From the NCBI GenBank assembly GCA_043814015.1, contig JBDRKM010000443.1, positions 8,926 through 72,925 on the forward strand: DNA of 64,000 nucleotides, read 5' to 3'. This DNA is from Pseudomonadota bacterium. GTDB lineage: Bacteria > Myxococcota_A > UBA796 > JAFGLY01. Positions within the stretch are counted from its first letter, which is position 1. The number at the start of each line of letters is the position of its first letter. The position numbers were made by a program, and so were the translations under genes. A model generated the notes under the pieces. The model saw only the letters and a program-made list of their open reading frames with translations. It was not told the origin of the DNA and ran no database searches. This document shows positions 1 to 64,000 of this stretch, piece after piece.

Positions 1-204
1 CAGCGGGCCCTCTCGGCCGCCTTCGGTGGGACCGGCCCCTACTGCGCGCCGGTGCGCCGCTCCATCATCATGGACCGCTACGTCTACGCCCTGAGCAACA
101 TGGGCTACAGCGTCGCCACCCTGGATGACCCCGGCACCGTGCTCCACACCGTGGCCTACACGGGGCTCGAGCCCTGCGAGGAGGATGACGGGTACTGGTA
201 CTGA
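1..204 (+). CDS. C-terminal end of a larger protein (5' end outside window), possibly a beta-propeller-domain secreted protein
   Basis: Frame 1 is open from the window edge to TGA 202-204 with strong GC3 bias. The tail RSIIMDRYVYALSNMGYSVATLDDPGTVLHTV resembles the last blade of Beta_propel-type proteins (recalled, not searched). Confidence 0.4.
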   Translation, partial: QRALSAAFGGTGPYCAPVRRSIIMDRYVYALSNMGYSVATLDDPGTVLHTVAYTGLEPCEEDDGYWY

Positions 205-227
205 GGCACGGAGCCGCCAACAGGGTC

Positions 228-418
228 ATGCCCCCCGATCTGCACCACGTCACGGGGTCATGCCCCTCGATATGCCCCATCTCGACCCCGTGCGGCGTCG
301 TGCAGACGCCGATGTCCGTGAAAATCGGCATTTGACTGTACGGCAGGGCGGCGGCCAGCGCCCGCATGGGGCATCTTCGAGGGCATGACCTCCGACCGTG
401 GTGCACACTCGGGGGCAT
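228..418. repeat. Symmetric array of an 18-bp motif (ATGCCCCCCGATC-type): forward copies 228-245 and 260-277, mirrored reverse copies 369-386 and 401-418
   Basis: Read directly. Forward starts are 32 bp apart and reverse ends are 32 bp apart. All pairs are symmetric about ~323. It lies in the convergent gap between the CDS ending at 204 and the CDS ending at 432. Same motif family as 52521-52690. Confidence 0.7.
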
Positions 419-431
419 GAACCCCGTGCCG

Positions 432-1880
432 CTACTCCTCCGGTCCGGCGGACGGCTGTCCGCCTCCCCCCGCCGGCTCCCAGTGCTCATACGCATCGAT
501 CAGCGCGTCCGCCAGCGAGTCCCCCACCAGGTCGAAGCCCTTGGTGGTCAGGTGCATCAGATCCGTCCAGGCGTACCTGGGGCTGTGCTCCAGCCAGCGG
601 GTGAAGCCGCCCTCGCCGCCCATGACGTGGCGGGCGTCCCAGAAGGCGCAGCCGGCCTCGGCGGCGACCTGGCGTTGCAGCTCGATCATGGCGGTGAGCG
701 CGGGCTTGCTCACCACCTGGCCGCGCGCGCGGATGGCCTGATCCAGCGGGCTCACCAGCAGGCACGAGGCCTCTGGCGCACCCTCCTGCAGGCGGCGGAG
801 CACCTTGAGGTAGGCCTCGCGGAAGTCGTCGGGGGCGTGGTTGATGCGGTCGAGCTCGTTGCCGCCGGTCTGGTAGACCAGCAGATCGGGGGCGCGCGCG
901 CGCACCTGCTCGCGGAGGTGGGCGGTGCCCTGGTGGGCCAGGCTGGAGCCGATGGAGGAGCCGGCCACGCCCAGGCACTCCCAGGTCATGCCGGGGCCGG
1001 TGGTCTCCAGGGCCACGCCGTAGACGGTGACGGGGCCGTCGCCGTGGGCCTTGAGCCACAGCCAGGGGGCGCCCTCGGGGGCCTCGAGGTCCTTGACCGC
1101 GTCCACCACACCGGCCGCCGAGGTGCGCACGCTGGCGCCGGGCACCCCCCTGGGGGCCATGCTCAGGGTGCCGCCCTCGGGCTGCAGCTGGTAGTAGACC
1201 TGGAAGCGGTGCAGGGGCTGGCGCTCATCGTCGATCTTGAGCCCGCCGAAGGAGGCGGTGCCCTCGCCGGTGATGGTGGAGACGATGCCGCCCAGCCCGT
1301 AGCGGCGCTCGGCGGCGCCGCCGAAGGTGAGGTCGTGGGAGGTCCACTCGCCCTTGGTCACGCGCATGATCCCGGGCCGCATCTGCCAGCGGGGGTCCAC
1401 GAAGACCGGGAGGTAGCCGGGTCCGCCGTCGCCGAAGCGCGCCTGGAGGCGCTCGCGCAGCCGGCCGGTGATGCCGTCGGCGGCGATGGTGGAGTCGCCC
1501 CAGTGCAGGGCGCGCACCACGCGGCCGGGCTCGCCGGCCTCGGCGGCGGCCAGGGCCGAAAACCAGTGCGCCAGGGCTTCGGGGTGCTCGACGGCCGTGG
1601 GCACGGCGGGCTCGCGCACGGGGAGGCGGGAGGCTGGGTCTTCCGGAGGCAGCGGGGCGAGCGGGGCGACGGGGGCGGTGCCGGTGGCCACCACATCCCC
1701 CCAGGCGTCCTCCTGGACCTTGCGCCGCTCGGGCAGGACCAGATGGGCCAGCGGGATGGGCTCGCCCGAGATCCAGGGGCGCAGGCTCGCGGCCTGGGGC
1801 AGCAGGTAGGTGCAGCCGGCGAGCACGGCGCAGAGGCCCAGGAAGACCCCGAAGTGACGCAGCTCCCAGCGGTGGGTCAC
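432..1880 (-). CDS. SGNH/GDSL-type hydrolase, probable partner of the adjacent MBOAT acyltransferase
   Basis: ORF track 432..1991. GDS block (HWGDSTIAADG), QTGGNE block and a C-terminal DLMH region. N-terminal hydrophobic LGLCAVLAGC. Start placed at in-frame GTG 1880 to avoid overlapping the MBOAT stop at 1900; the start is uncertain. Confidence 0.7.
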   Translation of the reverse strand: MTHRWELRHFGVFLGLCAVLAGCTYLLPQAASLRPWISGEPIPLAHLVLPERRKVQEDAWGDVVATGTAPVAPLAPLPPEDPASRLPVREPAVPTAVEHPEALAHWFSALAAAEAGEPGRVVRALHWGDSTIAADGITGRLRERLQARFGDGGPGYLPVFVDPRWQMRPGIMRVTKGEWTSHDLTFGGAAERRYGLGGIVSTITGEGTASFGGLKIDDERQPLHRFQVYYQLQPEGGTLSMAPRGVPGASVRTSAAGVVDAVKDLEAPEGAPWLWLKAHGDGPVTVYGVALETTGPGMTWECLGVAGSSIGSSLAHQGTAHLREQVRARAPDLLVYQTGGNELDRINHAPDDFREAYLKVLRRLQEGAPEASCLLVSPLDQAIRARGQVVSKPALTAMIELQRQVAAEAGCAFWDARHVMGGEGGFTRWLEHSPRYAWTDLMHLTTKGFDLVGDSLADALIDAYEHWEPAGGGGQPSAGPEE

Positions 1881-1899
1881 GGGATCCCGTGGGGACAGG

Positions 1900-3315
1900 T
1901 CAGAATTGGTAGTAGATGAAGGCAAGCTGCTCTCCCGTGCCCAGGGTGGCGCAGGCCAGGGCCACGGCGGCGAACACCAGCGCCCAACCAAAGGGACCGG
2001 CCTCGCGGAAGCGCCGCTCGGCCCAGCCCTGCCAGCTATCCGGCGAGAAGTGGATGGCGTAGCCGAGCAGGAGGATGGCCCAGGACAGCGGCGCGAAGCG
2101 GGGCATGACCAGGGTGAGATCGAACAGCCCGCGCGCGTAGTCCCAGGCGGTGGGCAGATCCTGGGCGCGGAAGAGGACGCGGGCCAGGACGATGAAGTGG
2201 AAGGTCAGGAGGAAGCGCCAGGCCCAGGCCAGGGGCGGCAGGGGGGCCTCCGGGTCGCGGCCGTGCCGCTTGCGGAAGAAGCGGTTCAGGCACATGGCCA
2301 GGCCGTGGATGGTGCCGTAGATGACGAAGTTCCAGGAAGAACCATGCCAGATGCCGAGCACGAGGAAGGTGACCAGCAGGTTCAGGTAGGTGCGGAGTGC
2401 GCCCCCCTTGGCGCCGCCCATGGGGAAGTAGATGTAGTGCCGCACCCACAGGGAGAGGGTCATGTGCCAGCGGCGCCAGAAGGCGGTGACGTTGGCGACC
2501 TTGTAGGGGCGGCGGAAGTTCTCCGGCAGGGTGATCCCGAAGAGGCGCGCCGAGCCGATGGCGATGTCGGTGTAGGCCGAGAAGTCGAAGTAGATCTGGA
2601 TGGTGTAGGCGTACAGGCCCACCAGCAGCTCCAGCCCGGTGAAGCGTGCCGGATCCGAGAACATGGGGTCCACGATGCCCACGCGCACCACGTCCGCCAG
2701 GACCAGCTTCTTGAGCACCCCGCGTCCGATGCGGAACAGGCCCGTGCCGATGTCGCCGCGGGCAAGCAGGGGGAGGGCGTGGAGCTGGGGCAGGAGCTGG
2801 TCGCGGCGCACGATGGGGCCGGCCACGAGCTGGGGGAACCAGGCGATGAAGGTGCCGAAGTGGAACAGGCTGCGCTCGGCCTTCCCGTCCCGGCCGCAGT
2901 CGATCACGTAGGCCATGGCCTGGAAGGTGAAGAAGGAGATCCCGATGGGCAGGGGCAGCTTCACCGCGGGCAGGGACAGCGGCAGGCCCAGGGCCGAGAC
3001 GGCGGCGGCCAGATCCCCCGAGAGCCAGTTCCAGTACTTGAAGATCACGAGTGGGACGAGCAAGCCGACGATCACCACCGCGCGCTGCCAGCCCCGCGGG
3101 CGGCCCTCTCTCGCCAAGGCCCCGAGCCACAGCCCGCCGGCCCAGGCGGCGAGGATGACCACGAGCAGCAGGGGCAGGTAGGCCAGCTTCCAGGAGCCAT
3201 AGAAGGCGATGGAGGCCGCGCCGAGCACCGCCAGTCGCCAGCGCGCCGGGACCGCGAAGGTCAGCAGCACGGTCAGCGGCAGGAACAGCAGGTAGTCCAG
3301 CGAGGCGAACAGCAT
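1900..3315 (-). CDS. MBOAT-family membrane O-acyltransferase (AlgI/DltB-like)
   Basis: 471-aa polytopic protein. Typical N-terminus MLFASLDYLLFLPL and a conserved His region (WRRWHMTLSLW, GIWHG). Confidence 0.9.
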   Translation of the reverse strand: MLFASLDYLLFLPLTVLLTFAVPARWRLAVLGAASIAFYGSWKLAYLPLLLVVILAAWAGGLWLGALAREGRPRGWQRAVVIVGLLVPLVIFKYWNWLSGDLAAAVSALGLPLSLPAVKLPLPIGISFFTFQAMAYVIDCGRDGKAERSLFHFGTFIAWFPQLVAGPIVRRDQLLPQLHALPLLARGDIGTGLFRIGRGVLKKLVLADVVRVGIVDPMFSDPARFTGLELLVGLYAYTIQIYFDFSAYTDIAIGSARLFGITLPENFRRPYKVANVTAFWRRWHMTLSLWVRHYIYFPMGGAKGGALRTYLNLLVTFLVLGIWHGSSWNFVIYGTIHGLAMCLNRFFRKRHGRDPEAPLPPLAWAWRFLLTFHFIVLARVLFRAQDLPTAWDYARGLFDLTLVMPRFAPLSWAILLLGYAIHFSPDSWQGWAERRFREAGPFGWALVFAAVALACATLGTGEQLAFIYYQF

Positions 3316-3641
3316 GGCCCCCCTGGTATCCGAGGAACGCCCGGCGTGGCGGCCGGATACGCGTCACGAGCGGTCCGCGCTGGTCTTCGCCAGCCCCGCG
3401 GGTGACCTTGGCCCGCCTGCTGGCCGGGCGGCACGCCGTCGCGGTGATCCGGTCCCGCCTGGCTGCCCGGCTGGCACCGCCGCCGCGGTGATCGGCGAGA
3501 CGGGCACCCTGTACCCCTGCGAGATCCTGCCCACCCGCCTCGGAGCGCTGCGACCGGTGGACCGCGGCGCCGCCCGCGCCACCTGGATCGAGCTGGACAC
3601 CGAGGACCAGCGGCGGGAGATGGGGGAGGGTGTGTAGCCGA

Positions 3642-4049
3642 TCAGAGGTCCGCGATCAGCGCGTCCACGCTCGCCTGATCCGCCCCCGGGAAGGACAGGC
3701 CCGAGAGATCCTCCGGGGTGGCCCAGAGCAAGGCGGCCACCCGCAGGGGGCGGGGCTCGCCGCCCTCGATGCGACAGCGCCAGACCCGCAGATCGATGCG
3801 GTAGGTGCTGTAGGCGTGATCCACCTGCAGCTCCATGTCCTCCACCGCCACCTCGAGGCCCAGGCGCTCCATCAGCTCGCGGGCCAGGGCCTCCTGGTCG
3901 GTCTCGCCGGGCTCGACCTTGCCGCCCGGGAACTCCCAGAGCAGGGGCAGGCGGGCGTCGGCCCGTCGCTGGGCCACGAGGAAGCGGCCGTCGCGCTCGA
4001 TGATGGCGCTGACCACGCGGATGGAGGGGAGGTCGGTGGGGTTTGGCAT
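3642..4049 (-). CDS. NUDIX hydrolase (MutT-like nucleoside triphosphate pyrophosphohydrolase)
   Basis: 135 aa. Nudix box GGKVEPGETDQEALARELMERLGL. Confidence 0.85.
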   Translation of the reverse strand: MPNPTDLPSIRVVSAIIERDGRFLVAQRRADARLPLLWEFPGGKVEPGETDQEALARELMERLGLEVAVEDMELQVDHAYSTYRIDLRVWRCRIEGGEPRPLRVAALLWATPEDLSGLSFPGADQASVDALIADL

Positions 4050-4058
4050 GGACTTCCC

Positions 4059-5246
4059 CTAACGCCAGGGCATGGGGGGAGGGGAGGCCGGCTCGGCGAA
4101 CATCGCATCGCCGAAGCGTTGCAGCCAGCCGTCCCCCTTGGCGGTGCTGTAGTCGAACAGCACGACCCCCTGGGCTCCCGCGGCGCGCGAAGCGGCCACG
4201 CAGGCCACCACCTCGTCGTAGCCCAGCTCGGCGGAGAGGCCGGCGTAGACGTGGCGCTCGGAGGCGTGGGCCACGTGATCCAGCACCAGGGTGGCGAAGT
4301 CCAGGCGCTCGCCGGGGGTGGCGGTCACGGGCCAGTAGATCATGGGCAGGGTGGCGTCGAGCGCGCCCTCGGCCAGCAGGGCGCGGCTGTCCTGGTAGTA
4401 GTCGATGTTGCCCTGGGACACGCCGCTCCAGCCCCAGGCGTTCTCGTAGATGCCCCAGACCGCGGCGGTGACGGGGACATCCACGGCGTCATGGACGGCC
4501 TGGGCGGTCGCCGTGACCTGGGTGCGCTGCCAGGCGGCCCAGGAGAGGCTCGAACCCGCGAACTGCGCTTCGCTGGTGGCGTCGTGGCTGTACTGGGGGC
4601 CAGCGTAGCGGAGGTAGTCGAGGTGGACGCCGTCCACGGCGTAGCGGCCGGCGACATCGGCCGCCACGGCGGCGATGTGGGCGCGCACGGCCGGGTTGCC
4701 GGGGGAGGCGAACACATAGGAGCTGTTCAGCTCCATGGGGCCGTCGCTGTCGGCCACCAGCCAGTCGGGGTGCGCCAGCAGGGCGTGGCGTGGGGTGGTC
4801 TCGGGCGGGGGCGTGGTGCCGGTCCAGAGGGGGAAGGTGTTGAGGTAGGCGTGCACCTGCAGGCCGTGGGCGTGGCCGCGGGAGACCGCCTCCTGGAGCG
4901 GGTCCCAGCCCGGATCGTGCCCCAGGCTGCCGAGGACCGAGGACCAGGGCTCCAGGTCCGAGGGGTAGAAGGCGTCGAAGTTGCCGCGCACCTGGAAGTA
5001 GACCGCGTTGAACCCCGCGGCCTCCAGATCGGACATGATCTGCTCGATGTCGGCGGCGCTGCCGTAGGTCCAGCGGGTGACCCAGGCGCCGCGCAGCTCG
5101 TGGTCGGCGTCGGCGTCGGTGTCCGCATCCGCGTCGCCATCGGCGTCGACGTCGGTGTCGGCGTCGCCCTCGGGCAGGTCGGGCTCGTGGCGTTGGAAGT
5201 CGGCGCCACAGGCGGCGAGCAGCAGCGGCAGGAGGCGGAGGAGCAT
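4059..5246 (-). CDS. Glycoside hydrolase-like family 10 (GHL10/DUF187) lipoprotein
   Basis: Lipobox MLLRLLPLLLAACG, an acidic D/A/T linker, then LRGAWVTRWTY...AAGFNAVYFQVRG typical of GHL10 TIM-barrel proteins. Confidence 0.75.
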   Translation of the reverse strand: MLLRLLPLLLAACGADFQRHEPDLPEGDADTDVDADGDADADTDADADHELRGAWVTRWTYGSAADIEQIMSDLEAAGFNAVYFQVRGNFDAFYPSDLEPWSSVLGSLGHDPGWDPLQEAVSRGHAHGLQVHAYLNTFPLWTGTTPPPETTPRHALLAHPDWLVADSDGPMELNSSYVFASPGNPAVRAHIAAVAADVAGRYAVDGVHLDYLRYAGPQYSHDATSEAQFAGSSLSWAAWQRTQVTATAQAVHDAVDVPVTAAVWGIYENAWGWSGVSQGNIDYYQDSRALLAEGALDATLPMIYWPVTATPGERLDFATLVLDHVAHASERHVYAGLSAELGYDEVVACVAASRAAGAQGVVLFDYSTAKGDGWLQRFGDAMFAEPASPPPMPWR

Positions 5247-5319
5247 GGTGCGGCCTGGGCTGGGGTTGACGCGATGGTACCGCCGTGGGGGGTGAAACGC
5301 CAGGGACGGTGACTCCCCG

Positions 5320-6471
5320 TCACCCCTCCCCGATGGCCGCCCGATACTGCGCCTCGAGCCTCACCATCAGCTCATCCTCGGCGAACCGCTCCACCGCGCG
5401 CGCCCGCCCGCGCGTGCCCCGGGCAGCCGCCTCGGTCGGGTCGGAGGCCTCGACCAGGGCCTGGGCCAGCGCCCCGACATCTCCCGGCGGCACGAGCCAG
5501 CCGCATGCGGGGTCGAGCCACTCCGGGATCCCACCCACCGCGCTGCCCACCACGGGCACCCCCAGGCTCAGGGCCTCCAGCCCGGCGATGCCGAAGGGCT
5601 CGGCCCACAGGGAGGGCATGACGAGGGCCTGGGCGTTGGCGGTCAGGGCGCGCATGGCCGCCCGGCCCTGCCAGGGGAGGAGGCGCGCATGGGCGGGCAG
5701 GGTGGCCGCGCAACGCGCCAGATCGGCGCGGTCTGGGCCATCGCCCACCAACAGGAGGGGGGGCGCCGCGGGCACCCGGGCGAGGGCGTCCATCAGTACG
5801 TGGAAGCCCTTGGCCGCCACCAGGCGCCCGGCGGCCAGCAGGTACGGGGGCGCGGCAGGGGAAGGCGCGGGCGCCTCGGGCCACCAGGGGAAGGGCGGGA
5901 TCACGGCGATGCGCGCCGGCTCCAGACCAGCAGACGCCAGCTCGCCCGCCATGTACGCGGAGAGCACGATCACCCGGCGGTAGCGCCGAAGTGCCGCGGC
6001 CCGCCGCCGGGTGAGATCGAGGATCATGGCGGCGTAGGCCAGGTCGTCGAAGCAGCCCGCGCAGGCTTCGGGGTCGGGCTGCCGAGGGCACGGCCTCCCT
6101 TCGGGCAGCAGGCGCCCGCGCCCCGGGCAGAAGCAGCGGTGATCCTGCACGGTGGCCACCACCGGCGCCAGCGCGACCGCCGCCGCCATCACCGCTGGCT
6201 GCAGGGCGTTGTGCAGGTGCACCACCTCGGGCCGCAGGCGCTCGGCGAGGGCCGCCAGGCCCACCGCGGCCCGCGGCGCCTCCCGTTCCCGCCCGCCGAG
6301 GCCGCGCACACAGTGCAGGCGCACCCCGGGCGGGCGTGGCGCGTCCGTCTCGATCCGCCCCACGCAGACGTCCACGAGGCCGTGGCGGGCCTGGTGGGCG
6401 GCCACGCCGAGCAGGTGGAGGTCGGCGCCGCCGCGCTGCGACCAGCGATCGTGGACGTGAAGGATCCGCAA
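5320..6471 (-). CDS. Glycosyltransferase family 4 (GT-B, GT1-type)
   Basis: ORF track 5320..6732. Start set at in-frame TTG 6471 giving (M)RILHVHDRW. C-terminal EPFGIAGLEALSLGVPVV motif. The longer ORF would overlap the divergent gene at 6539. Confidence 0.8.
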   Translation of the reverse strand: MRILHVHDRWSQRGGADLHLLGVAAHQARHGLVDVCVGRIETDAPRPPGVRLHCVRGLGGREREAPRAAVGLAALAERLRPEVVHLHNALQPAVMAAAVALAPVVATVQDHRCFCPGRGRLLPEGRPCPRQPDPEACAGCFDDLAYAAMILDLTRRRAAALRRYRRVIVLSAYMAGELASAGLEPARIAVIPPFPWWPEAPAPSPAAPPYLLAAGRLVAAKGFHVLMDALARVPAAPPLLLVGDGPDRADLARCAATLPAHARLLPWQGRAAMRALTANAQALVMPSLWAEPFGIAGLEALSLGVPVVGSAVGGIPEWLDPACGWLVPPGDVGALAQALVEASDPTEAAARGTRGRARAVERFAEDELMVRLEAQYRAAIGEG

Positions 6472-6538
6472 GGGAGGTTGGCCTGGAGAGAGGCTTGGTC
6501 CATAATCGGGCGCAGCCTCCCGCTCCCGTGAGGACCCC

Positions 6539-8215
6539 GTGCAGCCGAACGCGCCCATCACCTCCAGCGCCACGGACGACCGCGACTTCGATCGCGTCGC
6601 CTCCTTCTTCGCGGGGCTGGACAAGGTCATCCGCGCCGCGCGCCTGTACCAGGGCGAGGGCGCGCTGCTGGGGCGTTTGATGGAGGATCTGGAGCGCCGT
6701 GGCCTCGACCTGGTCAGCGATGGCGCGGTCACCGTGCGCGTGGCCTCCTTCGGCGTGGTCTACCAGGGGCACCCGGTCGCGCCCGACGACAAGCGCATCC
6801 CCTACCTGTTCCGCCTGTTCTGCGACGGCGTGCGCGAGCTGACCCTGCTGCCCGGGTTCGATCGCGACGAGATGAAGGCCCTGGTGGAGGTGCTGGCCAC
6901 CGATCTGCGGGGGGCGGACGACGACCTGGTCACCCTGCTGTGGCGCCAGCAGTTCAAGAGCATCCGCTACTACGCCGCCGACACCTTCGCGGCGGGCCTC
7001 GAGGTGGGCATGGACGGCGATCTGACGCTCGCCTCCAGTCAGGGCCCGGGGCAGCTCGCCAGCGAGGCCGACGGCCAGGAGATCGCGCTCTCGCCGGATG
7101 ACATCCGCCTGCTGGCCGGGGAAGGCCACCTCGAGTGGATCCAGGAGGTGAGCGCTCCGCGCGAGGCCAGCGGCAAGGTCGCCCAGGTGGCCGAGCGCAT
7201 CCGGGCCTCCTTCCAGCGCCCCGACGACATCGAGCGGTTCGTCTCCCTCGGCCTGGAGCACGCCCATCGCACGGAGACCGGCACCGAGCCCAGCGCCCTG
7301 GTGGTGGGAATGCTCGACGATCTGGCCGCCCAGGGGCGCGGCGCCACCCTCGCCAGCGCCTTCGCCGTCCTGTTGCAGGCCGAGGGGGCCACGCGCGAGG
7401 CCGCCGACGCCGTGTTCGGGGCGCTGTGCTCCCCCGCGCGCCTCACCCGCCTCGCCGGGGTGATGGGGCGCGATCCGGAACCCTTTCTCACCTCCATCGA
7501 GCCGCTGGTCGGCCGCCTCGGCGCAGCCCTCGTGCCATTGCTCAAGGACCTCCCCGCCGGCCCGGTGCAGGAGAAGCTCCACACCTCGCTCTCCGCGGCC
7601 GGCCACGACCTCACGCTGTTCTACGCCGAGCAGCTCGATTCTCCAGAAGAGGCCGTGGTCATCCACGCCATCGACGCGCTGGGCCAGGTGGGCACGGCCG
7701 ACGCCATGCTGGCGGTCTCCAGGGTGCTGAGCGTCAACAGCATCGAGCTGCGCCGGGCCGCCCTGCGGGCCTTCAAAGGGCACTACCATCCCGAGGCCCG
7801 CATCGCGGTGGCGCGGGCTTTGCGGGATCCCGACCGCCAGAACCGGCTGCTGGCCCTGGAGGTCATCGCCGGCGCCGCTGACAACCGCATGACCTGGGGT
7901 CTGCTGGCCGCCGTGAAGGAGCCGCGCTTCACCGAGAAGGACGAGGAGGAGCAGGCCGCCCACTACCGGGCCCTGGCGAGCTTCCTGGACGACCGCAGCA
8001 TCGAGCACTTCAAGGAGATCCTCTCGCGCAAGAACCTCACCCGCGCCAAGGGCGTCGTCACCGCGCAGCTGCTCGCGGTGGGCGCGCTCGCCGACGTGGG
8101 CTCGCCGAAGGCGGTCGAGACCCTGCAGGGCTTCAAGGGGGCTTTCTACCACCCGGCAGCGGTCAAGCAGGCCATCGAGCGGGCCCTGTCCAGCCGCCGC
8201 GGGGGTGCCTCGTGA
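6539..8215 (+). CDS. HEAT-repeat protein
   Basis: 558 aa. The C-terminal half contains repeated HEAT/PBS-lyase-like units (VVIHAIDALGQVGTADA, LRRAALRAFKG, RIAVARALRDPD, RLLALEVIAG). GTGA overlap with the next gene. Confidence 0.6.
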   Translation: MQPNAPITSSATDDRDFDRVASFFAGLDKVIRAARLYQGEGALLGRLMEDLERRGLDLVSDGAVTVRVASFGVVYQGHPVAPDDKRIPYLFRLFCDGVRELTLLPGFDRDEMKALVEVLATDLRGADDDLVTLLWRQQFKSIRYYAADTFAAGLEVGMDGDLTLASSQGPGQLASEADGQEIALSPDDIRLLAGEGHLEWIQEVSAPREASGKVAQVAERIRASFQRPDDIERFVSLGLEHAHRTETGTEPSALVVGMLDDLAAQGRGATLASAFAVLLQAEGATREAADAVFGALCSPARLTRLAGVMGRDPEPFLTSIEPLVGRLGAALVPLLKDLPAGPVQEKLHTSLSAAGHDLTLFYAEQLDSPEEAVVIHAIDALGQVGTADAMLAVSRVLSVNSIELRRAALRAFKGHYHPEARIAVARALRDPDRQNRLLALEVIAGAADNRMTWGLLAAVKEPRFTEKDEEEQAAHYRALASFLDDRSIEHFKEILSRKNLTRAKGVVTAQLLAVGALADVGSPKAVETLQGFKGAFYHPAAVKQAIERALSSRRGGAS

Positions 8216-9495
8216 GCGAGGGCGCCGACAGCCTGCAGGCCCTCGGGCGCGATGTGATCGTGCACCTGCACGGCCTGTCCCGCTCCGTGGCCCTGTACGA
8301 GACCAACAACAACGCCGTGCAGCGCGTGCTGGACGCCCTGATGGCCACGGTCGAGCCCTGCCTGCGGGAGTCCTCCAGCCCGCTGTCGGTGCGGCTGCTG
8401 GCCGAAGAATTCTTCGTCAACGGGCGCCTGCTCAAGGTGGACGCCCAGATCTACGATCGCGCCACCGACCTCGCCCGCACCCTCAACAAGTTCAAGGTGG
8501 GCGAGGTGCGCATGGAGCCGGGACTGACCCGCGCCCAGCTCGACACCTTCGCGACGGATCTGGCCGCCAGCGTGCGCGCGGGCGAGTCGCGTCTGAACCC
8601 CGATGGCTATGGATCCCTGTTCGTGGCGCGCTCGGAGGGGCGCTCCGTGGCCTCCTTCCGCTTCCAGCCCCACCGCCTGGCCAAGGTGCTGTACGGCTCG
8701 GAGCTCGATCTGGTGGAGAAGCTCTACGCGGCTGTGGCCGCCGGGGAACGCGCCCCCTCGTTGCTGGCCCTCAAGCGCACCCTGCAGCTGTTGATCGACG
8801 CCATGGCCGATCACGGCCCCATGTTCCAGGTGCTGGCCGCGGTCCACGATCCCACCCGCCCGGTCTCCCTGGCGCGCCGCCGGGTGGCCGCGGCCGTGGA
8901 CGCCGTGGGCTTCGGCTACTACCTCGGCCTGCCCAAGGCCGATCTGATGTACCTGGCGCTCGGTGCCATCCTCGGCGGCCTCTCCGAGAGCCTGGACCCC
9001 GAGGAGGCCATCGATCCGTTGTTCCGCTTCCCGGGCCTGGGCGACTCCGCCATGCCCCTGATCCTGGCGGTGCGCGACGCCCGCGCCGTGCGCATCGGGT
9101 ACGCCGCGGGTGTGCCGGGCCAGATGCTGGCGGTGGTGGAGCTCTACACCGAGCTGGTGACGGCCAACGAGGTGCGCCCGGCCATCTCGCCGCATCAGGC
9201 CCTGAGCATGATGGTGGGCGGACAGGTCCCGGGCGTGGATCGCGGCGCGGCGCGGGTCTTCGCCGACTACAAGGGCCCCTGGCCCCTGGGCTCTGCGGTG
9301 ACCCTGAACACCGGCCAGCTGGCCCTGGTGGTGGCCCAGCCGGCCACGGCCGAGGGCAAGCAGCGGCCGCGGGTCGCGCTGCTGGGGCGCGATGGCACCC
9401 TCGGGCGGCGCGTCGATCTGTCCGAGGTGGGCGACATCGCCATCTCCGGGGCTCCCGCCCCCGCCGAGATCGCGCTGAACCTGGCCGAGACCTGA
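8212..9495 (+). CDS. Hypothetical protein, HD-GYP-like fold with apparently degenerate catalytic motifs
   Basis: 427 aa with good GC3. The layout recalls HD-GYP proteins, but the HD..GK position reads LGAILGGLSE. Functional call is weak. Confidence 0.5.
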   Translation: MSEGADSLQALGRDVIVHLHGLSRSVALYETNNNAVQRVLDALMATVEPCLRESSSPLSVRLLAEEFFVNGRLLKVDAQIYDRATDLARTLNKFKVGEVRMEPGLTRAQLDTFATDLAASVRAGESRLNPDGYGSLFVARSEGRSVASFRFQPHRLAKVLYGSELDLVEKLYAAVAAGERAPSLLALKRTLQLLIDAMADHGPMFQVLAAVHDPTRPVSLARRRVAAAVDAVGFGYYLGLPKADLMYLALGAILGGLSESLDPEEAIDPLFRFPGLGDSAMPLILAVRDARAVRIGYAAGVPGQMLAVVELYTELVTANEVRPAISPHQALSMMVGGQVPGVDRGAARVFADYKGPWPLGSAVTLNTGQLALVVAQPATAEGKQRPRVALLGRDGTLGRRVDLSEVGDIAISGAPAPAEIALNLAET

Positions 9496-9552
9496 TCGCC
9501 GCCCTCCTCGGGGCCAGGGCGCCGGGTTATGGCGCGGGGTCGGAGGTGAGCC

Positions 9553-11094
9553 TTGGACTCTTCCCTCGGCGGTGTCCGGCAGGAACTGAGCGGTCTGGTG
9601 GGGCGCATGGACGCCCTCGCGGGGGCACGCGGCCTCCTGGAGTGGGATCAGCTCTGCATGATGCCGCCCCGGGCCGCCGCCGGGCGGGGTGAGCAGCTCG
9701 CGGCCCTCGCGGCGGTCTACCACGAGCTCCTGATCTCGGCAGACCTGGGGCGCCAGCTCGACATGCTCGAAGATTCCCTCGACGCGGTCGAGCCCGGCGC
9801 CAACCCGATCCAGCGGGCCGCCCTGCGCAACCTGCGCCGGGAGCGCGCCCGGGCGGTCAAGCTCCCCCTCAAGCTGGTGGAGGCCCTGGAGCGCTCCCGG
9901 GCGCGGGGGCACCAGGCCTGGCTCGCCGCCCGCAAGGCCGACGATTTCGCCCCCTTCCAGCCCGCGTTGACCGAGCTCGTCGCCCTCACGGGCGAGGCCG
10001 CGGCGCGCCTGGTGGAGCCAGGTGGACACCCCTACGACGCCATGCTCGGGGTCTTCGAGCCCGGGGCGCGCACCGCCGAGCTCGGCCCGCTGTTCGAGCG
10101 CCTGGCCGGCGAGCTGGCCCCGCTGCTCGATGCCCTGCGCGGTGCCGGCTGGCCCGACGCCTCCGAAGGCGCCACCTGGCCCCTGCCCGAGGAGCAGCAG
10201 CGCGCCCTGTTCCTCGAGGTGGTCGAGGCCATGGGCTTCGACTTCTCGGCGGGTCGGCTCGACTCGGCGGTCCACCCCTTCACCTCGGGCATGGACCCAG
10301 GTGATGTCCGCATCACCGCCCGCTACGACCCCGGGGATCTGCTCTCCGGCCTGGGCACCGTGCTGCACGAGGCCGGTCACGGCCTCTACGAGCAGGGTGT
10401 GCCGGCCGAGCTGCTGGGTACGGGCGTGGGTCGCCTGTTGTCCACCGGCATGCACGAGAGCCAGAGCCGGTTCTGGGAGAACATGATCGGGCGCTCCCGG
10501 CCCTTCTGTGGCTGGGTGGCCTCCCGTCTGCAGGAGCACCACCCGGGCCGGCCCTGGGATGCGGAGGTCCTGTTCCAGGCCCTCAACCGCGTGCGTCCAG
10601 GTCTGATCCGGGTCGACGCCGACGAGGTCACCTACAACCTGCACGTGATCATCCGCTACCGGCTCGAGCTCGGCCTGGTGGAGGGCGGCCTGGCCGTGGC
10701 CCATCTGCCGGAGGCCTGGGACGCCGCGTACGAGCAGCTGCTGGGGATCCGCGCGCCTTCGCCGCTCACGGGCGTCCTGCAGGACGTCCACTGGGCAGAA
10801 GGGTTGCTGGGGTACTTCCCCACCTACACCCTGGGCACGCTGTACTCGGCCAGCCTGGCGCGAGCCATGGAGCAGGCCGTGCCCGATCTGTGGGAGCGGG
10901 TGGGTCGTGGCGATCTCAGCGGGGTGCTGGGCTGGCTGCGGCAGCACGTGCATCGCCACGCCGCCCTGCTCGACGGCGCCGAGCTGTTCGCCCAGGCCGC
11001 GCCGGGCCGGGATCCGGTCGAGGACTTCATGGGCCATCTCTGGGCCCGCCACGGCGCCACCCGCGGCCTGGTGCGGCCGCCTCGGGGTCCATGA
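9553..11094 (+). CDS. Carboxypeptidase Taq-type metallopeptidase, family M32
   Basis: HEAGHGLYEQG (HExxH) plus HESQSRFWEN and the IRVDADEVTYNLH signature. TTG start is uncertain. Confidence 0.9.
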   Translation: MDSSLGGVRQELSGLVGRMDALAGARGLLEWDQLCMMPPRAAAGRGEQLAALAAVYHELLISADLGRQLDMLEDSLDAVEPGANPIQRAALRNLRRERARAVKLPLKLVEALERSRARGHQAWLAARKADDFAPFQPALTELVALTGEAAARLVEPGGHPYDAMLGVFEPGARTAELGPLFERLAGELAPLLDALRGAGWPDASEGATWPLPEEQQRALFLEVVEAMGFDFSAGRLDSAVHPFTSGMDPGDVRITARYDPGDLLSGLGTVLHEAGHGLYEQGVPAELLGTGVGRLLSTGMHESQSRFWENMIGRSRPFCGWVASRLQEHHPGRPWDAEVLFQALNRVRPGLIRVDADEVTYNLHVIIRYRLELGLVEGGLAVAHLPEAWDAAYEQLLGIRAPSPLTGVLQDVHWAEGLLGYFPTYTLGTLYSASLARAMEQAVPDLWERVGRGDLSGVLGWLRQHVHRHAALLDGAELFAQAAPGRDPVEDFMGHLWARHGATRGLVRPPRGP

Positions 11095-11633
11095 GCGGCG
11101 CCGCCGGCCCAGGCGCCCCCGAGGCGCCGGTCTCCTACTTCGTGGCGAGTTTTTTGCCTGAGGATGCGGCCACGCGCCTCGCACGGCTGGGTGTTCGCCT
11201 GCCCCCTGGGGTCGCGCCTGTCCCCGCCGCGCACCTGCACCTCACCTGGCGCAGCTTCGAGGGCCTGCCCCACGGCCTGCTCGCGCCGCTGAAGGAGGGC
11301 CTCGCCGCGGTCGCGACGCGTCATGGGCCCGTGCGCGTGGAGCTGCTCGGCGGCGGGGTCTTCCCGGCGGGGGCCGTCTGGGCCCGCGTCAGCCCCAAGC
11401 CGGCCGTGAGCGCCCTGCAGGCTGAGATCGACACCCTGCTGCGCGCCCTCGGGCTCCCAGGGGCTGGCTGGCCCTTCGTCCCGCACATCACCCTCGGCCA
11501 GGGTCCCCCCGGCACCCGCACCCCCGCGGTCCTCCACGACCTGTCGGCCCGCCTGACCTTGAGCGACTTCGCCCTGACCACCACCGGGCAGCAGCCCTAC
11601 CGCGTGGTGCGGCACTTTCCGCTGGCCGGGTGA
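11091..11633 (+). CDS. thpR: 2H phosphoesterase / RNA 2',3'-cyclic phosphodiesterase (LigT-like)
   Basis: In-frame ATG at 11091 forms an ATGA overlap with the M32 stop. Two H-x-T motifs (HLHLTW, HITLGQ) are spaced as in 2H phosphoesterases. Confidence 0.7.
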   Translation: MSGAAGPGAPEAPVSYFVASFLPEDAATRLARLGVRLPPGVAPVPAAHLHLTWRSFEGLPHGLLAPLKEGLAAVATRHGPVRVELLGGGVFPAGAVWARVSPKPAVSALQAEIDTLLRALGLPGAGWPFVPHITLGQGPPGTRTPAVLHDLSARLTLSDFALTTTGQQPYRVVRHFPLAG

Positions 11634-11771
11634 GATTCCCTGGGGCGCGCGCGCCCCACGCCGCCGCGGGTGGCCACGCGCTGCCGCCCCATCGCGGCCG
11701 CAGGTCGCCCCCGCGGCACAGCAGGACCGCGTCCTGGACGCCATCGCCCGAGTCAGGAGGGTGCGCGGACG

Positions 11772-11787
11772 TGGCATGTTTCTTGCT
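11772..11787 (+). promoter_or_regulatory. Candidate sigma-54 promoter TGGCATGTTTCTTGCT
   Basis: Matches TGGCAC-N5-TTGC with exact -24 GG / -12 GC spacing. It sits about 78 nt upstream of ATG 11865 in an A/T-enriched intergenic stretch. Two sigma-54 activators are encoded in the window. Confidence 0.5.
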
Positions 11788-11864
11788 TTACGCGATGACG
11801 CGATGATCGCCTCTCCGCCGTGGTACCTTGAGCGCGGATCGGCCACGTCGCGAAGGAGCCTGCC

Positions 11865-13424
11865 ATGTCCCGTGCCTCCGCCCCCCTCGCCCTCCTCGTC
11901 CTCGCCATGGGCTGCGTGCCCGAGCAGAGCTTCACCCCGAACGTGGACGGCTCCGACGGGTACGGGCCCCAGATCCAGGTGGATCCGGAGGTGATCGAGT
12001 TCGGCGCCGCCGGTCGCGAGGAGACGGTGGTGGAGACCTTCACCGTCACCAACGTGGGCACGGGCGAGCTCGATGTGGAAGGCATCGAGCTGGGCGGCAC
12101 CTCCACCAGCTTCACCATCCTCACCCCCGAGGAGGATCTGCACTTCCTCCTCCCCGGCTCCGCGTCGAAGGACATCGAGGTGGCCTTCACGCCGCTGGGC
12201 GCCCATGAGCAGCACGCCCAGGCCATCGTCAGCAGCAACGACGCGGACTCCGCCCGCGTCACGGTGGACCTCTACGGCGAGGGCCTGGTGCCGGATCTGC
12301 AGATCGATCCCGATCCCTACGACTTCGGCGAGTCCTACATCGGCTGCGCCCGCGAGGGCCTCTTCACCCTGACCAATGTCGGCTACGACGACCTCACCAT
12401 CGACACCATCACCCTGTCGGGTGGCGGCGGCGCCCTCAACATCCTCGGCTCCCCGGCCCTGCCGCTGCTGCTGGCCCCCGAGGAGGAGACCACGGTCGAT
12501 GTCAGCTTCCTGCCAGATGAGGAGACCTCCTACTCCGCCACCTTCCAGGTCACCTCGGACGCCCCCGGCGGCACGGACCGCACCACCGCCTCGGGCACCG
12601 GCATCTACGTGGGCGACTTCCAGGACATCTGGGAGATCCCCTTCGATCCCCCGGTGGATCTGCTCTTCGCCGTAGACCAGTCGGGCTCCATGGACGACGA
12701 CCAGCGCAGCCTGGCCAGCAACTTCAGCACCTTCATCACCCGCCTGTCGGCCTTCACCGAGGACTGGCACGTGATGGTGGTCAACGATGACGACGGCTGC
12801 AACCTCACCAACGGCTACCTGACCACCACCACCCCGAACTACCAGACCACCTTCTCCAACGCCGTCTCGCGCGGCGGCGGGCGCTGGACCGAGGCCCTGC
12901 TCACGGTCACCTCCACCGCCGTGGAGAACACCGACTCCGGCGAGTGCAACCAGGGCTTCATGCGGTCGGACGCGCTGCTGCACATCATCGTGGTGTCGGA
13001 TGAGCCCGAGCAGTCCGCCTCCTCGTGGTCCACCTACGTCGCTCAGATCCAGGCCAAGAAGGGCAGCACCGCCAACGTGAAGATCTCGGCCATCGCCGGT
13101 GACTATCCGGGCGGCTGCGGCACGGCCGACGCCGGCGTGGGCTACTACGAGGCGGTCCAGGCCACGGGCGGCGAGTTCCTCTCCATCTGCTCCAACTGGT
13201 CCGCCATGGTGGAGGATCTGGCGGACGCCTCCATTCAGCTCTCCGAGTACGAGCTCTCCCACACCGCCGATCCGGACACCCTCGTGGTGCGGGTCAACGG
13301 CACGACCATCACCTCGGGCTGGCACTACGACGAGACCGCCAACTCGGTCGTCTTCCAGACGGGCATCCCCGTGGGCGGCGACCGGGTGATGATCAACTAC
13401 TCGGCGCTGGCGAACTGCGACTGA
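11865..13424 (+). CDS. Lipoprotein with Ig-like (HYDIN/choice-of-anchor-D-type) repeats and a vWA-like domain
   Basis: Lipobox LLVLAMGC. Repeated F..TNVG...L.I blocks. MIDAS-like DQSGSMDDD. RBS GAAGGAG lies 7 nt upstream. Confidence 0.75.
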   Translation: MSRASAPLALLVLAMGCVPEQSFTPNVDGSDGYGPQIQVDPEVIEFGAAGREETVVETFTVTNVGTGELDVEGIELGGTSTSFTILTPEEDLHFLLPGSASKDIEVAFTPLGAHEQHAQAIVSSNDADSARVTVDLYGEGLVPDLQIDPDPYDFGESYIGCAREGLFTLTNVGYDDLTIDTITLSGGGGALNILGSPALPLLLAPEEETTVDVSFLPDEETSYSATFQVTSDAPGGTDRTTASGTGIYVGDFQDIWEIPFDPPVDLLFAVDQSGSMDDDQRSLASNFSTFITRLSAFTEDWHVMVVNDDDGCNLTNGYLTTTTPNYQTTFSNAVSRGGGRWTEALLTVTSTAVENTDSGECNQGFMRSDALLHIIVVSDEPEQSASSWSTYVAQIQAKKGSTANVKISAIAGDYPGGCGTADAGVGYYEAVQATGGEFLSICSNWSAMVEDLADASIQLSEYELSHTADPDTLVVRVNGTTITSGWHYDETANSVVFQTGIPVGGDRVMINYSALANCD

Positions 13425-13438
13425 GAGCAGTCAGCTCT

Positions 13439-13485
13439 CAGCCATCAGCTTTCAGCAGCTGGAAATCCTGTTTAGCTGACGGCTG
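13439..13485. terminator. Candidate bidirectional hairpin between convergent genes
   Basis: CAGCCATCAGCT (13439-13450) pairs with AGCTGACGGCTG (13474-13485) with one mismatch/wobble and a 23-nt loop. It lies between stop 13424 (+) and stop 13490 (-). There is no clear U-tract. Confidence 0.4.
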
Positions 13486-13489
13486 ACAG

Positions 13490-15160
13490 CTACCGAGGCA
13501 CCACCACCCCCGGCAGGTAGTCCACGGGCGGCACCAGGCCCACCATCCACAGCAGGGCGGCGCCCAGGTTGCCGAGGCCGGCCTCGGGACCCAGGGCCTT
13601 GTTGAGCTGGAAGCGGCCGCGCGGATCCAGCAGGATGCAGGGGACGGGGTTGAGGCTGTGGGCCGTGCGGACCTTGCGCGCGCCGTCCTTGCCGCGGGCG
13701 TAGCCGCCGGTCTTCTTGTCCACCTCGAACATCTGGTCGGCGTTGCCGTGGTCGGCGGTGACGATCATGACCCCGCCGGCGGCGATGACCGCGGCCTCCG
13801 GGCGCGCCAGCCCGGCGTCCACCGCCTCCACCGCGGCCACGGCGGCCTCGAGGCTGCCGGTGTGCCCCACCATGTCGCCGTTCGGAAAATTGAGGCGGAT
13901 GTGGCGGTACCGGCCTGACGCGATGGCCTCCACCGCGGCGGCGGTGATCTGGACCGCCTTCATGACCGGGGCCTTGTCGAAGTCGCCAGGATCGCTTTCG
14001 ATCTTCTCCCACTTCTCCAGGTCCGGGTCCACGGGCTCGGAGCGGTTGCCGTTGAAGAAGTAGGTCACGTGCCCGAACTTCTGGGTCTCGGAGACCGCGA
14101 AGGAGCGCACCCTGGCGGCGGCCAGGTGGTCGGCCACGGTGCGGTCGATGGCCGGGGGCTCCACCAGGTAGGCGGCGGGCAGGTGGGTGTCACCGTCGTA
14201 CTCCATCATCCCGGCGAAGAAGACCTCGGCGGGGGCCGGGCGGCCATCGGCGCCCGCGAGCCGGAAGCCGGCGGGCAGGTCGCGACGCTCGAAGGCGCGG
14301 GAGATCTCCAGGGCGCGGTCGCCGCGGAAGTTGAACAGGATCACGGCGTCGCGATCCTGGACGCGGCCCACGGGCGCGCCGTCGTCGCCGACCACCACGA
14401 AGGCGGGCAGGAATTGGTCCGTGATCTTCGCGTCGGCGGCGTACAGGGACTCGATGGCCGCGGAAGCGGAGGGGAACGGACGCCCCTCGCCGTGGACGTG
14501 GCAGGCCCAGCCGCGAGCCACCATGCCCCAGTCGGCCTCATAGCGGTCCATGGTGATCCCCATGCGGCCGCCGCCCGAGGCGATGTGGAAGTCGCGGCCG
14601 TGGGCGCGGTGCTCCGCCAGGAGGGCCTCCAGGGGGGCGATCCAGGTGGGGGCCGAGCGCTCGGGCACGTCGCGGCCGTCGGTCAGGGCGTGCACCCGTA
14701 GGCGCCGCACGCCGTCCGCGGCCGCCCGCGCGATGAGGGCGTGAAGGTGCTTGACGTGGCTGTGGACGTTGCCGTCGGACAGCAGCCCCAGCAGGTGCAG
14801 GGTGGGGCGGGTGACGGCCTCTTTCCAGGCGGCGCCCGCGAAGATGCGCTCACTCTCGATGGCGGCGGTGACCAGCTTGCTGCCCTGGTCGAACACGCGC
14901 CCGGCGCCCATGGCGTTGTGCCCGACCTCGCTGTTGCCCATGTCGTCCCAGGCGGGCAGGCCGACCGCGGGCCCATGCGCCATGAGCAGGCGCCACGGGC
15001 AGGTGTTCATGAGGCGGTCCAGCGTGGGGGTGCGGGCCAGGGAGACGGCATCGCCGTCGTCGCGCCCGCCCCAGCCCACGCCGTCCATGATGCACAGGAC
15101 GGTGGGGAAGGGGAGGGTGGCCAGGGGCTCGACGCGGGCGAGGGCGAGGGAGGCGGGCAT
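13490..15160 (-). CDS. gpmI: 2,3-bisphosphoglycerate-independent phosphoglycerate mutase
   Basis: 556 aa. N-terminal ILDGxG-type block (VLCIMDGVGWG), SEVGHNAMGAGR, and C-terminal TADHGNAD motif. Confidence 0.95.
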   Translation of the reverse strand: MPASLALARVEPLATLPFPTVLCIMDGVGWGGRDDGDAVSLARTPTLDRLMNTCPWRLLMAHGPAVGLPAWDDMGNSEVGHNAMGAGRVFDQGSKLVTAAIESERIFAGAAWKEAVTRPTLHLLGLLSDGNVHSHVKHLHALIARAAADGVRRLRVHALTDGRDVPERSAPTWIAPLEALLAEHRAHGRDFHIASGGGRMGITMDRYEADWGMVARGWACHVHGEGRPFPSASAAIESLYAADAKITDQFLPAFVVVGDDGAPVGRVQDRDAVILFNFRGDRALEISRAFERRDLPAGFRLAGADGRPAPAEVFFAGMMEYDGDTHLPAAYLVEPPAIDRTVADHLAAARVRSFAVSETQKFGHVTYFFNGNRSEPVDPDLEKWEKIESDPGDFDKAPVMKAVQITAAAVEAIASGRYRHIRLNFPNGDMVGHTGSLEAAVAAVEAVDAGLARPEAAVIAAGGVMIVTADHGNADQMFEVDKKTGGYARGKDGARKVRTAHSLNPVPCILLDPRGRFQLNKALGPEAGLGNLGAALLWMVGLVPPVDYLPGVVVPR

Positions 15161-15201
15161 GGGAGGCGGCTCCGGAGGGGGGGGCGGGGTCTATCAAGAA
15201 A

Positions 15202-15229
15202 CAGCCATCAGGTATCAGCCGTCAGGTAT
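15202..15229. repeat. Tandem 14-mer CAGCCATCAGGTAT / CAGCCGTCAGGTAT upstream of gpmI
   Basis: Read directly. Preceded by CTATCAAGAAAC (15191-15202), a 12-mer that recurs at 52323-52334. Confidence 0.8.
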
Positions 15230-15491
15230 CAGCAGGCAGCGCACCAGGGGCCTCGTCCGGACCGCGTGACGTTCGTCGGGCGAAGCCCGCCTCTGCGCAG
15301 GTCCGGAGGGTGTGTGGCTGACACCTGAAAGCTCCCCGCTGTTTTATGGCTCGTGGAACCGCGCCCCACGCGGCATGGGTGACCATCGCGGTCGCGGCAG
15401 GCCAGGCCTACCGGCATGGTGGGCTGGTCGCCCTTCCTTGGATAGAAGAAGTCCATCACGCTTCATGGGAAGCACTGCCTGGAGGGAACCC

Positions 15492-16106
15492 GTGCACGCC
15501 TTCTCGCCTGTTGACCGCGTCACCATCAGCGTTTGCTTCGAGCGAGGCTTCGAGTTGTTCAAGAAAAACGTGGGTCCCTTCGTGCTGTGGGGGCTGGCCC
15601 TCGCCGGCCTCAACTGGCTCATCGGCGCCATGTCGGCAGGGGTGGGCCTGGTCGTGGCCAGCCTGGTCACGTTCCCAGCCTCCCTCGGGCTGTACGCGGC
15701 CGTCTATGCCACCGCGAACGACCAGCCGGTCGACGCCGGCGTGCTCTTCTCGGGGTTCCGGCGTCCTGCGGCCTACCTCTTCGGCGTCATGTTCGTGGTG
15801 GCGCTCATCCTAGGCGCGATGCTCTTCGTTCTGCCGGCGATCTACCTGCTGTTGGCCCTGGTGTGGACCCAGTGCTACATGCAGGGGCGTGACAAGGGGG
15901 CCGTCGCCGCGTTCGTGGCCAGTATCTCGTTGTTCAATCGCAACCTGGGGTTCTGCCTGCTGCTCGCGGTGGTGTCCTACGTCCTCTACTCCGTGGGTAC
16001 CGTCACCTTCGCGTTGGCGGCCCTGACCACGCCGATGCGGGTCGTGATCGAGGTCGTCGGCTTCGAGCTGCTGCTGGCCCAGGCGAAGAACAGCAACCTC
16101 AACTGA
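15492..16106 (+). CDS. Polytopic membrane protein of unknown function
   Basis: In-frame GTG 15492 preceded by GGAGGG 5 nt upstream. Four to five hydrophobic helices. The N-terminal part of ORF 15312..16106 looks non-coding. Confidence 0.6.
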   Translation: MHAFSPVDRVTISVCFERGFELFKKNVGPFVLWGLALAGLNWLIGAMSAGVGLVVASLVTFPASLGLYAAVYATANDQPVDAGVLFSGFRRPAAYLFGVMFVVALILGAMLFVLPAIYLLLALVWTQCYMQGRDKGAVAAFVASISLFNRNLGFCLLLAVVSYVLYSVGTVTFALAALTTPMRVVIEVVGFELLLAQAKNSNLN

Positions 16107-16464
16107 TCGCGCGCTGACGTTGCGCGCCGGGCCCCCCCAGGCGAGCCGCCCGTGCCCGCGCCGACCAGTCCCCTGGGGTGACGCTCACCGCAGTCCGGTG
16201 GGCTCCTGACGGTGATCCAGGTCAGGCATCCCCCCGCGGGGTCGCCAGGAGGCCTTCTCCCGGGCTAATGGGGGGGCCACTCCGAGGAGGCTTCGGGCCC
16301 ACGCGTCGTGAGCCCTCGCGAACACCTCATGTCGCGCCCACGCACCACCGTGGATCTCGCCTCGCGCCGCAGCCCTCCCCCCCTCGGGACTGCTCACGCA
16401 CCGGTGGCGTCCGCCCCCGGCTGCTCCTCCACCCATCGCCCTCTCGCCTACCCAAGGGAATGAG

Positions 16465-18366
16465 ATGAGCCAGAATCCCCAGCAAGCCGCGCCCGTGGGC
16501 GTCACGCCCAAGGTCGTCACGCTGCGCGAACACATCGTCGAGATCGTCAGCGACTCCGGCCAGGGCGCCCAGAAGGCCGGCCAGTCCTTCAGCGCCATCA
16601 GCGCCAAGATGGGCAACGGCGTCTGGACGGTCGAGATCATCCCGGCCGAGATCAAGCCGCCCTCCCGCTCCTCGGCCGGCGCCTCGGGCATCCGCATCCG
16701 CATCGGCGATCACAACGTCACCAACATGGGCGACGAGGCCGACATGGTGGTGGCCCTGAACGAGCAGGTGCTCTACGGCCGCATCGAGCAGGGCGCCTAC
16801 CGGCGCGGCACCATCCTGCTGCTCGAGTCCAAGTGGGCGACGGATGCCAACCCCGCCATCTGCCAGGCCTACGCCGAGGCCGTCGATCGCTTCCGGGAGA
16901 TGGGGCTCGATGTCCGCGAGCTGGCCATCGAGGCCGCCTGCGTCGAGATCACCCCCACCCCCCAGCTCGGCATGAACATGTTCGTGCTGGGGATGATCTG
17001 CGAGATCTACCGGCGCGACTTCGAGATCGCGCGGGAGCAGATCCGCTTCGCCTTCCGCAAGAAGGCCACCAAGGTCGTCGAGATGAACCTGGAGCTGCTC
17101 GACGCGGGGCGCCTCTTCGCCCAGAGGGCCATCCCCGAGCGCTTCCAGATCGGGCGTTGGGACAACGACAAGCCCCTCATCGTCATGAACGGCAACGAGG
17201 CCGTGGGCCTGGGCGTGATGGCGGCCGGCATCGAGATGGTGGCCATGTACCCCATCACCCCCGCCACCTCCGCCTCCCACTACCTCGCCGAGGTCTTCCA
17301 CAAGGTGGGCGGCTGCGTCCACCAGGCGGAGGACGAGATCGCGGCCATCGGCTACGCCATCGGCGCCTCCTACGCGGGCAAGACCGCCTGCACCATCACC
17401 TCCGGCCCGGGCCTGGCCCTCAAGACCGAGTTCATCGGGCTGGCGGTCATGGCCGAGATCCCGCTGGTCATCGTGGTGGTCCAGCGCGGCGGGCCCTCCA
17501 CCGGCCTGCCCACCAAGGTGGAGCAGGGCGATCTGATGGCGGCCCTGCACGCCTCGCCGGGTGACGCCCCCAAGATCGTCATCGCCCCGGCCACCATCGA
17601 GGAATCCTGCCACTTCGTGGTCACCGCCCGCAAGCTGGCCGAGGCCTTCCGCGGCCCGGTCATGGTGCTGACGGACGCCAACCTCGCCACCGGCGTGCAG
17701 CCCTTCCCGCGGCCCAACGTCCAGGGCGAGTGGCTCTCCTCTCCCATCGATCAGTCCCCCTGGAAGGAGGGCGTGCTGCCCTACGACTGGGATCCGGACA
17801 CCGGCCTCTCTCCGCGCCCGATCCCCGGTCAAGCGGGTGGTGAGTACGTGCTCACCGGCCTGGCCCACACCAACCGCTCCTGGGTCGCCTATGATCCTGC
17901 CTCCAACCAGTACGGGGCCGAGATGCGCTCCCGCAAGCTGGCGGCGCTGCAGCGCACCCTGCGGCCGCCGAGGGTCTTCGGGGACGAGCAGGGCGAGCTG
18001 CTGATCGTCGGCTGGGGCTCCACGCTCGGCTCCATCGAGGAGGCCGTCGAGCGCGCCCGCGCCGATGGCTTCAGCGTCAGCGCCCTGCACCTGCGCTTCC
18101 TCTCGCCGCTGGAGCCCGGGCTCAAGGAGATCTTCTCGCGATTCGAGCGGGTCGTCACGGTGGAGATCAACTTCTCCGACTCCGCGACCGTGCCGCGCCC
18201 CACCGGTGAGCCGCGTCGGATGGGCCAGCTCGCCACCCTGCTGCGGACCCACACCCTGCTCGACATCGACTGCTACTCCAATGTCTACGGCCAGCCGCTC
18301 AGGCCCGGCCAGGTCTACGAAGAGATCCAGCGGCGGCTCGGCGCCGCCGGGAAGGAGGCTCGGTAA
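16465..18366 (+). CDS. korA: 2-oxoglutarate/2-oxoacid:ferredoxin oxidoreductase subunit alpha (gamma-alpha fusion)
   Basis: 633 aa. N-terminal gamma-like domain (SGQGAQKAGQ), then the alpha/pyrimidine-binding domain (MNGNEAVGLGVMAAG..YPITPAT). Confidence 0.9.
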   Translation: MSQNPQQAAPVGVTPKVVTLREHIVEIVSDSGQGAQKAGQSFSAISAKMGNGVWTVEIIPAEIKPPSRSSAGASGIRIRIGDHNVTNMGDEADMVVALNEQVLYGRIEQGAYRRGTILLLESKWATDANPAICQAYAEAVDRFREMGLDVRELAIEAACVEITPTPQLGMNMFVLGMICEIYRRDFEIAREQIRFAFRKKATKVVEMNLELLDAGRLFAQRAIPERFQIGRWDNDKPLIVMNGNEAVGLGVMAAGIEMVAMYPITPATSASHYLAEVFHKVGGCVHQAEDEIAAIGYAIGASYAGKTACTITSGPGLALKTEFIGLAVMAEIPLVIVVVQRGGPSTGLPTKVEQGDLMAALHASPGDAPKIVIAPATIEESCHFVVTARKLAEAFRGPVMVLTDANLATGVQPFPRPNVQGEWLSSPIDQSPWKEGVLPYDWDPDTGLSPRPIPGQAGGEYVLTGLAHTNRSWVAYDPASNQYGAEMRSRKLAALQRTLRPPRVFGDEQGELLIVGWGSTLGSIEEAVERARADGFSVSALHLRFLSPLEPGLKEIFSRFERVVTVEINFSDSATVPRPTGEPRRMGQLATLLRTHTLLDIDCYSNVYGQPLRPGQVYEEIQRRLGAAGKEAR

Positions 18367-18368
18367 TC

Positions 18369-19322
18369 ATGTTCGGACTCAAGACCGACTGGTCCCTGGA
18401 CGTCCCCTCCCGCTACTTCATCCTGGAGGACTACCTCGGCAACGAGGCGCGCTGGTGCCCGGGCTGCGGCGATCACGCCGTGCTCACCGCGGTGCAGCGC
18501 ATCTGCCGCGACGAGCAGCTGCCCCCCGAGCAGACGGTGGTGGTCTCCGGCATCGGCTGCTCCAGCCGCTTCCCCCACTACATGGCCACCTACGGCTTCC
18601 ACGGCCTGCACGGTCGCGCCCTGCCCGTGGCCGGCGGGGTCAAGTCGCGCCGCCCCGACCTCAAGGTCATCGTGGCCACCGGCGATGGCGACTGCTGCTC
18701 CATCGGCGCCGGCCATTGGATCCACGCCATCCGCTACAACCAGGACATGGTCGTCATGATGTTCGACAACAACATCTACGGCCTGACCAAGGCGCAGACC
18801 TCGCCCACCTCCCGTCAGGGCCAGAAGACCAACACCCACCCCCGTGGTTCCTGGTTGCCGCCCCTCAACCCCACCGCGGCCACCCTGGGCATGACGAACG
18901 TGTCCTTCATGGCTCAGACGGTGGACTGGATGCCCGGCCACCTGCACGCGGTGCTTCAGGCTGCCTACCGGCATCGGGGGCTCTCCTTCGTGCGCATCGC
19001 CCAGCGCTGCCCGCAGTACACCGGCAAGGCGTTCGAGGAGTTCGTCAACGACCCCAGCAGGATCCTCGTCCTCGAGCACGAGAAGGGCATCCCGCTGGAT
19101 CCGGACCTCCAGAAGTTCTACAAGAACCGCATGGTCCACGATCCGTCCGACATCGTGGAGGCCACGGCCATCTCGCACCGCGAGGACGTGCTCCCCATCG
19201 GCCTGTTCTTCTGGGATCCGTCCCGCCCCTGCTACGACGACTTCACCCAGCAGGGCATGGACATGTCCCCCGAGGACAAGCTGCGCGCCCTCAACGCGGA
19301 GATGGACCGCTTCGCGGTATAG
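18369..19322 (+). CDS. korB: 2-oxoglutarate/2-oxoacid:ferredoxin oxidoreductase subunit beta (TPP-binding)
   Basis: WCPGCGDH cluster motif and TPP motif GDGDCCSIGAGH...NNIYGLTKAQ. Starts 2 nt after the korA stop. Confidence 0.9.
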   Translation: MFGLKTDWSLDVPSRYFILEDYLGNEARWCPGCGDHAVLTAVQRICRDEQLPPEQTVVVSGIGCSSRFPHYMATYGFHGLHGRALPVAGGVKSRRPDLKVIVATGDGDCCSIGAGHWIHAIRYNQDMVVMMFDNNIYGLTKAQTSPTSRQGQKTNTHPRGSWLPPLNPTAATLGMTNVSFMAQTVDWMPGHLHAVLQAAYRHRGLSFVRIAQRCPQYTGKAFEEFVNDPSRILVLEHEKGIPLDPDLQKFYKNRMVHDPSDIVEATAISHREDVLPIGLFFWDPSRPCYDDFTQQGMDMSPEDKLRALNAEMDRFAV

Positions 19323-19364
19323 CGGTCCCTCCTCGAAAAGCCCCCTGTTTCCGGGGATGATGCC

Positions 19365-21953
19365 ATGAACAAGAGCCAGGACCTCCAGGTGCAGACGCCC
19401 GCGCAACCCGCGGTGGACGACCCCGAGCTGGATCAGGAGCGCGCGCTGCCGGCCGACGAAGCCGGGGCCGCCGGGACCGAGCCGGAGGCCATCCCCACGC
19501 GGCCCGACGTGGCCCTGCCGACCCTCCCCGCGCCCGGCGAGGAGCCCGCCCCCCGAGCACAGGGCGATCTCATGCGGGCGCTCAGGCGCTTCCATGTGGT
19601 CGGGGCCGAGGATGGCCTGGATCTCGCCGAGCACGATTTCCTGCCCGCCCTGATGTTCCTGTTCCGCGATCCGGGGCGGGTGCGCACCAAGTATCCGCTG
19701 TACCTGTTCCCCCCGCACAGCGCGGACCCGGGCAACCTGTTCGAGGGGCTCAAGGTCATCCTCGATCGGCTCCTCGCCGAGGTGGCCCCGGGCGCAGAGC
19801 AGGCGCGGGCCCTCAAGGACAACCTGGCGCGCCTGGAGATCGAGGTGCGCAAGGCCATGGCCGACGAGTCCCGGCCCGTGCCGGCGCGGCCCGTGTTCGA
19901 GGCGGCGGCCAGGGCGCTGTTGGCCGGGCTGCCCATGGAGAAGCCGGGCCTGGCCCAGCTCGAGGCCGAGCTTGGCGCGCTGGTGCAGGCCGTGGACCCG
20001 CAGGCCACCCTGCTCGGCCTGACCGAGGCCGCCCCGGTCTATTTGCTGCTGCAGGCGGCCCGTAGCCGCGTGCCCCGCCGCCACCGCACCTTCCGCGAGC
20101 GCATCGAGGTGTTGTGCCGCAAGCTGCAGGATCTGCTGCGGGTCGAGTACCACAAGAGCGCCGCCGCCCGCAGCGCCGAAGCCCTCGGTGGCGCCCTGGG
20201 CGGCGTGGCCGGCTCCTTCATGGACCCGAGCGTCCTGGGCAAGGTCATGGGCGCCCCGCGCGGCTCCGAAGTCATGCGTCCCCGCCGGCGCGAGCGCATC
20301 GCCGAGGTGCTGGAGGTGCTCTCCGCCTACCTCGCCGGCGATCCCATGCCGGTCCTCACCTTCACCCATCCCCCGGATCAGGATCTCTCCTGGCTGGCCG
20401 GTGCGCCGGGCGTGCGGCTCGTCCCCGCCGAGGATCCCGCCCTGGCGGCCACCGAGGCCTTCGACGAGGCCGCCGCCATGGCCCGGCTGGTCTGGGCCGC
20501 GCGGGTGGCCGAGCTCGAGGTCGAGGACGAGTACGAGCCGGTCTGCCATAGCCCCATCCTCTCCCACCTCACCTGGCAGGACTTCGGCCCCGAGGAGCTG
20601 CGCCTGCTGCCCCCCGTGGTGGCCATGGTCTCGGCCCGCACCCTGCCCGACCGCGGCATGACCTCCCTGTCGAGGCTGCTGCTCTCCGGCCGCCCGGTGC
20701 AGGTCATGGCCAACGTCCAGTCCGCCGGCACCCCCGGCGGCACCCCGGGCCGGGGCGCCTTCTCCGGCTTCCGCCTCGAGCTCGGCTACCTGGGCATCAG
20801 CCATCGCGAGGCGGTGGTGGAGCAGTCCTCCGCGGCCCGCCCCGGGCACCTGATGGAGAGCTTCCGCCGCGGGCTCGACGCCACCCGCCCCTGCCTGCAC
20901 GTCATCGCCTCGGGCCTCGCCTTCCAGGGCAAGCTGCCCCGCCTGGGCACCTGGCTGCACGGCGGCGCCGCCATCGAGAGCCGCGCGCACCCCTTCTTCC
21001 GCTACAATCCGCTCAAGGGCGAGGGCTGGGCCCGGCGCTTCAACTTCGAGGCCAACCCCCAGCCAGGTCGTGACTGGCCCGTCTACGAGCTGCCCTGTCG
21101 CGCCGCCGATGGCTCGAACGATTCCCTCACCCTGGCCTTCACCTTCGCGGACTACGCCCTGCTGGAGCCGGTCTACCACCACCACTTCCACCCCGTCCCC
21201 CAGGGTTGTCCCGAGGAGGATCTCGTGGCGGTGGACGCCTGGGTCCGGCTCAAGGGCGACGAGGTGCTGCGCAAGGTGCCTTTCGTCTGGGCGGTGGATT
21301 CGCGGCAGCGCCTGCAACGGCTGGCCATCACCCGCCGGCTGGCCCTGGCCTGCCGCGACCGCCTGAGCTTCTGGCACACGCTGCAGGAGATGGCGGGTAT
21401 CCACGACGAGTACGCGCAGCGCGCCGCCGCCGCCGCCCGGGCCACGGCCGAGGCCGAGGCCGAGGCGCGCCTGGCCGCCCGCGAGGCCGAGCTCGAGGCC
21501 GAGATCGCGCGCGTACGGGCCGAGGAGGCCGGCGAGGCCCTGAGCCGCCTGGCCGGGGCCCTGCTGAGCACCGACCTGGTGGCATCCCCGAGCAGCATCC
21601 CGGCGCGCGCCCCGCGCGCGGCCGCGCCGGCCGCCGTCGCCACCCCCGCGGCGGACACCGGCGTCTCCGCCGAGGCCGCCGCTCCCGTCGAGGAGGAGGA
21701 GTCCTTCGACGAGCCCTACATCGACACGCCGCTGTGCACCTCCTGCAACGAGTGCGTGGCCGCCAACAACCTGCTGTTCGTCTACAACGCCAACAAGCAG
21801 GCCTACATCGGCGATCCCAGGGCCGGCACCTTCGCCCAGCTGGTGGGCTCGGCCGAGAAGTGCCCCGGGCGCTGCATCCATCCCGGCAAGCCGCTCAACC
21901 CGAACGAGCCCGGCCTCCCGGATCTCATCGCCCGTGCGGCCCCGTTCAACTAG
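19365..21953 (+). CDS. Uncharacterised fusion: unknown N-domain, PFOR domain-VI-like (degenerate) region, coiled coil, C-terminal single-cluster ferredoxin
   Basis: 862 aa. The mid region (VVAMVSARTL..RPVQVMANVQ..HPFFRYNPLKGEGW..FNFEANPQP) parallels the C-terminal half of the PFOR TPP domain and the protein at 26429-27394. Ala/Glu-rich coiled coil. Tail CTSCNEC...CPGRCIHPG. Confidence 0.7.
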   Translation: MNKSQDLQVQTPAQPAVDDPELDQERALPADEAGAAGTEPEAIPTRPDVALPTLPAPGEEPAPRAQGDLMRALRRFHVVGAEDGLDLAEHDFLPALMFLFRDPGRVRTKYPLYLFPPHSADPGNLFEGLKVILDRLLAEVAPGAEQARALKDNLARLEIEVRKAMADESRPVPARPVFEAAARALLAGLPMEKPGLAQLEAELGALVQAVDPQATLLGLTEAAPVYLLLQAARSRVPRRHRTFRERIEVLCRKLQDLLRVEYHKSAAARSAEALGGALGGVAGSFMDPSVLGKVMGAPRGSEVMRPRRRERIAEVLEVLSAYLAGDPMPVLTFTHPPDQDLSWLAGAPGVRLVPAEDPALAATEAFDEAAAMARLVWAARVAELEVEDEYEPVCHSPILSHLTWQDFGPEELRLLPPVVAMVSARTLPDRGMTSLSRLLLSGRPVQVMANVQSAGTPGGTPGRGAFSGFRLELGYLGISHREAVVEQSSAARPGHLMESFRRGLDATRPCLHVIASGLAFQGKLPRLGTWLHGGAAIESRAHPFFRYNPLKGEGWARRFNFEANPQPGRDWPVYELPCRAADGSNDSLTLAFTFADYALLEPVYHHHFHPVPQGCPEEDLVAVDAWVRLKGDEVLRKVPFVWAVDSRQRLQRLAITRRLALACRDRLSFWHTLQEMAGIHDEYAQRAAAAARATAEAEAEARLAAREAELEAEIARVRAEEAGEALSRLAGALLSTDLVASPSSIPARAPRAAAPAAVATPAADTGVSAEAAAPVEEEESFDEPYIDTPLCTSCNECVAANNLLFVYNANKQAYIGDPRAGTFAQLVGSAEKCPGRCIHPGKPLNPNEPGLPDLIARAAPFN

Positions 21954-21971
21954 CCCGCGGAGAGAGTCGTC

Positions 21972-22833
21972 ATGCTGACCCTGCTCACGGCGGCGGCGAT
22001 CATGGCCGGGCTCGGGCTGGCCCTGGCCACCGTGCTGGCCGTGGCCTACCGCTTCCTGCGGGTCCCCGAGGATCCGCGGGTCGAGCAGGTGGAGGGCATG
22101 CTGCCGGGTTCCAACTGCGGCGCCTGCGGCCAGCCCGGCTGTCACGCCTTCGCCGAGGCCGTGGTCAGCGGTCGCGTGGCCCCTTCGGGCTGCTCCGTGT
22201 CCAGCGCCCAGGGCGTGGCCGCCATCGCCGAGTACCTGGGGGTCGATGCTGGCGCCCGAGTCCAGCGCGTGGCCCGGCTGCACTGCGCCGGGGGCGCGGC
22301 CCACGCCGGTCCGGTGGCCACCTACCAGGGCCAGTCCTCCTGCCAGGCCGCGTCCCTCGTAGGCGGGGGGGGCAAGGCCTGCGCATGGGGCTGCCTGAGC
22401 CTGGGCGACTGCGCCCGCGCCTGCACCTTCGACGCGATCCAGATGGGGCCCGACGCCCTGCCCGTGGTGGACCCGGAGCGCTGCACCGCCTGTGGCGCCT
22501 GCGTCGATGCATGCCCGCGGGGCCTGTTCGAGATCATGCCGCTGGATCAGCCCCTCGTGGTCCAGTGCTCCATCCCGCTCTCGGGCGATGCCGCGCGCGC
22601 CCTGTGCCGTGTGGCCTGCGACGCCTGCGGTCGCTGCGCCGCCGACGCCCTGCCCGGGGTCATCACCATGAAGAACAACCTCCCCGTGGTCGCCGCGGAC
22701 AGCGCCGCCGCCGCCACGCTGGAGGCCACGCTCCGTTGCCCCCACCGGCGCCATCCGGTGGGTCGAAGGGGCCCAGTTCGCCCTGGAGGAACCCGGGGCC
22801 GTCTCACGGAGGCCGCATGCCAGGACTGGTTGA
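21972..22833 (+). CDS. rnfB: Rnf electron-transport complex subunit B, interrupted by a +1 frameshift in a C5 run (22739-22743)
   Basis: N-terminal TM helix, CGACGQPGC FeS domain and several CxxCxxCxxxCP motifs. After RC the frame breaks; deleting one C restores CPTGAIRWVEG... ending at TGA 22831-22833. Confidence 0.85.
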
Positions 22834-25800
22834 AACCGGGCTGCGCCTGCTGCGCTCGCTCGTGGGGGATGCCGTCGGCACCCCCGCTCCGCTCCCCGGG
22901 CTCCCGACCGCGCTGCGCGGTTCGGCGGCCGTGGCCATCACCGAGGCCTGCGTGGCCGAAGCCGCCGGCCTGGGCGGGGGCGCACCCGCAGACCTGCTCG
23001 CCAACGCCTGGGAGGCCGAGCGCCGCCGGGAGGGCGTGAACCTCTTCGGGGGTGCGCTCACCGACGTGGTCGCCCCCACCTCGCGGGGCACCCTGGCCAG
23101 CGCCGTGGGCATGGCCCTGGCCGGCTCTCGGGCCACAGCCTTCCTCTCGGGGCCCAACCTGGCCGGCCAGCTCGATCTGCTGGCCGCCGCGGCCGGGCGG
23201 CACCAGCCGCTGGTGATCCACGGCGTGGCCCGCGCGCTCAACGGGCATGCCGGGGCGCGCGGCAGCGGGCACGAGGCCTGGCACGCCATCTCGGACGCGG
23301 GGCTGATCCAGCTGTTCGCGCGCAACGTGCAGGAGGCGGTGGACTTCGCCCTCGTCGGGAGACGTGTCGCCGAGACTTTCCTCCGGCCCGTGCTGGTCTA
23401 CATGGACGACGAGCGCACCGCCGCGGTCACCCAGGACGTCCTCCTCCCGGGGGCCGAGCTGGTGCGGCGCTACCTCGGCGCCCCTGGTGATCGCATCGAC
23501 TGCCCCACCCCGGCTCAGCGCATGCTCTTCGGTGAGCAGCGCCGCCGGGTGCCCCGCTGGCACGATCTGGAGCGCCCCGTGCTGCACGGCGCCATCCAGG
23601 GCCGCGGGGTCTGGAGCCTGGGCGCGGCCGGCTCGCGCCCCTTCACGTCCCAGGCGCGCCTGCCTGTGATCGAGGCCGCCTTCGCCGATTTCGCCGAGCT
23701 GACCGGGCGCCGCTACGGCCTGCTGCGCACCCACCGGGTGGAGGACGCCGAGGTGGTGCTGGTCTGCCAGGGCTCCAGCGGCGAGGCCGCCGAGTGCGTG
23801 GTGGACCACCTGCGCACCCAGAACAAGCAGAAGGTCGGCTGCATCTCTCTGCTCGGGCTGCGCCCCTTCCCCGGTGCGGCCCTGGTGAGCGCCCTGCAGG
23901 GCCGGCCCAGGGTGGCCGTGCTGGAGCGCGCCGACACCCTGCTGGCCGAGGATCCGCCCCTGCTGCGCGAGCTGCGCGCGGCCTTCGCCCGCGCCGTGGA
24001 GAACCACGGCGGCGCGGTGCACGCGGGCTACCCGGCGCTGGCCGCCGAGCGCGTGCCGCGGCTCCACGCCGCGATCTACGGCCTGGGTGGCTTCCCGCTC
24101 AGGGCCGGCGACCTGGTGGCCCTGGTGGAAGAGGTGCGCCGCGGGGGCCGGTCGTTGGTCTACCTCGGCATCGACTTTCACCGCAAGGACACCCGCTACC
24201 CCAAGCGCAAGGTGCTGCTGGACGCCCTCGCCCGCGAGTGGCCGGCGGAGCTGGCCCCCGGCCTCACCGGGTACCGCGCCCAGGACGTGCGCCCCGCGGG
24301 CGCCGTCACCCTGACCGTGCACCGCGTCGGTGGGGTCCCCGGCGGGGCCCTGGCGGCCGACATGGGCCGCATGCTGCACGTGGCCCTGGGCGGCTTCGTG
24401 CGCGGCCGGGCCGGCGAGAACTGGGAGCGCTGGCAGGCGCCCTGCATCGATCGGGTGGTCCACGCCCCCGTCCCGGTGGATCCTGGCGCGTCGGGTCCCG
24501 TGGACGTGGCGCTGGTCCTGGCGCTGTCCCCCCGTTCGGCGCGGGATCCCCTGGCGGAGCTGCGCAGCGGCGGCATCGCGCTGGTGGCCGACGCAGGCAA
24601 GGAGGGAGTGCCCCTGCTGCCCCAGGACACCTGGCTGCAGCTCGAGGCCCGCCATGTCCGCGTGCTGCCCGTCCCCTGCCCGGAGGGGGCCAACCACCCC
24701 GACTTCCGCGAGCGCGTGCTGGGCCTGGTCCTGCGCGCGCTGGGTGAGCTGGGGCGGAAGCTGCCCAGCCCCAAGAAGCTGGTGGCGGCTCGCGGCGCCC
24801 TGCTGGACGGCCTCGACCCACAGGAGATCACCCGGCGCCTGGCCATCTTCTCCGCCGCGTTGGAGCAGGGGGGCGCGCCGCGATCGGCACCAGATGCCCT
24901 GCCCATCCCCGCCATGCCGCCCAGCGTGCCCATGGCGGTGCGCCACTTCCACCGCGCCGACGGTACCTACGACAGCCTGCCGCGTTTCTGGGACCAGGTG
25001 GGCATCCTGTTCCGGGACGGCCACGTGGAGGAGCTCGTCCCCGATCCCTACCTCGCCACCAGCGTGGTCCCGCCGCTCACCGCCACCTTCAACGATTTTA
25101 CGCCGCTTCGGCGCTTCTTTCCCGCCTGGGAGCCCGCCCTCTGTACGGGCTGCGGCCGCTGCTGGACCGGCTGCCCGGACTCCGCCATCGGGCCCCTGGC
25201 CCTGCCCATCCCCACCCTGGTGGAGGGCGCCATGGCCCAGGCCGCCGCGCGGGGTGGCGCCATGGATCCGCTGCGCCCGCTGCTGTCCAAGGTCACCCAC
25301 CGCCTCGGCAAGCTGCTGCGCGAGAGCAAGGAGCAGCCCGCGGCCTTCGGGATCGTGCTGCGGGAGGCCGGTGCCCGCGTGCTGGAGAAGGCGAGCTTGC
25401 CAGCCGATCGCGCTCAGCCCGTCGCGGCCGCCCTGGAGGCCGCCGCCGCCGTGGTGGACGACCTCCCCATCGCCGGCACCCTGCCGTTCTTCGTCGACCC
25501 GGAGCAGCGCCAGGCCGGCACCGGCGAGATCCTGAGCCTCTCCGTGAACCCGGACGCCTGCAAGGGCTGCGGCATCTGCGCGCTCGCCTGTCCCGAGGGC
25601 GCCATGGGGATGGAGCCCCAGAGTACCGAGCGCGTGGCCTGGGCGCGCCGCGACTGGCAGCGCTGGGAGCAGCTCCCCGACAGCCCCGGCGAGACCATCG
25701 CCCGGGTGAGTGCGCACCCTGGGGTCGGCCCACTGGCGGCCATGCTCTTGTCTCGCACCTGTCTGCTGGGCCTCTCGGGCGGGGACTCCGCCGAGGCTGG

Positions 25801-26419
25801 CTCCGGCGAGAAGGTGGCAGTACGCCTGCTGCTGGCCGCCGCCGAGTGCCAGCTCCAGCCCGAGCTGCAGCGCCACATCGATCAGGTGGAGGGCTTGAGG
25901 ATCCGGCTGACGGAAGCCATCGGCGAGCGCCTGGCCAAGGCCCTGCCCACCGGCGATCCCGCGGGCATCGCGCTGGGGCTCAAGGGGCTGCGCCAGCCCG
26001 AGATCGACCTCTCCGCCCTGCTGGCCCGGGTCGAGGGCCAGGGCGAGCACGGGCGGGTCGATGTCGCCCAGCTCCGGCGCCTGTCGGACCTCGCCGGGCG
26101 CCTGCAGGAGCTGCGTTGGCGCCTGGCCGAGGGTCCCGACGGCCTGGGCCGGGCCCGCTTCTCCGTGACCATCGAGCCCGGGCACATCGCGTCCTGGGCC
26201 GGGGCCTTCCCCGACAACCCCTTCCACGTCCCCGTGGTCGTGGCCAGCGCCGGCGAGGGTCTGCACCTGGGCCGCGGCCTGCTGGAGGGCCAGCTCCGCG
26301 CCGTGCTGGAGGATCTACGCCTGGTGCGCGAGGCGCGCGTCGCCCTGGAGCACCCCGGCGAGTACGCCCGCGAGCTGCAGTCCCTGGCCCGCCTGGGGTG
26401 GCACGGCCTGACCCGCTAG
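22817..26419 (+). CDS. Pyruvate:ferredoxin oxidoreductase (PFOR/NifJ) homologue, domains I-V plus start of VI, catalytic motifs apparently lost
   Basis: In-frame ATG 22817 (MPGLVETG) inside the long ORF 21206..26419. Domain I/II/III-like blocks. Intact ferredoxin motifs CTGCGRCWTGCP and CKGCGICALACP (~25140-25600). Ends at TAG 26417-26419. Confidence 0.8.
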   Translation: MPGLVETGLRLLRSLVGDAVGTPAPLPGLPTALRGSAAVAITEACVAEAAGLGGGAPADLLANAWEAERRREGVNLFGGALTDVVAPTSRGTLASAVGMALAGSRATAFLSGPNLAGQLDLLAAAAGRHQPLVIHGVARALNGHAGARGSGHEAWHAISDAGLIQLFARNVQEAVDFALVGRRVAETFLRPVLVYMDDERTAAVTQDVLLPGAELVRRYLGAPGDRIDCPTPAQRMLFGEQRRRVPRWHDLERPVLHGAIQGRGVWSLGAAGSRPFTSQARLPVIEAAFADFAELTGRRYGLLRTHRVEDAEVVLVCQGSSGEAAECVVDHLRTQNKQKVGCISLLGLRPFPGAALVSALQGRPRVAVLERADTLLAEDPPLLRELRAAFARAVENHGGAVHAGYPALAAERVPRLHAAIYGLGGFPLRAGDLVALVEEVRRGGRSLVYLGIDFHRKDTRYPKRKVLLDALAREWPAELAPGLTGYRAQDVRPAGAVTLTVHRVGGVPGGALAADMGRMLHVALGGFVRGRAGENWERWQAPCIDRVVHAPVPVDPGASGPVDVALVLALSPRSARDPLAELRSGGIALVADAGKEGVPLLPQDTWLQLEARHVRVLPVPCPEGANHPDFRERVLGLVLRALGELGRKLPSPKKLVAARGALLDGLDPQEITRRLAIFSAALEQGGAPRSAPDALPIPAMPPSVPMAVRHFHRADGTYDSLPRFWDQVGILFRDGHVEELVPDPYLATSVVPPLTATFNDFTPLRRFFPAWEPALCTGCGRCWTGCPDSAIGPLALPIPTLVEGAMAQAAARGGAMDPLRPLLSKVTHRLGKLLRESKEQPAAFGIVLREAGARVLEKASLPADRAQPVAAALEAAAAVVDDLPIAGTLPFFVDPEQRQAGTGEILSLSVNPDACKGCGICALACPEGAMGMEPQSTERVAWARRDWQRWEQLPDSPGETIARVSAHPGVGPLAAMLLSRTCLLGLSGGDSAEAGSGEKVAVRLLLAAAECQLQPELQRHIDQVEGLRIRLTEAIGERLAKALPTGDPAGIALGLKGLRQPEIDLSALLARVEGQGEHGRVDVAQLRRLSDLAGRLQELRWRLAEGPDGLGRARFSVTIEPGHIASWAGAFPDNPFHVPVVVASAGEGLHLGRGLLEGQLRAVLEDLRLVREARVALEHPGEYARELQSLARLGWHGLTR

Positions 26420-26428
26420 GAGCAGCGC

Positions 26429-27394
26429 GTGGTGCCGCCGGTCCTCGTCCTGGGGAACGAGGCGGCCCTCACCGGCCGCAACCTCTCCACGCTGGCCACC
26501 GTGCTCGACCTCGACATGCCCGTGAAGATCGTGGTCCTGGCGGACTGCGACCTCGGGCTGACCGCCGGGAGCGGCCCGGCCGAGCCCGACGAGCTGGGCA
26601 GCGGCTGGACCGGCAGCCTGGGCGAGGTAGGCCTCTTGGCCCTGGGTCAGCGCCGCGCCTACGTCACCCAGTGCTCCCTCTCCGAGCCCGCCCAGCTCTT
26701 CCAGGGGCTCACCGAGGCCTTCGCCCACCCGGGTCCGGCCCTGATCCGCGTCCACGCGCCCAGCCCGAGCCGCCACGGCTTCCCGGTGCGTGAGGGCCTG
26801 GAGCAGACCCGGCGGGCCGTCCTGTCGCGCACCTTCCCCCTGTTCCGCTACGACCCCACCCGCGAGGGCATCTTCGGCGCCTGCCTCTTCCTCGACGGCA
26901 ACCCCGAGCCCACGGGCGACTGGGCGCGCGACGCCGAGGGCGTGGTGCGCACCGCGGGCGACTGGGCCGCCACCGAAGGCCGCTTCGCCTCCGAGCTGAG
27001 CCCCGTGGGTCCTGGCACCCCCGAGCCCACCCCGCTGCCCGAGTGGATCGCGCTGCCCCTGCACACCCGCCACGGGCGCACGCCCTTCGTCCCGGATCCG
27101 GTGGTGGTGGGGCGGCGGTTGGCCGTCTCCCCGCGCCTGGCCGCGGTGGCCGAGGAGCGCCTGCGCACCTGGCGCACCCTGCAGGAGCTGGCCGGCGTGG
27201 TCACCCCCTTCACCGCCCGGGTGAAGGAACTGGCAGAGCGCGAGCTGGCCGGTCGGCATGCCGCCGAGCTGGCCGCCCTGGAGGCGCGTCACGCCGCGGC
27301 GCTGGCCGCGCTGCGCGGCGAGGTCGAGCAGGACATGGCCCAGCGCGTGCGGGAGAACCTCCTCGAGCTGGCCGGGTACGGGCGGGGGGAGTAG
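26429..27394 (+). CDS. PFOR domain-VI (TPP-binding) C-terminal homologue with degenerate GDG motif and coiled-coil tail
   Basis: Same frame as the preceding gene, 9 nt after its TAG. AGGAG lies 6 nt before GTG 26429. VLVLGNEAAL..VKIVVLADCD takes the place of GGDGWAYDIG..VLVLDTE. FPLFRYDPTREG block. Confidence 0.7.
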   Translation: MVPPVLVLGNEAALTGRNLSTLATVLDLDMPVKIVVLADCDLGLTAGSGPAEPDELGSGWTGSLGEVGLLALGQRRAYVTQCSLSEPAQLFQGLTEAFAHPGPALIRVHAPSPSRHGFPVREGLEQTRRAVLSRTFPLFRYDPTREGIFGACLFLDGNPEPTGDWARDAEGVVRTAGDWAATEGRFASELSPVGPGTPEPTPLPEWIALPLHTRHGRTPFVPDPVVVGRRLAVSPRLAAVAEERLRTWRTLQELAGVVTPFTARVKELAERELAGRHAAELAALEARHAAALAALRGEVEQDMAQRVRENLLELAGYGRGE

Positions 27395-27400
27395 GGCGTC

Positions 27401-28756
27401 ATGGCTACTTCCCTGGCCAGCTTCCGGCACGGGGTGCACCCCACGGAGCACAAGGAGCCCACCTCGGGGCTCCCGATCCAGCGCCTGGGTTTCGTGGAGC
27501 GCTACCTGCTGCCCCTGTCGCAGCACCTGGGCGCCCCGAGCAAGCCCATCGTGGTGGTCGGCCAGGAGGTGGCCCGCGGCCAGCGCATCGCCGAGCCCGG
27601 CGGGTTCGTCTCCACCAGCCTGCACAGCCCGGTCAGGGGGCGCGTGGTGGCCATCGAGCCACGCCGCCTGCCCACCGGCGCCATCGGCCCCGCTATCGAG
27701 ATCGCCGCCGACAGCTTCGACCCCCAGCAGCCCCCGCCGCCGCCGCCGGGTCCTTTCGAGGAGCCCGACGTCGATGAGCTCGTGGCCGGGGTGCGCGACG
27801 CCGGCATCGTCGGCCTGGGTGGCGCGGCCTTCCCCACCCACGTCAAGTACAAGCTCCCGGACGGCCGGCGGGCCCACACCCTGGTGATCAACGGCGCCGA
27901 GTGCGAGCCCTGGCTCACCTGCGACCACCGCCTCATGCTGGAGCGCAGCCGCGCCGTGGCCGAGGGCATCAAGCTGGTGGCCGCGGCGCTGGAGGTCGGC
28001 CAGGCCCTGGTGGGGATCGAAGCCAACAAGCTGGACGCGGTGCGCGCCCTGCAGGCCGCGCTGCGCGCCATGCCCGGCGGTCCCCCGGTACAGGTGCGCC
28101 CTGTGAGGGTCAAGTACCCCCAGGGCGGCGAGAAGATGCTCATCGAGGCCCTGACTGGCGCCCAGGTGCCCGGCGGCAAGCTGCCGCTGCACATCGGCGT
28201 GGTGGTCAACAACGTGGGCACCATGGCGGCCTTGGCCGACTGGTTCCTGCGCGGCCAGCCCCTGATCGAGCGGGTGGTCACGGTCTCGGGGCCGGGGATC
28301 GCGCGGCCGGCCAACCTGCTGGTGCCCCTGGGTACCCCGGTGCGGGCTGTCCTGGAGGCCTGCGGCGGCCTGCCGGAGGATGCGCGCATGGTGATCATGG
28401 GCGGCCCCATGATGGGCCAGCCCCTGGCCAGCGTGGATGTGCCTGTGGTCAAGGGCACTTCGGGCCTGCTGGTGTTTCGCGAGGGCGATCTGTCCAGCCC
28501 CGAGGAGCTGGCCTGCATCCGCTGCGGCCGCTGCCTGGAGGCCTGCGCCTGCTTCCTCAACCCCTCCACGCTGGGGCGCCTGGCCCGCAAGGAGCGCTGG
28601 GAGGACATGCGCGCCCTGAACCTCCTGGACTGCATGGAGTGCGGCGCCTGCTCCTGGGCCTGCCCCTCCCGCATCCCCCTGGTGCAGCAGTTCCGGGTGG
28701 CCAAAGCCCAGCTCCGGCGCATCGACGCCCTGAAGAAGCAGCGAGGTGGGGCATGA
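27401..28756 (+). CDS. rnfC: Rnf complex subunit C (NADH-binding, FMN, 2x[4Fe-4S])
   Basis: GGAAFPTHVKY, INGAECEPWLTCD, and two CxxCxxCxxxCP motifs (CIRCGRCLEACA, CMECGACSWACP). Confidence 0.95.
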   Translation: MATSLASFRHGVHPTEHKEPTSGLPIQRLGFVERYLLPLSQHLGAPSKPIVVVGQEVARGQRIAEPGGFVSTSLHSPVRGRVVAIEPRRLPTGAIGPAIEIAADSFDPQQPPPPPPGPFEEPDVDELVAGVRDAGIVGLGGAAFPTHVKYKLPDGRRAHTLVINGAECEPWLTCDHRLMLERSRAVAEGIKLVAAALEVGQALVGIEANKLDAVRALQAALRAMPGGPPVQVRPVRVKYPQGGEKMLIEALTGAQVPGGKLPLHIGVVVNNVGTMAALADWFLRGQPLIERVVTVSGPGIARPANLLVPLGTPVRAVLEACGGLPEDARMVIMGGPMMGQPLASVDVPVVKGTSGLLVFREGDLSSPEELACIRCGRCLEACACFLNPSTLGRLARKERWEDMRALNLLDCMECGACSWACPSRIPLVQQFRVAKAQLRRIDALKKQRGGA

Positions 28757-29778
28757 ACCGCCACGACCAGGGGCTGTGGCTGCGCACCTCACCCCATGAT
28801 CGCGCCGCCACGGACACCCCGCGCATCATGCGCGATGTGCTGTTGGCGCTGACGCCCGTTTCCCTCGCCGCGCTGCTGTACTTCGGCGTCGCCGCCGTGT
28901 TGGTGGTGGGCGGCGCGGTGGCGGGCTGCGTGGCCACCGAGGCGGCCTTCGCCCCCCGCGGGCGGCGCACCGCCTCCCTGCGAGATGGCTCCGCCCTGCT
29001 CACCGGCTTGTTGCTGGGCCTCACCCTGCCCCCGAGCTTCCCTGTCTGGATGGCGTTTCTGGGAGGGGTGGTCGCCATCGGCCTGGGCAAGGTGGTCTGG
29101 GGTGGGCTGGGCCACAACCTCTTCAACCCGGCCCTCGTGGGGCGCGCCTTCCTGCAGGCCGCCTTCCCCACCGCCATCACCACCTGGTCGCCCCAGCGCG
29201 CGCAGGATCTGGCCGTCTACGCCAGCAACCTGGCCATGCCCTTCATGAAGGCTCCGGTCGATGCGATCAGCACCGCCACCCCGCTGGGCCTGATGAAGTT
29301 CCAGGGCCAGGGCACCGACCTCTGGAGCCTGCTGGTGGGCGACTGTCCGGGCTCTCTCGGGGAGACCAGCGCCGTGCTGCTGCTCGTCGGTGGGGTCTAC
29401 CTCTGGCGCCGACGCGCCCTCGACTGGCGCATCCCGGCCGCCATCCTGGGCACGGTCTTCGTCTTCTCCGGCCTCGTCTGGCTGGTGGCGGCCAAAGCTC
29501 CGCCCCCCTGGTTCATGCTGGGCTCCGGCGGCCTGATGCTCGGCGCCCTCTTCATGGCCACGGATCCGGTCACCTCGCCCATGGCGCCGCTGGGCGCCTG
29601 GATCTACGGCGCGGGCATCGGCGTGCTGGTGGTGCTCATCCGCCTGTGGGGCGGGCTGCCCGAGGGCGTCATGTACGCCATCCTGCTGATGAACGCGGTC
29701 ACCCCGCTCATCAACCGCGGGATTCAGCCCACCCCCTTCGGCCGGGGTCGCAAGGCCCCGCGGGAGGAGAGCCCATGA
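28753..29778 (+). CDS. rnfD: Rnf complex subunit D (NqrB-like membrane subunit)
   Basis: ATGA overlap with rnfC. Polytopic. DAISTATPLG flavinylation-type motif. Confidence 0.9.
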   Translation: MNRHDQGLWLRTSPHDRAATDTPRIMRDVLLALTPVSLAALLYFGVAAVLVVGGAVAGCVATEAAFAPRGRRTASLRDGSALLTGLLLGLTLPPSFPVWMAFLGGVVAIGLGKVVWGGLGHNLFNPALVGRAFLQAAFPTAITTWSPQRAQDLAVYASNLAMPFMKAPVDAISTATPLGLMKFQGQGTDLWSLLVGDCPGSLGETSAVLLLVGGVYLWRRRALDWRIPAAILGTVFVFSGLVWLVAAKAPPPWFMLGSGGLMLGALFMATDPVTSPMAPLGAWIYGAGIGVLVVLIRLWGGLPEGVMYAILLMNAVTPLINRGIQPTPFGRGRKAPREESP

Positions 29779-30449
29779 GCGCCGCCCCCGAAGCCGAGCC
29801 CTCCTCCTTCCGGCTGGTGGCCACCCTCACCATCGCCGGCCTGGTCTCGGGCCTGCTGCTGGTCGGGGCCTACCAGATCACCAAGCCCATCATCGAGCGC
29901 AATGAGGCCGAGGCCCTGCAGGCTGCCGTGTTCCAGGTGCTGCCCGGCACCGAGGAGCTGCAGCCCCTGGTCCTGCGCGAGGGCCACCTGGATCCGGCCA
30001 CCCCGGCCGACAAGGACGCCCCCACCATCTACGCGGGCCGTCGTCGCGGGGGCGCGCTCGTGGGCTACGCCATCCCAGCCCAGGGCCCCGGCTTCCAGGA
30101 CACCATCAAGCTGATCTTCGGCTACGACCCGGCCCGGGCCGTCATCGTGGGCATGAAGGTGCTGGACTCCCGCGAGACCCCGGGGCTGGGCGACAAGATC
30201 AAGAAGGACAAGGCCTTCCTGGACAACTTCACCGCCCTGGCGGTGGATCCGGAGATCGTGCCCGTGGGAACGGGCAAGAAGGCCGCGCCCAACGAGCTGG
30301 ACTGCATCACCGGCGCCACCATCTCCTCCAAGGCCATCGCGAAGATCGTCAACGGCGGCATGGAGACGTGGCGCCCGGTGCTCGTGCCCGAGGGCCTTGG
30401 GGCGACCGAGCCCGAGCCACCGCCCGTGCCCCAGGAGGCCACGCCATGA
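29775..30449 (+). CDS. rnfG: Rnf complex subunit G (NqrC-like, FMN-binding)
   Basis: ATGA overlap with rnfD. Single N-terminal TM helix. ETPGLGDK and ITGATISS motifs. Confidence 0.9.
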   Translation: MSAAPEAEPSSFRLVATLTIAGLVSGLLLVGAYQITKPIIERNEAEALQAAVFQVLPGTEELQPLVLREGHLDPATPADKDAPTIYAGRRRGGALVGYAIPAQGPGFQDTIKLIFGYDPARAVIVGMKVLDSRETPGLGDKIKKDKAFLDNFTALAVDPEIVPVGTGKKAAPNELDCITGATISSKAIAKIVNGGMETWRPVLVPEGLGATEPEPPPVPQEATP

Positions 30450-31099
30450 GCGCCCTGGCTCCCGAAGCTCCGCGCACCGCGTCCCAGGCCTACGCAGAGT
30501 TCGTCAAGGGGATCTGGAAGGAGAACCCGGTCTTCGTGCAGGTGCTGGGCATGTGCCCCGTCCTCGCCGTCACCAACTCCGCCATCAACGCCCTGGCCAT
30601 GGGCGCCGCCACCCTGGTGGTGCTGGTGGGCTCCTCCTTCTTCGTCTCCCTCTTGCGGCACCACATCCCCAAGCAGGTGCGCATCTCCACCTACATCATC
30701 ATCATCGCCACCTTCGTCACGGTCACGGACTACGCCCTGAAAGCCATCTCCCCCGCGGTCCACGCCGAGCTGGGCGCCTTCATCGCGTTGATCGTGGTCA
30801 ACTGCATCATCCTCGGGCGCCAGGAGGCCTTCGCCGCCAAGAACACCGTCAAGCTGGCGGTGATGGACGCGCTGGGCATGTCGGCGGGCTTCACCATCGC
30901 GCTCCTGGCGCTGGGCGCTGTGCGCGAGATCCTCGGCAGCGGCTCGCTCTTCGGCGTCTCGCTGTTCGGCCCCCACTACGAGCCCTGGGTCATCATGATC
31001 CTGCCGCCCGGCGGCTTCATCATGCTGGGGCTGATCCTGCTGTTCTTCGCCTGGCTCAAGCAGCGCCGCCAGCGCGCCACGCATGGGGAGGCGGCCTGA
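30446..31099 (+). CDS. rnfE: Rnf complex subunit E (NqrD-like)
   Basis: ATGA overlap with rnfG. NPVFVQVLGMCP signature. Confidence 0.9.
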   Translation: MSALAPEAPRTASQAYAEFVKGIWKENPVFVQVLGMCPVLAVTNSAINALAMGAATLVVLVGSSFFVSLLRHHIPKQVRISTYIIIIATFVTVTDYALKAISPAVHAELGAFIALIVVNCIILGRQEAFAAKNTVKLAVMDALGMSAGFTIALLALGAVREILGSGSLFGVSLFGPHYEPWVIMILPPGGFIMLGLILLFFAWLKQRRQRATHGEAA

Positions 31100-31677
31100 T
31101 GGGTGCGTTCATCGGCATCTTCATGGGCTCGCTGGTGATCAACAACTTCACCCTGAGCTACTTCCTCGGCATCTGCCCCTTCCTGGGGGTCTCGGGCCGC
31201 GTGGTCACCGCCTTCCGCCTGGGGCTGGCCAACATCTTCGTGATGCTCATCACGGCGTTCTGCACCTGGGGCCTGAACACCTTCATCCTGCCGCACGCCC
31301 CCTACCTGCAGATCATCAGCTACATCCTCGTCATCGCCTCCACCGTGCAGTTCGTGGAGATGGTCATCAAGAAGCTCTCCCCGGAGCTGTTCCGGGCGCT
31401 GGGCATCTTCCTGCCCCTCATCACCACCAACTGCGCCATCCTGGGCCTGGCCCTCTTCATGACCAACAAGGGCTTCGGCCTGGCCGAGGGCATGGTCTAC
31501 GCGCTCGGCGCGGGCGGCGGCGTCACCCTGGCCCTGGTGCTGATGGCCGGTCTTCGGGAGGAGGCCGAGCTGTCGGACATCCCCGCGCTCATGCGCGGCA
31601 CCGCCATGAGCCTCATCATCGCCGGCCTGCTGTCGCTGGCCTTCATGGGCTTCGCGGGCCTGTTCGCGGCGGGCTGA
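31099..31677 (+). CDS. rnfA: Rnf complex subunit A (NqrE-like)
   Basis: 1-nt TGATG overlap with rnfE. NNFTLSYFLGICPFLGVS and ITTNCAILG signatures. Confidence 0.9.
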   Translation: MGAFIGIFMGSLVINNFTLSYFLGICPFLGVSGRVVTAFRLGLANIFVMLITAFCTWGLNTFILPHAPYLQIISYILVIASTVQFVEMVIKKLSPELFRALGIFLPLITTNCAILGLALFMTNKGFGLAEGMVYALGAGGGVTLALVLMAGLREEAELSDIPALMRGTAMSLIIAGLLSLAFMGFAGLFAAG

Positions 31678-31874
31678 TGCTCACCCATCTGCTCGCCGTG
31701 CTCGGCCTCGGGCTCGCCTGTGGCCTGTGGGTGATCCTCCAGCGCTGGGTGGCGAAGCGCGATCCGGGCCAGCCCGGGGTGGAGGGCAGCGTGGGGTGTT
31801 CGCATGGGGAGTGCGAGCAACCCGACGGCGCCTGCGCGGGGTGCAGCCTGAAGGGGGAGTGCTCGGGGCGGTGA
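31677..31874 (+). CDS. Small single-TM protein with Cys-rich tail (NqrM / FeoB-associated Cys-rich-like)
   Basis: 65 aa. 1-nt overlap with the rnfA stop. TM helix LLAVLGLGLACGLWVIL, then GCSHGECEQPDGACAGCSLKGEC. Its 3' two-thirds is duplicated at 37312-37483. Confidence 0.6.
   Translation: MLTHLLAVLGLGLACGLWVILQRWVAKRDPGQPGVEGSVGCSHGECEQPDGACAGCSLKGECSGR
31712..31815. repeat. Left copy of a perfect 104-bp direct repeat
   Basis: Identical base-for-base to 37312-37415 (offset exactly 5600 bp). Similarity continues imperfectly for about 40 more nt (GCGCCTGCGCGGGGTGCAG shared). Confidence 0.95.
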
Positions 31875-31888
31875 CGCCCTGACCGCGC

Positions 31889-34210
31889 CTACTCCCTCCT
31901 CCTCCTCATCCGTCCAACCAGCGTCCCGAGGAACGCCAGCGGAAGGAACAGCGCCTGGCTCGAGGCGTTCTTGCCGGAATTGCAGCAGCCGTCGCCCTCC
32001 TCGCCGCTGTCACCGGTGCCGTCGTCGGTGTCGCCGGTGCCGCCGTCCACCGCGATGGCGACGCTGTGGGTCGTGAGGATCGCGTTGTCCATGTCTTCAC
32101 CGCCCCAGGCCAGGATCAGCGCGGTGGCGCCGTCCGGGTAGTCGTCTGCGGTCAGGGGCTCGCTGATCGAGACCGTGGCCGTGCCGTCGCCCGCCGCCAG
32201 CAGGGAGACACCCATGGGCAAGGACTCGCCGAAGAAGTGGGTGGCCTCCCCATCGGGATCGGTGGCTGTCAGCGTGATGGCCGCCCCAGCTTCGTTGTCG
32301 AGGGTCTCCGGCCCGCTCAGCTCGGGCGGGCGGTCGACGGTGACGGTGGCCTCGAACGTGTGCTCGCTCGTCGTCTCCATCGAGCTGGTGCCCACCAGCG
32401 TGATCGACAGGTCGTAGCTGCCGCTGGCCAGGCTCTCGTCCGGGCTCACCAGGATGGCAGCCACCGCCTCGTCGCCCGGCCGGATCACCGGTGGGAGCGG
32501 CGCGAGGACGCTGGGGTTCAGCGCTACCTCAGAGGAGAAGAGCAGCTCGGGGCAGTAGATGGCCACGTTGCCTGTGTTCTCCAGGACCAGCACCAGGGGC
32601 CCGCCCCCGCCCGCCTCCACGAGTGTGTCGAGCTCGGAGCCGGAGCTGTCCAGGGACTCGTCCGGCGGAGCGAAGGTCATCTGCAATGCGCCGCTCGCCA
32701 CGTCGCCCAGGGTGTCCCGGACGGTGATGGGCAGGTCCTCGACGGGCTCTCCGCCCCAGTCCTGGCCCTGCACCTCCACCGTGACCAGCCCGGGCGCGTA
32801 GTAGGTGGCCGCCACGTAGCCCCAGTCGAAGCTCTCGCCATGATCGAGGACCATGCCACCGAAGTCGAACATGTCGTCCTGGCCTTCGCCGTAGGACGCC
32901 AGCACGAACCAGTCCCGGCCGCCGTAGGGCAGCTCCATGGCGACCAGATCGTCGGGGGACACGTAGCGGATGGGGATGTCCCAGTCAGGGCTGTGCGAGT
33001 GGGGATCGCAGCGCTGTGGGGGGGCCTCGTGCTGGCGCTCGGGGTCTTCCATGATCCCTGTCCCCACGCCGCCATCGCGCGCAGAGCAGATGTTGTAATA
33101 GACGTAGTCGTCCTCGTTGGGACCGACGCCACTGTTGCCGTTTCCCTCCCAGTTCCCGTCGAGCTGGACCTGGTTGTTGCCGCTCAGGACGTGGTCCGCG
33201 TGGATGGTCACCTTCATCAGGCCGGTGGCTCCGTTCGGGATCTCGATGTCGAAGTCGAGCTTGTCGTCACCGTTCCAGGCCTGGTTGGACAGCGTGGCTC
33301 CGTCGCAGCCCTCGACGCTGACGGCCGCGGTCGCGTCCTGGCCGACGTCGATCTTCGTGTCGAGGGTGACCGTGGTCGAGACGGTGCAGGGGCAGTCGTT
33401 GGTGCCGACGGCGACGCCTCGAGGATCCACTTCCTCGACCCTGGGGGCGGTGGTGGTGTGGTTCTGTGTGACGTGCTCCAGGGGAGGCATGGCGGCCGCG
33501 TGCATGTCGTAGGCCTCGTTGGCGGGCCGGTACTCGCCGTGGCCGATGTGGCCGATCATGGTTTCGAAGAGCAGCTTCGTCCGCGCTCTATCAGTGATGA
33601 CGCAGGTGGTGTCCGGGTAGGCGAAGAACTCTCGTGAGCCGAACCATTCGGCCTTGCCGCTGCCGTGGCACGCATCCAACAGGATGATCGTGTTCGCGTC
33701 GGAGAAGGTGGCCTCGATGCCCGCCTGTGTGAGGTTGATGCCGTGAGACAACGCCACGTTGTGTTCGTCGGGGCTCCAGACCTTGCCGATCTGTCCTGCC
33801 TGGTACACCCCGTCGCGGAGCAAGGCGTCGTAGTCGGCGTTCCGCGTCGCCTGGTCGCCGGGCCCATAGCAGCCGATCCGGAATCCACTCGCTCCCCCGT
33901 GGGAGTGCACCCGTAGCACACCTGCCTGGCCAAGCGCGGCCCAGGTCGTCGCGTTGGCGGCCGCCGGCCCTATCAGCGCCTGGTATCCGTAGTGCTGGTA
34001 CTCAGCGAGGCGGCCCAGGCTGTCGTCGGGCTCCCCCGCACCATCCACAGCGACAGAGGCGAGATCAACCCCGGTGCAGGGCTCGAACAGCACCGCCGTG
34101 GCGACGTCGGGCGTCTCGTTCTCCGCGGCCACGGCGAAACGCAGCGGCGCCAGGCCGGCGATGGCGAACAGGAGGAAGGCGGTTCGCGGCTTGTTCGGCA
34201 TACGTTGCAT
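31889..34210 (-). CDS. Secreted clan-CD (gingipain/caspase-like) cysteine peptidase with MYXO-CTERM-like sorting tail
   Basis: Start at in-frame ATG 34210 (MQRMPNKPRTAFLLFAIAGLAP signal peptide, GAGG 8 nt upstream). His-Gly and Cys dyad context VLRVHSHGG ... IILLDACHGSG. C-terminus GDGCCNSG..LFLPLAFLGTLVGRMRRRRE. Confidence 0.65.
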   Translation of the reverse strand: MQRMPNKPRTAFLLFAIAGLAPLRFAVAAENETPDVATAVLFEPCTGVDLASVAVDGAGEPDDSLGRLAEYQHYGYQALIGPAAANATTWAALGQAGVLRVHSHGGASGFRIGCYGPGDQATRNADYDALLRDGVYQAGQIGKVWSPDEHNVALSHGINLTQAGIEATFSDANTIILLDACHGSGKAEWFGSREFFAYPDTTCVITDRARTKLLFETMIGHIGHGEYRPANEAYDMHAAAMPPLEHVTQNHTTTAPRVEEVDPRGVAVGTNDCPCTVSTTVTLDTKIDVGQDATAAVSVEGCDGATLSNQAWNGDDKLDFDIEIPNGATGLMKVTIHADHVLSGNNQVQLDGNWEGNGNSGVGPNEDDYVYYNICSARDGGVGTGIMEDPERQHEAPPQRCDPHSHSPDWDIPIRYVSPDDLVAMELPYGGRDWFVLASYGEGQDDMFDFGGMVLDHGESFDWGYVAATYYAPGLVTVEVQGQDWGGEPVEDLPITVRDTLGDVASGALQMTFAPPDESLDSSGSELDTLVEAGGGGPLVLVLENTGNVAIYCPELLFSSEVALNPSVLAPLPPVIRPGDEAVAAILVSPDESLASGSYDLSITLVGTSSMETTSEHTFEATVTVDRPPELSGPETLDNEAGAAITLTATDPDGEATHFFGESLPMGVSLLAAGDGTATVSISEPLTADDYPDGATALILAWGGEDMDNAILTTHSVAIAVDGGTGDTDDGTGDSGEEGDGCCNSGKNASSQALFLPLAFLGTLVGRMRRRRE

Positions 34211-34329
34211 GGGAAACCTCGCAGGCTGCTGGTTTCGCACCACTTGATCGGGCGCTCCAGGAAGGGAGTCGAGGTCGAATGGTGCGCGTGGGAGACGATA
34301 CCAGAGAATCGCAACCGCGGCACCTGCCA

Positions 34330-34550
34330 AGCGTCACGTGCCGGCGCACCGTCTTCCCGGACTTGTTGCCCAGGGCACCGCGCAGCTCGCGGTGTGGTGA
34401 CGGTCGCGGTCGGGGCGGTAGAGGTGGAAGAAGCGGCTGTCGCTGCGCCCACGGTCGAGGTAGTCGCGGAAGGTCCTCTCCACCCAGGTGGCAGGCGACG
34501 GCTTTCGTCCGGGGCCTGGGCCAGAGAGTCGTCGAGGTTCTCCAGCATGC
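34330..34550 (-). pseudogene. Possible remnant of an IS91-family transposase N-terminal zinc-binding domain
   Basis: The minus strand reads MLENLDDSLAQAPDES..LPP. After a frame change it reads WVERTFRDYLDRGRSDSRFFHLYRPDRDRHH, which aligns from memory to LP.FV..EF.A.L.CG.L..GF.RLRC..C with Arg (CGY) at each expected Cys. It is short and frameshifted. Confidence 0.3.
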
Positions 34551-34868
34551 GAGGGCCCCGCTGGGGTGGGTGAGCGCATCGAGGGCGTGCTGCGGGGCGC
34601 GGGCGTGGGCTCCTTCGATGCCCTGGTGGAGTGCACCAACGTCCGCCCCCACCCCGACGACGAGCGCCTGTGGATCATCGGCGGTCGTTCACCATCGGCG
34701 ACGAGGACGCGCGGGCGCGGGACAAGCGGACGGTGACGGAGCTGCATGGGCCAGGAGCGCGCTCCAAAGAACAGCGGCCAGGATGCCTTGTTTGACGCAC
34801 GCTCTCAGGCTGCGGGCTCGCCACTGCCCGTCTCCCCGACCGGCGTGGCGACCACCGTCCTGCGCGGG

Positions 34869-36269
34869 TCAGTCCCCGCTTCTCGCCAGGAGGTCGTGGA
34901 GGAACTCTCCGACCGCCTCCGAGCCCCTGGTGATCGCCTGGGGCACCGAGCCCAGCTCTCCTCTCCTCATGCGCGCGATCCAGGTGCGCATGCTCGCCCC
35001 GCCATCTCCGAAGGCTGCGTCCACGCACGAACCCCCGAATCTGCCTGCGTTGTTCACCAGCTCCCAGACCCCTGGCCTCTGCACGCCGAGCAGGTCTTCG
35101 CAGGCGACATCCACTACCGTGCTCACGAAGTTCGCTGCTGCTGAGTAGGGGTTGAAGCCAGCCGCGGTGGTCGTCGCGCCCACCAGCCCGGAGGAGACCG
35201 CTCCTTGGCCGGAGCGGTGCTCACCCCAGCCAGCAAAGGCACCACCGAGTAAGTTCAGCGCGCCGCCTACCGACTTGAAAATCCTGACTCCTCTCTCGGC
35301 CCGTATCCACCTGGTGAGCTGCCCTCTCACGGGTGCCATCCGCTGCTCGAACGGGATCGGAAGACGCCGCGTCGGATCGCCGGCTGCTCTCCTGGCCTGC
35401 GCCAGCAGCGCGTGCTCGGCCTGGGCGATGCGCTCCGCGGGTGCGGTCACCTGCCTTGTCCAGACCTGCCCGCCCGCGTAGGTCCCGTTCTGAGCGTGAT
35501 CGGTCCATGGCGAGCCGTGAGGCTCCTCGGGTTCGCCCGTGAATTCGAGGTCGAATGGGACGTCGAGCCCGTTGATCCGGGCGACCTTCGTGCCCGGCTG
35601 GATCCCCTCGGTGAGCCAGAACTCGAGCCGGAGCAGGTCGCCGCGCGCGGTGCAATCGGCGGTGTTCTGCACCAGGTGGGGGTCGTCGAAGGACACCGTG
35701 GTGTCACTGCACCGGAAGATCCGCTCGTCGTCATCGGGCATGGGGTAGCGGGGGAGGTCGCGGCCGTGGATCTCGAGCCGCACCCGCGGGAGATTACCGT
35801 TGCAGAAGGCGTACTTCCAAGAATCCGCCATCGCGGCTCGGTCGAGGCCCCCGTTCTCGATCCCGGTCACCTCGACCCACTCAGCCTTCGGCTCGAAGCG
35901 CCGCCAGACCTCCATTCCCGTCTCCTGACCGGGACCGCTGGCCGCGTCTCCCTCCCAGGAGCCGACGAGCGTGCCGCCCTCTTCGCTGGCCTCGAGACGG
36001 TAGCAGTGGTTCCCTCTGACGTGGTAGCACCCCGAGACGAGCGTCGCACCCTGGTCTGTCTCTGGTCCGCTCCCGCGAAGCCGCTCACCATCGAGGAACC
36101 CGTGGATGCCGTGGCCCACCCGCACCCAGCCTCTGTGGAGGGCGCCGGCTTCGTCCTGGAACTCGATGTTCCATGATCCCCGCAGCAGGTCCTCCTCGTC
36201 GGCCATGGCGACCGCGGGGAGCGTGGCGGGCAGGAGGAGACTGGTGATGAGGAGCGCATTGTGACCCAT
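34869..36269 (-). CDS. Secreted protein of unknown function with Gly/Ala-rich C-terminal region
   Basis: 466 aa. Signal peptide MGHNALLITSLLLPATLPAVAMA. AAGGAGG RBS 6 nt upstream. No recognised catalytic motif. Confidence 0.7.
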   Translation of the reverse strand: MGHNALLITSLLLPATLPAVAMADEEDLLRGSWNIEFQDEAGALHRGWVRVGHGIHGFLDGERLRGSGPETDQGATLVSGCYHVRGNHCYRLEASEEGGTLVGSWEGDAASGPGQETGMEVWRRFEPKAEWVEVTGIENGGLDRAAMADSWKYAFCNGNLPRVRLEIHGRDLPRYPMPDDDERIFRCSDTTVSFDDPHLVQNTADCTARGDLLRLEFWLTEGIQPGTKVARINGLDVPFDLEFTGEPEEPHGSPWTDHAQNGTYAGGQVWTRQVTAPAERIAQAEHALLAQARRAAGDPTRRLPIPFEQRMAPVRGQLTRWIRAERGVRIFKSVGGALNLLGGAFAGWGEHRSGQGAVSSGLVGATTTAAGFNPYSAAANFVSTVVDVACEDLLGVQRPGVWELVNNAGRFGGSCVDAAFGDGGASMRTWIARMRRGELGSVPQAITRGSEAVGEFLHDLLARSGD

Positions 36270-37311
36270 GGCGGCCTCCTTTCGGGTGGTGTGTGGAGTC
36301 GCCTGGGCAACGAGGATGCGTCCCGTGCACTTTCAGCGCGGCCTGTCAACAGGTTGTCACCAGGTCCCGGCGGTCGTACGTCGCGCGGCTCGTCGTCCTA
36401 CGCGTCTGGTCGGCCTTCGCCTCGCCCCAATCCCCTGTCCCGGAAGTCCACCGACGAATGACTGCGCCCGGCATGGAGGCTATGGGCTCCAGGCTACGGG
36501 ATGCTGGGCCCGTCTGACGGCGGCCGCGCGAATGCGCAGAGTGACGCCTCGAAGCAGCCGGCGCGGCCGGGGGAGGCGTGCTGGCGGCGGTGACGCCGAG
36601 TTCGCTGGCCAGATCCTGGGCCCGAGCCTTCTCCAAGGGGGTGTAGACCCGAGCGACCCTGATGCTGGAGGTCGGCTCGGAAGCCGGCAGGCAAGCCCCC
36701 GGCATCGCCAGCAAGCCGGACTTCTGCCCCTGCCCAGGTGCCCCGACTCGCTACGTCAGTAGGCTCGGCTGTCCCCCGACGTCGGGGATGCCACGCATTG
36801 AACCTCCAGCCAGAGTATTCATCTTACCTTGGATATCGACAAGCGCTGGTAGCACCCCCACCCCACGCAGGACCTTTCGATACGCTCCGCAGGGGCTGGC
36901 GAGGGTGCACTCCGCCCGCCCAGAGGAGCGCGGCCCTCGAAGGAGCCGGCGCTCGTCCAGGTGGGTGCCGATCCGTGCCCCTCCGGCCGCCAGAGCGCTC
37001 CCGACAGCCACGAGGGCACTCCCGAAGGCCGTCTTCGCCCACACCCCACCCTCGCTGCTCGTTCAGGTGGCTGTTTCCGGGTTGGGTGGGCTCAAGGGAC
37101 GGCCACCTGCTCGCCTGGCGGAGCGCGAGCTGACCTCCAGCGCCCTCCTGCGATGGCCGGCAGCCAGCGAGGCACTTGGCGCGAAGTAGCGCGGGTCACC
37201 TACGCGCGTAGGCAGCACCAGCGCGCGAGCGGTCACCCGCTTGCCACAGTGCGGCCAGCAGCGAGGACTTCGGCGCCGAGGCCGAGATCGTCGAGGTCGA
37301 GGACGCGGAGC

Positions 37312-37415
37312 GCTCGCCTGTGGCCTGTGGGTGATCCTCCAGCGCTGGGTGGCGAAGCGCGATCCGGGCCAGCCCGGGGTGGAGGGCAGCGTGGGGTGTT
37401 CGCATGGGGAGTGCG
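37312..37415. repeat. Right copy of the perfect 104-bp direct repeat
   Basis: Identical to 31712-31815. Confidence 0.95.
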
Positions 37416-37483
37416 CGACCGGATGCGAGGAGCACGAGAGCGCCTGCGCGGGGTGCAGGCTCGAGGGGGAGTGCGGCAGGTAG
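37312..37483 (+). pseudogene. Displaced 3' fragment of the Cys-rich mini-gene (lacks start codon and first half of the TM helix)
   Basis: Encodes ..LACGLWVILQRWVAKRDPGQPGVEGSVGCSHGEC, then a variant tail ATGCEEHESACAGCRLEGECGR, ending at TAG 37481-37483. The upstream in-frame sequence is unrelated and Arg/Gly-rich. Confidence 0.7.
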
Positions 37484-37511
37484 CGGCACGAGCGTGCGCC
37501 CAGGGCCCCCT

Positions 37512-37680
37512 CCAGGTTGCCACATCCCGCCCAGGACCCCTGCCAGGTTGCCACCTGCGCCGGCCCGCGGAATGGGACCGTGGGAAAAGTGACGTTTCAG
37601 GGTTGGCCGCTTCGGATCGCGCCATCGAGTGGGCTCTGAGTGGCAACAACAGGCCTGCCCTGGGCGCTCTTTGGCAACTT
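37512..37680. repeat. Symmetric motif array: CCAGGTTGCCAC x2 forward (37512, 37543) and (G)TGGCAAC x2 reverse (37640, 37672)
   Basis: Read directly. 31-32 bp phasing. Symmetric about ~37596, where an A/T-rich near-palindrome GAAAAGTGACGTTTC sits. Lies 64-230 nt upstream of ATG 37744. Confidence 0.6.
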
Positions 37681-37743
37681 GGGGCCCACGCTGGGCGCCG
37701 CCCGGTTACCCCCCCCACCCCACCCCCCGGAGCCCCGAGCACC

Positions 37744-38862
37744 ATGCACATCCTCTACGGCGTCGTCGGCGAGGGCATGGGGCATGCCACCCGCAGCGCG
37801 GTGGTCATCGCCCACCTGCTCGATCAGGGGCACCTCGTGCGCGTCGTGGTGTCAGGCCGCGCCCACGCCTTCCTCCAGCAGCGCTTCGCCGCCCACCCCC
37901 GCTGCGATCTGCAGGAGATCCAGGGCCTGGGCTTCGCCATGGACGGGATGGAGGTGGATCTCGAGGCCACCATCCTGGAGAACATCGAGCGCGCCCCCGA
38001 GGGCCTGCTGCGCAACCTGCTGGCCTATACGAAGGTGGTGCAGTCCGGGCCGCCGCCCGAAGCGGTGATCAGCGACTTCGAGTCCTGGGCCTGGCTGTAC
38101 GCCCGCAACCACTTCCTGCCGGTGGTGAGCCTCGACAACATGCAGGTGCTCAACCGCTGCCGGCATCCGCCGGAGGTGGTGGCCGATGAGTCTTTCCAGC
38201 TCGCCAAGCTGGCCGTGAAGTTGAAGCTGCCCGGCGCCTGGCACTACCTCGTCACCAGCTTCTTCTTCCCCGAGGTCCGCAAGCCGCGCACGACGCTGGT
38301 CCCCCCCATCCTGCGCCCCGAGATCCTGGCGGCCCGGCGCGAGCCTGGCGATCATGTGGTGGTCTACCAGGCCGCCGCCGCGCTCACGGCCTGGCTGCCC
38401 GTGCTCGCCACCCTTCCGTTCCGCTTCCGCGTGTACGGCAGCGGGCGTGAGGGTGTCGAGGGCAACCTCGATCTGCGCCCGTTCTCCGCCCAGGGCTTCG
38501 TGGACGACCTGCGCACCGCCCGCGCCGTGCTGGCCGGCGGCGGCTTCTCGCTCATGTCCGAGGCCGTCCACCTCGGGGTCCCGTACTTCGCCGTGCCGCT
38601 GGGACAGCAGTACGAGCAGACCCTCAATGCCCGGTACCTCTGCTGGCTGGGCTACGGTGACTGGGCCCCGGCGCCCGAGCGCGAGCGCCTGCTGCGCTTC
38701 CTGGTCAGCGCCGAGGACTGCGCCCGGGCCCTCAACCGCTACCCGCGCCAGGACAACTCCCTGGCCCTGGCCTGCGTGGACGAGCTCCTCCAGCGCATCG
38801 CCGCCGGCGAGCCCCGCCCCGACCGCCTGGCGAACGAGGGGATGGCGTGCTGGGAGGGGTAG
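37744..38862 (+). CDS. Glycosyltransferase (GT28/MGT-like, MJ1255-type)
   Basis: In-frame ATG 37744 giving MHILYGVVGEGMGHATRSAVVIAHLL (G-rich nucleotide-sugar loop). C-terminal GGFSLMSEAVHLGVPYFAVP. Upstream part of ORF 36961.. is junk. Confidence 0.7.
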   Translation: MHILYGVVGEGMGHATRSAVVIAHLLDQGHLVRVVVSGRAHAFLQQRFAAHPRCDLQEIQGLGFAMDGMEVDLEATILENIERAPEGLLRNLLAYTKVVQSGPPPEAVISDFESWAWLYARNHFLPVVSLDNMQVLNRCRHPPEVVADESFQLAKLAVKLKLPGAWHYLVTSFFFPEVRKPRTTLVPPILRPEILAARREPGDHVVVYQAAAALTAWLPVLATLPFRFRVYGSGREGVEGNLDLRPFSAQGFVDDLRTARAVLAGGGFSLMSEAVHLGVPYFAVPLGQQYEQTLNARYLCWLGYGDWAPAPERERLLRFLVSAEDCARALNRYPRQDNSLALACVDELLQRIAAGEPRPDRLANEGMACWEG

Positions 38863-38912
38863 GGGATCGGCCCTTCCTGTGTCAGAATGCCCCCTGTGCA
38901 CCAGGAGCCCCC

Positions 38913-40340
38913 ATGCGCCTCGCCCTCCTCCTGCTCGCCGCCTGTACCCCCGTAGGGGACGGCCCCTCCGACGACACCGCGGTCGACGACACGGCGGTCG
39001 AGGAGGTCCCCCTCGAGATCGCCGATCTCACGCTGGAGCCCTCGGCGGCCATCACCCTCGTGGCCACCCTGCGCTGGACCACCCCGCTCGAGGCCACGGG
39101 CGCCGTGGAATTCGGACCTGCCGAGGGCGACTTCGAGCTGGTGGTGGACCACGGCGACGTCGGCACCGAGCACGAGGTCGTCGTGGTCGGCATGCACGAG
39201 GCCACCGCCTACCAGCTGCGGGCCGTCTCCACCACCGCGGGCGGCCAGGAGGTGCGCTCCGAGCCCGTGACCTTCACCACCGGCACCGTGCCCGACCCCT
39301 GGCGCCCCCTGGTCCTCGACGCCTACGATCCGGCCCGCACCCAGCCGGGCTGGACCCTCTTCAACGTGGCCACCGGCTACTCCACGCGCACTCTGGTGGT
39401 GATGGTGGACCTCGACGGCGAGCCCGTCTGGTACTTCGACGACGGGGACGGCGGGCGCTCCGACGTGGTGCCCGAGCTGGTGGACGGCCGCCGCGTGCTC
39501 ATCGGGCCCGGCGTGCCTTCGGGCAGCCACCCCATCGCGGTGGACCTGGCGGGCGAGGTGCTCTGGACCGGCCCCCAGCAGGATCTCGGCTTCACCGACG
39601 GCGGCTTCCACCACGTCTTCCACGAGCTTCAGGACGGCACCCACATGCTGGTGGAGTACACCTCCGACTCCCTCGGCTACATGGGCGACACCATCCAGGT
39701 CTTCGACGACGACCTCAACATCGTGTGGGACTGGTGCACCTTCGATCACCTCGCGGATCACCCCGCCTGGGTCCACACCAACGCCGTCTTCCTGGACGAG
39801 CCGGGCGGCCTCTTGTACGCCAACTCCTACCAGATGGGGCAGACCTACAAGATCCACCGGGAGAGCGGCGATGTCCTTTGGACCTTCGGCGAGGGCGGCG
39901 ACTTCGCCCCCGACCCCTGGGAGGTGGAGCCTTTCCCCTACCACGCCCACGCCTTCCAGATCCTGCCCGACGGGCACGTGCTGATGTACGACAACGGCTC
40001 GTCCGAGCGCGGCTGGTCGCGCGTGGTGGAGTACGCCCTGGACGAGGACAGCATGACCTCCGAGATCGTCTGGCAGTACCCGGGGCGCCTGGCCTGGGAT
40101 CCCTGGTGGGCCGCGGCCTGGGGGGACGTGGAGCGCCTGGAGAACGGCAACACCCTCATCAACGCCAGCGCCGGTACCAACACCCCGGCCGAGACCGTCA
40201 GCCGCCTCTTCGAGGTGACCCCGGAGGGCGACACCGTCTGGCAGGCCTGGCTCTACCAGGGCCTGGGCCTGGAGCTCGGCGCCTACGCCGTGAGCCGCGT
40301 CCCCGCCATCGCCCGGCCCATCGCCGGGGAGGGCAGGTGA
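38913..40340 (+). CDS. Arylsulfotransferase (ASST)-like beta-propeller lipoprotein with N-terminal FN3-like domain
   Basis: In-frame ATG 38913. Lipobox LLLLAACT. LRWTTPLEATGAVEFG FN3-like block. HHVFHELQDGTHML and LENGNTLIN motifs typical of the ASST family. Confidence 0.65.
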   Translation: MRLALLLLAACTPVGDGPSDDTAVDDTAVEEVPLEIADLTLEPSAAITLVATLRWTTPLEATGAVEFGPAEGDFELVVDHGDVGTEHEVVVVGMHEATAYQLRAVSTTAGGQEVRSEPVTFTTGTVPDPWRPLVLDAYDPARTQPGWTLFNVATGYSTRTLVVMVDLDGEPVWYFDDGDGGRSDVVPELVDGRRVLIGPGVPSGSHPIAVDLAGEVLWTGPQQDLGFTDGGFHHVFHELQDGTHMLVEYTSDSLGYMGDTIQVFDDDLNIVWDWCTFDHLADHPAWVHTNAVFLDEPGGLLYANSYQMGQTYKIHRESGDVLWTFGEGGDFAPDPWEVEPFPYHAHAFQILPDGHVLMYDNGSSERGWSRVVEYALDEDSMTSEIVWQYPGRLAWDPWWAAAWGDVERLENGNTLINASAGTNTPAETVSRLFEVTPEGDTVWQAWLYQGLGLELGAYAVSRVPAIARPIAGEGR

Positions 40341-40342
40341 GC

Positions 40343-41896
40343 ATGCGCGCCATGCTGCTCATCGCCCTGCTCGTCGGCTGCCCCGGCCGCTTCGACAGCC
40401 CGAGCGACTCCCCGCCCGCGGACAGCGAGCCCACGACCGACGACACGGCCGACAGCGGCGGCGACCCCCTGCCCGCCGAGGACGTCGATGGCGACGGGTT
40501 CTTTGCACCCGAGGACTGCAACGACCTCGATCCCCTCATCCACCCCGACGCCCTCGACGTCATCAACGGCGCCGACGACAACTGCGACGGCGCGCGCGAC
40601 GTCCAGCTGCTCTCTGGTGTCCACACCAAGCTGGTGGGCGAGCACGACGGCGACTGGGCCGGCGCCAGCGTGGCGGGCCTGGGCGATGTGAACGCCGACG
40701 GCTTCGCCGACATCGGGGTCGGCGCCTGGTACGAGCCCACCAACGGCCGCAACGCGGGCGCCGCCTACGTGCTCCTCGGCCCCGTGGAGCGCGGCACCTA
40801 TTCCCTGGTCTACTCGGACGTGAAGTTCGTGGGCGAGGCCATGGGCGACACCCTCTCCCGCCTCGAGGGCGCGGGCGACATGGACGGCGACGGGGTCGGC
40901 GACCTCTTGCTGTGCGCCCAGTACGAGGACACCGCCGGTCGCGACGCCGGCGCCGCCTACCTGGTGCTCGGCCCGCCCGAGGGCCCCTGGGACCTGGCGG
41001 ACGCCGAGGCCAAGATCCTGGCGGAGGCCGCCGGAGACGGTCTGATGCGCGCCATGCGCGGCGGCGATCTGGACGCGGACGGCTTCCCCGACCTGCTGAT
41101 CGGTTGCCCGGGCGACGACACCGCCGGCAGCGGCGCGGGCGCGGCCTACGTGCTGACGGGGCCCATCTCGGGTGCGCTGTCCCTGGCCGACGCCCACGCC
41201 AAGCTCATCGGTCAGGCGGGCGGGGACACCTCCGGTGCCTTCCTGGCCGCCCCCGGCGACATGGACGGCGATGGCCATGACGACGTGGTGGTGGGCGATC
41301 ACAACGGCAGCCACGGCGGCTCCCACCGCGGCAGCGCCTACCTCATCCGGGGCCCCGTGCCCGCGGGGGCGGGCACCCTGCTGGATACCGCCAGCGCGGT
41401 GTTCTACGGCTCCGTGGACGACGCCCAGGCCGGCAAGGTGGCCGAAGCCGGCGATCTGGACGGCGACGGCGACACGGACTGGCTCACCGCCGCCTTCGGC
41501 GATCACGGCGCGCGCACCTACCTCTTCGACGGCGCGCTGAACGGCGAGATCGCCGGGCGGGACGCCTTCGCGGTGGTCGCCCTCGAGGTGGCCGACGCCG
41601 TGGGGGTCGGCGATCTGGACGCCGACGGCTACGACGACCTGCTGGTGGGCGACGAGCTGGGTTCCTACCTCCTGTTCGGCCCGCTGCTGGGCGGCGACCT
41701 CGCCGAGGCTGACGTCGACGTCTTCCTGCCCGCCGAAGAGGAGGACGACGACGCCGGCTTCCGCGTGGCCGCCGCGGGCGACACCGACGCGGACGGCTGC
41801 GCCGACCTGCTCATCGGCGCCCGCCACGAGGACATGGGCGGCGACGACGCCGGCGCCGCCTACCTGGTGCTCGGCTCGCCGCGCGCGGCCCGCTGA
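40343..41896 (+). CDS. FG-GAP (integrin-alpha-like) repeat lipoprotein with myxobacterial metal-binding motif
   Basis: In-frame ATG 40343. Lipobox LIALLVGC. DGDGFFAPEDCNDLDPLIHPDA..DDNCDG. Repeated GD.(N/D)(A/G)DG..D...G units. Confidence 0.8.
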   Translation: MRAMLLIALLVGCPGRFDSPSDSPPADSEPTTDDTADSGGDPLPAEDVDGDGFFAPEDCNDLDPLIHPDALDVINGADDNCDGARDVQLLSGVHTKLVGEHDGDWAGASVAGLGDVNADGFADIGVGAWYEPTNGRNAGAAYVLLGPVERGTYSLVYSDVKFVGEAMGDTLSRLEGAGDMDGDGVGDLLLCAQYEDTAGRDAGAAYLVLGPPEGPWDLADAEAKILAEAAGDGLMRAMRGGDLDADGFPDLLIGCPGDDTAGSGAGAAYVLTGPISGALSLADAHAKLIGQAGGDTSGAFLAAPGDMDGDGHDDVVVGDHNGSHGGSHRGSAYLIRGPVPAGAGTLLDTASAVFYGSVDDAQAGKVAEAGDLDGDGDTDWLTAAFGDHGARTYLFDGALNGEIAGRDAFAVVALEVADAVGVGDLDADGYDDLLVGDELGSYLLFGPLLGGDLAEADVDVFLPAEEEDDDAGFRVAAAGDTDADGCADLLIGARHEDMGGDDAGAAYLVLGSPRAAR

Positions 41897-41908
41897 CAGG
41901 AGCGCCCC

Positions 41909-43454
41909 GTGTCCGTCTCCACCCTGGGTTTCTGCGTCGAACTCTCCCTGAGCTGCCCGGCCTGCCGCAACCCCCGTACCCGTCAACGGGCTCACGGAGT
42001 CCCTGCCCTGCCCGAGCTGCGGCGCGGCGGTGGAGCTGTCCTTCGACCACTGGAAGGGCTTCTTCGACGCCGAGAACGTGCTGCAGGTGCTGGGCATGGA
42101 GCGGGGCCTGGGCATGGAGTGGTCCCTGCTCGGTCACCGCGACATGCAGGGCCGCTTGAACCACCTGCCGGCGCGCTGCGGCGCGTGCAAGGCCGAGGTG
42201 CCGGTGGCGGAGCTCGCCCGGCTGGCCGAGCTGGGCCGGCACACCTGCGCCTGCGGGGTCGAGCGCACCGTGCGCGCGGCGCCGGACTGGGCGCAGGTGG
42301 TCTTTCCCGGCGCGCGCTGGGCGGTGGACGAGCACCTCGGCGGCGCCGACGACGGCACCCGCGGCGCCACCCAGCCCGTGCTGATGGCCTGCATGGGCTG
42401 CGGCGGCCCGCTGCGGGTGGACGGCCGCGCGCGCGTGGTCCGCTGCGGCCACTGTGGCGACGAGAACTTCCTGCCCGACGCCCTGTGGAACCGCCTGCAC
42501 CCGGTCGCGAGGATCCAGGAGTTCTTCGTCGTCTGCGAGCTCGACGCCAGGCGCCTGGCCCGCCTGCGGGCCGTGGACGACGGCGACGACGACGGGGAGC
42601 TCACCCTGCTGCAGGGCGCCCTGCTGCCCCCCGACCTGCTGGCGCGCATGAGCGGCAGTGGCAACGACGCGCTGCGCCAGGGAGCGGCCGCCGCGTCGGC
42701 CCTGCCCCCTGAAGCCGTGGCGCGGCTGGTTCGGGACGAGGACTGGACCGTGCGCGCCGCCCTGGCCGCCAACCCCGCCCTCGATCCGCCCACCCTGGCC
42801 ACCCTGGCAGCCGACGAGGACAACGACGTGCGCGAGGCCGTCGCCGCCCACCCCGGCGCGCGGCCGGAGCTGCTGGCGAGGCTCCTGGGGGACTCAGACT
42901 GGAACGTTCGGCTGGCAGCCATGAAGAACCCCCGCACCCCCACCCCGGCCATCGCGGCCAGGGCCGCCGTGGAGGGGGACAGGGACGTGCTCGGCGCGCT
43001 GCGCGCCCGCTCCGACCTCGATGTCGCCGTGCTCGACGCCCTCGCGCGCAGCAGCGACGACGACGCCCGCGCCATCGCCGCGGGGCACCCCCGCACCCCT
43101 CCCGAGGCCCTGGCCTTCATGGTGGAGACCGGCTCCGGCGATGTCCGCGTCCAGATCGCCCGCCACCCCGCCACCCCGGCGGACGCACTGCCGCGGTTGT
43201 TGGAGCGTGGCGACGACGAGGTCCTCGAGGCCCTGGCCATCCGCCCGGACCTGCCCCCTGGCCTCCTGCTCCACCTCGCGCGTGAGGGCGTCGTCGCCGT
43301 GGCCGCCGCCGCGCGCACCAACCCCGGTTGGCACGCCGCCCACGCCGCCGCCACACGCACCCGCCTGCTCATCGGCGCCGCGGTGGTGCTGTTGGCGCTC
43401 GGCGCCGGCGCTGTGGTCCTGATCCTCGGCCGCCTGAGCCTGGTCCTGAGGTGA
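41909..43454 (+). CDS. Zinc-ribbon plus leucine-rich-repeat-variant (LRV/HEAT-like) protein with C-terminal TM helix, interrupted by a +1 frameshift in a C5 run (41971-41975)
   Basis: GTG 41909 after AGGAG. Frame A gives LSCPACRNP. Removing one C continues VPVNGLTESLPCPSCGAAVELSF... (ORF 42030..43454). Repeated DW.VR.A.A.NP units follow. Confidence 0.65.
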
Positions 43455-43490
43455 GTTACTGGGGGCCGCCCTTTGCTGGAGCCCCCTCCC

Positions 43491-44859
43491 ATGCCTCGCC
43501 TGCCCCTGCTCGCCCTGCTCGCCCTCGCCTGCAACCCGCCCGCCGACACCGGCGACACCGCGCCCCCCACCACCATCCCCGACCTCCCCAACGCCGGCTG
43601 TGGCATGGCCGCCTACGCCTGGCTGCCGCTGGAGGGCATGGGCCAGATCGTGGACGACGACGAGGCCGACGACCTCTCCCTCGGCTCCGCCGCCATCGAC
43701 TTCGTGCTGGAGTCCTACGGGGTCACCCAGTTCTCGCCGCTGCCCTACGACGTGCAGGGCTGGCGCCTGCGCTACACCACCCCAGGACAAGGGCCAGCCC
43801 GTGGAGGCCACCATGGTGCTGACCCTGCCGGACGTGGACGACGGCACCGCCTTCCCCCTGGTGGTCTTCCCCCACGGCACTTCGGGCTTCACCGACGCCT
43901 GCGCCCCCTCCGCCGGGGGCCTGGAGGAGAACGCCCTGCCCATCGTGGTGGCGGCCATGGGCTACGCCGTCGCCGCGCCCGACTACCTCGGCATGGCCGG
44001 CTTCGGCGAGCCCTCCGGGATGCTCCACCCCTACCTCGTGCCCGAGGCCACCGCGGTGGCCAGCCTGGACTCGGCCCGCGCCGCCGTCAACTTCGTGGCA
44101 GCGGAGCAGCCCGGCGCCACCGTCGACCTCGGCCAGACCGTGCTGTGGGGCGGCTCTGAGGGCGGCTTCGCCGTGGTCTGGTCCGAGCTGTACGCCGCCG
44201 AGTACCTGCCCGAGGCCACCATCGCCGCCACCATCGCCCTGGTGCCCCCCACGGACCTGACCGCCGTCGCCAGGGCCGCCCTGGCCGCGCCCATCGCCGC
44301 CTCCGGCGGCCTGGTGGGCGCCTGGGTGGGCGAGCACTCCTGGTACCAGGCCCCCGGCCACGACCTCTCCGAAGTCCTGCTCGATCCCATCGCCGAGGCC
44401 CTGCCGGGCGAGATGATGCTGTCCTGCTCCGACTTCCCCTCCGTGGACGGCATCGGGACCCTGGAGGACATGTTCCAGCCGGCAGTGCTGGAGGCCGCCG
44501 CCGCGGGCACCCTCGGCGACCTCGATCCCTGGTCCTGCTACCTCGGCCTGGCCGATCTCCACGGCGCGCGCATCCCCCGCACCATCGATCCCCCCGTGCT
44601 GGTGGTCGTCAGCGAGGAGGACGACCTGGTGGTGGCCGCCACCGTGCGCGACTCCATCCCGAGCCTGTGCGGCGACGGCTACGACATCGACTACCTGGAG
44701 TGCGCCGGCGCCAGCCACACCGAGGGCGCCGTCAAGTCGCTGCCGTATCAGTTCCAGTGGGTGAAGGACCGCCTCGCCGGCATCGCGCAGGACCCAGCCG
44801 AGGTCTGCGCGGTCGACGCCCCCATCGACTGCGACCAGTTCCTGGACCTCGAGGAGTGA
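43491..44859 (+). CDS. Secreted alpha/beta-hydrolase (lipase/esterase-like) lipoprotein, interrupted by a +1 frameshift in a C4 run (43780-43783)
   Basis: MPRLPLLALLALAC lipobox in ORF 43473..44159. At RLRYTT the frame switches to QDKGQPVEATMVLTLP (ORF 43600..44859). Nucleophile elbow WGGSEGG. Confidence 0.7.
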
Positions 44860-44875
44860 GAGAGCCTCCAGCCTC

Positions 44876-46690
44876 CTACCCCGGGTTCTCCGCCACCATC
44901 AGCCGGCCCCGGCCGCCACTCTTGGCGCGGTACAGCGCGCGGTCGGCGCGGCGCACCAGGGCCTCGAGGGCCTCGCCGGGCCAATGCACGGCGATCCCGG
45001 CGCAGAAGCTCAGGGTGCCGGGCGGGGTGGCAGGGCCCAGGGTCAGGCGTGCGATGGCCTCCCGCACGCGGTTGACGTACACCAGGACCTCCTCCAGGCT
45101 CGCCGCGTGCAGGAAGACGAGGAACTCGTCGCCGCCGAAGCGTACCGGCACGTCCGCCGCGCGGGTCTGGGTGCGGATGGTGCGGGCCACCGCCTGGAAG
45201 ACGCGGTCGGCTTCTTCCACGCCCAGCGCGTTGTTGAGCTCGCCGGTGTGATCGAGGTCGAGCAGGACCACGGCGAAGCCCTCGGCGGGTCCCCGCTGGT
45301 TGCGGCGCAACAGCTGGCGGCCGAGCACGTCGAAATAGCGCCGGGTGTAGAGGCTCGTGAGCGGATCGCGCACCACGAGCTGGTAGTAGCGGTCGTCCTG
45401 GCGGCGCAGGGTCTGGTGGATGACCTCGCGCTCGATGCTGGTGGCCAGGGGGCTGGAGAGGCGCGCCAGGAGGGCGTCCAGCTCACGGTTGATGCTCATC
45501 GGCTTGGAGAGCGTGAAGCGCGCCAGGCCGATGAGCGTGGCGTCGGCCGCCGAGAACAGCGGGAGCCAGAGGTAGTGCATCCGCCCAGCACCATCCGAGC
45601 TGGGCCCCGGAGCCCGGCCGGGCAGGGGCTCGGCGTAGTAGCGAATCTGGAAGCTGCGCGGCCCGTGCAGCTCGTGCCAGCGCGCCCGGGTGCCGGCGGC
45701 CAGGAAGCCGGCCTCGGGGGCGACCGGCTCCACGACCTCGGCCACCCAGTTGTTGGCGCCAGCCAACCGCAGGGTCTGGGCCCGGTTGCCCTGGACCAGG
45801 ATCTCCACCTCCTGGGCCGGCAGCAGGGGGGCGAGCTTCTCGAGGAGCAGGCCGAGCTGGCGGCTCAGGTTGGACTCACGCTCGAGCTCATGGACCAGAT
45901 CCCGCAGGAGCCGGTTGACCTGCTGCAGCGCGCCGGTGCTGGCACCATCCCGCAGGGCCAGCCCGCACTCCAGATCCTCCAGGGCCCCGAGCATCGGGCG
46001 CACCAGGTGTTCGGGCACCATGGGGCCGTGGTGTGGCGCGAGGGAGCGCAGGGGCAGCTCGGAGATGCGCTCCAGGCTGGAGCGCAGGGCCTCACGGGAG
46101 GGCAGGTGCCGCTCGTGGAACAGGAACAGCCCGTCGAGCCTGGAGATGTCGTTGGCGATCAGGCCGATGCCGCCCTCGGCCACGCCGAACAGGCCCGAAG
46201 AGAACAAGGTCCCGGTGGCGGCGTCGAAGGTACAGAACGTACCCGGCCCGGGGGCGAAGGGGGTGGGCACGAAGCGCAGCGCCCGGCCGCCGAGATCCAG
46301 GTTCCACTCGTGCTGGTCCACGAACCAGCGCGGCACGGGCAGGCCGCAGGCGGCCCAGGCCGGCTCGCAAAGGCTGTGGGTCACCAGCGCGGCGTCAGCT
46401 CGGCCGATCCGGCGCTGCAGGGCCAGCAGGGCCGCCACGTCGGCGGGTTCGGGCTCGTGGCAGACCAGCCAGCGCACCTGATCGATGGGCACGATGCGCT
46501 CGATCTGGCGCACCAGCTCCTCTGGATCGAGCCAGTTGCCCGGATCGAACAGGACGGACTGATCCCCGCGCTCCAGCAGGAAGGAGTGGCAGGGCAGGCT
46601 GGAGCCCGCTCCGGGCTTGCCGACCCACCAGATGCCGCCGACCAGCGGCAGGACCTGATCGACGGTCGCTCTGCGGGACGGGCGCGCCAC
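44876..46690 (-). CDS. Metallo-beta-lactamase-fold (diiron/ODP-like) sensor domain fused to a GGDEF diguanylate cyclase
   Basis: 604 aa. N-terminal MBL-like LFDPG...LVCHEPEPAD. C-terminal RFGGDEFLV with RADRALYRAK. Confidence 0.85.
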   Translation of the reverse strand: MARPSRRATVDQVLPLVGGIWWVGKPGAGSSLPCHSFLLERGDQSVLFDPGNWLDPEELVRQIERIVPIDQVRWLVCHEPEPADVAALLALQRRIGRADAALVTHSLCEPAWAACGLPVPRWFVDQHEWNLDLGGRALRFVPTPFAPGPGTFCTFDAATGTLFSSGLFGVAEGGIGLIANDISRLDGLFLFHERHLPSREALRSSLERISELPLRSLAPHHGPMVPEHLVRPMLGALEDLECGLALRDGASTGALQQVNRLLRDLVHELERESNLSRQLGLLLEKLAPLLPAQEVEILVQGNRAQTLRLAGANNWVAEVVEPVAPEAGFLAAGTRARWHELHGPRSFQIRYYAEPLPGRAPGPSSDGAGRMHYLWLPLFSAADATLIGLARFTLSKPMSINRELDALLARLSSPLATSIEREVIHQTLRRQDDRYYQLVVRDPLTSLYTRRYFDVLGRQLLRRNQRGPAEGFAVVLLDLDHTGELNNALGVEEADRVFQAVARTIRTQTRAADVPVRFGGDEFLVFLHAASLEEVLVYVNRVREAIARLTLGPATPPGTLSFCAGIAVHWPGEALEALVRRADRALYRAKSGGRGRLMVAENPG

Positions 46691-46705
46691 GGATCGCGGC
46701 CCCCG

Positions 46706-47206
46706 TCAGCGCTGCCGTCCCTGGACGTCGTAGGGCGCGGAGACGTTGTCGTCCTCGTCCACCACCTGGAAGCGGATGGTGTAGCTGGTGGCGCTGGCGC
46801 AGGAGACGCCGTCGTCGGTCTCCTTGAAGGAGCCCACGCAGGCGCCCTCGTCGGTGCAGACCAGGGCGTAGGTCGCGACCGTGGTGCCACCGTCGTTCAG
46901 CACCGTCACGACGCTGTTGGTGGCGTCGAAGGACTTGATGGTGTCGGACCCCTGGGGATCGTCGGCGGTGCAGTTGACCTCCCAGAGGTAGAACTGATCG
47001 CCCGTCTCGTGCAGGTAGCAGTAGGCGTCGGCCTCCTCGATCCAGGGGGCGTCCGGGTCCGCGTCGCCGTCGCCGTCGGCGTCGGTGTCGGCATCGCCCT
47101 CGGGGTTGGTGTCGTCCGGGTCGGAGGTGTCGTCGTCCTTGCAGGCGATCAGGCCGGCGATCAGGCCGAAGGCGAGCAGGTTGAGCAGGCTGGACTGAGA
47201 GGTCAT
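46706..47206 (-). CDS. Small lipoprotein with acidic linker, unknown function
   Basis: In-frame ATG 47206 with GAGGAA RBS. Lipobox LIAGLIAC. D/T/G-rich linker, then a Cys-containing beta-rich domain. Confidence 0.6.
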   Translation of the reverse strand: MTSQSSLLNLLAFGLIAGLIACKDDDTSDPDDTNPEGDADTDADGDGDADPDAPWIEEADAYCYLHETGDQFYLWEVNCTADDPQGSDTIKSFDATNSVVTVLNDGGTTVATYALVCTDEGACVGSFKETDDGVSCASATSYTIRFQVVDEDDNVSAPYDVQGRQR

Positions 47207-47291
47207 GGCGCGTTCCTCGTGGTGGCGTGGGGGCTGGCAGCCGATGTCAGCATAGTGCGGGTGCGGGGGGTGCACAATGGCGCCCCGCGCG

Positions 47292-47756
47292 TCAGGGACG
47301 GCCAGACGCCTGGCCGGCTCCGGCGGGTGGAAAACGGGCGAGAATCCATGCTGCGTCGAGGGTGGGGAGGGGCTCCCAGCGCTGGCCGGCGCAGGTGAAG
47401 TCGCGCAGGGCGGGATCCATCCCGAGCCCGCGCTCGATGGGGAAGTAGGCGTTGTAGTCGAGGATCTCGCTGTTGATGGCTGAGAGATCCCAGGCCGCGG
47501 CGCGGGCGGCCCAGGCGATGGGCGTGCTGGCCTGCCAGGCCTCGTCGAGGGCCGCCTCCAGCTCAGCGCGATGGCGCTCCAGGCGGCGAGCGCGGCGCAT
47601 CCAGGCGGGGGAGCCGGCCATGGCCCGCACCCGCTCCTCCAGCGTCATGGTGAAGTTGCGCGGGAGGATCTCCACGGGCCCGCGGTGCAGGCCGGGGCAG
47701 TCCAGCGGGTTGGTACCTTCAGAGGGCGGCTTCGGTGATGGGGGCCTGTCGCTCAT
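47292..47756 (-). CDS. Hypothetical protein
   Basis: 154-aa ORF with good GC3, 40 nt downstream of the 403-aa gene. No motif recognised. Confidence 0.5.
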   Translation of the reverse strand: MSDRPPSPKPPSEGTNPLDCPGLHRGPVEILPRNFTMTLEERVRAMAGSPAWMRRARRLERHRAELEAALDEAWQASTPIAWAARAAAWDLSAINSEILDYNAYFPIERGLGMDPALRDFTCAGQRWEPLPTLDAAWILARFPPAGAGQASGRP

Positions 47757-47795
47757 GGCGCCCTTCCTCGCGGCTCGGCGCGAGCCACCTCCAGC

Positions 47796-48881
47796 CTAGC
47801 CCACCAGCGCCCCGATGGCAGGGGCGCGGATGCAGACGAGATCGCCGCCGTGGTGCGGCACGCGGCGGGCGAGGCCCGCCGTGAGCAGGCCCTGATCCAG
47901 CTCGGGCTCTCCCGGGAGCGGCTCGCCAGGCAGCAGCAGGTCGAGGCGGGCCGCCAGGCGGTGGTCCGAGGCGATGATGTCCACCGCGCCACGGATCTCG
48001 TCGCCCAGCTGGCCCACGGAGCCCAGCAGGGACAGCTCGTCGCGGCCCAGGCTGCGGTCGTGGCGCGCGCTGCGGCCCAAAGCTTCCACCAGGGCGGGCA
48101 TCCCCCCGGTGAAGCCCGCGGCCGCCGGCACCTGGCCCGCCAGCCTCGGGCCCACCATCCGGCCGAGCACCTCGGCCGTCTCGACCGGGCCGAAGTCCGC
48201 CAGCTCCACCAGGCGGCCGTCGAACTCCCGCAGCGCGGGGGCGTTCACCGTGCCCCCCAACAGCAGCACGCAGCGGCGGTGGGCGGGGTGGCGCGCGCCG
48301 TAGCCGGCCCAGGCCTCGAGCAGATCCTCGGCCACCTCCACCGGCAGGTGCTCGGCGCCGTGGGCCAGGAGCGCCACGTCGCTGCGGTTGCGCTCCTCGG
48401 CGCGTTCCAGCAGCTCCTCGACCACCAGTCGGAACCCCCGGCGCTCGGCCACCGTGGGCAGGACCAGATCGCGGCCCGGCGTGGCGGAGAGCTGGGCGAG
48501 GACCCGCAGCAGGAACTGCCAGCAAGCTACCGGGTGGCGCCCCTGCAGCGGGCGCAGGTTGACCGTGCGGCAGCCCATCCCGGGCTCGGACACCGCCAGC
48601 TCCAGGGAGACATCCTCGAGGAAGGCCTGGGGGCAGGACCAGCGTGGGGTCACCAGCGCCACGGGTTCCTGGCGTCGCAGGGCCGTGCGTACGGCGCGGG
48701 CCGAACGCTCCCGGTGGGCCTGCTCGGCCAGCTGCTGGGCGGCGCTGTAGTGGGGCGCGTCGGCGCGATGGCCGAGCTGGATGCGACGGGCCAAACGGTT
48801 CATGGCACCCTCGATGGACCCGGCCCGCGCGGAGGCGCACAGGTCGGTCTGGCCACAGGCTAGTCCGTTTACTGTTGCCAT
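47796..48881 (-). CDS. Hypothetical protein (about 361 aa)
   Basis: In-frame ATG 48881 (MATVNGLACGQ) at the edge of an A/T-rich divergent intergenic region. No catalytic motif recognised. Confidence 0.55.
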   Translation of the reverse strand: MATVNGLACGQTDLCASARAGSIEGAMNRLARRIQLGHRADAPHYSAAQQLAEQAHRERSARAVRTALRRQEPVALVTPRWSCPQAFLEDVSLELAVSEPGMGCRTVNLRPLQGRHPVACWQFLLRVLAQLSATPGRDLVLPTVAERRGFRLVVEELLERAEERNRSDVALLAHGAEHLPVEVAEDLLEAWAGYGARHPAHRRCVLLLGGTVNAPALREFDGRLVELADFGPVETAEVLGRMVGPRLAGQVPAAAGFTGGMPALVEALGRSARHDRSLGRDELSLLGSVGQLGDEIRGAVDIIASDHRLAARLDLLLPGEPLPGEPELDQGLLTAGLARRVPHHGGDLVCIRAPAIGALVG

Positions 48882-48902
48882 GTCAAGCGTTCTTTCTAGA
48901 AT
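48875..48902 (+). promoter_or_regulatory. Candidate sigma-70-type promoter TTGCCA-N16-TAGAAT
   Basis: 5/6 matches to both the -35 and -10 consensus with 16-nt spacing, in the only A/T-rich patch of the divergent 48882-48993 region. About 90 nt upstream of ATG 48994. Contains the palindrome TTCTAGAA. Confidence 0.45.
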
Positions 48903-48993
48903 CCGCTCAACAATCGGATCCAATACGGACAGGACTCGTCCGCCTCGCGCGCCAGCGCGTGGCGGCGGGGTGGGGCCGAGATACGAGCCCCCC

Positions 48994-50706
48994 ATGCAGG
49001 AACTCATCGACCTCCCACTGCCTGCACCCCAGAGCTGCTCGCTCCGCGCGCAGGGGCGCCTGCTGCGGCTGGTGGCCCGTGGCTGCCGTGCCCCGGCCGA
49101 GCTGGCTGCCCGGCTGCGCCAGCCCGAGCCCGAGGTCGCGCAGCGCGTCGCCCTGGGCGTCTGGCTGGGCCTGCTGGCGCCGGCTCGCCGTGCCGGGGGT
49201 GATGTGCTGCTCTCCCGCCGGGGGCTCGAGCTGGTCTTCGGTGCCTCGCGGCGGCCCCAGGTTTTCGTTGAGATCCTCTGGGATCACCCCATCCTCGGCC
49301 CGTTGCTGACCGAGCTGGGCCCCACGGGCCCAGAGGTGGAGCCCCTGCGATCGGCGCTCGCGGCCCGCCTGCCCTCCGCCTCGGGGGATCCGTTCGAGCG
49401 CCTGCTGCTGGGGCTGGCCGAGCTGCTCGCCCCGGCGCGCAACCGCCGCCCACGGCGCCGCGAGCGCCGGGGCGCGCAGCAGCTCCGCCTGGGCTTCGCG
49501 CGCCCGCGTCCGCCGGTCACGGGCTATCGCTACCGGGTCCTGGACGTCGATCCCTCGACGGACGAACCCGCCGCCTATCGCGCGGTGCTGCAGGCCCTGA
49601 TCGACGAAGGCGAGCTGGCAGTCACCCGCGTCGGGGAGATCCTGGCGGAGCTCGGCCTCGGCGGCGTGCCCGCCGGCCCCTGCGTCGAGCTGGCCCTGCG
49701 CCGGGGCGACGCCCACCGCGCGGCCGATGGCGGGGTCGAGAACCTCGTGATCACCGGCGCCGCCCTGGAGCGCGCCGACCTCTCGGACACCGTCGCCACC
49801 ATCGCCCTGTCGGATCCGGAGTACCGCGCCTACCTCGAGGTCCTGCAGGCCACCGCGCGCGGCGATGCCGGCGCCGCGGCTCGCTACGGTCGCCTGCGCC
49901 TGCGCTTCGCGGCCTGGGATGCCCGCGTCTTCGGCGAGGGCCTGGCCCCGCGGGCTGTGGCTCAGGCGGCGGATTCCCTCCTGCGCGGCCGCGGGCTGGG
50001 GGCCATCCCCGCCGCCGTGCCCGCCCCGGAGCTGTCGGTCATCTCCCGGCCCGGCTCTTTCCTCGAGCAGATCGAGCACAAGAGCCTGGTGGTGGCCCTG
50101 CCCCCTTCCCTCGAGCTGCTGATAGGCGGCCTGCCGGCGGTGGCCTCCGCCCTGGAGCGGGCCCACGCGGGTGGGGGGGCGCTGGCGTTCCAGCCTCGGC
50201 TGCGGGTCCACGGTGGTCTGCTGTATCCGGGCGAGCCCCTGCCATCCTCGCTCCCCGATCTCGTCAGCCTGCGGCTGCACCTGGTGGAGCGCCAGCCCTG
50301 GGTGGCCCTGCTGGTGGCCATCCTGCTCGAGCAACGCCTCGGCGGTTTCCGGGTGGGCCTGCGGGTACGCGGCGAGCGTCTGCGCGTCACCTGGCGCCGC
50401 CGCGATCTGGGCGATTTCCTCGTCCGGGCCGACGATCTCATGCGCGAGCGCGGCTGGCGGGTCAGCCGGCGTCCCCGCGGGGGCCTGCCAGATGCCACCC
50501 TGGTGGATCTGGTCGAGGCCCTGGGGCTCGCCACCCAGGCCGGCGGGGCGTTGGTGCTGCACGAGCCCTTCTTCGCCCGCCTGCAGCAGCAGCCCGAGGA
50601 TCGCCGCCTCTTCGACCTCCTGCGCCCGTTTGGCGCCTGGGCCGCCGCGCGCCTGGCCGAGTGGGCCGTCGCCGTCGAGCCCGCCCCGCGCGAGCCCTCG
50701 GCGTGA
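48994..50706 (+). CDS. Hypothetical protein (570 aa)
   Basis: In-frame ATG 48994 (MQELIDLPLP). Good GC3 throughout. No recognised motif. Confidence 0.6.
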   Translation: MQELIDLPLPAPQSCSLRAQGRLLRLVARGCRAPAELAARLRQPEPEVAQRVALGVWLGLLAPARRAGGDVLLSRRGLELVFGASRRPQVFVEILWDHPILGPLLTELGPTGPEVEPLRSALAARLPSASGDPFERLLLGLAELLAPARNRRPRRRERRGAQQLRLGFARPRPPVTGYRYRVLDVDPSTDEPAAYRAVLQALIDEGELAVTRVGEILAELGLGGVPAGPCVELALRRGDAHRAADGGVENLVITGAALERADLSDTVATIALSDPEYRAYLEVLQATARGDAGAAARYGRLRLRFAAWDARVFGEGLAPRAVAQAADSLLRGRGLGAIPAAVPAPELSVISRPGSFLEQIEHKSLVVALPPSLELLIGGLPAVASALERAHAGGGALAFQPRLRVHGGLLYPGEPLPSSLPDLVSLRLHLVERQPWVALLVAILLEQRLGGFRVGLRVRGERLRVTWRRRDLGDFLVRADDLMRERGWRVSRRPRGGLPDATLVDLVEALGLATQAGGALVLHEPFFARLQQQPEDRRLFDLLRPFGAWAAARLAEWAVAVEPAPREPSA

Positions 50707-51119
50707 AGCCCCTCTTCGCGGTCCAGGGCACCCGCCCGCTGCTGCCGCTGTTCGTCAGCGGCGAGCTGTTGCAGGGGCGCCCGCTCGGCTGGATCCTCGC
50801 GGGCGGGGTGGTGCGCCCAGCCCAGGTCCGCGCCCGCCTCTGGCGCCTGCCCTCTGGCGCCGTGGTCGTGGAGCCCAGCTCGGAGGCCGGCTGGCTGCTG
50901 GGAGAGCTGCACAGCGGCGTCCGCCCCGAGCAGCTCACCCTGCTGCTGGATCTGGTCTGTGGCGATCCAGATGTGAAGCTGGAGCTCCTGCGCGCCCGGG
51001 CCAGGGTCGAGGCCCGCGCGGTGACGGTGTTGGTCCCGGGGGCGGAGGGCAAGGCGCTCGCCGCCGCCGGGGGGGTCGCGCTGCGCACGGGGGACTGGGG
51101 GCGGGTGGCGCCGGGGTAG
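50703..51119 (+). CDS. Gamma-glutamylcyclotransferase (AIG2/GGACT)-like protein
   Basis: GTG 50703 in a GTGA overlap with the upstream stop. LFVSGELLQG and GWLLGELH resemble the YGTL... and V.GEL blocks of the GGCT fold (weak, from memory). Confidence 0.45.
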   Translation: MKPLFAVQGTRPLLPLFVSGELLQGRPLGWILAGGVVRPAQVRARLWRLPSGAVVVEPSSEAGWLLGELHSGVRPEQLTLLLDLVCGDPDVKLELLRARARVEARAVTVLVPGAEGKALAAAGGVALRTGDWGRVAPG

Positions 51120-51125
51120 GGTCCA

Positions 51126-51512
51126 TCAGGGGCAGCTCCCCACGCCCAGTCCGAGGGGCGTGCGCCAGCAGGCGTGCTCGTAGGCGCAGTCCACCACCTT
51201 CATCCCGGCGTCCGTGTCCTCCAGGTGGTAGACCGCGCGCCACGCGCTCGTGGCGTCGTCCGGGAGCCCCCACTCGGTCACGGTCAAGGTCGCCGAGCCC
51301 GCGTGTCGGACGAACTCGACGTGCTCGTGCTGGGCGAAATCACCGGACCAGGCGTAGTTCACGATGTTCTTGGGGCTGCGCCCCACCTGGCGGCACTTCC
51401 CGTCTGTCGGGAGTAGCTGCCACTCTATGGATCGTGGCACGGGACCGCTCTTCCCGAGCAGCCAACCTGCGCTGAGCAGCACCAGCAGGATCTTGGGGGC
51501 GAGGTGACGCAT
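51126..51512 (-). CDS. Small secreted protein, unknown function
   Basis: In-frame ATG 51512 with GGAGGAG RBS. Signal peptide MRHLAPKILLVLLSAGWLLG. Four Cys. Confidence 0.55.
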   Translation of the reverse strand: MRHLAPKILLVLLSAGWLLGKSGPVPRSIEWQLLPTDGKCRQVGRSPKNIVNYAWSGDFAQHEHVEFVRHAGSATLTVTEWGLPDDATSAWRAVYHLEDTDAGMKVVDCAYEHACWRTPLGLGVGSCP

Positions 51513-51540
51513 CGTCTCCTCCAGATGGGGGAGGAGGGGA

Positions 51541-51557
51541 TTGCAGGAAGCGTGCCC
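51541..51557 (-). promoter_or_regulatory. Candidate sigma-54 promoter GGGCACGCTTCCTGCAA (minus strand)
   Basis: GGCACG-N4-CTGCA with consensus -24/-12 spacing. Lies in the 64-nt gap between the GT2 stop (51577) and ATG 51512. Confidence 0.5.
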
Positions 51558-51576
51558 GCGCCGGGGTGTGCTGCCC

Positions 51577-52299
51577 CTAGAGGCGACGGTGGCGCCAGCG
51601 CACCTTCGCGATGTCCACCAGCATCCGCGCCGGGTCCCTCCACACATTCACGGACGAGCGCTCATCGTTGTGCCAGGTGACGGGCACCTCGGCCACGGGG
51701 TAGCCGAGGGCGTGGGCCAGAAAGAGCACCTCGGCGTCGAAGGCGAAGCCTGCGACGGTGAGGCGGGAGAAGAGGTCCTGCGCGGCGTCGTGGCGGTACA
51801 GCTTGAAGCCGCACTGGGTGTCGGCGTGCCGGCCGGGGGTGACGGCGCGGACCGCCAGGTTGAAGGCCCGGCCCATGGCCACGCGGTGCAGCGGCTGGCG
51901 GCGGGTGATGTTGGCGCCGTCGATGGAGCGGGAGCCGATCACCACGGGGGCGCGCTCGCCCGCGGCCAGCAGGCGGGCCGTCTCCTCGATGGGGGTGGAG
52001 AGGTCGGCGTCGGAGCAGAGGATCCAGGCACCTCGCGCCTCCAGCACGCCGCGACGGGTGGCGGCGCCCTTGCCCTGGTTGCGGCCCAGGCGGATCAGGC
52101 GCAGGGCTGGCCAGCCCTGGGCGAGCCCCTCCACCAGGGCCGCGGTGCCGTCGCGGCTGCCGTCGTCCACCACCAGCACCTCCGCGTGGGGTGAGTGGAC
52201 ATCGAGCCAGGCCCGCGCCTTCGCGAGGCTGTCGCCGATGCGCCGCGCTTCGTCGAAGGCGGGGAACACCAGGGAGAGGGGAGGGCGACCGTCGGGCAT
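51577..52299 (-). CDS. GT2-family polyprenyl-phosphate glycosyltransferase (dolichyl-phosphate beta-glucosyltransferase-like)
   Basis: In-frame ATG 52299 (MPDGRPPLSLVFPAFDE). VVDDGSRDGT and DADLSTP motifs. Confidence 0.85.
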   Translation of the reverse strand: MPDGRPPLSLVFPAFDEARRIGDSLAKARAWLDVHSPHAEVLVVDDGSRDGTAALVEGLAQGWPALRLIRLGRNQGKGAATRRGVLEARGAWILCSDADLSTPIEETARLLAAGERAPVVIGSRSIDGANITRRQPLHRVAMGRAFNLAVRAVTPGRHADTQCGFKLYRHDAAQDLFSRLTVAGFAFDAEVLFLAHALGYPVAEVPVTWHNDERSSVNVWRDPARMLVDIAKVRWRHRRL

Positions 52300-52348
52300 G
52301 GCGGGGTCCGGGGAGGGCGAGCCTATCAAGAAACCGCCGCAGGCTCTC

Positions 52349-52372
52349 GTACCCGTACCCGTACCCGTACCC
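52349..52372. repeat. Hexanucleotide microsatellite (GTACCC)x4
   Basis: Read directly. 50-73 nt upstream of the GT2 start codon, next to the shared 12-mer CTATCAAGAAAC (52323-52334). Confidence 0.9.
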
Positions 52373-52520
52373 GCGTCCGGAATCGGGGCTCGGAGGCGCC
52401 GCGCGCTCGAGACCACGTGCGAGGGCAGCCCCGCCGGTCCGTCCTCCGGTCCGTCCTCGGAGCCACGCCGGTCGCCGGCCCCTGGGTCCGAGATGGCCGC
52501 GCGCAGGGGCTTGGGCACCT

Positions 52521-52690
52521 ATACCCCCCGATCTTGACGCCCCCGCGCATCCATGCCCCCCTTTGGTGACGCCCGAGGGCACCCATGCCCCCCGATCGTG
52601 ACATCCAGGGCGGGCATGCCTCCCGATCGTGACGCTTTGCGTCGATCCTGGGGGGCATGGCTCGTGCGACCCATCAGGATCGGGGGGCAT
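52521..52690. repeat. Array of six copies of an 18-bp motif (consensus ATGCCCCCCGATCGTGAC): four forward, two reverse, 31-32 bp phasing
   Basis: Forward copies start at 52521, 52553, 52585 and 52616. Reverse copies end at 52658 and 52690. The inner pairs are symmetric about ~52637 (GACGCTTTGCGTC palindrome). Spacers between copies are not conserved. Confidence 0.75.
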
Positions 52691-52942
52691 ATGTCCCCTC
52701 GTTTGGCGGGCTCTTCTGAGGCCGTGACCTGCCAGACCGTCTTTCGGCGATGCGCAGCTCGTGGGACCTGCGCCGGGGGGCGGCACCGCCTGGGCGCGAT
52801 GGGCTGCTGCTCCGGCTGACGCCCATGGAGGGGTGCGCCGGCGCGGCTGCTGCTGGCTGACGATGGCTCCCGGCCGGCGGCGGGGCTACCTTCTCATCCC
52901 TCGCGGGCAGTGATCGACGCGTGCCCCACGCGCTGCATCCGT

Positions 52943-54103
52943 ATGTCCGAGCAGGCCCGACCCATGCTCCTCCCCAAACGGCCCGGTATCTCCCTCAAGA
53001 TCTCGGCGATGGTGTCGCTGATGATCGTCGGCGAGATGGTCCTGCTGGCATGGCTGCTGGACACCCTCGGCGACCAGTTCCACACCGCCCTGATCCTCTC
53101 CTTCGTGGGCGGCGCCCTGATCGCCGGGCTGGTGCTGGCCGCCGCGTTGGACTGGCTGGTCACCCGCCCCCTGCTCAACCTGGTCATCCAGGTCCGGGCC
53201 CTGCCCGAGCGCGGGTACGGCGTCCCCCTGGTGCCCAGCGGCGTGGACGAGCCGCGGGAGCTGGGCGAAGCCCTGGAGCACCTGCGCCAGCTCGTGGTCA
53301 GCCGCGAGGAGCAGCTCACCCGCCTCAACCAGGAGCTGGAGGCCCGGGTCGTGGCCCGCACCGACGAGCTCAGGCGCGCCCAGGACCAACTGTTGCGCGC
53401 GGAGAAGCTCGCCAGCGTCGGTCAGCTCGCCGGTGGCGTGGCCCACGAGGTCAACAACCCCACCGGCGTGATCCTGGCCCGCGCCTCCTACCTGGTGAGC
53501 GTGGCGGACGACGAGGGCATGGACCCGGACGTCATCGAGGACCTCGAGGTCATCGTCCAGCAGGCCGAGCGCATCCGCACCATCACCGGCGACCTGCTCG
53601 CCTTCGCGCGTCGCTCCGACTCCGCCCGCGCGACGGTGGATCTCGTGGAGGTCTGCGAGCTCGCGCGCAGCCTGCTCAAGCACAGCGCCGTCAAGGCCAG
53701 GGTCACCGTGGAGGTCGTGGCCGCGGGTCCGGTCACCGCGGTCGGGCAGCGCGACGCCCTGGAGCAGGTCGTCTCCAACCTCCTCAAGAACGCCGTAGAG
53801 GCCGCGCCCGCCGACGGGCGGGTCGAGGCGCGCCTGGTCGCGGGCGAGGGCGATGTCACCCTGCAGGTGGACGACAGCGGCCCTGGCGTCGCCACCGAGC
53901 ACCGCGATCGGGTGTTCGATCCCTTCTTCACCACCAAGCCGGTGGGGCAGGGCGCCGGCCTGGGGCTCTCGGTGGTCTACGGGATCGTCGAGGACCACCG
54001 GGGTAGCATCCACGTGACCGACAGCCCGCTGGGCGGCGCGCGCTTCGTGGTGCGCCTGCCGGCCGCGGACCCGCCAGGCTCTCCCGAGGGCGCGCCATGC
54101 TGA
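52943..54103 (+). CDS. Sensor histidine kinase (TM, HAMP, HisKA, HATPase_c)
   Basis: H-box LAGGVAHEVNNP, N-box LLKNAVEA, G-boxes DDSGPGV and GAGLGLSV. Start 52943 (ATG) or 52910 (GTG). Confidence 0.85.
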   Translation: MSEQARPMLLPKRPGISLKISAMVSLMIVGEMVLLAWLLDTLGDQFHTALILSFVGGALIAGLVLAAALDWLVTRPLLNLVIQVRALPERGYGVPLVPSGVDEPRELGEALEHLRQLVVSREEQLTRLNQELEARVVARTDELRRAQDQLLRAEKLASVGQLAGGVAHEVNNPTGVILARASYLVSVADDEGMDPDVIEDLEVIVQQAERIRTITGDLLAFARRSDSARATVDLVEVCELARSLLKHSAVKARVTVEVVAAGPVTAVGQRDALEQVVSNLLKNAVEAAPADGRVEARLVAGEGDVTLQVDDSGPGVATEHRDRVFDPFFTTKPVGQGAGLGLSVVYGIVEDHRGSIHVTDSPLGGARFVVRLPAADPPGSPEGAPC

Positions 54104-55554
54104 ACCAGGCCTTGATCCTCTGCGTCGATGACGAACCCGACCTGCTCGACACCCTGCGACGCATGCTGGCGCGTGCCGGCCACGAGGTGCTGCTGGCCTC
54201 CTCGGGTGAGGAGGCGCTGGTGGCCCTCAGTCGCCAGCGCCCCGACCTCGTCATCACCGACCTGATGATGCCCGGCGTCGACGGCATGCAGGTGCTCGCT
54301 CGCACCGTCGAGCTCTACCCCGACGTCGCGGTGCTGCTGATCACCGCCTACGCCACGGTCCAGACCGCGGTGGAGGCCATCCGCCGCGGGGCCTACGACT
54401 ACCTGCCCAAGCCCTTCACCCACCAGCAGCTGCTCGTGGTGGTGGAGCGCGCCCTGACCCAGGCCCGCCTGCAAGATGAGAACCGCCGCCTGCGGGCCCA
54501 GCTCACCGGCGAGCAGGACGACCTGGGCATCGTCGGCAGCTCCGGCCCCATGCGGCGCGTGGTGGAGATGGTGCGGCGCGTGGCCCCCACGGATCTCGGG
54601 GTGTTGATCACGGGCGAGAGCGGCACCGGCAAGGAGGTGGTCGCCCGTGCCCTGCATCGCGCCTCGCAGCGAGCCGCCGGTCCCTTCGTCCCCGTGGACT
54701 GCGGCGCCATCCCCTCCAACCTCATGGAGTCCGAGCTGTTCGGCCACGAGCGCGGCGCCTTCACCGGCGCGGCCAGCACCCGGGGCGGCCTGGTGGCGGC
54801 CGCCGAGGGCGGCACCTTCTTCCTGGACGAGGTGGGCGAGCTGGATCTCGGCGTACAGGTGAAGCTGCTGCGGCTGCTGCAGGAGGGGGAGTACCGCCGC
54901 GTGGGTGGCAACAAGCTGCTCGGCTCCGACATCCGGGTCCTGGCGGCCACCAACCGTGATCTCGATGGCGACGTGCGCGCCGGCCGCTTCCGGGAGGATC
55001 TGTTCCATCGCCTCAACGTGGTGCGCGTGCCGCTGCCCCCGCTGCGCGAGCGCCCCGAGGACATCCCCATCCTGCTCGACCACTTCATGACCCGCCTCCG
55101 CAAACAGGCCGTCCGCGCCGAGCTGCGTTTCTCGAACGAGGTGGCGGATCGGCTCGTGGCCTACGCCTGGCCTGGCAACGTGCGCGAGCTGCTCAACTGC
55201 TGCCGCTACGTCGTCGGCCTGGCCGAGGGGCCGGTCGTGCAGGTCGAGGACCTGCCCCACTTCCTGCGTCGCGACCTGCCTGAGGTCACCGCACTCCGCC
55301 CCGCGTCGGGCGCCGGCCCCACCATCGCCGCCGCCGGCCCCAGCGTGCGCCACGACCTCCCCTACAAGGCCGCCAAGCGCGCCTGGCTCGAGTACTTCGA
55401 GACCCACTACATCATCGACCTGCTCGAGGCCCACGGGGGCAACATCTCCCAGGCCGCCCGCACGGCCGGCATCGACCGCAAGAGCATCCAGCGCCTGATG
55501 AAGCGCAACGACCTCTCCTCCGACGACCTGGAAGAGGGGGACGACGAGGGGTGA
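54097..55554 (+). CDS. Sigma-54-dependent response regulator (REC, AAA+, Fis-type HTH; NtrC family)
   Basis: Receiver DLVITDLMMPG. Walker A GESGTGKE. GAFTGA loop. C-terminal HTH GNISQAARTAGIDRKSIQR. Overlaps the kinase stop by 7 nt. Confidence 0.9.
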   Translation: MLNQALILCVDDEPDLLDTLRRMLARAGHEVLLASSGEEALVALSRQRPDLVITDLMMPGVDGMQVLARTVELYPDVAVLLITAYATVQTAVEAIRRGAYDYLPKPFTHQQLLVVVERALTQARLQDENRRLRAQLTGEQDDLGIVGSSGPMRRVVEMVRRVAPTDLGVLITGESGTGKEVVARALHRASQRAAGPFVPVDCGAIPSNLMESELFGHERGAFTGAASTRGGLVAAAEGGTFFLDEVGELDLGVQVKLLRLLQEGEYRRVGGNKLLGSDIRVLAATNRDLDGDVRAGRFREDLFHRLNVVRVPLPPLRERPEDIPILLDHFMTRLRKQAVRAELRFSNEVADRLVAYAWPGNVRELLNCCRYVVGLAEGPVVQVEDLPHFLRRDLPEVTALRPASGAGPTIAAAGPSVRHDLPYKAAKRAWLEYFETHYIIDLLEAHGGNISQAARTAGIDRKSIQRLMKRNDLSSDDLEEGDDEG

Positions 55555-55617
55555 GCCTTCGGGCGGTCCCCGCGCGGGTTAGCAAGCGCACCTGATTTGT
55601 TCCGCGTGGAGCGCGCC

Positions 55618-56985
<1,368 letters not shown>

Positions 56986-57081
56986 GCCCCGCGCTGGGCC
57001 CGGGCCGGGCGGTCGCCTCGCTGGGGCTGGCTTGCCTTTTCCCAGGAGACGGGCCAGAAGGAAGGGAAACCGGAGGCCGCC

Positions 57082-57381
57082 GTGATCACCCTCAAAGCCA
57101 GCCGCGATCTGCGACCCATCTCGGATCTCAAGTCTTCGGGCGCCGACATCGTGCGGCAGGTCAACCAGACCGGGCGCCCCGTGGTGCTCACCCGGCACGG
57201 GCGGGGTGTGGCCGTGTTGCTCACTGTGGAGCAGTATGAGCACCTGTACGAGCGGTTGGAGACCCTCGAGCGTCGGTTGGCAGTCGAGGGCGGCGAGCCG
57301 GGTCCGATCGAGGAGGACGAGGTGTCCTGTCCCGACCTCCCGAAGAAGACCGATTTCGCCCGACTGGGTCATCTCCGGTAG
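57082..57381 (+). CDS. Phd/YefM-family type II antitoxin (no cognate toxin gene seen)
   Basis: ISDLKSSGADIVRQVNQTGRPVVLTRHGRGVAVLLTVEQYEHL is a typical Phd/YefM N-domain. About 35-aa acidic C-terminal extension. Confidence 0.7.
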   Translation: MITLKASRDLRPISDLKSSGADIVRQVNQTGRPVVLTRHGRGVAVLLTVEQYEHLYERLETLERRLAVEGGEPGPIEEDEVSCPDLPKKTDFARLGHLR

Positions 57382-57441
57382 AAGTGGGCGTGGATGTGCG
57401 GTGCGTTTCCGTTAGTGGTGAGCTTCCCGAAGGAGCCCATC

Positions 57442-57741
57442 ATGCCCGCCACCCTCGTCCTCCCCGATGCGCTGTTCGCCCCCACCCAGGCCTTCCTGGC
57501 CGAGCAGGGGATCTCCCTCGCCGTGGCCGCCGAGCCGCCTGCCGAGGGCGCCATGATCGCGGTGGTCCAGGGTGATCGCGGCCAGGAGAGCGAGGCCGCC
57601 CGGCTCGTCGCCGGTGGGCGCATCAAGTGCTCCCTTGCGCTGGGCATGGCGGGCCGGCTCGGGATCAGCCCGGCCCAGGTGGGCCTGCTGCTCAACCACC
57701 TGGAGATCAAGGTCTTCTCCTGTTCGTTGGGCTGTTTCTGA
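57442..57741 (+). CDS. Hypothetical small protein ending in CSLGCF
   Basis: In-frame ATG 57442 with GAAGGAG RBS. 1-nt overlap with the following gene. No motif recognised. Confidence 0.45.
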   Translation: MPATLVLPDALFAPTQAFLAEQGISLAVAAEPPAEGAMIAVVQGDRGQESEAARLVAGGRIKCSLALGMAGRLGISPAQVGLLLNHLEIKVFSCSLGCF

Positions 57742-58529
57742 TGGCGCGGGTGTGGGTCGTCTGTGGTGCCGGGCGCGGCGTCGGCAAGACCTGTGTGGCC
57801 CACACCCTTGGCCGGGTCCTGCCCGATGCGGTGGTGTGCAAGCAGGGGCACCACGCGGCTCAGGCCGGGCGGCCCGACCACCTGCTGCGCACGGAGGAGG
57901 AGGTCGAGGCTTTCCTCGCGGCCCACGCCGATCAGGCCCACATCGTGCTGGAGTCCAACGCGGCGGCGCTCGCTGGTCGTGGCCACGTGGTCATCTTCGT
58001 GGAGGGCGTGCCCGTGGGCACCACCCGGCGCCCCGACGCCGACGCGCTCAGGGCCGCCGCGGGGATCGTGCTGGCGCCCGAGGAGCCCCTGGCCAACTGG
58101 CGCGCCGCCCTGCTGCAGGTGCTCCCCGAGCCCGACCTGCGCGGGGCCACGCTCGAGGCCCTGCTCGGCGCCCTCCGCTGGCGCCGGGATCCCGCGCTGC
58201 AGGTCCGCACCAAGCTCTGGCTCGAGCCCCCCGCGGGGGCTGGCTTCGGCCAGGGCCTCATGGAGCTGCTCACCCTGGTGGGCGAGACGGGCACCCTGCG
58301 CGCGGCCGCGAAGGGCGCCAGCATGAGCTACCGTCACGCCTGGGATCTGGTGCGCGCCGCGGAGGAACAGCTCGGCCTGCCCCTGATAGCGGCCCAGCCC
58401 GGCGGCCGGCGCGGCGGCTCCTCCTCGCTGACCGCCCTGGGTTGCCGCCTGCTGCGGCTGCACCGGCAGCTCGACGCCGAGGTGGCGGCCTTCGCACGCA
58501 AGCGACTGGAGGAACTGCTCCCGGCCTGA
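57741..58529 (+). CDS. MobB-like P-loop domain fused to a ModE-type winged-helix DNA-binding domain
   Basis: N-terminus VCGAGRGVGKT ... VVCKQGHH (MobB-like). C-terminus GTLRAAAKGASMSYRHAWDLVRAAEEQLGLPLI..GGRRGGSSSLT (ModE N-domain-like). Confidence 0.6.
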   Translation: MARVWVVCGAGRGVGKTCVAHTLGRVLPDAVVCKQGHHAAQAGRPDHLLRTEEEVEAFLAAHADQAHIVLESNAAALAGRGHVVIFVEGVPVGTTRRPDADALRAAAGIVLAPEEPLANWRAALLQVLPEPDLRGATLEALLGALRWRRDPALQVRTKLWLEPPAGAGFGQGLMELLTLVGETGTLRAAAKGASMSYRHAWDLVRAAEEQLGLPLIAAQPGGRRGGSSSLTALGCRLLRLHRQLDAEVAAFARKRLEELLPA

Positions 58530-59363
58530 TCAGGGGGGAGGGCCGAGCCCGAAGGCGTCCGGGTCGTCGCGCACGGCCCGGCAGAGGCCGGCGAACTCCG
58601 CGTCGTCGGCGAAGAAGTAGCGGTCGAGGTGCGCGCGCAGGGCGTCGGCCAGGGATGGCTCGCCGAGCTCGTCACGGAGCTTGCCCTCGATGATCAGCAG
58701 GGAGCGGACTGCCTCCAGCCGCTCCGCCCGGAGGCGCTTCAGGCGGCGCCGGTTCAGGTTGTAGACCCGGATGGAGGCCTCACCCATCTCGTCGAGATCG
58801 ATGACGCCGCCGTCGACGCCGAAGGCGATGTGGACGGCCGGATCGTCTGCGCAAGGGTCGATGAGCAAGCGGCCCTCGTCGGCGATGTCATGATCGTCGT
58901 CGTCGTCGGCCATCTTGCGCAAGGCCTCGTCGGCGACCGGGAACTGGTCGAGCTTGCCGGCGACGGGCTCTTCGGCGTCGGGCCGATCGTCCCAGGTGCG
59001 GGCGTCGGTCTGGCGCTGGTTGCAGAGCTGACAGGAGAAGTAGAGGTTGGTCCAGCGGTACGCGAGCCAGTAGTAGCCGGGGTGATCGGGCCGCTCCGCC
59101 ACGCGACCCTTGGGCCGGAAGTGCTCCACGTCCCAGGAGGAGCCGGCGGCCGGTTTCCACTCGCAGTAGGCGCATTTTCCGTGGAAGAGTTTCTCCAGGG
59201 CGCGCTTGACCGACGCGGTCTTGTAGGTGCTGGCGAACTCGAAGTCGTCATCGGCGTGGTGCTCGATGGCGTGCGTGGTGCGGGTATTGGCGCTGGTCTT
59301 CCAGCTCGATGCCGGCTCTATCTTCGTGGTCCCGTCCCACTGCTCGCGCTCGACGTGGATCAC
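58530..59363 (-). CDS. ptuB: HNH endonuclease of the Septu PtuB / TIGR02646 type
   Basis: GTG 59363 in a GTGA overlap with the ptuA stop. HGKCAYCE...DVEHFRPKG...WTNLYFSCQLCN HNH core. Confidence 0.7.
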   Translation of the reverse strand: MIHVEREQWDGTTKIEPASSWKTSANTRTTHAIEHHADDDFEFASTYKTASVKRALEKLFHGKCAYCEWKPAAGSSWDVEHFRPKGRVAERPDHPGYYWLAYRWTNLYFSCQLCNQRQTDARTWDDRPDAEEPVAGKLDQFPVADEALRKMADDDDDHDIADEGRLLIDPCADDPAVHIAFGVDGGVIDLDEMGEASIRVYNLNRRRLKRLRAERLEAVRSLLIIEGKLRDELGEPSLADALRAHLDRYFFADDAEFAGLCRAVRDDPDAFGLGPPP

Positions 59364-60553
59364 GAGGGCTCCCGGACGAGCTGCAGGGCGTCGAGATCGC
59401 GCGCCAGGCGGCGCAGCTCGGCGGCCTGCGAGCTGGTCCGGCGGGCCTGTGGGAGCCGCACCAGCTCGCGGTAACGTTGGAGCTTGGCCGAGACCTCGGT
59501 GGAGTACGGCGAGGTGGCGAACAGGCTCGCGTGCTCGAACACGTCCTCGACGGAGTACGCCCGCAGGTCGGGGACGCCGGGCGCCACGCCCACGTGCACC
59601 CCGTCGGGCGCGCGCCTGAGCGGCACGAGCAGGCCCTGGCCGAGGCCGAGGGCCACCAGGGGGCTGTGGGTGGTGGCCAGCACCTGGACCTCGGGCATGG
59701 CGAGGGCGAGCCCCTCGAGCAGGTGGGCCTGCATGGCCGGGTGGAGGTGCTGGTCGATCTCGTCCACGAGCAGGATGCCGCTCAGGTGGCCCGCGCGCAG
59801 TCGGCCCGCGCGCATGGCCCAGGCGAAGATATCGAGCAGCCACATGAGGGACATGCGGTAGCCGTCCGCGAGGGCCTCGATCTCCACCTCGCCCCCCACC
59901 GTGGGGCCGGTGACGCTCACCCCGCCACCCTGCGGCAGCTCGATCCGATCGTGCTCCCCGAGCCCCAGGGCACCCTTGAGACGCCCGATCCAGGCCTCGT
60001 ACTGCTCGCCGCCCGCGTAGTCCCGCAGCCGGCGCAGCGAGAGCTCGATGTTGTTGAAAGGGGTGTTGTAGCGGAACAAGGACTCGACGGAGTCGGCGGT
60101 CCGGTATCCCTTGCCCGCGGCGCCCCCCTCCACGGCGCGCCCGCTGCCGTAGCCGCAGACCAGGCCGGGCGAACGGCCTTCGCCTTCGATCCGCTGCTCC
60201 TCGATGCGGTCACCGTGGCCGTTGCGCGCGATGGTGGTGGAGACGGTGCGGATGCGCCCGTGGCCGTCGCGCAGCTCCAGCCGGATGCTGCCTGACGTTC
60301 GCCCGTTGGCGACCATGTGGCCGATGGGCGCGGCCAGCAGGGCGTCGGCGTCGGAGCGCTCGGACAGGCCCAGCGCGATGGCGCGCAGCAGGGTGGTCTT
60401 GCCCGTGCCGTTGACACCGATCACCAGTGCCTGGCCGCGGGGAACCCCGCCCTCGTCGAGGAGGGAGATGTCGAGCCGGTCGAACCCGCGGAGGCCCTCG
60501 ATCGTGACCCGAGCCAGCCAGACCCTGTCGTAGGGAACGTCTTCGTCGCCCAT
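59360..60553 (-). CDS. ptuA: AAA/ABC-type ATPase of the Septu PtuA type
   Basis: ATG 60553 with AAGGAGG RBS. Walker A GVNGTGKTT. Walker B ILLVDEIDQHLHP. ATTHSP. Confidence 0.7.
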   Translation of the reverse strand: MGDEDVPYDRVWLARVTIEGLRGFDRLDISLLDEGGVPRGQALVIGVNGTGKTTLLRAIALGLSERSDADALLAAPIGHMVANGRTSGSIRLELRDGHGRIRTVSTTIARNGHGDRIEEQRIEGEGRSPGLVCGYGSGRAVEGGAAGKGYRTADSVESLFRYNTPFNNIELSLRRLRDYAGGEQYEAWIGRLKGALGLGEHDRIELPQGGGVSVTGPTVGGEVEIEALADGYRMSLMWLLDIFAWAMRAGRLRAGHLSGILLVDEIDQHLHPAMQAHLLEGLALAMPEVQVLATTHSPLVALGLGQGLLVPLRRAPDGVHVGVAPGVPDLRAYSVEDVFEHASLFATSPYSTEVSAKLQRYRELVRLPQARRTSSQAAELRRLARDLDALQLVREPS

Positions 60554-60594
60554 GGACGCAGCCTCCTTGGATTCCGAGGAGGAATAACCTGGTC

Positions 60595-62031
60595 TCAGGC
60601 GCGCACCCGCTCGACCGTCAGCGTGTTGGTGGAGCCGCGCTCGTGGGTGCGGCCGGTGAGGATCACCACCTCGTCCCCCTCGCGCACCAGGCCGCGCTCC
60701 AGCAGGGCGCGCTCGGCGGCGGCGATCATGGCCGCGCCATCGCCGGCGATCTCCGGGACCAGCAGAGGGGTGACGCCCCAGGCCAGCGCCAGCTTGTGGG
60801 CGGTGTCCGCCCGTGGGGTGAGGGCGAAGAGCGCGCAGGGCGGACGTGACTTGCTGGCCACGATGGCCGAGAAGCCCGACCAGGTGAAGACCACCAGCGG
60901 GCGCGGGCGCTCGCGCACGGCGAAGCAGGCGGCGCGCGCCACGGTGGAGCCCACGTCGGGGATGGCGGGAAGATCCTCGAGCGGGGGCAGGTGCAGGAAG
61001 GCGCTGCCCTCGGCGGCCTCGGCCAGGCGCACCATGGCGGCCACGGCCTCCAGCGGGAAGCGCCCGGCGGCGGTCTCGCCCGAGAGCATGATCGCGTCGG
61101 TGCCGTCCAGGATGGCGTTGACCACGTCGGTGGCCTCGGCGCGGGTGGGCCGTGGGGCCTCCATCATGGACTCCAGCATCTGGGTGGCGGTGATGACCAG
61201 CACACCCGCCAGGTTGGCGGCCCTGATCAGGCGCTTCTGGGCGATGGGGACCTGCTCCAGGGGGATCTCCACCCCCAGATCGCCGCGGGCCACCATGATG
61301 GCCTCGACCCGCGCCAGGATGCCGTCGATCTCGTCGAGGGCCTGGGGCTTCTCGATCTTGGCGCAGACCGGGATGTCGGCCGCGCCGAGGCGCCGCAGCT
61401 CGACCCGGAGGGTGTCGATGTCCGCGGCGCGGCGCACGAAGGAGAGGGCCACCCAGTCCACGCCGGCGGCCACGCCGGCCGCGAGGTCCTCCAGGTCCTT
61501 GGCGGTCAGGCAGGGCGCGGCCAGGGCCAGCCCGGGCACGTTGATGCCCTTGTGGGCGCCCAACGCTCCGCCGTTGACCGCGCGCAGGCGCACCTCGGGT
61601 GGCGCCGCCGCCGGCAGGACCTCCACCACCACGGCCTCCAGCGCGCCGTCGGCGAACAGCACGCGCGCGCCGGGGTGGAGATCGTGGACGAGATCGGGCC
61701 AGGTGGTGCCGAAGCGACCCGGCGAGGCGGGCAGATCGGGGTCCATCACCAGGGAGAAGACCTCGCCCGCCGCGACGGGCACGGGCGCGGCGGCCGGGCC
61801 GGTGCGGATCTTGGGGCCCTGCAGATCCAGCAACACCGCCACATGGCGCCCGACGACGGCGGCGGCGGCGCGTACGGCGGCGGTGGTGGCGCGGATGCTC
61901 TCCGGCGTGCTGTGGCTGCCGTTGATGCGGCACACGTCCACACCAGCCTCCAGCAGCTCCTCCAGCACTCCGGGCTTCATGGTGGCCGGGCCGAGGGTGG
62001 CGACGATGCGCGTGGCGCGGGGGCGGGTCAC
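60595..62031 (-). CDS. pyk: Pyruvate kinase
   Basis: GTG 62031 after GGAGG. RIVATLGPAT, RINGSHS, KIEKPQAL and MVARGDLGVEIP signatures. Upstream part of ORF 60595..62337 is junk. Confidence 0.95.
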   Translation of the reverse strand: MTRPRATRIVATLGPATMKPGVLEELLEAGVDVCRINGSHSTPESIRATTAAVRAAAAVVGRHVAVLLDLQGPKIRTGPAAAPVPVAAGEVFSLVMDPDLPASPGRFGTTWPDLVHDLHPGARVLFADGALEAVVVEVLPAAAPPEVRLRAVNGGALGAHKGINVPGLALAAPCLTAKDLEDLAAGVAAGVDWVALSFVRRAADIDTLRVELRRLGAADIPVCAKIEKPQALDEIDGILARVEAIMVARGDLGVEIPLEQVPIAQKRLIRAANLAGVLVITATQMLESMMEAPRPTRAEATDVVNAILDGTDAIMLSGETAAGRFPLEAVAAMVRLAEAAEGSAFLHLPPLEDLPAIPDVGSTVARAACFAVRERPRPLVVFTWSGFSAIVASKSRPPCALFALTPRADTAHKLALAWGVTPLLVPEIAGDGAAMIAAAERALLERGLVREGDEVVILTGRTHERGSTNTLTVERVRA

Positions 62032-64000
62032 GGGCGCCTCCGTCGCCAGGCCAGCAGCACGCCCAGCGGCCAGAGCCCGAGGATGGCGCCCGGTGCGCCG
62101 CAGCCGCAGCCACCCTCCTCCTCCTCGCTGATGTCCACCGGCGCTGCGTAGTCGGGCAGGGGGGTGGTCACGTCGCGGGTGTTGAGCGCGTCGTGGCCGA
62201 ACATGGGCCAGGCGGCCGGGGAGCCCACCGGGGCGGGGGTGTCCCAGGCGAACAGCCAGCCCGAGCGGGTGCCCACCACCACCTCGTACAGGCCGTCGCC
62301 GTCGATGTCGCCCACGGCGGGGCTGGCGAGGACCCACTGGCCCGTGAACTTCGGCCAGCCGGCGGGCTCCACCCCCTGCTCGTCCCAGGCGTGCAGCATG
62401 AAGCCGCCCGAGCCGGCGATGACCTCCATGGCGCCGTCGCCGGTGATGTCGGCGATGGCGGGGTTCATGAAGAACTGCAGATCCTCGATCTGCTGGGGGA
62501 AGCCCTCCAGGAAGTCGCCGTCCCGCCCGTCCCAGGCGCAGACCGCGTGGTCGTGGGCGATGCGGTGGCCGTCGTCCTCCATGCCCTCCAGGTAGCCGAA
62601 GCCCGCGCCCCCCGAGACCACGTCGGGGATGCCGTCGCCGGTGAGATCGCCCAGCGATGGGCTGTTGACGAAGGGCAGGATCATGGAGTCGGAGACGTTG
62701 CTGTTGTCGCCGTAGAAGGAGCGGCTCTTGTAGGTGAAGAGCAGCTCGCTGCCGTCCAGATCGAGCACGGTCTCGTAGCCGATCATGGCGTGGGTGACGG
62801 GCTCCACGAGGCCGTCCTCGTCGAAGTCGCCCAGCGCCGGGGAGACGGGCAGGCCCTCGCCCACGTAGGGCAGGATCTCGTTCTCGGGGCAGTAGAGGTC
62901 CACCGGCCAGCCGGGGAAGTACACGCCGGTGCCGGAGATGGCGTAGACGAGGGCGTCATCGCCATCCAGGCGCTCGTTGGTGGAGATCACCACGTCGTCC
63001 CGGCCGTCGCCGTCCAGATCGCCCACGGCGGGGGAGCTGACGATGCGCGCGCCGTGGTCGGTCCAGTCCGGGTGGATGGCCAGCACGGGCCAGCCGGCCA
63101 CCTCGGTGGCGTCGTGGTGCCAGGCGTAGACGAGCTGGTCCATGCCGGCGGCGATGATCTCGAGGTCGCCGTCACCGTCGAGGTCGCCCAGGGCGGGGCT
63201 GGCGAAGAAGCCCTCGTCCAGGATGTTGTCCGGGTCGGTGTAGTCCACCGGGTCCTGCTGGACGGGGAAGCCGGCGCGCAGGGAGCCGTCGGGCTCGAAC
63301 ACGTACAGGTGCCCGCGGGCGGTGCCCAGCACGATCTCGGCCTGGCCGTCGCCGTCCAGATCGCCCACCGCGGGGGTGCCCACGATGGTGCCTCCCACGG
63401 CGCCGGAGAAGGCCGAGAACAGCGGGTTGTCGAGGTGGTTGTCGGGGTGCTCCGGGTCGAGCTCCTCCAGGGGCGCGGTGTCCACGGGGAAGCCGGGCAG
63501 CTCGGTGCCGTCGGCCCTGAGCACGTGCAGCGCGCCGGCGGAGTCCGCCTGGATGATGTCGAGCGCGCCGTCGCCGTCGAGGTCGTAGAGGACGGGCGAG
63601 GCCTCCAGGGAGGAACCGAGCCGCAGCGGGAAGCCGGGCAGGGCGTCGGGGTCGTGGTGCACGTAGACCACGCGGCGCATGTGCCCCTCGCGGCCCTGGC
63701 TGTCGGTCACCCGCAGGCGCAGGGTGACGGTGTGCAGGTTGACAGCGTCTTCCCGGGCGACCTGGTCGTCGTCCACGGTGTAGGGGGCGACGAGGGCCTC
63801 CGGGTCCAGCGCGAGCGCAGAGAGGTCCAGGGTGCCGAGCAGGCCTTCGGCCTCGCCGCTGCCGCTGGCTACCTGGGAGAATTCCTCTTCGAGGGGCTCC
63901 AGACCCACGGCGACCTCCAGCAGCCAGGAGGCCACGGCGTCGCGGTCGGCGCGGGCCAGGCCGTGGACCTCCACCTGGGGGGTGACGGTGGGGTCCAGCA
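62028..64000 (-). CDS. FG-GAP/VCBS-repeat surface protein with MYXO-CTERM sorting signal (5' end outside window)
   Basis: Repeated GD.DGDG..E.. units. C-terminus EEEEGGCGCGAPGAILGLWPLGVLLAWRRRRP. Its stop overlaps the pyk GTG start. The frame remains open to the window edge. Confidence 0.8.
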   Translation of the reverse strand, partial: LDPTVTPQVEVHGLARADRDAVASWLLEVAVGLEPLEEEFSQVASGSGEAEGLLGTLDLSALALDPEALVAPYTVDDDQVAREDAVNLHTVTLRLRVTDSQGREGHMRRVVYVHHDPDALPGFPLRLGSSLEASPVLYDLDGDGALDIIQADSAGALHVLRADGTELPGFPVDTAPLEELDPEHPDNHLDNPLFSAFSGAVGGTIVGTPAVGDLDGDGQAEIVLGTARGHLYVFEPDGSLRAGFPVQQDPVDYTDPDNILDEGFFASPALGDLDGDGDLEIIAAGMDQLVYAWHHDATEVAGWPVLAIHPDWTDHGARIVSSPAVGDLDGDGRDDVVISTNERLDGDDALVYAISGTGVYFPGWPVDLYCPENEILPYVGEGLPVSPALGDFDEDGLVEPVTHAMIGYETVLDLDGSELLFTYKSRSFYGDNSNVSDSMILPFVNSPSLGDLTGDGIPDVVSGGAGFGYLEGMEDDGHRIAHDHAVCAWDGRDGDFLEGFPQQIEDLQFFMNPAIADITGDGAMEVIAGSGGFMLHAWDEQGVEPAGWPKFTGQWVLASPAVGDIDGDGLYEVVVGTRSGWLFAWDTPAPVGSPAAWPMFGHDALNTRDVTTPLPDYAAPVDISEEEEGGCGCGAPGAILGLWPLGVLLAWRRRRP

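Follow-up and report, generated by a model that had tools for sequence, protein, structure and literature searches.

In Acetobacterium woodii and Clostridium tetanomorphum, the Rnf complex (PDB 9eri and 7zc6; operons of the rnfBCDGEA/rnfCDGEAB type) has six subunits with canonical domains and flavinylation motifs; its RnfB is long and carries multiple clusters, and its genes are tightly coupled in translation. All these features recur at the locus described here, which lies in a 64,000-nucleotide stretch of DNA (the window) and whose RnfB matches that of A. woodii with an E value of 1e-57. However, the window has a 4.6-kb gene for a PFOR-like protein between rnfB and rnfC, and its unit adds korAB and p862 upstream and the conserved gene of a 65-aa membrane protein downstream. 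To our knowledge, no described rnf operon contains an intervening PFOR-like gene, korAB, p862, or a 65-aa membrane protein gene.

The PFOR-like protein is collinear with homodimeric PFOR/NifJ of D. africanus (1b0p) and M. thermoacetica (6cin) through domains I, II, III-like, the ferredoxin domain V, and VI (Foldseek E about 1e-35 over ~1150 columns), but the identity is only ~17%. It is also longer (~1525 aa, compared with ~1170-1230 aa for PFOR), with a ~100-aa helical insert inside the ferredoxin domain and a ~180-aa coiled-coil tail. KorA has its best solved relative in the two-subunit OGOR of Magnetococcus marinus (6n2n/6n2o; 6n2n_A, E 1.5e-82), which is likewise an alpha-beta enzyme with one [4Fe-4S] cluster and no delta subunit or ferredoxin domain. 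The Magnetococcus enzyme uses free ferredoxin, whereas korAB of the window is embedded in a putative rnf operon and adjoins the gene of a predicted tethered-ferredoxin protein.

In tubeworm symbionts and Thioflavicoccus, Hdr-Flx/KorABCD clusters have been described, and direct electron shuttling to the carboxylase has been proposed (Rubin-Blum et al. 2019, PMC6315080). There too, OGOR genes are interspersed among those of a complex that supplies electrons. In contrast to the window module, however, those clusters encode a four-subunit KorABCD and a soluble bifurcating Hdr-Flx partner instead of a membrane Rnf, and have no PFOR-like scaffold. The window module is a separate locus, the one whose 'dimeric korAB' and 'PFOR-like' genes receive only a brief mention in Mitchell et al. 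2024 (PMC11636981), and the korAB/p862/PFOR-like/Rnf layout, which recurs in at least five phyla, seems not to have been studied before.

Gene organization of the module

Positions 16465-31874 form a single co-directional block of korA, korB, p862, rnfB, the PFOR-like gene, rnfCDGEA, and the gene of the 65-aa Cys-rich membrane protein (mini gene). The genes were mapped from GC3 frame analysis and translations (Table 1), and Pfam and NCBIfam searches agree with the assignments, the mini gene matching no family in either. Intergenic gaps do not exceed 42 nt (korA/korB, 2 nt; korB/p862, 42 nt; p862/rnfB, 18 nt; PFOR-like/rnfC, 6 nt), and several gene pairs overlap by 1-17 nt (rnfC/rnfD, rnfD/rnfG, and rnfG/rnfE, 4 nt each; rnfE/rnfA and rnfA/mini gene, 1 nt each). 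The tightly packed module proposed in an earlier note on this DNA is therefore borne out by frame analysis, translations, and domain searches, and no terminator-like site that might separate its blocks was found in the intergenic gaps. Together with the assembly proposed below, we lean towards reading the block as one operon for a Rnf-type ion-translocating NADH:ferredoxin oxidoreductase.

Table 1 Features of the module in window coordinates
Feature	Position	Strand	Description
korA	16465..18366	+	633 aa, alpha subunit of two-subunit 2-oxoacid:ferredoxin oxidoreductase; domains III, I, II; opens the unit
korB	18369..19322	+	317 aa, beta subunit; intact GDG...NN TPP motif, four Cys for one [4Fe-4S]
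p862	19365..21953	+	862 aa, N-terminally truncated PFOR-like paralogue ending in single-[4Fe-4S] ferredoxin
rnfB	21972..22833	+	286 aa after frame correction; long type: N-terminal membrane anchor, Fe-S domain, several [4Fe-4S] motifs
PFOR-like, N-terminal part	22817..26419	+	1200 aa; domains I, II, III-like, ferredoxin domain, helical repeats; ends at TAG 26417-26419
PFOR-like, C-terminal part	26429..27394	+	321 aa; degenerate domain VI and coiled-coil tail; in frame with N-terminal part
rnfC	27401..28756	+	451 aa, NADH/FMN-binding subunit, two [4Fe-4S]; Pfam RnfC_N, Complex1_51K, SLBB, Fer4
rnfD	28753..29778	+	341 aa, membrane subunit, flavinylation motif AISTATP; Pfam NQR2_RnfD_RnfE, E 1.2e-107
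rnfG	29775..30449	+	224 aa, FMN-binding subunit, motif CITGATISS; Pfam FMN_bind, E 3.8e-14
rnfE	30446..31099	+	217 aa, membrane subunit; Pfam Rnf-Nqr, E 2.2e-64
rnfA	31099..31677	+	192 aa, membrane subunit; Pfam Rnf-Nqr, E 1e-53; frame set by GC3
mini gene	31677..31874	+	65-aa single-pass membrane protein, Cys-rich tail; closes the unit, conserved with the module

The earlier note counted twelve genes and three PFOR-derived proteins. The 1200-aa and 321-aa ORFs share one frame, broken by an in-frame TAG, and the homologues are continuous proteins of ~1530 aa. Therefore, the ancestral gene count is 11, and the PFOR-derived proteins are two, p862 and the ~1525-aa PFOR-like protein. The reported 17-nt overlap of rnfB and the PFOR-like gene (ATG 22817; rnfB TGA 22831-22833) holds only after one C is removed from the C-run 22739-22743. 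In the DNA as sequenced, a 1-nt insertion in this run shifts the rnfB frame, and the uncorrected ORF extends to 23039, overlapping the PFOR-like gene by 223 nt. DNA alignment gives C5 in the window and C4 in four related loci (L001, L006, L008, and L010). The rnfB stop thus overlaps the PFOR-like start, and the internal GGAGG is conserved in the DNA.

Judged from the translations, the RnfBCDGEA set is complete and canonical. RnfC scores 519.8 bits with TIGR01945 (cut-off 245.95). RnfB matches FeS (PF04060) and Fer4 in Pfam, and RnfB of A. woodii (9eri_B, E 1.1e-57) and C. tetanomorphum (7zc6_B, E 1.7e-51) in the PDB. RnfG and RnfD keep their flavinylation motifs, as noted before. The absence of apbE also stands among the ~42 window ORFs scanned (all outside 34.3-38.8, 40.3-42.0, and 58.5-60.6 kb), but carries no weight because apbE may sit anywhere in the genome. 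In relatives, a 65-aa or 55-aa gene is called directly after rnfA, with BLAST matches to the mini gene in ~30 loci and the common pattern ML(T)HLLAILGLA..C..W..QRW...DPD....CGC.

KorAB and the PFOR-derived proteins

KorA, whose gene also heads the block in relatives, matches POR, POR_N, and PFOR_II in Pfam and scores 507.6 bits with TIGR03710 (cut-off 482.75). KorB matches TPP_enzyme_C (E 1.6e-26) and PFO_beta_C, and its TIGR02177 score of 244.8 bits is slightly below the cut-off of 261.9. The KorB translation contains WCPGCGDH, GIGCSS, TGDGD...FDNNIYG, and RCPQY; by these TPP and cluster motifs, KorAB looks catalytically intact. In a tubeworm symbiont, sucC follows the PFOR-like gene, and in Thiohalomonadaceae, genes for a fumarate-reductase-type flavoprotein and a NuoF-like protein precede korA. 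Such neighbors point to the succinyl-CoA/2-oxoglutarate segment and, with the similarity of KorAB, suggest that its substrate is 2-oxoglutarate.

By sequence and predicted structure, p862 is a truncated PFOR-like paralogue whose ferredoxin domain is attached through a flexible linker. A helical N-domain is followed by a dead PFOR domain VI, a long helix, a disordered linker (residues 736-779), and the C-terminal ferredoxin. Residues 374-739 align with residues 1170-1518 of the PFOR-like protein P0003 (BLASTP, 28% identity, E 8e-21), and the AF2 model (pLDDT 83) matches PFOR domain VI and OOR/PorB beta subunits in Foldseek (E 1e-8 to 1e-6). The ferredoxin tail is similar to 1dax, and its residues C791, C794, C797, and C833, for one [4Fe-4S], are kept across the family. 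Longer versions of p862 (1300 aa) carry PFOR_II.

The 1200-aa part of the PFOR-like protein matches only POR_N, PFOR_II, and Fer4 in Pfam, and TPP_enzyme_C reaches only 17 bits, below its cut-off, on the C-terminal part. The TIGR02176 score is 96.8 bits, compared with a cut-off of 911. The alignment is nevertheless collinear with 1b0p, 6cin, and 7plm, and the top Foldseek matches of the AF2 model (pLDDT 76.6) are full-length PFORs (E 2e-35). The TPP-activating residue E64 of PFOR corresponds to S89 in the window and to proline in the family consensus. No GDG...N TPP motif was found in the protein, which has GNE...ADCD. The proximal-cluster cysteine is an invariant serine in APSP, and GACxGCGE of PFOR becomes AEAGSGEK. 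In contrast, the two CxxCxxCxxxCP motifs of the ferredoxin domain, which flank the helical insert, are invariant or nearly so in the family. The PFOR-like protein thus has the PFOR fold in its model but has lost the TPP motif, the TPP-activating glutamate, and the proximal-cluster cysteines, and only its two ferredoxin-domain [4Fe-4S] sites remain. The substrate-binding R114 of PFOR is kept as R139 in at least 90% of members, so some ligand binding is possible. The idea of built-in Fe-S wire or docking proteins, raised in the earlier note, gains support from this pattern and from p862 as a domain-VI paralogue that ends, beyond a disordered linker, in a single-cluster ferredoxin.

Conservation and a proposed wired assembly

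Among 80 loci surveyed in species-representative genomes, 41 have the full gene order, and ~17 more truncated contigs are compatible with it. The carriers span at least five phyla (Gammaproteobacteria, Myxococcota, Planctomycetota (Phycisphaerales), Acidobacteriota, and Eisenbacteria), and the junctions are equally tight in relatives at ~70% identity. Conservation in no relative, which would have spoken against the proposed module, is clearly contradicted. In the surveyed loci p862 is always beside korAB, and 53 of the 54 korAB loci carry it. The genes rnfB and PFOR-like persist alone in Beggiatoaceae, Thiosymbion, and Thiorhodococcus, lying away from any rnfCDGEA in Beggiatoaceae; tubeworm-symbiont loci have korAB-p862-rnfB-PFOR-like without downstream rnfCDGEA; and one Acidobacteriota locus (L015) lacks rnfB between p862 and the PFOR-like gene. 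From this synteny we infer three sub-modules: korA-korB-p862, rnfB-PFOR-like, and rnfCDGEA-mini.

On balance, sequences and models incline us to propose a physically associated, reversible assembly of Rnf and 2-oxoglutarate oxidoreductase in which built-in Fe-S proteins would serve as the wiring. Given the sub-modules, p862 would be the tethered ferredoxin or adaptor of KorAB, and the PFOR-like protein would be an electron-relaying extension of RnfB. The two would probably pair through their common C-terminal W(R/H)TLQE(L/M)AG helix and coiled coil. In the downhill direction, 2-oxoglutarate oxidation would reduce NAD+ and export ions; in the uphill direction, NADH and the ion gradient would drive 2-oxoglutarate synthesis from succinyl-CoA and CO2.

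The genes may instead be co-regulated without forming a fixed complex, the PFOR-like protein and p862 being diffusible dedicated ferredoxin substitutes or regulators; we regard this as rather unlikely. The separation of sub-modules in Beggiatoaceae and tubeworm symbionts is consistent with it, as are the similarity of the p862 ferredoxin domain to free single-cluster ferredoxins and the lack of RnfB-PFOR-like or KorB-p862 fusions among 120 listed homologues or 150 listed representatives. However, the p862 ferredoxin is predicted to be tethered, a 1525-aa scaffold is a costly carrier for two clusters, RnfB is membrane-anchored and its gene translationally overlaps the PFOR-like gene, and the gene order is rigid across phyla.

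Less probable still is that the module is decaying and non-functional in the window genome, with the rnfB frameshift and the PFOR-like nonsense codon truly inactivating. Both lesions are absent in 4 of 4 close relatives compared, and a free-standing 321-aa piece is unusual, given that in almost every full-length representative this region ends a protein of 1400-1570 aa. However, the frameshift lies downstream of the last cluster cysteine, a three-frame reading retains all cluster cysteines, and indels in homopolymer runs are also typical of sequencing errors. Where the window has the TAG, relatives read GAG or GAC, and its GTG at 26429 is CTG in them. In the window, TAG-AGGAG-N6-GTG resembles a stop/SD/start junction placed between two domains, as would suit a viable fission of the gene. 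Re-initiation could occur at this GTG, and a split form of the module may thus remain functional. In addition, GC3 is 0.9-0.97 throughout both lesioned genes and the remaining genes are intact, so that any decay would be very recent. Decay in the window genome and a wired assembly in the family are compatible.

We consider it highly improbable that the PFOR-like protein acts as an enzyme, through novel chemistry or a novel cofactor, and passes electrons from an unknown substrate to RnfB: R139, many invariant polar residues in domain I (e.g., R90, H135, H152, H156, D176, E186, D197, and Q206), and clear purifying selection in a large family (219 clusters at 50% identity, E up to 1e-30) would fit, but the TPP diphosphate motif, the TPP-activating glutamate, and all four proximal-cluster ligands are gone family-wide, and Pfam and NCBIfam searches find no other cofactor-binding family.

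For the wired assembly, we slightly favor the uphill, 2-oxoglutarate-synthesizing direction, at any rate for carriers that are autotrophs. Consistent with the assembly as such, 'korAB' and 'PFOR-like' of Endoriftia drop together under sulfide limitation, as do the nitrogen genes nirB and glnL (PMC11636981).

Gene map, boundaries and reading frames of the block

The block at 16465-31874 is established as coding for a predicted intact OGOR-type enzyme (KorAB, a two-subunit 2-oxoacid:ferredoxin oxidoreductase; OGOR, the 2-oxoglutarate type) that has no ferredoxin domain of its own, together with a complete Rnf complex. It is likewise established that two PFOR-derived Fe-S proteins, predicted to be non-catalytic and one of them with a tethered ferredoxin, accompany these enzymes in a tight operon with rigid synteny across phyla. 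The first, p862, is an 862-aa protein ending in the ferredoxin; the second, the PFOR-like protein, is a pseudo-PFOR of about 1525 aa coded between rnfB and rnfC. The last gene, mini, encodes a 65-aa Cys-rich membrane protein.

The gene map is built from third-position GC, translations, and reading of the junctions. The G+C content of the window is about 72%, and the raw ORF lists are therefore crowded with spurious frames. The block is a single unbroken run of genes on the plus strand, with third-position GC of 0.9-1.0 in the coding frame. Every gene assignment is backed by Pfam and NCBIfam, with the exception of mini.

Genes of the block, with window positions and junctions
Gene	Positions	Strand	Junction or remark
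korA	16465-18366	+	first gene
korB	18369-19322	+	2-nt gap to korA
p862 (862 aa)	19365-21953	+	42-nt gap to korB
rnfB	from 21972	+	18-nt gap to p862
PFOR-like	22817-27394	+	overlaps rnfB; in-frame TAG inside
rnfC	27401-28756	+	6-nt gap to PFOR-like
rnfD	28753-29778	+	4-nt overlap with rnfC
rnfG	29775-30449	+	4-nt overlap with rnfD
rnfE	30446-31099	+	4-nt overlap with rnfG
rnfA	31099-31677	+	1-nt overlap with rnfE
mini (65 aa)	31677-31874	+	1-nt overlap with rnfA

The earlier note proposed a single unit, which terminators separating its parts would contradict. The terminator search detects no terminator-like hairpin in any intergenic gap of the block, and the two plus-strand matches, both within the PFOR-like coding region, are at chance level. 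A search for sigma-70-like promoters returns zero matches, and a search for the sigma-54 consensus returns fewer matches than shuffles do, none of them upstream of korA. Rfam and tRNA scans of the window find nothing. The downstream neighbour of the block is convergent in the window, and the gene upstream of korA in close relatives is a divergent phosphoglycerate mutase gene. Therefore, the unit extends from korA through mini.

The convergent neighbour is an 813-aa ORF (31889-34330, minus strand) that lies 14 nt from the mini stop; it has no Pfam domain and resembles, weakly, the C-terminal tail found in a family of myxosortase-dependent proteins. This tail, FHA-sigma54 activators, DUF1573/Ig proteins, and the nearest outgroup are weak hints of a Myxococcota origin of the window. 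A 264-aa ORF (15312-16106), weakly matching BPSS1780-family membrane proteins, separates korA from the phosphoglycerate mutase gene in the window and is not at that position in the loci of two close relatives (L001 and L003). Elsewhere in the window, a diguanylate cyclase of the GGDEF type carries a fused ODP (oxygen-binding di-iron) domain (44876-46690, minus strand), and genes for a histidine kinase and, after it, two sigma-54 activators, of which one has an FHA domain, lie at 52910-56985 (plus strand). These proteins may be redox- or oxygen-responsive regulators.

Two reading frames of the block are interrupted, neither of which the earlier note mentions. In rnfB, the C-run at 22739-22743 is C5, with one extra C compared with C4 in four relatives, and the ORF as sequenced continues out of frame to 23039. 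The frameshift is positioned after the last cluster cysteine. Frame-corrected RnfB is 286 aa long and ends ...RCPTGAIRWVEG... at a TGA (22831-22833) that sits 17 nt beyond the PFOR-like ATG. The 17-nt overlap of the two genes described previously is thus correct as the ancestral state and is disrupted in the sequence as it stands by the C5 frameshift. The last ~35 nt of rnfB (22800-22833 in the window and the equivalents in relatives' loci L001, L006, L008, and L010) are almost invariant at the DNA level and enclose the GGAGG and the start codon (ATG) of the PFOR-like gene; the same relatives differ at many synonymous sites elsewhere. The near-invariant junction would fit translational coupling.

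In the PFOR-like gene, a single TAG (26417-26419) separates two "PFOR-derived" ORFs of 1200 and 321 aa that share one frame. They were taken as separate ORFs in the earlier note and are in fact one gene, the homologues being single proteins of about 1500-1550 aa. In an exhaustive search, nearly all full-length representatives have the region matching the 321-aa piece at the C-terminal end of a protein of 1400-1570 aa. The TAG is GAG or GAC in relatives, and the GTG three codons past it is CTG in all three relatives compared. The local sequence, TAGGAGcagcgcGTG (26417-26431), contains AGGAG and then, six bases later, the GTG. Therefore, the junction reads as stop, Shine-Dalgarno, start. It coincides with the boundary before domain VI. 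The junction could be a natural gene fission, not simple decay; alternatively, the TAG could be a fresh nonsense mutation or an assembly error. Pyrrolysine at this stop has no support, and selenocysteine is rejected, as the codon is TAG rather than TGA and relatives encode Glu or Asp.

KorAB, Rnf and the PFOR-derived proteins

KorA is an alpha subunit with domains III, I, and II in the Pfam search. The translation of KorB contains a GDG...NN TPP motif (GDG-X(24-27)-N(N) type) and four Cys for one [4Fe-4S] cluster. KorA scores above the cut-off of its model TIGR03710, and KorB scores slightly below that of TIGR02177 (244.8 vs 261.9). Like other two-subunit enzymes of the same type, KorAB is without a ferredoxin (delta) domain. 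The closest solved enzyme to KorA is the 2-oxoglutarate:ferredoxin oxidoreductase of Magnetococcus marinus (E 1.5e-82). KorAB reaches no NCBIfam equivalog cut-off for 2-oxoglutarate specificity, and 2-oxoglutarate is the putative substrate, assigned by similarity and neighbours only.

All six Rnf subunits are present. RnfC (RnfC_N, FMN/NADH domain, and 2x[4Fe-4S]), RnfD, RnfG (FMN_bind), RnfE, and RnfA (both Rnf-Nqr) are canonical, with Pfam E-values from 1e-14 to 1e-107, and RnfC exceeds the cut-off of the RnfC model TIGR01945 (519.8 vs 245.95 bits). RnfB, the window copy of which carries the 1-nt insertion near the 3' end, comprises an N-terminal membrane helix, the Fe-S domain PF04060 (E 4.4e-14), and a ferredoxin-type dicluster domain (Fer4); it is of the long type, like RnfB of Acetobacterium woodii (E 1.1e-57). 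In accordance with the earlier note, the translations retain flavinylation motifs of the S/T-G-A-T type, CITGATISS in RnfG and AISTATP in RnfD. The complex is a predicted ion-translocating ferredoxin:NAD+ oxidoreductase with predicted covalent FMN in RnfG and RnfD.

The 1525-aa PFOR-like protein has the PFOR fold and the domain order I-II-III-V-VI. In phmmer alignments, it is collinear with the PFORs of D. africanus and M. thermoacetica through domains I-II, the two ferredoxin cluster motifs, and the end of domain VI. The AF2 model (pLDDT 76.6) has full-length PFORs as top Foldseek matches (E 2e-35 for 6cip), at about 17% identity. The score against the PFOR model TIGR02176 is below the curated equivalog cut-off (96.8 vs 911.35 bits). 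Beyond the PFOR domains, the protein has a helical insert of ~100 aa within the ferredoxin domain and, at the C-terminus, a coiled coil.

In PFOR, Glu64 of domain I activates TPP, and GDG...N in domain VI is the diphosphate/Mg motif. Glu64 aligns to Ser89 of the PFOR-like protein, a position where the family consensus has Pro and which is followed by an invariant Arg90 (residue statistics are from 13- and 24-sequence alignments, not all 80 loci surveyed). The GDG...N motif is not found; the window protein has GNE...ADCD, and the family consensus is without the conserved Asp. The TPP_enzyme_C match, at 17 bits, is under the cut-off of 21.9. A profile comparison of the family with KorB over the GDG region aligns only the APSP/RCPQ segment; the evidence for the loss of the motif is therefore the direct reading together with the Pfam match below threshold. 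The four Cys of the proximal [4Fe-4S] cluster of domain VI are also absent: APC is replaced by APSP, with an invariant Ser that aligns to the Cys of KorB RCPQY, and CxGCGE is replaced by AEAGSGEK. In ferredoxin domain V, C776, C779, C782, and C786 and C915, C918, C921, and C925 (CxxCxxCxxxCP twice) are invariant or at least 90% conserved. PFOR-defining features are thus lost and ferredoxin-domain motifs are kept, indicating a pseudo-PFOR able to carry two [4Fe-4S] clusters. The protein is, as judged from sequence and model, a structural homologue of PFOR, not a functional member, with a predicted ferredoxin- or scaffold-type role.

P862 is a paralogue of the C-terminal third of the PFOR-like protein (28% identity over 365 residues, E 8e-21), and in both the coiled coil comes after a W(R/H)TLQE(L/M)AG helix that is invariant. 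From the N-terminus, the p862 model (pLDDT 83) shows a helical domain, then an alpha/beta domain and a helix of 50 residues, and finally, behind a disordered linker of ~45 residues, a small single-cluster ferredoxin; in the structure search, the alpha/beta domain matches PFOR domain VI and OOR/PorB beta subunits. In some lineages, a 1300-1344-aa version with PFOR N-terminal domains (PFOR_II and Transketolase_C) and a ferredoxin tail occupies the p862 position of the same operon. Therefore, the ancestral module had two tandem full PFOR-like paralogues. Examples of the long version are that of a Myxococcota JABWCM01 MAG (locus L086, 8771-12721) and proteins P0167-P0171.

The mini protein is conserved, spans the membrane once, has a CxC-type motif, and belongs to no known family. 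Its assignment as an NqrM-like or FeoB-associated Cys-rich maturation factor was dropped, as four orthologues give no Pfam match even at E up to 10.

Conservation and variants of the arrangement

In relatives at ~70% protein identity, the whole block is intact with the same junctions, and RnfB is 290 aa, the PFOR-like protein 1534 aa, and mini 65 aa. A scan of one genome per GTDB species identifies 200 relatives of the PFOR-like protein; 80 loci were retrieved, and eleven window proteins were mapped on them by tblastn and blastp. The full order korA-korB-p862-rnfB-PFOR-like-rnfC-D-G-E-A is present in 41 of the 80, often with mini next, and about 17 shorter contigs agree with it as far as they extend. 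The arrangement singled out in the earlier note is thus conserved in relatives. The carriers of the full order include Gammaproteobacteria (Chromatiales, Sedimenticolaceae, Woeseiaceae, Thiohalomonadaceae, and Candidatus Thiodiazotropha), Myxococcota, Phycisphaerales, Acidobacteriota, and Candidatus Eisenbacteria, plus a further Myxococcota MAG.

Variant arrangements also occur. Beggiatoaceae, Thiosymbion, and Thiorhodococcus minor (DSM 11518, locus L075) have rnfB and PFOR-like only, with korAB and p862 not nearby, and tubeworm endosymbionts have korAB-p862-rnfB-PFOR-like without rnfCDGEA downstream. P862 is always beside korAB in the surveyed loci, and one korAB locus (L004, opposite strand) is without p862. 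In an Acidobacteriota locus (L015, 8942-16113), PFOR-like directly follows p862 without rnfB between them, and rnfB is not detected anywhere in this 26-kb locus. Therefore, the module behaves as three sub-modules: korA-korB-p862, rnfB-PFOR-like, and rnfCDGEA-mini.

A Candidatus Eisenbacteria locus (L071, 1809-14479; P0163 and P0164) has two PFOR-like copies, before and after rnfB, and a p862 homologue without the C-terminal ferredoxin domain. Three gammaproteobacterial loci (L020, L022, and L026) have ~2.7 kb between PFOR-like and rnfC, at about 14623-17290. In many gammaproteobacterial loci, a gene for a 415-aa NuoF-like protein (Complex1_51K, SLBB, and NADH_4Fe-4S) is directly upstream of korA (L016, 282-3170; L020, L022, L024, L026, L029-L031, L048, L052-L054, L061, L066, L068, and L082). 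In L016, it is preceded by a gene for an FAD_binding_2 flavoprotein of the fumarate reductase/TfrA type. The window has neither gene upstream of korA.

Possible coupling of KorAB to Rnf

The delivery of electrons at ~-500 mV to 2-oxoacid:ferredoxin oxidoreductases in aerobic or microaerobic bacteria is an open problem, both for anaplerotic 2-oxoglutarate synthesis and for the reductive TCA cycle. If dedicated Fe-S scaffolds join the OGOR to the Rnf pump, the conserved operon would be a concrete, testable answer. The Fe-S proteins may link the KorB cluster to RnfB; no free ferredoxin pool would then be needed to couple 2-oxoglutarate/succinyl-CoA redox chemistry with NAD(H) and the ion gradient. 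In its full form, the proposal is that the two dead PFOR paralogues dock the two-subunit 2-oxoglutarate synthase on RnfB in a membrane supercomplex with an insulated Fe-S path, so that, even in bacteria exposed to oxygen, CO2 is fixed into 2-oxoglutarate at the expense of NADH and the ion gradient, or energy is conserved in the reverse reaction. We put this forward tentatively, as a possible but somewhat doubtful reading. If true, the supercomplex would be a previously unrecognised supply of low-potential electrons to OGOR, widespread in marine sulfur oxidisers, animal symbionts, and sediment heterotrophs. Ecologically prominent carriers of the genes are tubeworm and lucinid symbionts, Sedimenticolaceae, Woeseiaceae, Chromatiales, giant sulfur bacteria, and marine Myxococcota and Planctomycetota. 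The PFOR-like protein would show clearly how a large metabolic enzyme, PFOR, can be reused as an electron-transfer scaffold without catalytic function.

Gene neighbours are in line with the putative substrate. In the Lamellibrachia barhami endosymbiont (locus L032, 14596-15831), sucC, for the succinyl-CoA synthetase beta subunit, is directly after PFOR-like, and rnfCDGEA is not within 10 kb downstream. In a Thiohalomonadaceae MAG, korA comes immediately after genes for a fumarate-reductase-type flavoprotein and a NuoF-like protein. These neighbours fit the succinyl-CoA/2-oxoglutarate segment of the TCA cycle. In Riftia symbionts, dimeric korAB and 'PFOR-like' fall together with nirB and glnL under limiting sulfide (PMC11636981), which hints at energy-dependent 2-oxoglutarate synthesis for nitrogen assimilation. 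For autotrophs, we slightly favour the uphill direction, with Rnf in reverse; for heterotrophs such as the probable source of the window, the downhill direction, which conserves energy, is plausible.

The core parts, Rnf and an alpha-beta OGOR, are from known families. What seems new is that the Rnf operon includes a resident OGOR and PFOR-derived subunits dedicated to electron input. A full-text literature search finds the module described nowhere; Endoriftia papers mention 'PFOR-like' and dimeric korAB no more than in passing. Two-subunit KorAB is tabulated by Rubin-Blum et al. 2019 (PMC6315080), and Mitchell et al. 2024 mention that 'PFOR-like' and korAB(3), whose role is unknown, are co-regulated (PMC11636981). 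Public annotations of the module proteins are 'pyruvate-ferredoxin/flavodoxin oxidoreductase', '4Fe-4S binding protein', and 'ferredoxin', which would lead metabolic reconstructions astray, for instance toward a pyruvate synthase activity.

Follow-up and report, generated by a model that had tools for sequence, protein, structure and literature searches.

A PFOR homologue without its catalytic motifs is conserved in a korAB–rnf gene cluster

The window, the whole 64,000-nucleotide stretch of Pseudomonadota DNA analysed here, carries a gene for a homologue of pyruvate:ferredoxin oxidoreductase (PFOR) that lacks the TPP-activating Glu, the GDG...N motif and the four Cys that bind the proximal [4Fe-4S] cluster in PFOR, as do 71/71 sequences of its family. 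Although often annotated as "PFOR", this PFOR-like protein (PFL) is probably without catalytic function and serves as an adaptor or electron-wire subunit, because the TPP motifs and the inner cluster have been lost, yet the gene is conserved in an operon with OFOR and Rnf genes. The specific role that we favour, with slightly more confidence than doubt, is that of a non-catalytic scaffold or Fe-S conduit that would couple a 2-oxoglutarate oxidoreductase to RnfB and the Rnf complex. The genes concerned all lie on the plus strand:
16465..18366, +, OFOR alpha subunit (KorA-like, gamma+alpha fusion), catalytic motifs intact; Pfam POR, POR_N, PFOR_II
18369..19322, +, OFOR beta subunit (KorB-like), all TPP and [4Fe-4S] motifs present; Pfam TPP_enzyme_C, E=1.6e-26
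19365..21953, +, X862, second dead PFOR paralogue (C-terminal half of PFL) with a C-terminal single-cluster ferredoxin domain
21972..22833, +, rnfB, corrected product 286 aa; Pfam FeS and Fer4, NCBIfam RnfB models
22817..27394, +, PFL, 1525 codons
27401..28756, +, rnfC; TIGR01945, 519.8 bits; Pfam RnfC_N, Complex1_51K
28783..29778, +, rnfD (start approximate); Pfam NQR2_RnfD_RnfE, E=7.5e-107
29850..30449, +, rnfG (start approximate); Pfam FMN_bind
30368..31099, +, rnfE; Pfam Rnf-Nqr, E=3.3e-64
31102..31677, +, rnfA (start approximate); 68-91% identity to the last rnf-cluster gene of related loci

PFL is a PFOR homologue. It has the Pfam domains POR_N, PFOR_II and Fer4, with no match to Pfam POR (PF01558), and phmmer and profile searches of the PDB match the PFOR structures 6cin and 1b0p (profile E=9e-65). 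The profile aligns to 6cin across domains I/II, III, V and VI, the domain III match being weak (E=6e-6), and for the AlphaFold2 (AF2) model of residues 1-1200 Foldseek ranks PFOR first (E=6.5e-37). The domain order I-II-III-(IV)-V-VI, which an earlier note had read from the sequence, is thus recovered together with the PFOR fold. Superfamily and fold are shared with the homodimeric PFORs (Desulfocurvibacter africanus 1B0P/7PLM, Moorella thermoacetica 6CIN, E. coli YdbK), as are the identical order of domains I, II, III, V and VI and two CxxCxxCxxxCP motifs, at about 15-18% identity. Besides lacking the catalytic residues, PFL differs from these enzymes in a helical insert of ~80 residues between the two ferredoxin motifs, another of ~100 residues that follows the former CxxC loop, and a C-terminal extension of ~180 residues. 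Homology to RnfA/B/C/D/E/G was not found; the RnfB model TIGR01944 gives 23 bits, below its cut-off of 68.7, a generic Fer4 similarity only.

The N-terminus of PFL, MPGLVETGLRLLRSLVG, fits the family consensus MPxF..LRLxRRLxG, and a GGAGG precedes its ATG by 5 nt. An extra C at 22739 carries the uncorrected rnfB frame on to 23039; contigs X2 and X3 have one base fewer there, and without that C rnfB reads ...RCPTGAIRWVEG... and then stops at 22833. The earlier note had called 22817-27394 a full-length PFOR homologue. The homology stands, but the note had overlooked that the reading frame is interrupted by an in-frame TAG, at which the gene caller's product (P0001, 1117 aa) ends. The positions at issue within PFL are:
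23072..23104, +, APTSRGTLASA in place of QSEAGAAGA, TPP-activating Glu lost (alignment to PFORs)
25142..25177, +, ferredoxin motif 1 (CxxCxxCxxxCP), CTGCGRCWTGCP, residues 776-787
25559..25594, +, ferredoxin motif 2 (CxxCxxCxxxCP), CKGCGICALACP, residues 915-926
25775..25810, +, SGGDSAEAGSGE loop in place of the CxxCGE proximal-cluster ligands (alignment)
26171..26224, +, IEPGHIASWAGAFPDNPF, aligned to ATGCSSIYGGNLPSTPY, third cluster ligand replaced
26417..26419, +, in-frame TAG, codon 1201, GAG in other assemblies
26450..26470, +, LGNEAAL in place of the GGDGW TPP/Mg motif (alignment)
26537..26560, +, LADCDLGL in place of LDTxxYSNTGGQ, without the conserved Asn (alignment)
26753..26782, +, HAPSPSRHGF in place of AYSPCxEHGY, fourth cluster ligand replaced by Ser (alignment)
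26849..27391, +, family-specific C-terminal extension (~180 aa), invariant WRTLQELAGxVTPFT and a long terminal helix

An assembly error or a rare variant is the probable source of the TAG, since contigs of three public runs, one of them otherwise 99+% identical, have G at 26417 and hence GAG (Glu), and since PFL is a single uninterrupted ORF in 79/80 related loci. That the TAG marks a decaying pseudogene in this genome is highly improbable: the three independent assemblies read GAG, the sequence beyond the codon is still in frame and conserved, and the same contig holds further likely errors (the extra C at 22739 and a G at 23658). The 46 differences between PFL and sister-strain contigs comprise 33 synonymous and 13 non-synonymous changes, a pattern that also speaks against decay and, together with the single ORF in the related loci, indicates purifying selection. 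With its catalytic residues lost and its fold, open frame and selective constraint kept, PFL has by its sequence the characters of a pseudoenzyme, a PFOR paralogue that would have lost the capacity for TPP-dependent 2-oxoacid chemistry.

The losses are the same in kind as those that the earlier note had listed, and the residue-by-residue alignment to PFORs extends them to the 71 family sequences, with E64, GDG...N and the four cluster Cys scored as absent. The activating Glu of the D. africanus enzyme, E64, corresponds to S89 in the window's PFL, where APTSRGTLASA aligns with QSEAGAAGA; the family has P (45), A (19), S (3) or G (3) at this position (n=71) and an acidic residue in none. LGNEAAL aligns with IGGDGWA, so that the GDG site reads G-N-E-A in the window and G-[NSDG]-[D40/S12/E11]-x in the family. 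The N996 equivalent is degenerate, no conserved Asn following the GDG site in the 71 sequences; HMMER and MAFFT place this downstream segment, LADCD in the window, with a register difference of one residue. At the proximal cluster, SGGDSAEAGSGE aligns with SGACSGCGE: the first ligand, C812, is E993 (E in 71/71 members) and the second, C815, is S996 (S in 69/71). The third and fourth ligands, which the earlier note had not named, are lost too, C840 being replaced by H1123, variable across the family, and C1071 by S1316 (S in 70/71). The lost cluster is the one that would take electrons away from TPP.

These alignments bear directly on whether PFL could be a genuine pyruvate:ferredoxin oxidoreductase passing electrons from pyruvate to Rnf, as the database name "pyruvate-ferredoxin/flavodoxin oxidoreductase" (JGI annotation) has it and as has been assumed in the literature (PMC4287430). 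Domain order and fold agree with that function, which is nevertheless contradicted at the sequence level and hardly credible: the cluster ligands, the activating Glu and GDG...N are missing in 71/71 sequences, the same alignments do recover them in E. coli YdbK and the neighbouring KorAB, and the NCBIfam PFOR equivalog TIGR02176 (EC 1.2.7.1) gives 89.9 bits where its cut-off is 911.35.

Loss of the activating Glu alone is not proof of inactivity, because glyoxylate carboligase is a TPP enzyme that functions without such a residue. Near the former Mg site PFL still has acidic residues (D/E1215 in 51/71 members, D/E1243 in 59/71, D1245 in 64/71) and an invariant Glu occupies the former cluster site, so a metal or small ligand could still bind. 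PFL might have been neofunctionalised, its remodelled active-site region (the invariant or nearly invariant E993, D990, S996 and S1316, the acidic residues and an Arg) binding a metal or small ligand; rather than a passive scaffold it would be a new enzyme, or would sense metabolites for the OFOR/Rnf module or regulate it. Consistent with this are the strong conservation of the loop (family consensus GGDGAEAGSGEK), the retention of the equivalent of R114, the 2-oxoacid-binding Arg, in 56/71 members, and the highest column conservation in domain I (mean 0.66). Against it, the loop fits no known cofactor motif and is modelled with low confidence (AF2 pLDDT <50 at residues 988-994), conservation is lowest (0.40) in domain III, which in PFOR binds CoA, and no related family with a new metal- or ligand-dependent activity was found in Pfam, NCBIfam or the PDB. 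On this evidence neofunctionalisation is rather unlikely.

The ferredoxin domain has had another fate. Both CxxCxxCxxxCP motifs, with all eight Cys, are intact in the window, as the earlier note had said, and in 66/71 family members; five members from Planctomycetota and Myxococcota (L009, L024, L069, L072, L031) have lost 4-5 of the eight and kept the gene cluster. An electron-wire role cannot be universal because of these five, and the pattern favours docking or scaffolding over electron transfer as the candidate role common to all. The C-terminal extension is also found in X862. A phmmer search with it against 1.84 billion representatives gave 639 matches at E<=1e-3, and the best 150 of the 639 are essentially all C-termini of PFL proteins of ~1400-1600 aa or their fragments.

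The earlier note had placed the gene inside an rnf operon. Its immediate neighbours are indeed rnfB upstream and rnfC downstream, but the unit is wider, a ten-gene cluster korA-korB-X862-rnfB-PFL-rnfCDGEA conserved across several phyla. Its carriers are Gammaproteobacteria, with many sulfur-oxidising and symbiotic lineages, as well as Phycisphaerales, Myxococcota and Eisenbacteria. Most of 80 related loci share with the window the placement of PFL between rnfB and rnfC; linkage was counted in the loci with enough flank. The most conserved adjacency is that of rnfB, directly upstream in about 66/71 loci. Directly downstream is rnfC in 52/67 loci, with sucCD between them in 3 more; korAB-X862 is found upstream in 51/59 and a complete rnfCDGEA in 45/53. 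Seven loci have sucCD directly 3' of PFL (L012, L016, L075, L018, L020, L022, L066).

The strength of the rnfB linkage raises the alternative that PFL is an Rnf-side module for electron input or output, in effect a very large RnfB-bound ferredoxin, its linkage to OFOR reflecting only co-regulation. In several loci of Thiotrichaceae (Beggiatoa/Thiomargarita relatives) the rnfB-PFL pair, or only PFL, occurs with no korAB-X862 nearby, which also counts against a scaffold that couples the OFOR to RnfB, and the prevalence of intact ferredoxin Cys fits as well. The upstream korAB-X862 genes recur across phyla, however; in tubeworm symbionts rnfB still adjoins PFL though rnfCDGEA is not adjacent, the pair being grouped with korAB and sucCD instead; and some members have lost half or more of the ferredoxin cysteines. 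This makes a purely Rnf-side function decidedly unlikely. The partner of PFL is likely to be the OFOR as well as Rnf, because the cluster holds an intact OFOR and a second dead paralogue.

The OFOR has all its catalytic motifs. KorA scores 507.6 bits with NCBIfam TIGR03710, above its cut-off of 482.75, and alignment to YdbK shows that its ITPA Thr and its TPP-activating Glu (E291) are retained. KorB has the motifs WCPGCGDH, GIGCSS, TGDGD, DNN and RCPQY, and its best PDB matches are 5b48_B (E=1.9e-49) and 6n2n_B. The pair belongs to the type of the two-subunit (alpha-beta)2 OFOR/OGOR enzymes (Sulfolobus tokodaii StOFOR 5B46/5B48; Magnetococcus marinus OGOR 6N2N), and its sucCD linkage suggests a 2-oxoglutarate:acceptor oxidoreductase. 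X862 matches the C-terminal part of PFL (BLASTP E=3e-22; hhalign of residues 84-731 against PFL 763-1529, probability 100, E=4e-55), and for its AF2 model (pLDDT 83.3) Foldseek ranks MtPFOR and OFOR beta subunits highest. Its ferredoxin domain has invariant C791, C794, C797 and C833, and PF13370 is detected in homologues.

KorAB is read here as a working OFOR of two subunits, neither of which carries a ferredoxin domain. Enzymes of this type need an external Fe-S partner, the role proposed here for PFL and X862. Characterised two-subunit OFOR/OGOR enzymes use small soluble ferredoxins; the candidate partners here, unlike those, are dead paralogues of 860-1,530 residues encoded between korB and rnfC, and no free-standing ferredoxin gene occurs among the ten annotated genes of the window's cluster. 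In the scaffold or conduit role that we prefer, PFL and X862 would dock the OFOR onto RnfB, and in most lineages their ferredoxin-type clusters would form a fixed wire from the OFOR cluster to RnfB, so that 2-oxoglutarate/succinyl-CoA interconversion could be coupled to NAD(H) and the ion gradient with no free ferredoxin. The Rnf complex (RnfABCDGE, with RnfB as its ferredoxin-facing polyferredoxin subunit) is represented around PFL by canonical genes, PFL itself being homologous to none of its subunits; we know of no solved or purified Rnf complex with a PFL-type protein.

A comparable arrangement has been proposed for tubeworm symbionts, an Hdr-Flx/KorABCD electron-shuttling cluster derived by genomic and transcriptomic inference (Rubin-Blum et al. 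2019, PMC6315080). There too an OGOR is gene-clustered with an electron-delivering complex and read as direct channelling; the OGOR has four subunits, however, the partner is Hdr-Flx and there are no dead PFOR paralogues. The earlier note was aware of no description of such a protein, which is only partly right, for the gene itself is not new to the literature: in the Solemya velum symbiont it was noted between rnfB and rnfC as PFOR (PMC4287430), and a "PFOR-like" gene reported in Endoriftia, probably PFL, is co-regulated with a dimeric korAB, korAB(3) and this gene being down when rTCA genes are up (PMC11636981). No analysis of the lost catalytic residues or of inactivity was found in the literature. 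The TPP-less PFOR scaffold that the earlier note had envisaged agrees with the family-wide loss of motifs and proximal cluster, the selection and the rnf adjacency; its exaptation is what we infer from these.

A more far-reaching possibility, put forward tentatively and held to be doubtful, is that korAB-X862-rnfB-PFL-(sucCD)-rnfCDGEA encodes a membrane-bound supercomplex in which a 2-oxoglutarate oxidoreductase is tied directly to Rnf by the two dead PFOR paralogues, with no soluble ferredoxin. In such a complex, NADH and the ion gradient might drive the reductive carboxylation of succinyl-CoA; run the other way, the reaction might instead conserve energy. If this is true, the cluster would be a bioenergetic module that has so far gone unrecognised although it is widespread among sulfur-oxidising bacteria and chemosynthetic symbionts.

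The gene for the PFOR-like protein (PFL) sits between rnfB and rnfC, in a cluster of ten genes on one strand that also holds a two-subunit 2-oxoacid:acceptor oxidoreductase (OFOR, KorAB) and X862, the product of the gene between korB and rnfB:

16465-18366 (+): korA, OFOR alpha subunit
18369-19322 (+): korB, OFOR beta subunit
19365-21953 (+): X862, 862 aa, without a Pfam match
21972 (start) (+): rnfB
22817-27394 (+): PFL, 1,525 codons
27401-28756 (+): rnfC
to about 31677 (+): rnfD, rnfG, rnfE and rnfA, in this order after rnfC

An 815-codon ORF without a Pfam match, coding-like in composition (GC3 0.88), runs convergently towards the end of the rnf operon at 31889-34333 (-). Further along, the protein of 44876-46705 (-) joins an ODP domain (di-iron, beta-lactamase fold) at its N-terminus to a GGDEF diguanylate cyclase and may be a c-di-GMP synthase that senses gas or redox state.

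PFL is clearly related to PFOR. The single sequence matches PFOR structures at E ~1e-25, and a 30-sequence PFL profile matches 6CIN at E=9e-65, the alignment covering parts of domains I/II, III, V and VI. The top Foldseek matches of an AF2 model covering residues 1-1200 (pLDDT 76, pTM 0.70) are PFORs (E=6.5e-37), and the alpha-like part of the model compares with OFOR alpha subunits at TM 0.82-0.84. Pfam finds POR_N, PFOR_II and 4Fe-4S domains upstream of an in-frame TAG codon and a sub-threshold TPP_enzyme_C downstream of it. On the NCBIfam PFOR equivalog PFL reaches 89.9 bits, where the cut-off is 911.

The catalytic features were compared in an alignment of 71 family members, namely the window PFL and 70 full-length ORFs from GTDB loci, with E. 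coli YdbK as the canonical reference.

Catalytic features of PFOR and their counterparts in PFL (feature numbering of D. africanus; entries give feature, window residue, family)
E64, TPP-activating Glu: S89; Pro in 45, Ala in 19, Ser in 3 and Gly in 3 of 71, Glu or Asp in none
T31: A56; mostly Phe
R114: R139; Arg in 56/71
C812, proximal cluster: E993; Glu in 71/71
C815, proximal cluster: S996; Ser in 69/71
C840, proximal cluster: H1123; variable
C1071, proximal cluster: S1316; Ser in 70/71
G-G-D-G: G-N-E-A; G-[NSDG]-[D40/S12/E11]-x
LDTxxYSNTGGQ segment: LADCDLGL; LA[DE]LDxGL, without the conserved Asn

An earlier note, made from the window alone, had reported the loss of the activating Glu, the GDG...N motif and the CxGCGE ligands. 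All three losses are present in this alignment, and two more were found, in the third and fourth proximal-cluster ligands; all are family-wide. When the same methods are applied to KorA (ITPA, E291) and KorB (WCPGCGDH, GIGCSS, TGDGD, DNN, RCPQY), all of these motifs are recovered, which serves as an internal control on the alignment register. With the proximal cluster lost, no known route for electrons out of the TPP site is left. Reading PFL as a "dead PFOR" is well supported and extends to the whole family, and the data contradict PFL being a true PFOR.

From these sequences we strongly infer that PFL is TPP-less. This is held as an inference because acidic residues are conserved close to the former Mg site (PFL positions 1215, 1243 and 1245), the HMMER and MAFFT registers differ by one residue around that site, and TPP enzymes occasionally work without the activating Glu, e.g. 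glyoxylate carboligase. A remodelled ligand- or metal-binding site, which would make PFL a new enzyme or sensor, was also considered.

Codon 1201 of the 1,525-codon frame is TAG (26417-26419), and the public gene call P0001 (1,117 aa) begins late, at 23066, and ends at this stop. Contigs from all three public metagenome runs spanning the site (biofilm and aquifer samples) carry G at 26417, giving GAG (Glu), and one of them (run X1) is 99+% identical to the window apart from this base. Both halves of PFL share one uninterrupted ORF in 79 of the 80 related loci; in the remaining one (L057, at about 13615-13620) they are in different frames, through either a frameshift or a sequencing error in that MAG. 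The residue at the TAG codon is variable across the family and lies two positions ahead of an invariant Glu. We take the TAG for an assembly error or rare variant and regard PFL as intact in the population. The earlier note had treated 22817-27394 as a full-length PFOR homologue without mentioning the stop; the homology holds, and the stop is probably artefactual. Read-through by selenocysteine or pyrrolysine was rejected on three grounds: the identity of the codon (TAG), the lack of conservation of its residue in the family, and GAG in other assemblies.

Two further discrepancies concern the same contig. Compared with contigs of two other public runs (X2 and X3), the window has an extra C in the C-run 22735-22739. 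With this C at 22739 the 3' end of rnfB is out of frame, and its ORF extends to 23039, giving a 355-aa RnfB with a nonsense tail and a 220-nt overlap with PFL. Once the C is dropped, RnfB has 286 aa, and its end, ...RCPTGAIRWVEG..., carries the CPTGAI cluster motif in normal form. ATG 22817 was preferred to the gene caller's start at 23066 because the first 83 residues from this ATG fit the family consensus and the rnfB/PFL overlap almost vanishes without the extra C. ATG 22817, the start assumed earlier, also has GGAGG directly upstream. A third discrepancy is G at 23658 (PFL Arg281), where X1, X2 and X3 all have T (Leu, the family consensus). Together, positions 26417, 22739 and 23658 suggest scattered errors in the deposited contig.

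Against ~98%-identical sister-strain contigs, 33 of the 46 differences listed for the window are synonymous, and the 12 amino-acid changes are mostly conservative. Intact PFL ORFs occur across phyla at 32-68% identity. This synonymous excess and the intact ORFs rule out a decaying relic, and the pseudogene explanation is contradicted by the data. None of the RNA-seq runs searched for the PFL locus carries it.

Other PFOR features are kept in PFL. The two CxxCxxCxxxCP motifs described earlier as intact are so in the window PFL and in 66 of 71 members. The remaining five (L009, L024, L069, L072 and L031; three Phycisphaerales, one Planctomycetales and one Myxococcales MAG) are without 4-5 of the 8 ferredoxin cysteines and still have the full ten-gene cluster. 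The lost cysteines correspond to window PFL positions 779, 782, 918, 921 and 925 (pattern C-D-L-C ... C-x-x-C/G). As these members show, any universally conserved role of PFL must be structural. PFL as an Rnf-only "giant ferredoxin" was another reading considered.

Several features are specific to the family. The site of the former proximal cluster holds a conserved GGDGAEAGSGEK loop, and helical inserts lie inside the ferredoxin domain and behind this loop. Residues 705-765 (window 24929-25111; consensus ...YDSLPRFWDQVGVLYR...PDPYLATG..PPLSSTFRD...) are among the most conserved segments of the family, yet their AF2 pLDDT is below 50. A homologous stretch occurs at residues 84-115 of X862, and the segment may bind a partner. 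PFL ends in a C-terminal extension of ~180 residues, in which the motif WRTLQELAGxVTPFT is invariant and a long helix comes last. A search of 1.84 billion representative proteins found this extension in 639 at E<=1e-3; with the cut-off at E<=1e-10 it occurs in at least 275 clusters formed at 50% identity. The search gave no evidence for a portable docking domain: the best 150 of the 639 matches are essentially all C-termini of PFL-length proteins or fragments of them.

X862, annotated at source as "ferredoxin", has no family assigned in Pfam or NCBIfam, and its identity rests solely on comparison with PFL (BLASTP, hhalign) and a fold search. By BLASTP its residues 411-686 match the part of PFL downstream of the TAG (E=3e-22), and profile-profile comparison (hhalign) aligns X862 84-731 with PFL 763-1529 (probability 100, E=4e-55). 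Structural comparison of its AF2 model (pLDDT 83) ranks M. thermoacetica PFOR and OFOR beta subunits highest. X862 lacks the GDG motif. Its C-terminus is a single-cluster ferredoxin domain with four invariant cysteines, recognized as Fer4_13 by Pfam in homologues. X862 is a second dead PFOR paralogue. Long homologues (~1,300 aa) in some lineages retain PFOR domain II (P0167-P0169 match PFOR_II), and in a Myxococcota MAG that has the same ten genes the X862 position is taken by a 1,316-aa protein (P0171, L082 8771-12721). X862 is read as a truncated duplicate of PFL: these long forms, with the homology to the C-terminal part of PFL, suggest that it arose through N-terminal truncation.

A GTDB scan found 80 PFL loci. 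Hosts include Chromatiales, Sedimenticolaceae, Thiohalomonadaceae, Woeseiaceae, Thiotrichaceae (relatives of Beggiatoa, Thiomargarita and Thioploca), symbionts of tubeworms, lucinid clams and nematodes, Thiorhodococcus mannitoliphagus DSM 18266, and Phycisphaerales, Planctomycetales, Myxococcales and Eisenbacteria. The closest relatives of the window, whose G+C content is ~72%, are L002, L003 and L021 (66-67% identity in PFL), labelled "uncultured Enterobacterales bacterium". This label looks unreliable. Other genes of the window, for an FHA-sigma54 activator and for LRV and HEAT repeat proteins, give no hint of Enterobacterales.

Among loci with enough flank, rnfB lies directly upstream of PFL in about 66/71 (hand-corrected for overlapping hits) and rnfC directly downstream in 52/67, plus 3 with sucCD between. 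Full rnfCDGEA follows PFL in 45/53. The rnf operon proposed earlier as the setting is thus borne out, and the setting is wider: korA-korB-X862 lies upstream in 51/59 loci. By Pfam, sucCD occupies L016 14714-17185 between PFL and rnfC, and two further loci (L012, L075) show the same ~2.6-kb gap. Tubeworm-symbiont loci have the order FAD-binding (FAD_binding_2) protein, NuoF-like protein, korA, korB, X862, rnfB, PFL, sucC, sucD, with no rnfCDGEA adjacent to the PFL module (in L020, FAD_binding_2 and NuoF-like at 1-2205 and sucCD at 14687-16859). The repeated association with succinyl-CoA synthetase points to 2-oxoglutarate and succinyl-CoA as the substrates of the live OFOR, KorAB.

Two-subunit OFORs of the 6N2N and 5B46 type have only the proximal cluster and require an outside Fe-S partner, and RnfB is the ferredoxin-facing subunit of Rnf. 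The products of the ten-gene cluster include RnfB and two large dead paralogues with ferredoxin modules, but no small ferredoxin. PFL and X862, perhaps paired via their shared C-terminal extension, would form a scaffold that docks KorAB onto RnfB. In most lineages their clusters would provide a fixed electron path from the KorB cluster to Rnf. Scaffold and path would link the interconversion of 2-oxoglutarate and succinyl-CoA to NAD(H) and to the ion gradient. This is the most economical reading of the role of PFL. In Endoriftia under sulfide limitation, dimeric korAB and a "PFOR-like" gene, probably PFL, fall with nitrogen-assimilation genes while rTCA genes rise (Mitchell et al. 2024, PMC11636981).

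RefSeq names PFL "4Fe-4S binding protein" and JGI "pyruvate-ferredoxin/flavodoxin oxidoreductase". At least one genome paper, on the Solemya velum symbiont, infers pyruvate as electron donor to Rnf from this gene (Dmytrenko et al., PMC4287430). Mitchell et al. (2024) list the "PFOR-like" gene, co-regulated with korAB, among PFOR isoforms, and Rubin-Blum et al. (2019, PMC6315080) report dimeric korAB near TCA genes. The full-text literature covered, which is incomplete and may miss an earlier description, names the gene as "PFOR" or "PFOR-like" and holds no analysis of the lost cofactor sites, X862 or the ten-gene cluster. The earlier belief that the protein was undescribed is thus only partly right: within this literature it holds for the cofactor sites, not for the gene itself. 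No previous account of an OFOR-superfamily pseudoenzyme was found there either.

Sequence comparison lends good support to reading the PFL family as a branch of pseudoenzymes within the PFOR/OFOR superfamily whose genes sit in an OFOR-Rnf module. The family is large and holds a paralogous pseudoenzyme pair, PFL and X862. By its sequence PFL cannot be a PFOR, so metabolic reconstructions built on that label need correcting. For the delivery of very low-potential electrons to oxygen-sensitive 2-oxoacid synthases in microaerobic autotrophs, direct channelling through a conserved operon with a live OFOR, two dead Fe-S-bearing paralogues and Rnf would be a concrete explanation that can be tested.

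Follow-up and report, generated by a model that had tools for sequence, protein, structure and literature searches.

Integrase-borne genomic islands and the CIMEs, the latter lacking a recombination module, target the 3' ends of genes, namely tRNA and tmRNA genes or, in the case of ICESt1 and ICESt3, fda. In elements of the IS91 family, tnpA has terIS on its upstream and oriIS on its downstream side; termination fails in 1-14% of events, read-through into the upstream flank is documented, single- and double-stranded circular intermediates form, and no target duplication is produced (PMC13181058). For the complex class 1 integrons associated with ISCR1, which carry captured genes and a partly duplicated 3'-CS beside ISCR1, the accepted model is that a circle arising from aberrant rolling-circle replication was inserted via homologous recombination (PMC7707992, PMC3575428). 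Here we analyze a chromosomal islet from an uncultured member of the Myxococcota that shares features with each of these systems, and for which we tentatively favor a route of the latter kind, in which a circle derived from an IS91-type element recombined with a small gene at the end of an rnf cluster and delivered the islet without an integrase.

The analyzed window is a 64,000-nt stretch of a 76-kb contig from a metagenome-assembled genome (MAG). The features of the locus are the following:

31099-31677, plus strand: rnfA, the last canonical gene of an rnfCDGEA run and the left chromosomal flank (PF02508, 1e-53; TIGR01943)
31677-31874, plus strand: complete mini-gene (65 aa), its translation having one TM helix, an RDPGQPGVEG motif and a Cys-rich tail
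31712-31815: left 104-nt direct repeat, nt 36-139 of the mini-gene
31889-34330, minus strand: P813, secreted or surface protein, cargo; probable start at 34210 (773 aa); GC3 0.88
34332-34393, minus strand: 62-nt scrap of a transposase gene of the DDE type (DDE_Tnp_1_4), 85% identical to C222:856-917
34396-34547, minus strand: IS91-family transposase fossil covering the zinc-binding N-terminal region (..LPPGWVERTFRDYLDRGRS..), frameshifted and with Cys codons turned into Arg codons
34869-36269, minus strand: P466, orphan protein, cargo; N-terminal signal-like helix; GC3 0.83; clear codon-phase signal
36270-36783: unique non-coding DNA upstream of P466, with no codon-phase signal, second genomic copy, or Rfam or tRNA match
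36784-37259, minus strand: fossilized 3' end of a rolling-circle element of the IS91 family (Y2/HUH), with a sharp oriIS-type terminus at 36784
37260-37311: unique 52-nt linker from the IS fossil to the headless copy, the right-hand novel junction
37312-37483, plus strand: headless mini-gene copy, comprising the right repeat (37312-37415) and a diverged tail R (37416-37483)
37496-37705: palindromic dispersed repeat of a second family, with paired CCAGGTTGCCAC motifs, between the headless copy and the glycosyltransferase
37744-38862, plus strand: glycosyltransferase (GT), the right chromosomal flank (PF13528, 1e-107)

A repeat search and string comparison agree with the earlier note on this DNA in finding 31712-31815 and 37312-37415 to be 100% identical over 104 nt at an offset of 5600, with differing flanking bases. 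No other exact direct repeat in the window comes close in length (the runners-up measure 31 and 28 nt), and the 9.35-Mb assembly holds only these two copies. Beyond the core, homology continues for about 60 nt at roughly 80% identity with a 12-nt in-frame indel, such that 31812-31862 and 37424-37474 match at 84% with a 12-nt offset to roughly the stop codons. That note also described the left copy as an intact gene and the right one as a headless 3' fragment with a diverged tail, and both descriptions hold: the left copy is a full 65-aa ORF, coupled to rnfA by an ATG that overlaps its stop, and carries a different, replacement tail (tail L, 31816-31874), whereas the right copy begins at nt 36 (the first 35 nt being replaced by unrelated DNA), ends in ...CATGCEEHESACAGCRLEGECGR, and has a tail differing by 22%. 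Within the gene the copies are identical at 102 of 102 core positions and drop abruptly to 42 of 54 (78%) past nt 139/140. This break marks a recombination breakpoint inside the mini-gene, and the mosaic is accounted for only in part. Tails L and R each mix ancestral and derived states; an effort to tell the native tail from the relatives was indecisive, the two tails being about equally distant. With an invariant core and a 22% diverged tail, where within genus g4 the two diverge at similar rates, the mosaic repeat is a footprint of homologous or illegitimate recombination and not a conserved att core. The mini-gene itself has homologs directly 3' of rnfA in 9 relatives; its identification as NqrM or another known family was dropped, as it matched no Pfam or NCBIfam family even at E = 10.

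The flanking genes allow the site to be followed across the family, with rnfA 86-90% identical to its orthologs, and GT 70-76% identical in five relatives (G003, G005, G007, G008 and G009) and 61% in G002. In G003 rnfA, the mini-gene and GT are directly adjacent, the GT start lying 13 nt past the mini-gene, and two homology blocks that are 5.9 kb apart in the present genome are separated by 57 nt; 31875-37311 is therefore an insertion, with the reservation that this empty site is known from another genus, the comparison set containing no genome of the same one. The earlier note had set an insertion against a duplication common to the relatives, and the former stands, as G003 has the site undivided and none of the family relatives has a second mini-gene copy or duplication. 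Together, these comparisons support an insertion specific to this lineage, placed in the 3' part of the mini-gene that ends the rnf cluster. Both flanks retain their ancestral neighbor, rnfA beside the left copy and GT beside the headless copy, which occupies the ancestral place just upstream of GT, an arrangement that by its order corresponds to a Campbell topology. The 260-nt gap between the headless copy and GT, as against 13 nt in G003, results from the palindromic repeat at 37496-37705, whose family is represented on at least 15 contigs, in full length on two (C500 and C33). At the same spot G008 has a 2.4-kb insert, which we rejected as kin of the islet because it is unrelated, with neither a mini-gene duplication nor IS91, while the contigs of G007 and G009 end 67-150 nt past the mini-gene with GT on other contigs; the mini-gene/GT junction is a variable spot. 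A metagenome scan with the mini-protein yielded two short contigs only, and a profile search of genome contigs with the alignment of its family returned the same nine relatives and nothing closer.

In the interior, the two secreted-protein genes on the opposite strand reported by the earlier note, P813 and P466, have a clear coding signal, and its ORF-poor DNA corresponds to two stretches (34331-34868 and 36270-37311, together about 1.6 kb) in which a codon-phase signal is absent. P813 comprises a signal peptide, an uncharacterized N-domain with His104 and Cys181 invariant among homologs, He_PIG/cadherin-type Ig repeats, and a MYXO-CTERM-like tail weakly matching NF038112. It has no homolog among 150 genomes of the order; a word-indexed search returned only the self match, and phmmer recovered 225 distant matches, whose Pfam domains were examined. 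An AF2 model (pLDDT 82) matches the folds of DdvA, caspase-4 and SAVED-CHAT at TM 0.25-0.29, hinting that the N-domain might adopt a caspase/CHAT-like fold. P466 has no homologs in the order or among 5.8e9 proteins and no Pfam or NCBIfam match; a single-sequence AF2 model (pLDDT 38) was unusable. Neither gene occurs elsewhere in the genome or in the relatives, and the cargo is lineage-specific by these searches. The lower GC remarked upon earlier is real, the islet having 0.66-0.70 against 0.70-0.75 in the flanks, but modest: the GC3 of both genes lies below that of neighboring genes (0.93-0.98) and below the median of the genome's long ORFs, at the 29th percentile for P813 and the 12th for P466, and we set composition aside as a weak proof of foreignness. 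A tRNA-type target was ruled out, there being no tRNA or tmRNA in 30000-39000; an Rfam scan gave one chance-level match, and a promoter and terminator scan was uninformative.

The transposase-like fossil of the earlier note is indeed a transposase remnant and belongs to the IS91 family, but, situated at the truncated copy, it points to the known ISCR-like route instead. The segment 36784-37259 retains a transposase C-terminal motif (CWPHCGKRVTARALVLP, at about 37210-37260), the remainder of tnpA being missing, and has about 37 matches in this genome at 68-92% identity, as against 1 weak match in total in nine family relatives. Amplification of the family in this genome alone ties the islet to this organism and shows that the family has been active in its lineage. 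The copies all begin at one base (window 36784) and stop 200-520 nt away, with nothing in common beyond either end; such a single fixed terminus with ragged 5' ends and no terminal inverted repeats is the pattern expected of elements whose transposition begins at oriIS and whose termination is imprecise. The islet holds fossils only, and their assignment to IS91 rests on the other genomic copies, which read ..LPWADLLWRTFSANSMACPHCGKRMTVRALVLP, and on the full-length IS91-family transposase of C145 (PF14319 and PF04986), to whose C-terminus those copies align; one copy, on C487, is fused to Y2_Tnp (28.5 bits), and the family encodes Zn_Tnp_IS91 plus Y2_Tnp. The N-terminal fossil at 34396-34547 is 85% identical to C351:559-711, a stretch aligning to residues 24-116 of the C145 transposase, while the adjacent DDE scrap has its counterpart on C222 in a 495-aa ORF matching PF13701 at 1e-26. 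We do not claim the N- and C-terminal fossils as halves of one interrupted IS, as they are collinear only on a circularized islet. A 52-nt linker separates the IS fossil, on its truncated 5' side, from the truncated end of the headless copy; it has no significant match in the genome and none to the DNA that precedes the CPHCG motif in IS copies. Along the minus strand, the order is the right copy (37483 to 37312), the linker, the IS fossil (37259 to 36784), non-coding DNA, P466, P813 and the left copy.

This order of host segment, IS, oriIS-type end, cargo and host segment is that of the ISCR1 complex integrons, which is why we favor a rolling-circle route, a proposal that we put forward at somewhat short of even odds. 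We infer that the foreign DNA of 31875-37311 came as a circle bearing the 3' portion (nt 36 to the stop) of a mini-gene allele, P813, P466 and an IS91-family element, with this gene fragment being the upstream, terIS-side flank of the IS. Such a circle would be the product of one-ended, read-through rolling-circle transposition as in IS91/ISCR elements, and its integration would take one reciprocal crossover, driven by homology, of the fragment with the resident mini-gene. The left product would then be a complete gene made of the resident head, the core and the incoming tail, and the right product a headless copy with the resident tail beside GT. The IS would later have decayed to its 476-nt 3' stump, leaving the islet fossilized and immobile, without its own recombinase. 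The insertion, the partial duplication, the mosaic breakpoint, the IS91-family fossils with their placement and orientation, and the lack of recombinases are observed; the circle, its rolling-circle origin and the homologous crossover are deductions.

Several observations fit this route less well. The IS is only a stump with neither an intact transposase nor terIS, its oriIS function is putative, and that it adjoins the junction was a post hoc observation. The donor allele needs a tail about 20% diverged and yet a 104-nt core identical to that of the resident; as core and tail diverge at similar rates in genus g4, an extra step is needed, perhaps biased heteroduplex mismatch repair across the core, gap repair, or later import. 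A donor arrangement of the mini-gene followed by P813/P466 was not found in metagenome, genome-contig or protein searches. The one other case in the genome of an IS fossil with a gene fragment, on C51, has a different topology, with the IS outside the repeats, and the structure itself rests on a MAG contig and its empty site on another genus.

The mosaic would be explained directly if DNA of a related species had been inserted by homology-facilitated illegitimate recombination, with a crossover at about nt 139/140 and the other end joined at nt 36 of a second chromosome copy, duplicating the resident 104 nt. Both 104-nt copies would then be resident DNA and tail L the donor allele, in keeping with the mixed ancestral and derived states expected of two diverged alleles and with the lack of a recombinase; the IS91 stump would be a passenger or a break site, and the scraps of two IS families do look like junk carried along. 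We nevertheless consider this rather unlikely: it requires an unequal event between two chromosome copies and crossing-over in about 80% identical DNA with identical runs of only 10-17 nt, the 37311|37312 junction shows no microhomology, and the position and orientation of the IS stump at that junction are left as a coincidence.

The earlier note saw the signature of an element that integrates into a gene's 3' end and supplies a replacement end; the insertion and the replacement tail L stand, whereas an integrase-type element with a 104-bp att site is not supported, given the mosaic and the absent recombinase. On such an account the repeats would be attL and attR in the 3' end of a protein-coding gene, and the islet a decayed, CIME-like remnant whose integrase was lost or acted in trans. 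It is true that direct repeats derived from the target gene are found at both ends, that the gene is made whole by a substitute end in the left copy, that a relative has the empty site, and that elsewhere the genome has 14 tyrosine-recombinase and 18 serine-recombinase matches. However, six-frame searches of the contig with PF00589 and PF00239, reading through stops, gave no match, which bears out the note's remark on the missing integrase; the stretch it had marked for integrase or recombinase remnants, 36270-37310, likewise gave nothing with Pfam on the five ORFs of 36268-37551, and the islet has no excision, replication or transfer genes. Given that the repeat occurs nowhere else in the genome, that its identity pattern is that of a recombination mosaic rather than of a conserved core, and that the IS91-family fossil provides a recombinase-independent route, we regard an integrase-type origin as distinctly unlikely. 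Of the note's two alternatives, a decayed island or one mobilized in trans, the former agrees with a remnant devoid of a recombinase, while the latter, though conceivable, has nothing to support it.

It is also quite improbable that the assembly was mis-resolved, the true genome having the empty site (head, core, tail R and GT) and the 5.6 kb a separate circle or another locus. The MAG consists of 507 contigs, the 104-nt repeat is shorter than a read pair, and the assembly graph could be resolved both ways, the integrated state and an empty site plus circle having the same k-mer content. Against this, the headless junction at 37311|37312 must exist in real molecules, the bin has no alternative-path contig, and the islet bears a repeat family specific to this genome; even then, a mini-gene fragment would lie by an IS91 stump on a 5.6-kb molecule, which is the proposed circle. 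An old in-situ duplication of the mini-gene region with native genes in between, although the composition is close to the genome's own, is hardly credible and, as a tandem or segmental duplication, is largely refuted, since the interior is not a copy of neighboring native DNA, the duplication and the interior genes are absent from all relatives compared, the site is undivided in G003, and an old event could not have left a perfect 104-nt core.

To a mobile-element specialist the islet, a decayed and non-autonomous remnant, is a fairly ordinary and unsurprising insertion. If the rolling-circle route is correct, rolling-circle transposition plus homologous recombination built a small chromosomal islet in an environmental myxobacterium; nearly all known cases of ISCR-type capture come from the resistance regions of clinical proteobacteria. 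The islet would also be a cautionary case, in that direct repeats restoring a gene's 3' end need not imply an integrase and an att site. Further, it flags the junction past the rnf mini-gene as an insertion hot spot of strain-specific DNA and marks the tail of the mini-gene as exchangeable. As an outright speculation, this IS91-family lineage of uncultured Myxococcota might constitute an ISCR-like chromosomal gene-capture system that shuttles genes for surface and secreted proteins between strains, anchored by homologous recombination in a Cys-rich Rnf accessory gene whose fast-evolving tail is swapped each time; or the 104-nt repeats might still permit excision of a cis-mobilizable 5.6-kb circle driven by RecA or a recombinase in trans.

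Compared with the known systems, the islet resembles integrase-borne islands and CIMEs in its direct end repeats, a gene kept intact by a substitute 3' end, and an empty site in relatives; unlike them, it has a long mosaic repeat, no recombinase or remnant thereof, and no related element or second att-like copy, and IS91-family scraps mark its junction. The genomic copies of its IS recall the one-ended transposition of IS91, IS801 and IS1294 in sharing an exact terminus beyond the transposase C-terminus while varying at their upstream ends, but no conserved target of the GTTC/CTTG type is evident beside that terminus, where there is instead a conserved CCCC run (IS end or target), and the subfamily consists mostly or wholly of pseudogenes. 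Unlike the ISCR1 complex class 1 integrons, it has for its IS a 476-nt stump without a transposase, for its anchor 163 nt of a small chromosomal protein gene rather than the 3'-CS, in copies that are mosaic and not identical throughout, for its cargo two orphan secreted proteins rather than resistance genes, and for its host an uncultured Myxococcota MAG. Like them, it has IS91-family sequence, here as fossils only, within a segment that direct partial copies of host sequence delimit, with the 5', terIS-less side of the IS abutting the truncated copy and the cargo lying past the oriIS end before the second copy, and in both this step involves neither an integrase nor a target duplication.

The sequences at 31712-31815 and 37312-37415, which the earlier note had read as identical, do match at every position (104/104 nt, offset 5600), and the bases outside both copies differ. 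This is by a wide margin the longest exact direct repeat of the window, and its two copies are the only ones in the 9.35-Mb, 507-contig assembly, a metagenome-assembled genome (MAG) of ~70% GC whose relatives are Myxococcota MAGs. Beyond this core lies ~60 nt of further homology at 84% identity (ungapped 51-mer), shifted by a 12-nt in-frame indel and extending approximately as far as the stop codons. The left copy is part of a complete 65-aa mini-gene whose ATG overlaps the rnfA stop codon (rnfA being the final gene in an rnfC-D-G-E-A run); the right copy starts at mini-gene nt 36 and is preceded by unrelated DNA. The mini-gene directly follows rnfA in nine related genomes, and its product has a Cys-rich tail in addition to a TM helix and the motif R-x-DP-x-QPGVEG. 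No Pfam or NCBIfam model recognizes this product, and a match to NqrM is not detectable. Alignment with the relatives shows invariant H4, C15, G16, W18, Q22, D29, QPGVEG and two Cys in this family, which was found in ten genomes only, each time directly after rnfA.

Features of the inserted segment (31875-37311, the islet) and its flanks
31677-31874: complete mini-gene, left copy (tail after the core, 31816-31874)
31889-34330, minus strand: cargo gene P813
34332-34393: scrap of a DDE_Tnp_1_4 transposase, adjoining the next feature
34396-34547, minus strand: N-terminal zinc-region scrap of the islet's IS91 family, frameshifted, with Arg codons replacing Cys codons
34869-36269, minus strand: cargo gene P466
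36784-37259: member of a dispersed repeat
37260-37311: 52-nt linker
37312-37483: right mini-gene copy (tail 37416-37483)
37496-37705: 210-nt palindromic dispersed-repeat member, downstream of the right copy
37744-38862: glycosyltransferase gene (PF13528), after the palindromic repeat

G003, a genome from the same family but a different genus, has the glycosyltransferase gene immediately behind rnfA and the mini-gene, starting 13 nt past the mini-gene stop. The alignment with G003 falls into two blocks (14-768 to window 31099-31844; 826-1872 to 37740-38786), separated by 57 nt in G003 versus 5.9 kb in the window. Based on this contiguity, segment 31875-37311 is an insertion; the earlier note's proposal to this effect is borne out by the undivided site and by the lack of any second mini-gene copy in the relatives, and an old in-situ duplication of the mini-gene region is effectively refuted. 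The ancestral neighbors are retained, with rnfA to the left of the left copy and the glycosyltransferase gene to the right of the right copy. Such a layout is what one reciprocal insertion into the mini-gene would produce, and the further suggestion that the left copy had received a replacement end is supported. The site after the mini-gene varies across the family: in G008 it holds a 2.4-kb insert unrelated to the islet, and in G007 (C98) and G009 (C592) the contigs end 67-150 nt past the mini-gene stop, with the glycosyltransferase gene found on separate contigs and preceded there by at least 2.3 kb of different DNA; this suggests repeats or strain variation at this junction. In the window the gap between the right copy and the glycosyltransferase gene, 13 nt in G003, is occupied by the palindromic repeat, in which two forward ..CCAGGTTGCCAC copies face two reverse copies, centered on GAAAAGTGACGTTTC; related copies occur on at least 15 contigs of the genome, full-length on C500 and C33. 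An arylsulfotransferase-like gene comes after the glycosyltransferase gene.

Codon-phase GC identifies P813 and P466 as real genes and gives no coding signal in the other 1.6 kb of the islet. Their GC3 values (0.88 and 0.83, respectively) compare with 0.93-0.98 for the neighbors and a genome median of 0.91. Neither has a homolog in 150 genomes of the order; P466 has no detectable relatives among 5.8e9 proteins, and P813 has distant ones only. P813 displays an uncharacterized N-terminal domain, with His104 and Cys181 invariant among relatives, followed by He_PIG/cadherin-type Ig repeats and a MYXO-CTERM-like tail at its C-terminal end. Its structural model is confident (pLDDT 82) and the best fold matches, themselves weak, are to CHAT/caspase-type proteins; the N-domain family may be an undescribed clan-CD-like peptidase family. 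The family to which this domain (33011-34210) belongs is unnamed; its members are secreted proteins, some of them carrying T9SS tails, and their invariant His and Cys sit in HG...AAC contexts.

The dispersed repeat at 36784-37259 has 37 matches in the genome (68-92% identity), many at contig ends, and is essentially absent from the family's nine other genomes. Its copies share one exact start (window 36784), run for 200-520 nt and have nothing in common beyond; the longer ones encode, on the minus strand, ...LPWADLLWRTFSANSMACPHCGKRMTVRALVLP, followed by ~430 nt of conserved non-coding DNA. The encoded stretch aligns with the C-terminal end of the full-length C145 transposase (Zn_Tnp_IS91 plus Y2_Tnp), and one copy, on C487, is joined to the Y2_Tnp start; we therefore assign the repeat to the 3' terminus of a rolling-circle element of the IS91 family, which is where oriIS is located in that family (PMC13181058). 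The window copy retains CWPHCGKRVTARALVLP at ~37210-37260 and lacks everything upstream; 52 nt separate its truncated 5' side from the right mini-gene copy's truncated end. Read on the plus strand, this linker (37260-37313) gives 18 consecutive codons with a final G or C (SEDFGAEAEIVEVEDAER) and may be a scrap of some gene. Beside some of the stump copies lies an abundant repeat family of ~250 nt whose members, 85-100% identical, frequently sit at the ends of contigs; they occur at C416:6925-7180, at C90:2585-2743 and on more than 40 further contigs. A 1428-aa gene on C51 has 340 nt of its interior (17867-18205) duplicated 6.2 kb further downstream, at 24073-24411 (97.6% identity), and this duplicate lies ~50-70 nt upstream of a ~70-nt scrap of the C-terminal motif of the islet's IS91 family. 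This adjacency hints at a tendency of the family to take along fragments of upstream host DNA; however, on C51 the IS lies outside the repeats, a different topology, and thus not the same type of event.

In the transposase sense, the locus reads host segment (right copy), IS, oriIS-type end, cargo (P466, P813), host segment (left copy). IS91-family elements read through terIS, their upstream end, in 1-14% of events, mobilizing the upstream flank and forming circles with no target duplication (PMC13181058). Exactly the needed 5.6-kb circle would result from read-through started at oriIS in a donor whose mini-gene carried an antiparallel IS91 copy at nt 35/36, with P813/P466 located downstream. 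The most likely history, which we tentatively favor, is that the islet was acquired by an IS91/ISCR-like, homology-driven route and has decayed since.

In codon alignment the two mini-gene copies are identical across the core (102/102) and agree at 42/54 positions (78%) in the tail, where nearly all changes are non-synonymous and a 4-codon indel is found; each tail keeps some ancestral states. Within one related genus core and tail identities are similar (77-82% and 68-77%, respectively), and therefore the tail evolves too slowly to explain this pattern. Given the perfect core, the 78% tail and these similar rates, the two tails derive from alleles whose divergence is roughly that between species, and nt 139/140 is a recombination breakpoint, whether the core is resident DNA present twice or was converted. 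The circle model would need an added step, such as gap repair, or biased repair of the heteroduplex between the edge of the homology and the resolution point. An alternative, illegitimate insertion facilitated by homology and with overlapping junctions, would explain the mosaic directly but leaves the position of the IS as a coincidence; we consider it unlikely and rank it below the circle.

The integrase/att mechanism implied by the earlier note is not supported: a six-frame HMM search of the whole genome, with stops read through, recovered 14 tyrosine- and 18 serine-recombinase matches, none on contig C443, whose positions 8926-72925 make up the window, and the islet locus has no tRNA gene. 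A decayed, CIME-like integrase island, for which the repeats are the sole positive sign, is improbable. Elsewhere (C464:703-2247) a full-length Y2_Tnp ORF, of an IS91 subfamily other than that fossilized in the islet, lies directly 3' of a same-strand tyrosine-recombinase ORF. A repeat mis-resolved in the MAG assembly is slightly less probable than a decayed integrase island; the islet itself would then be the proposed circle, and the finding would still stand.

The order of parts at this locus is the same as that of ISCR1-linked complex class 1 integrons, in which ISCR1 and then the captured genes stand between one 3'-CS copy and a second, truncated one, and for which the explanation is that aberrant rolling-circle replication generates a circle that is inserted by homologous recombination (PMC7707992; PMC3575428). 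On the favored history, the islet would be a further case of an already known kind of insertion.
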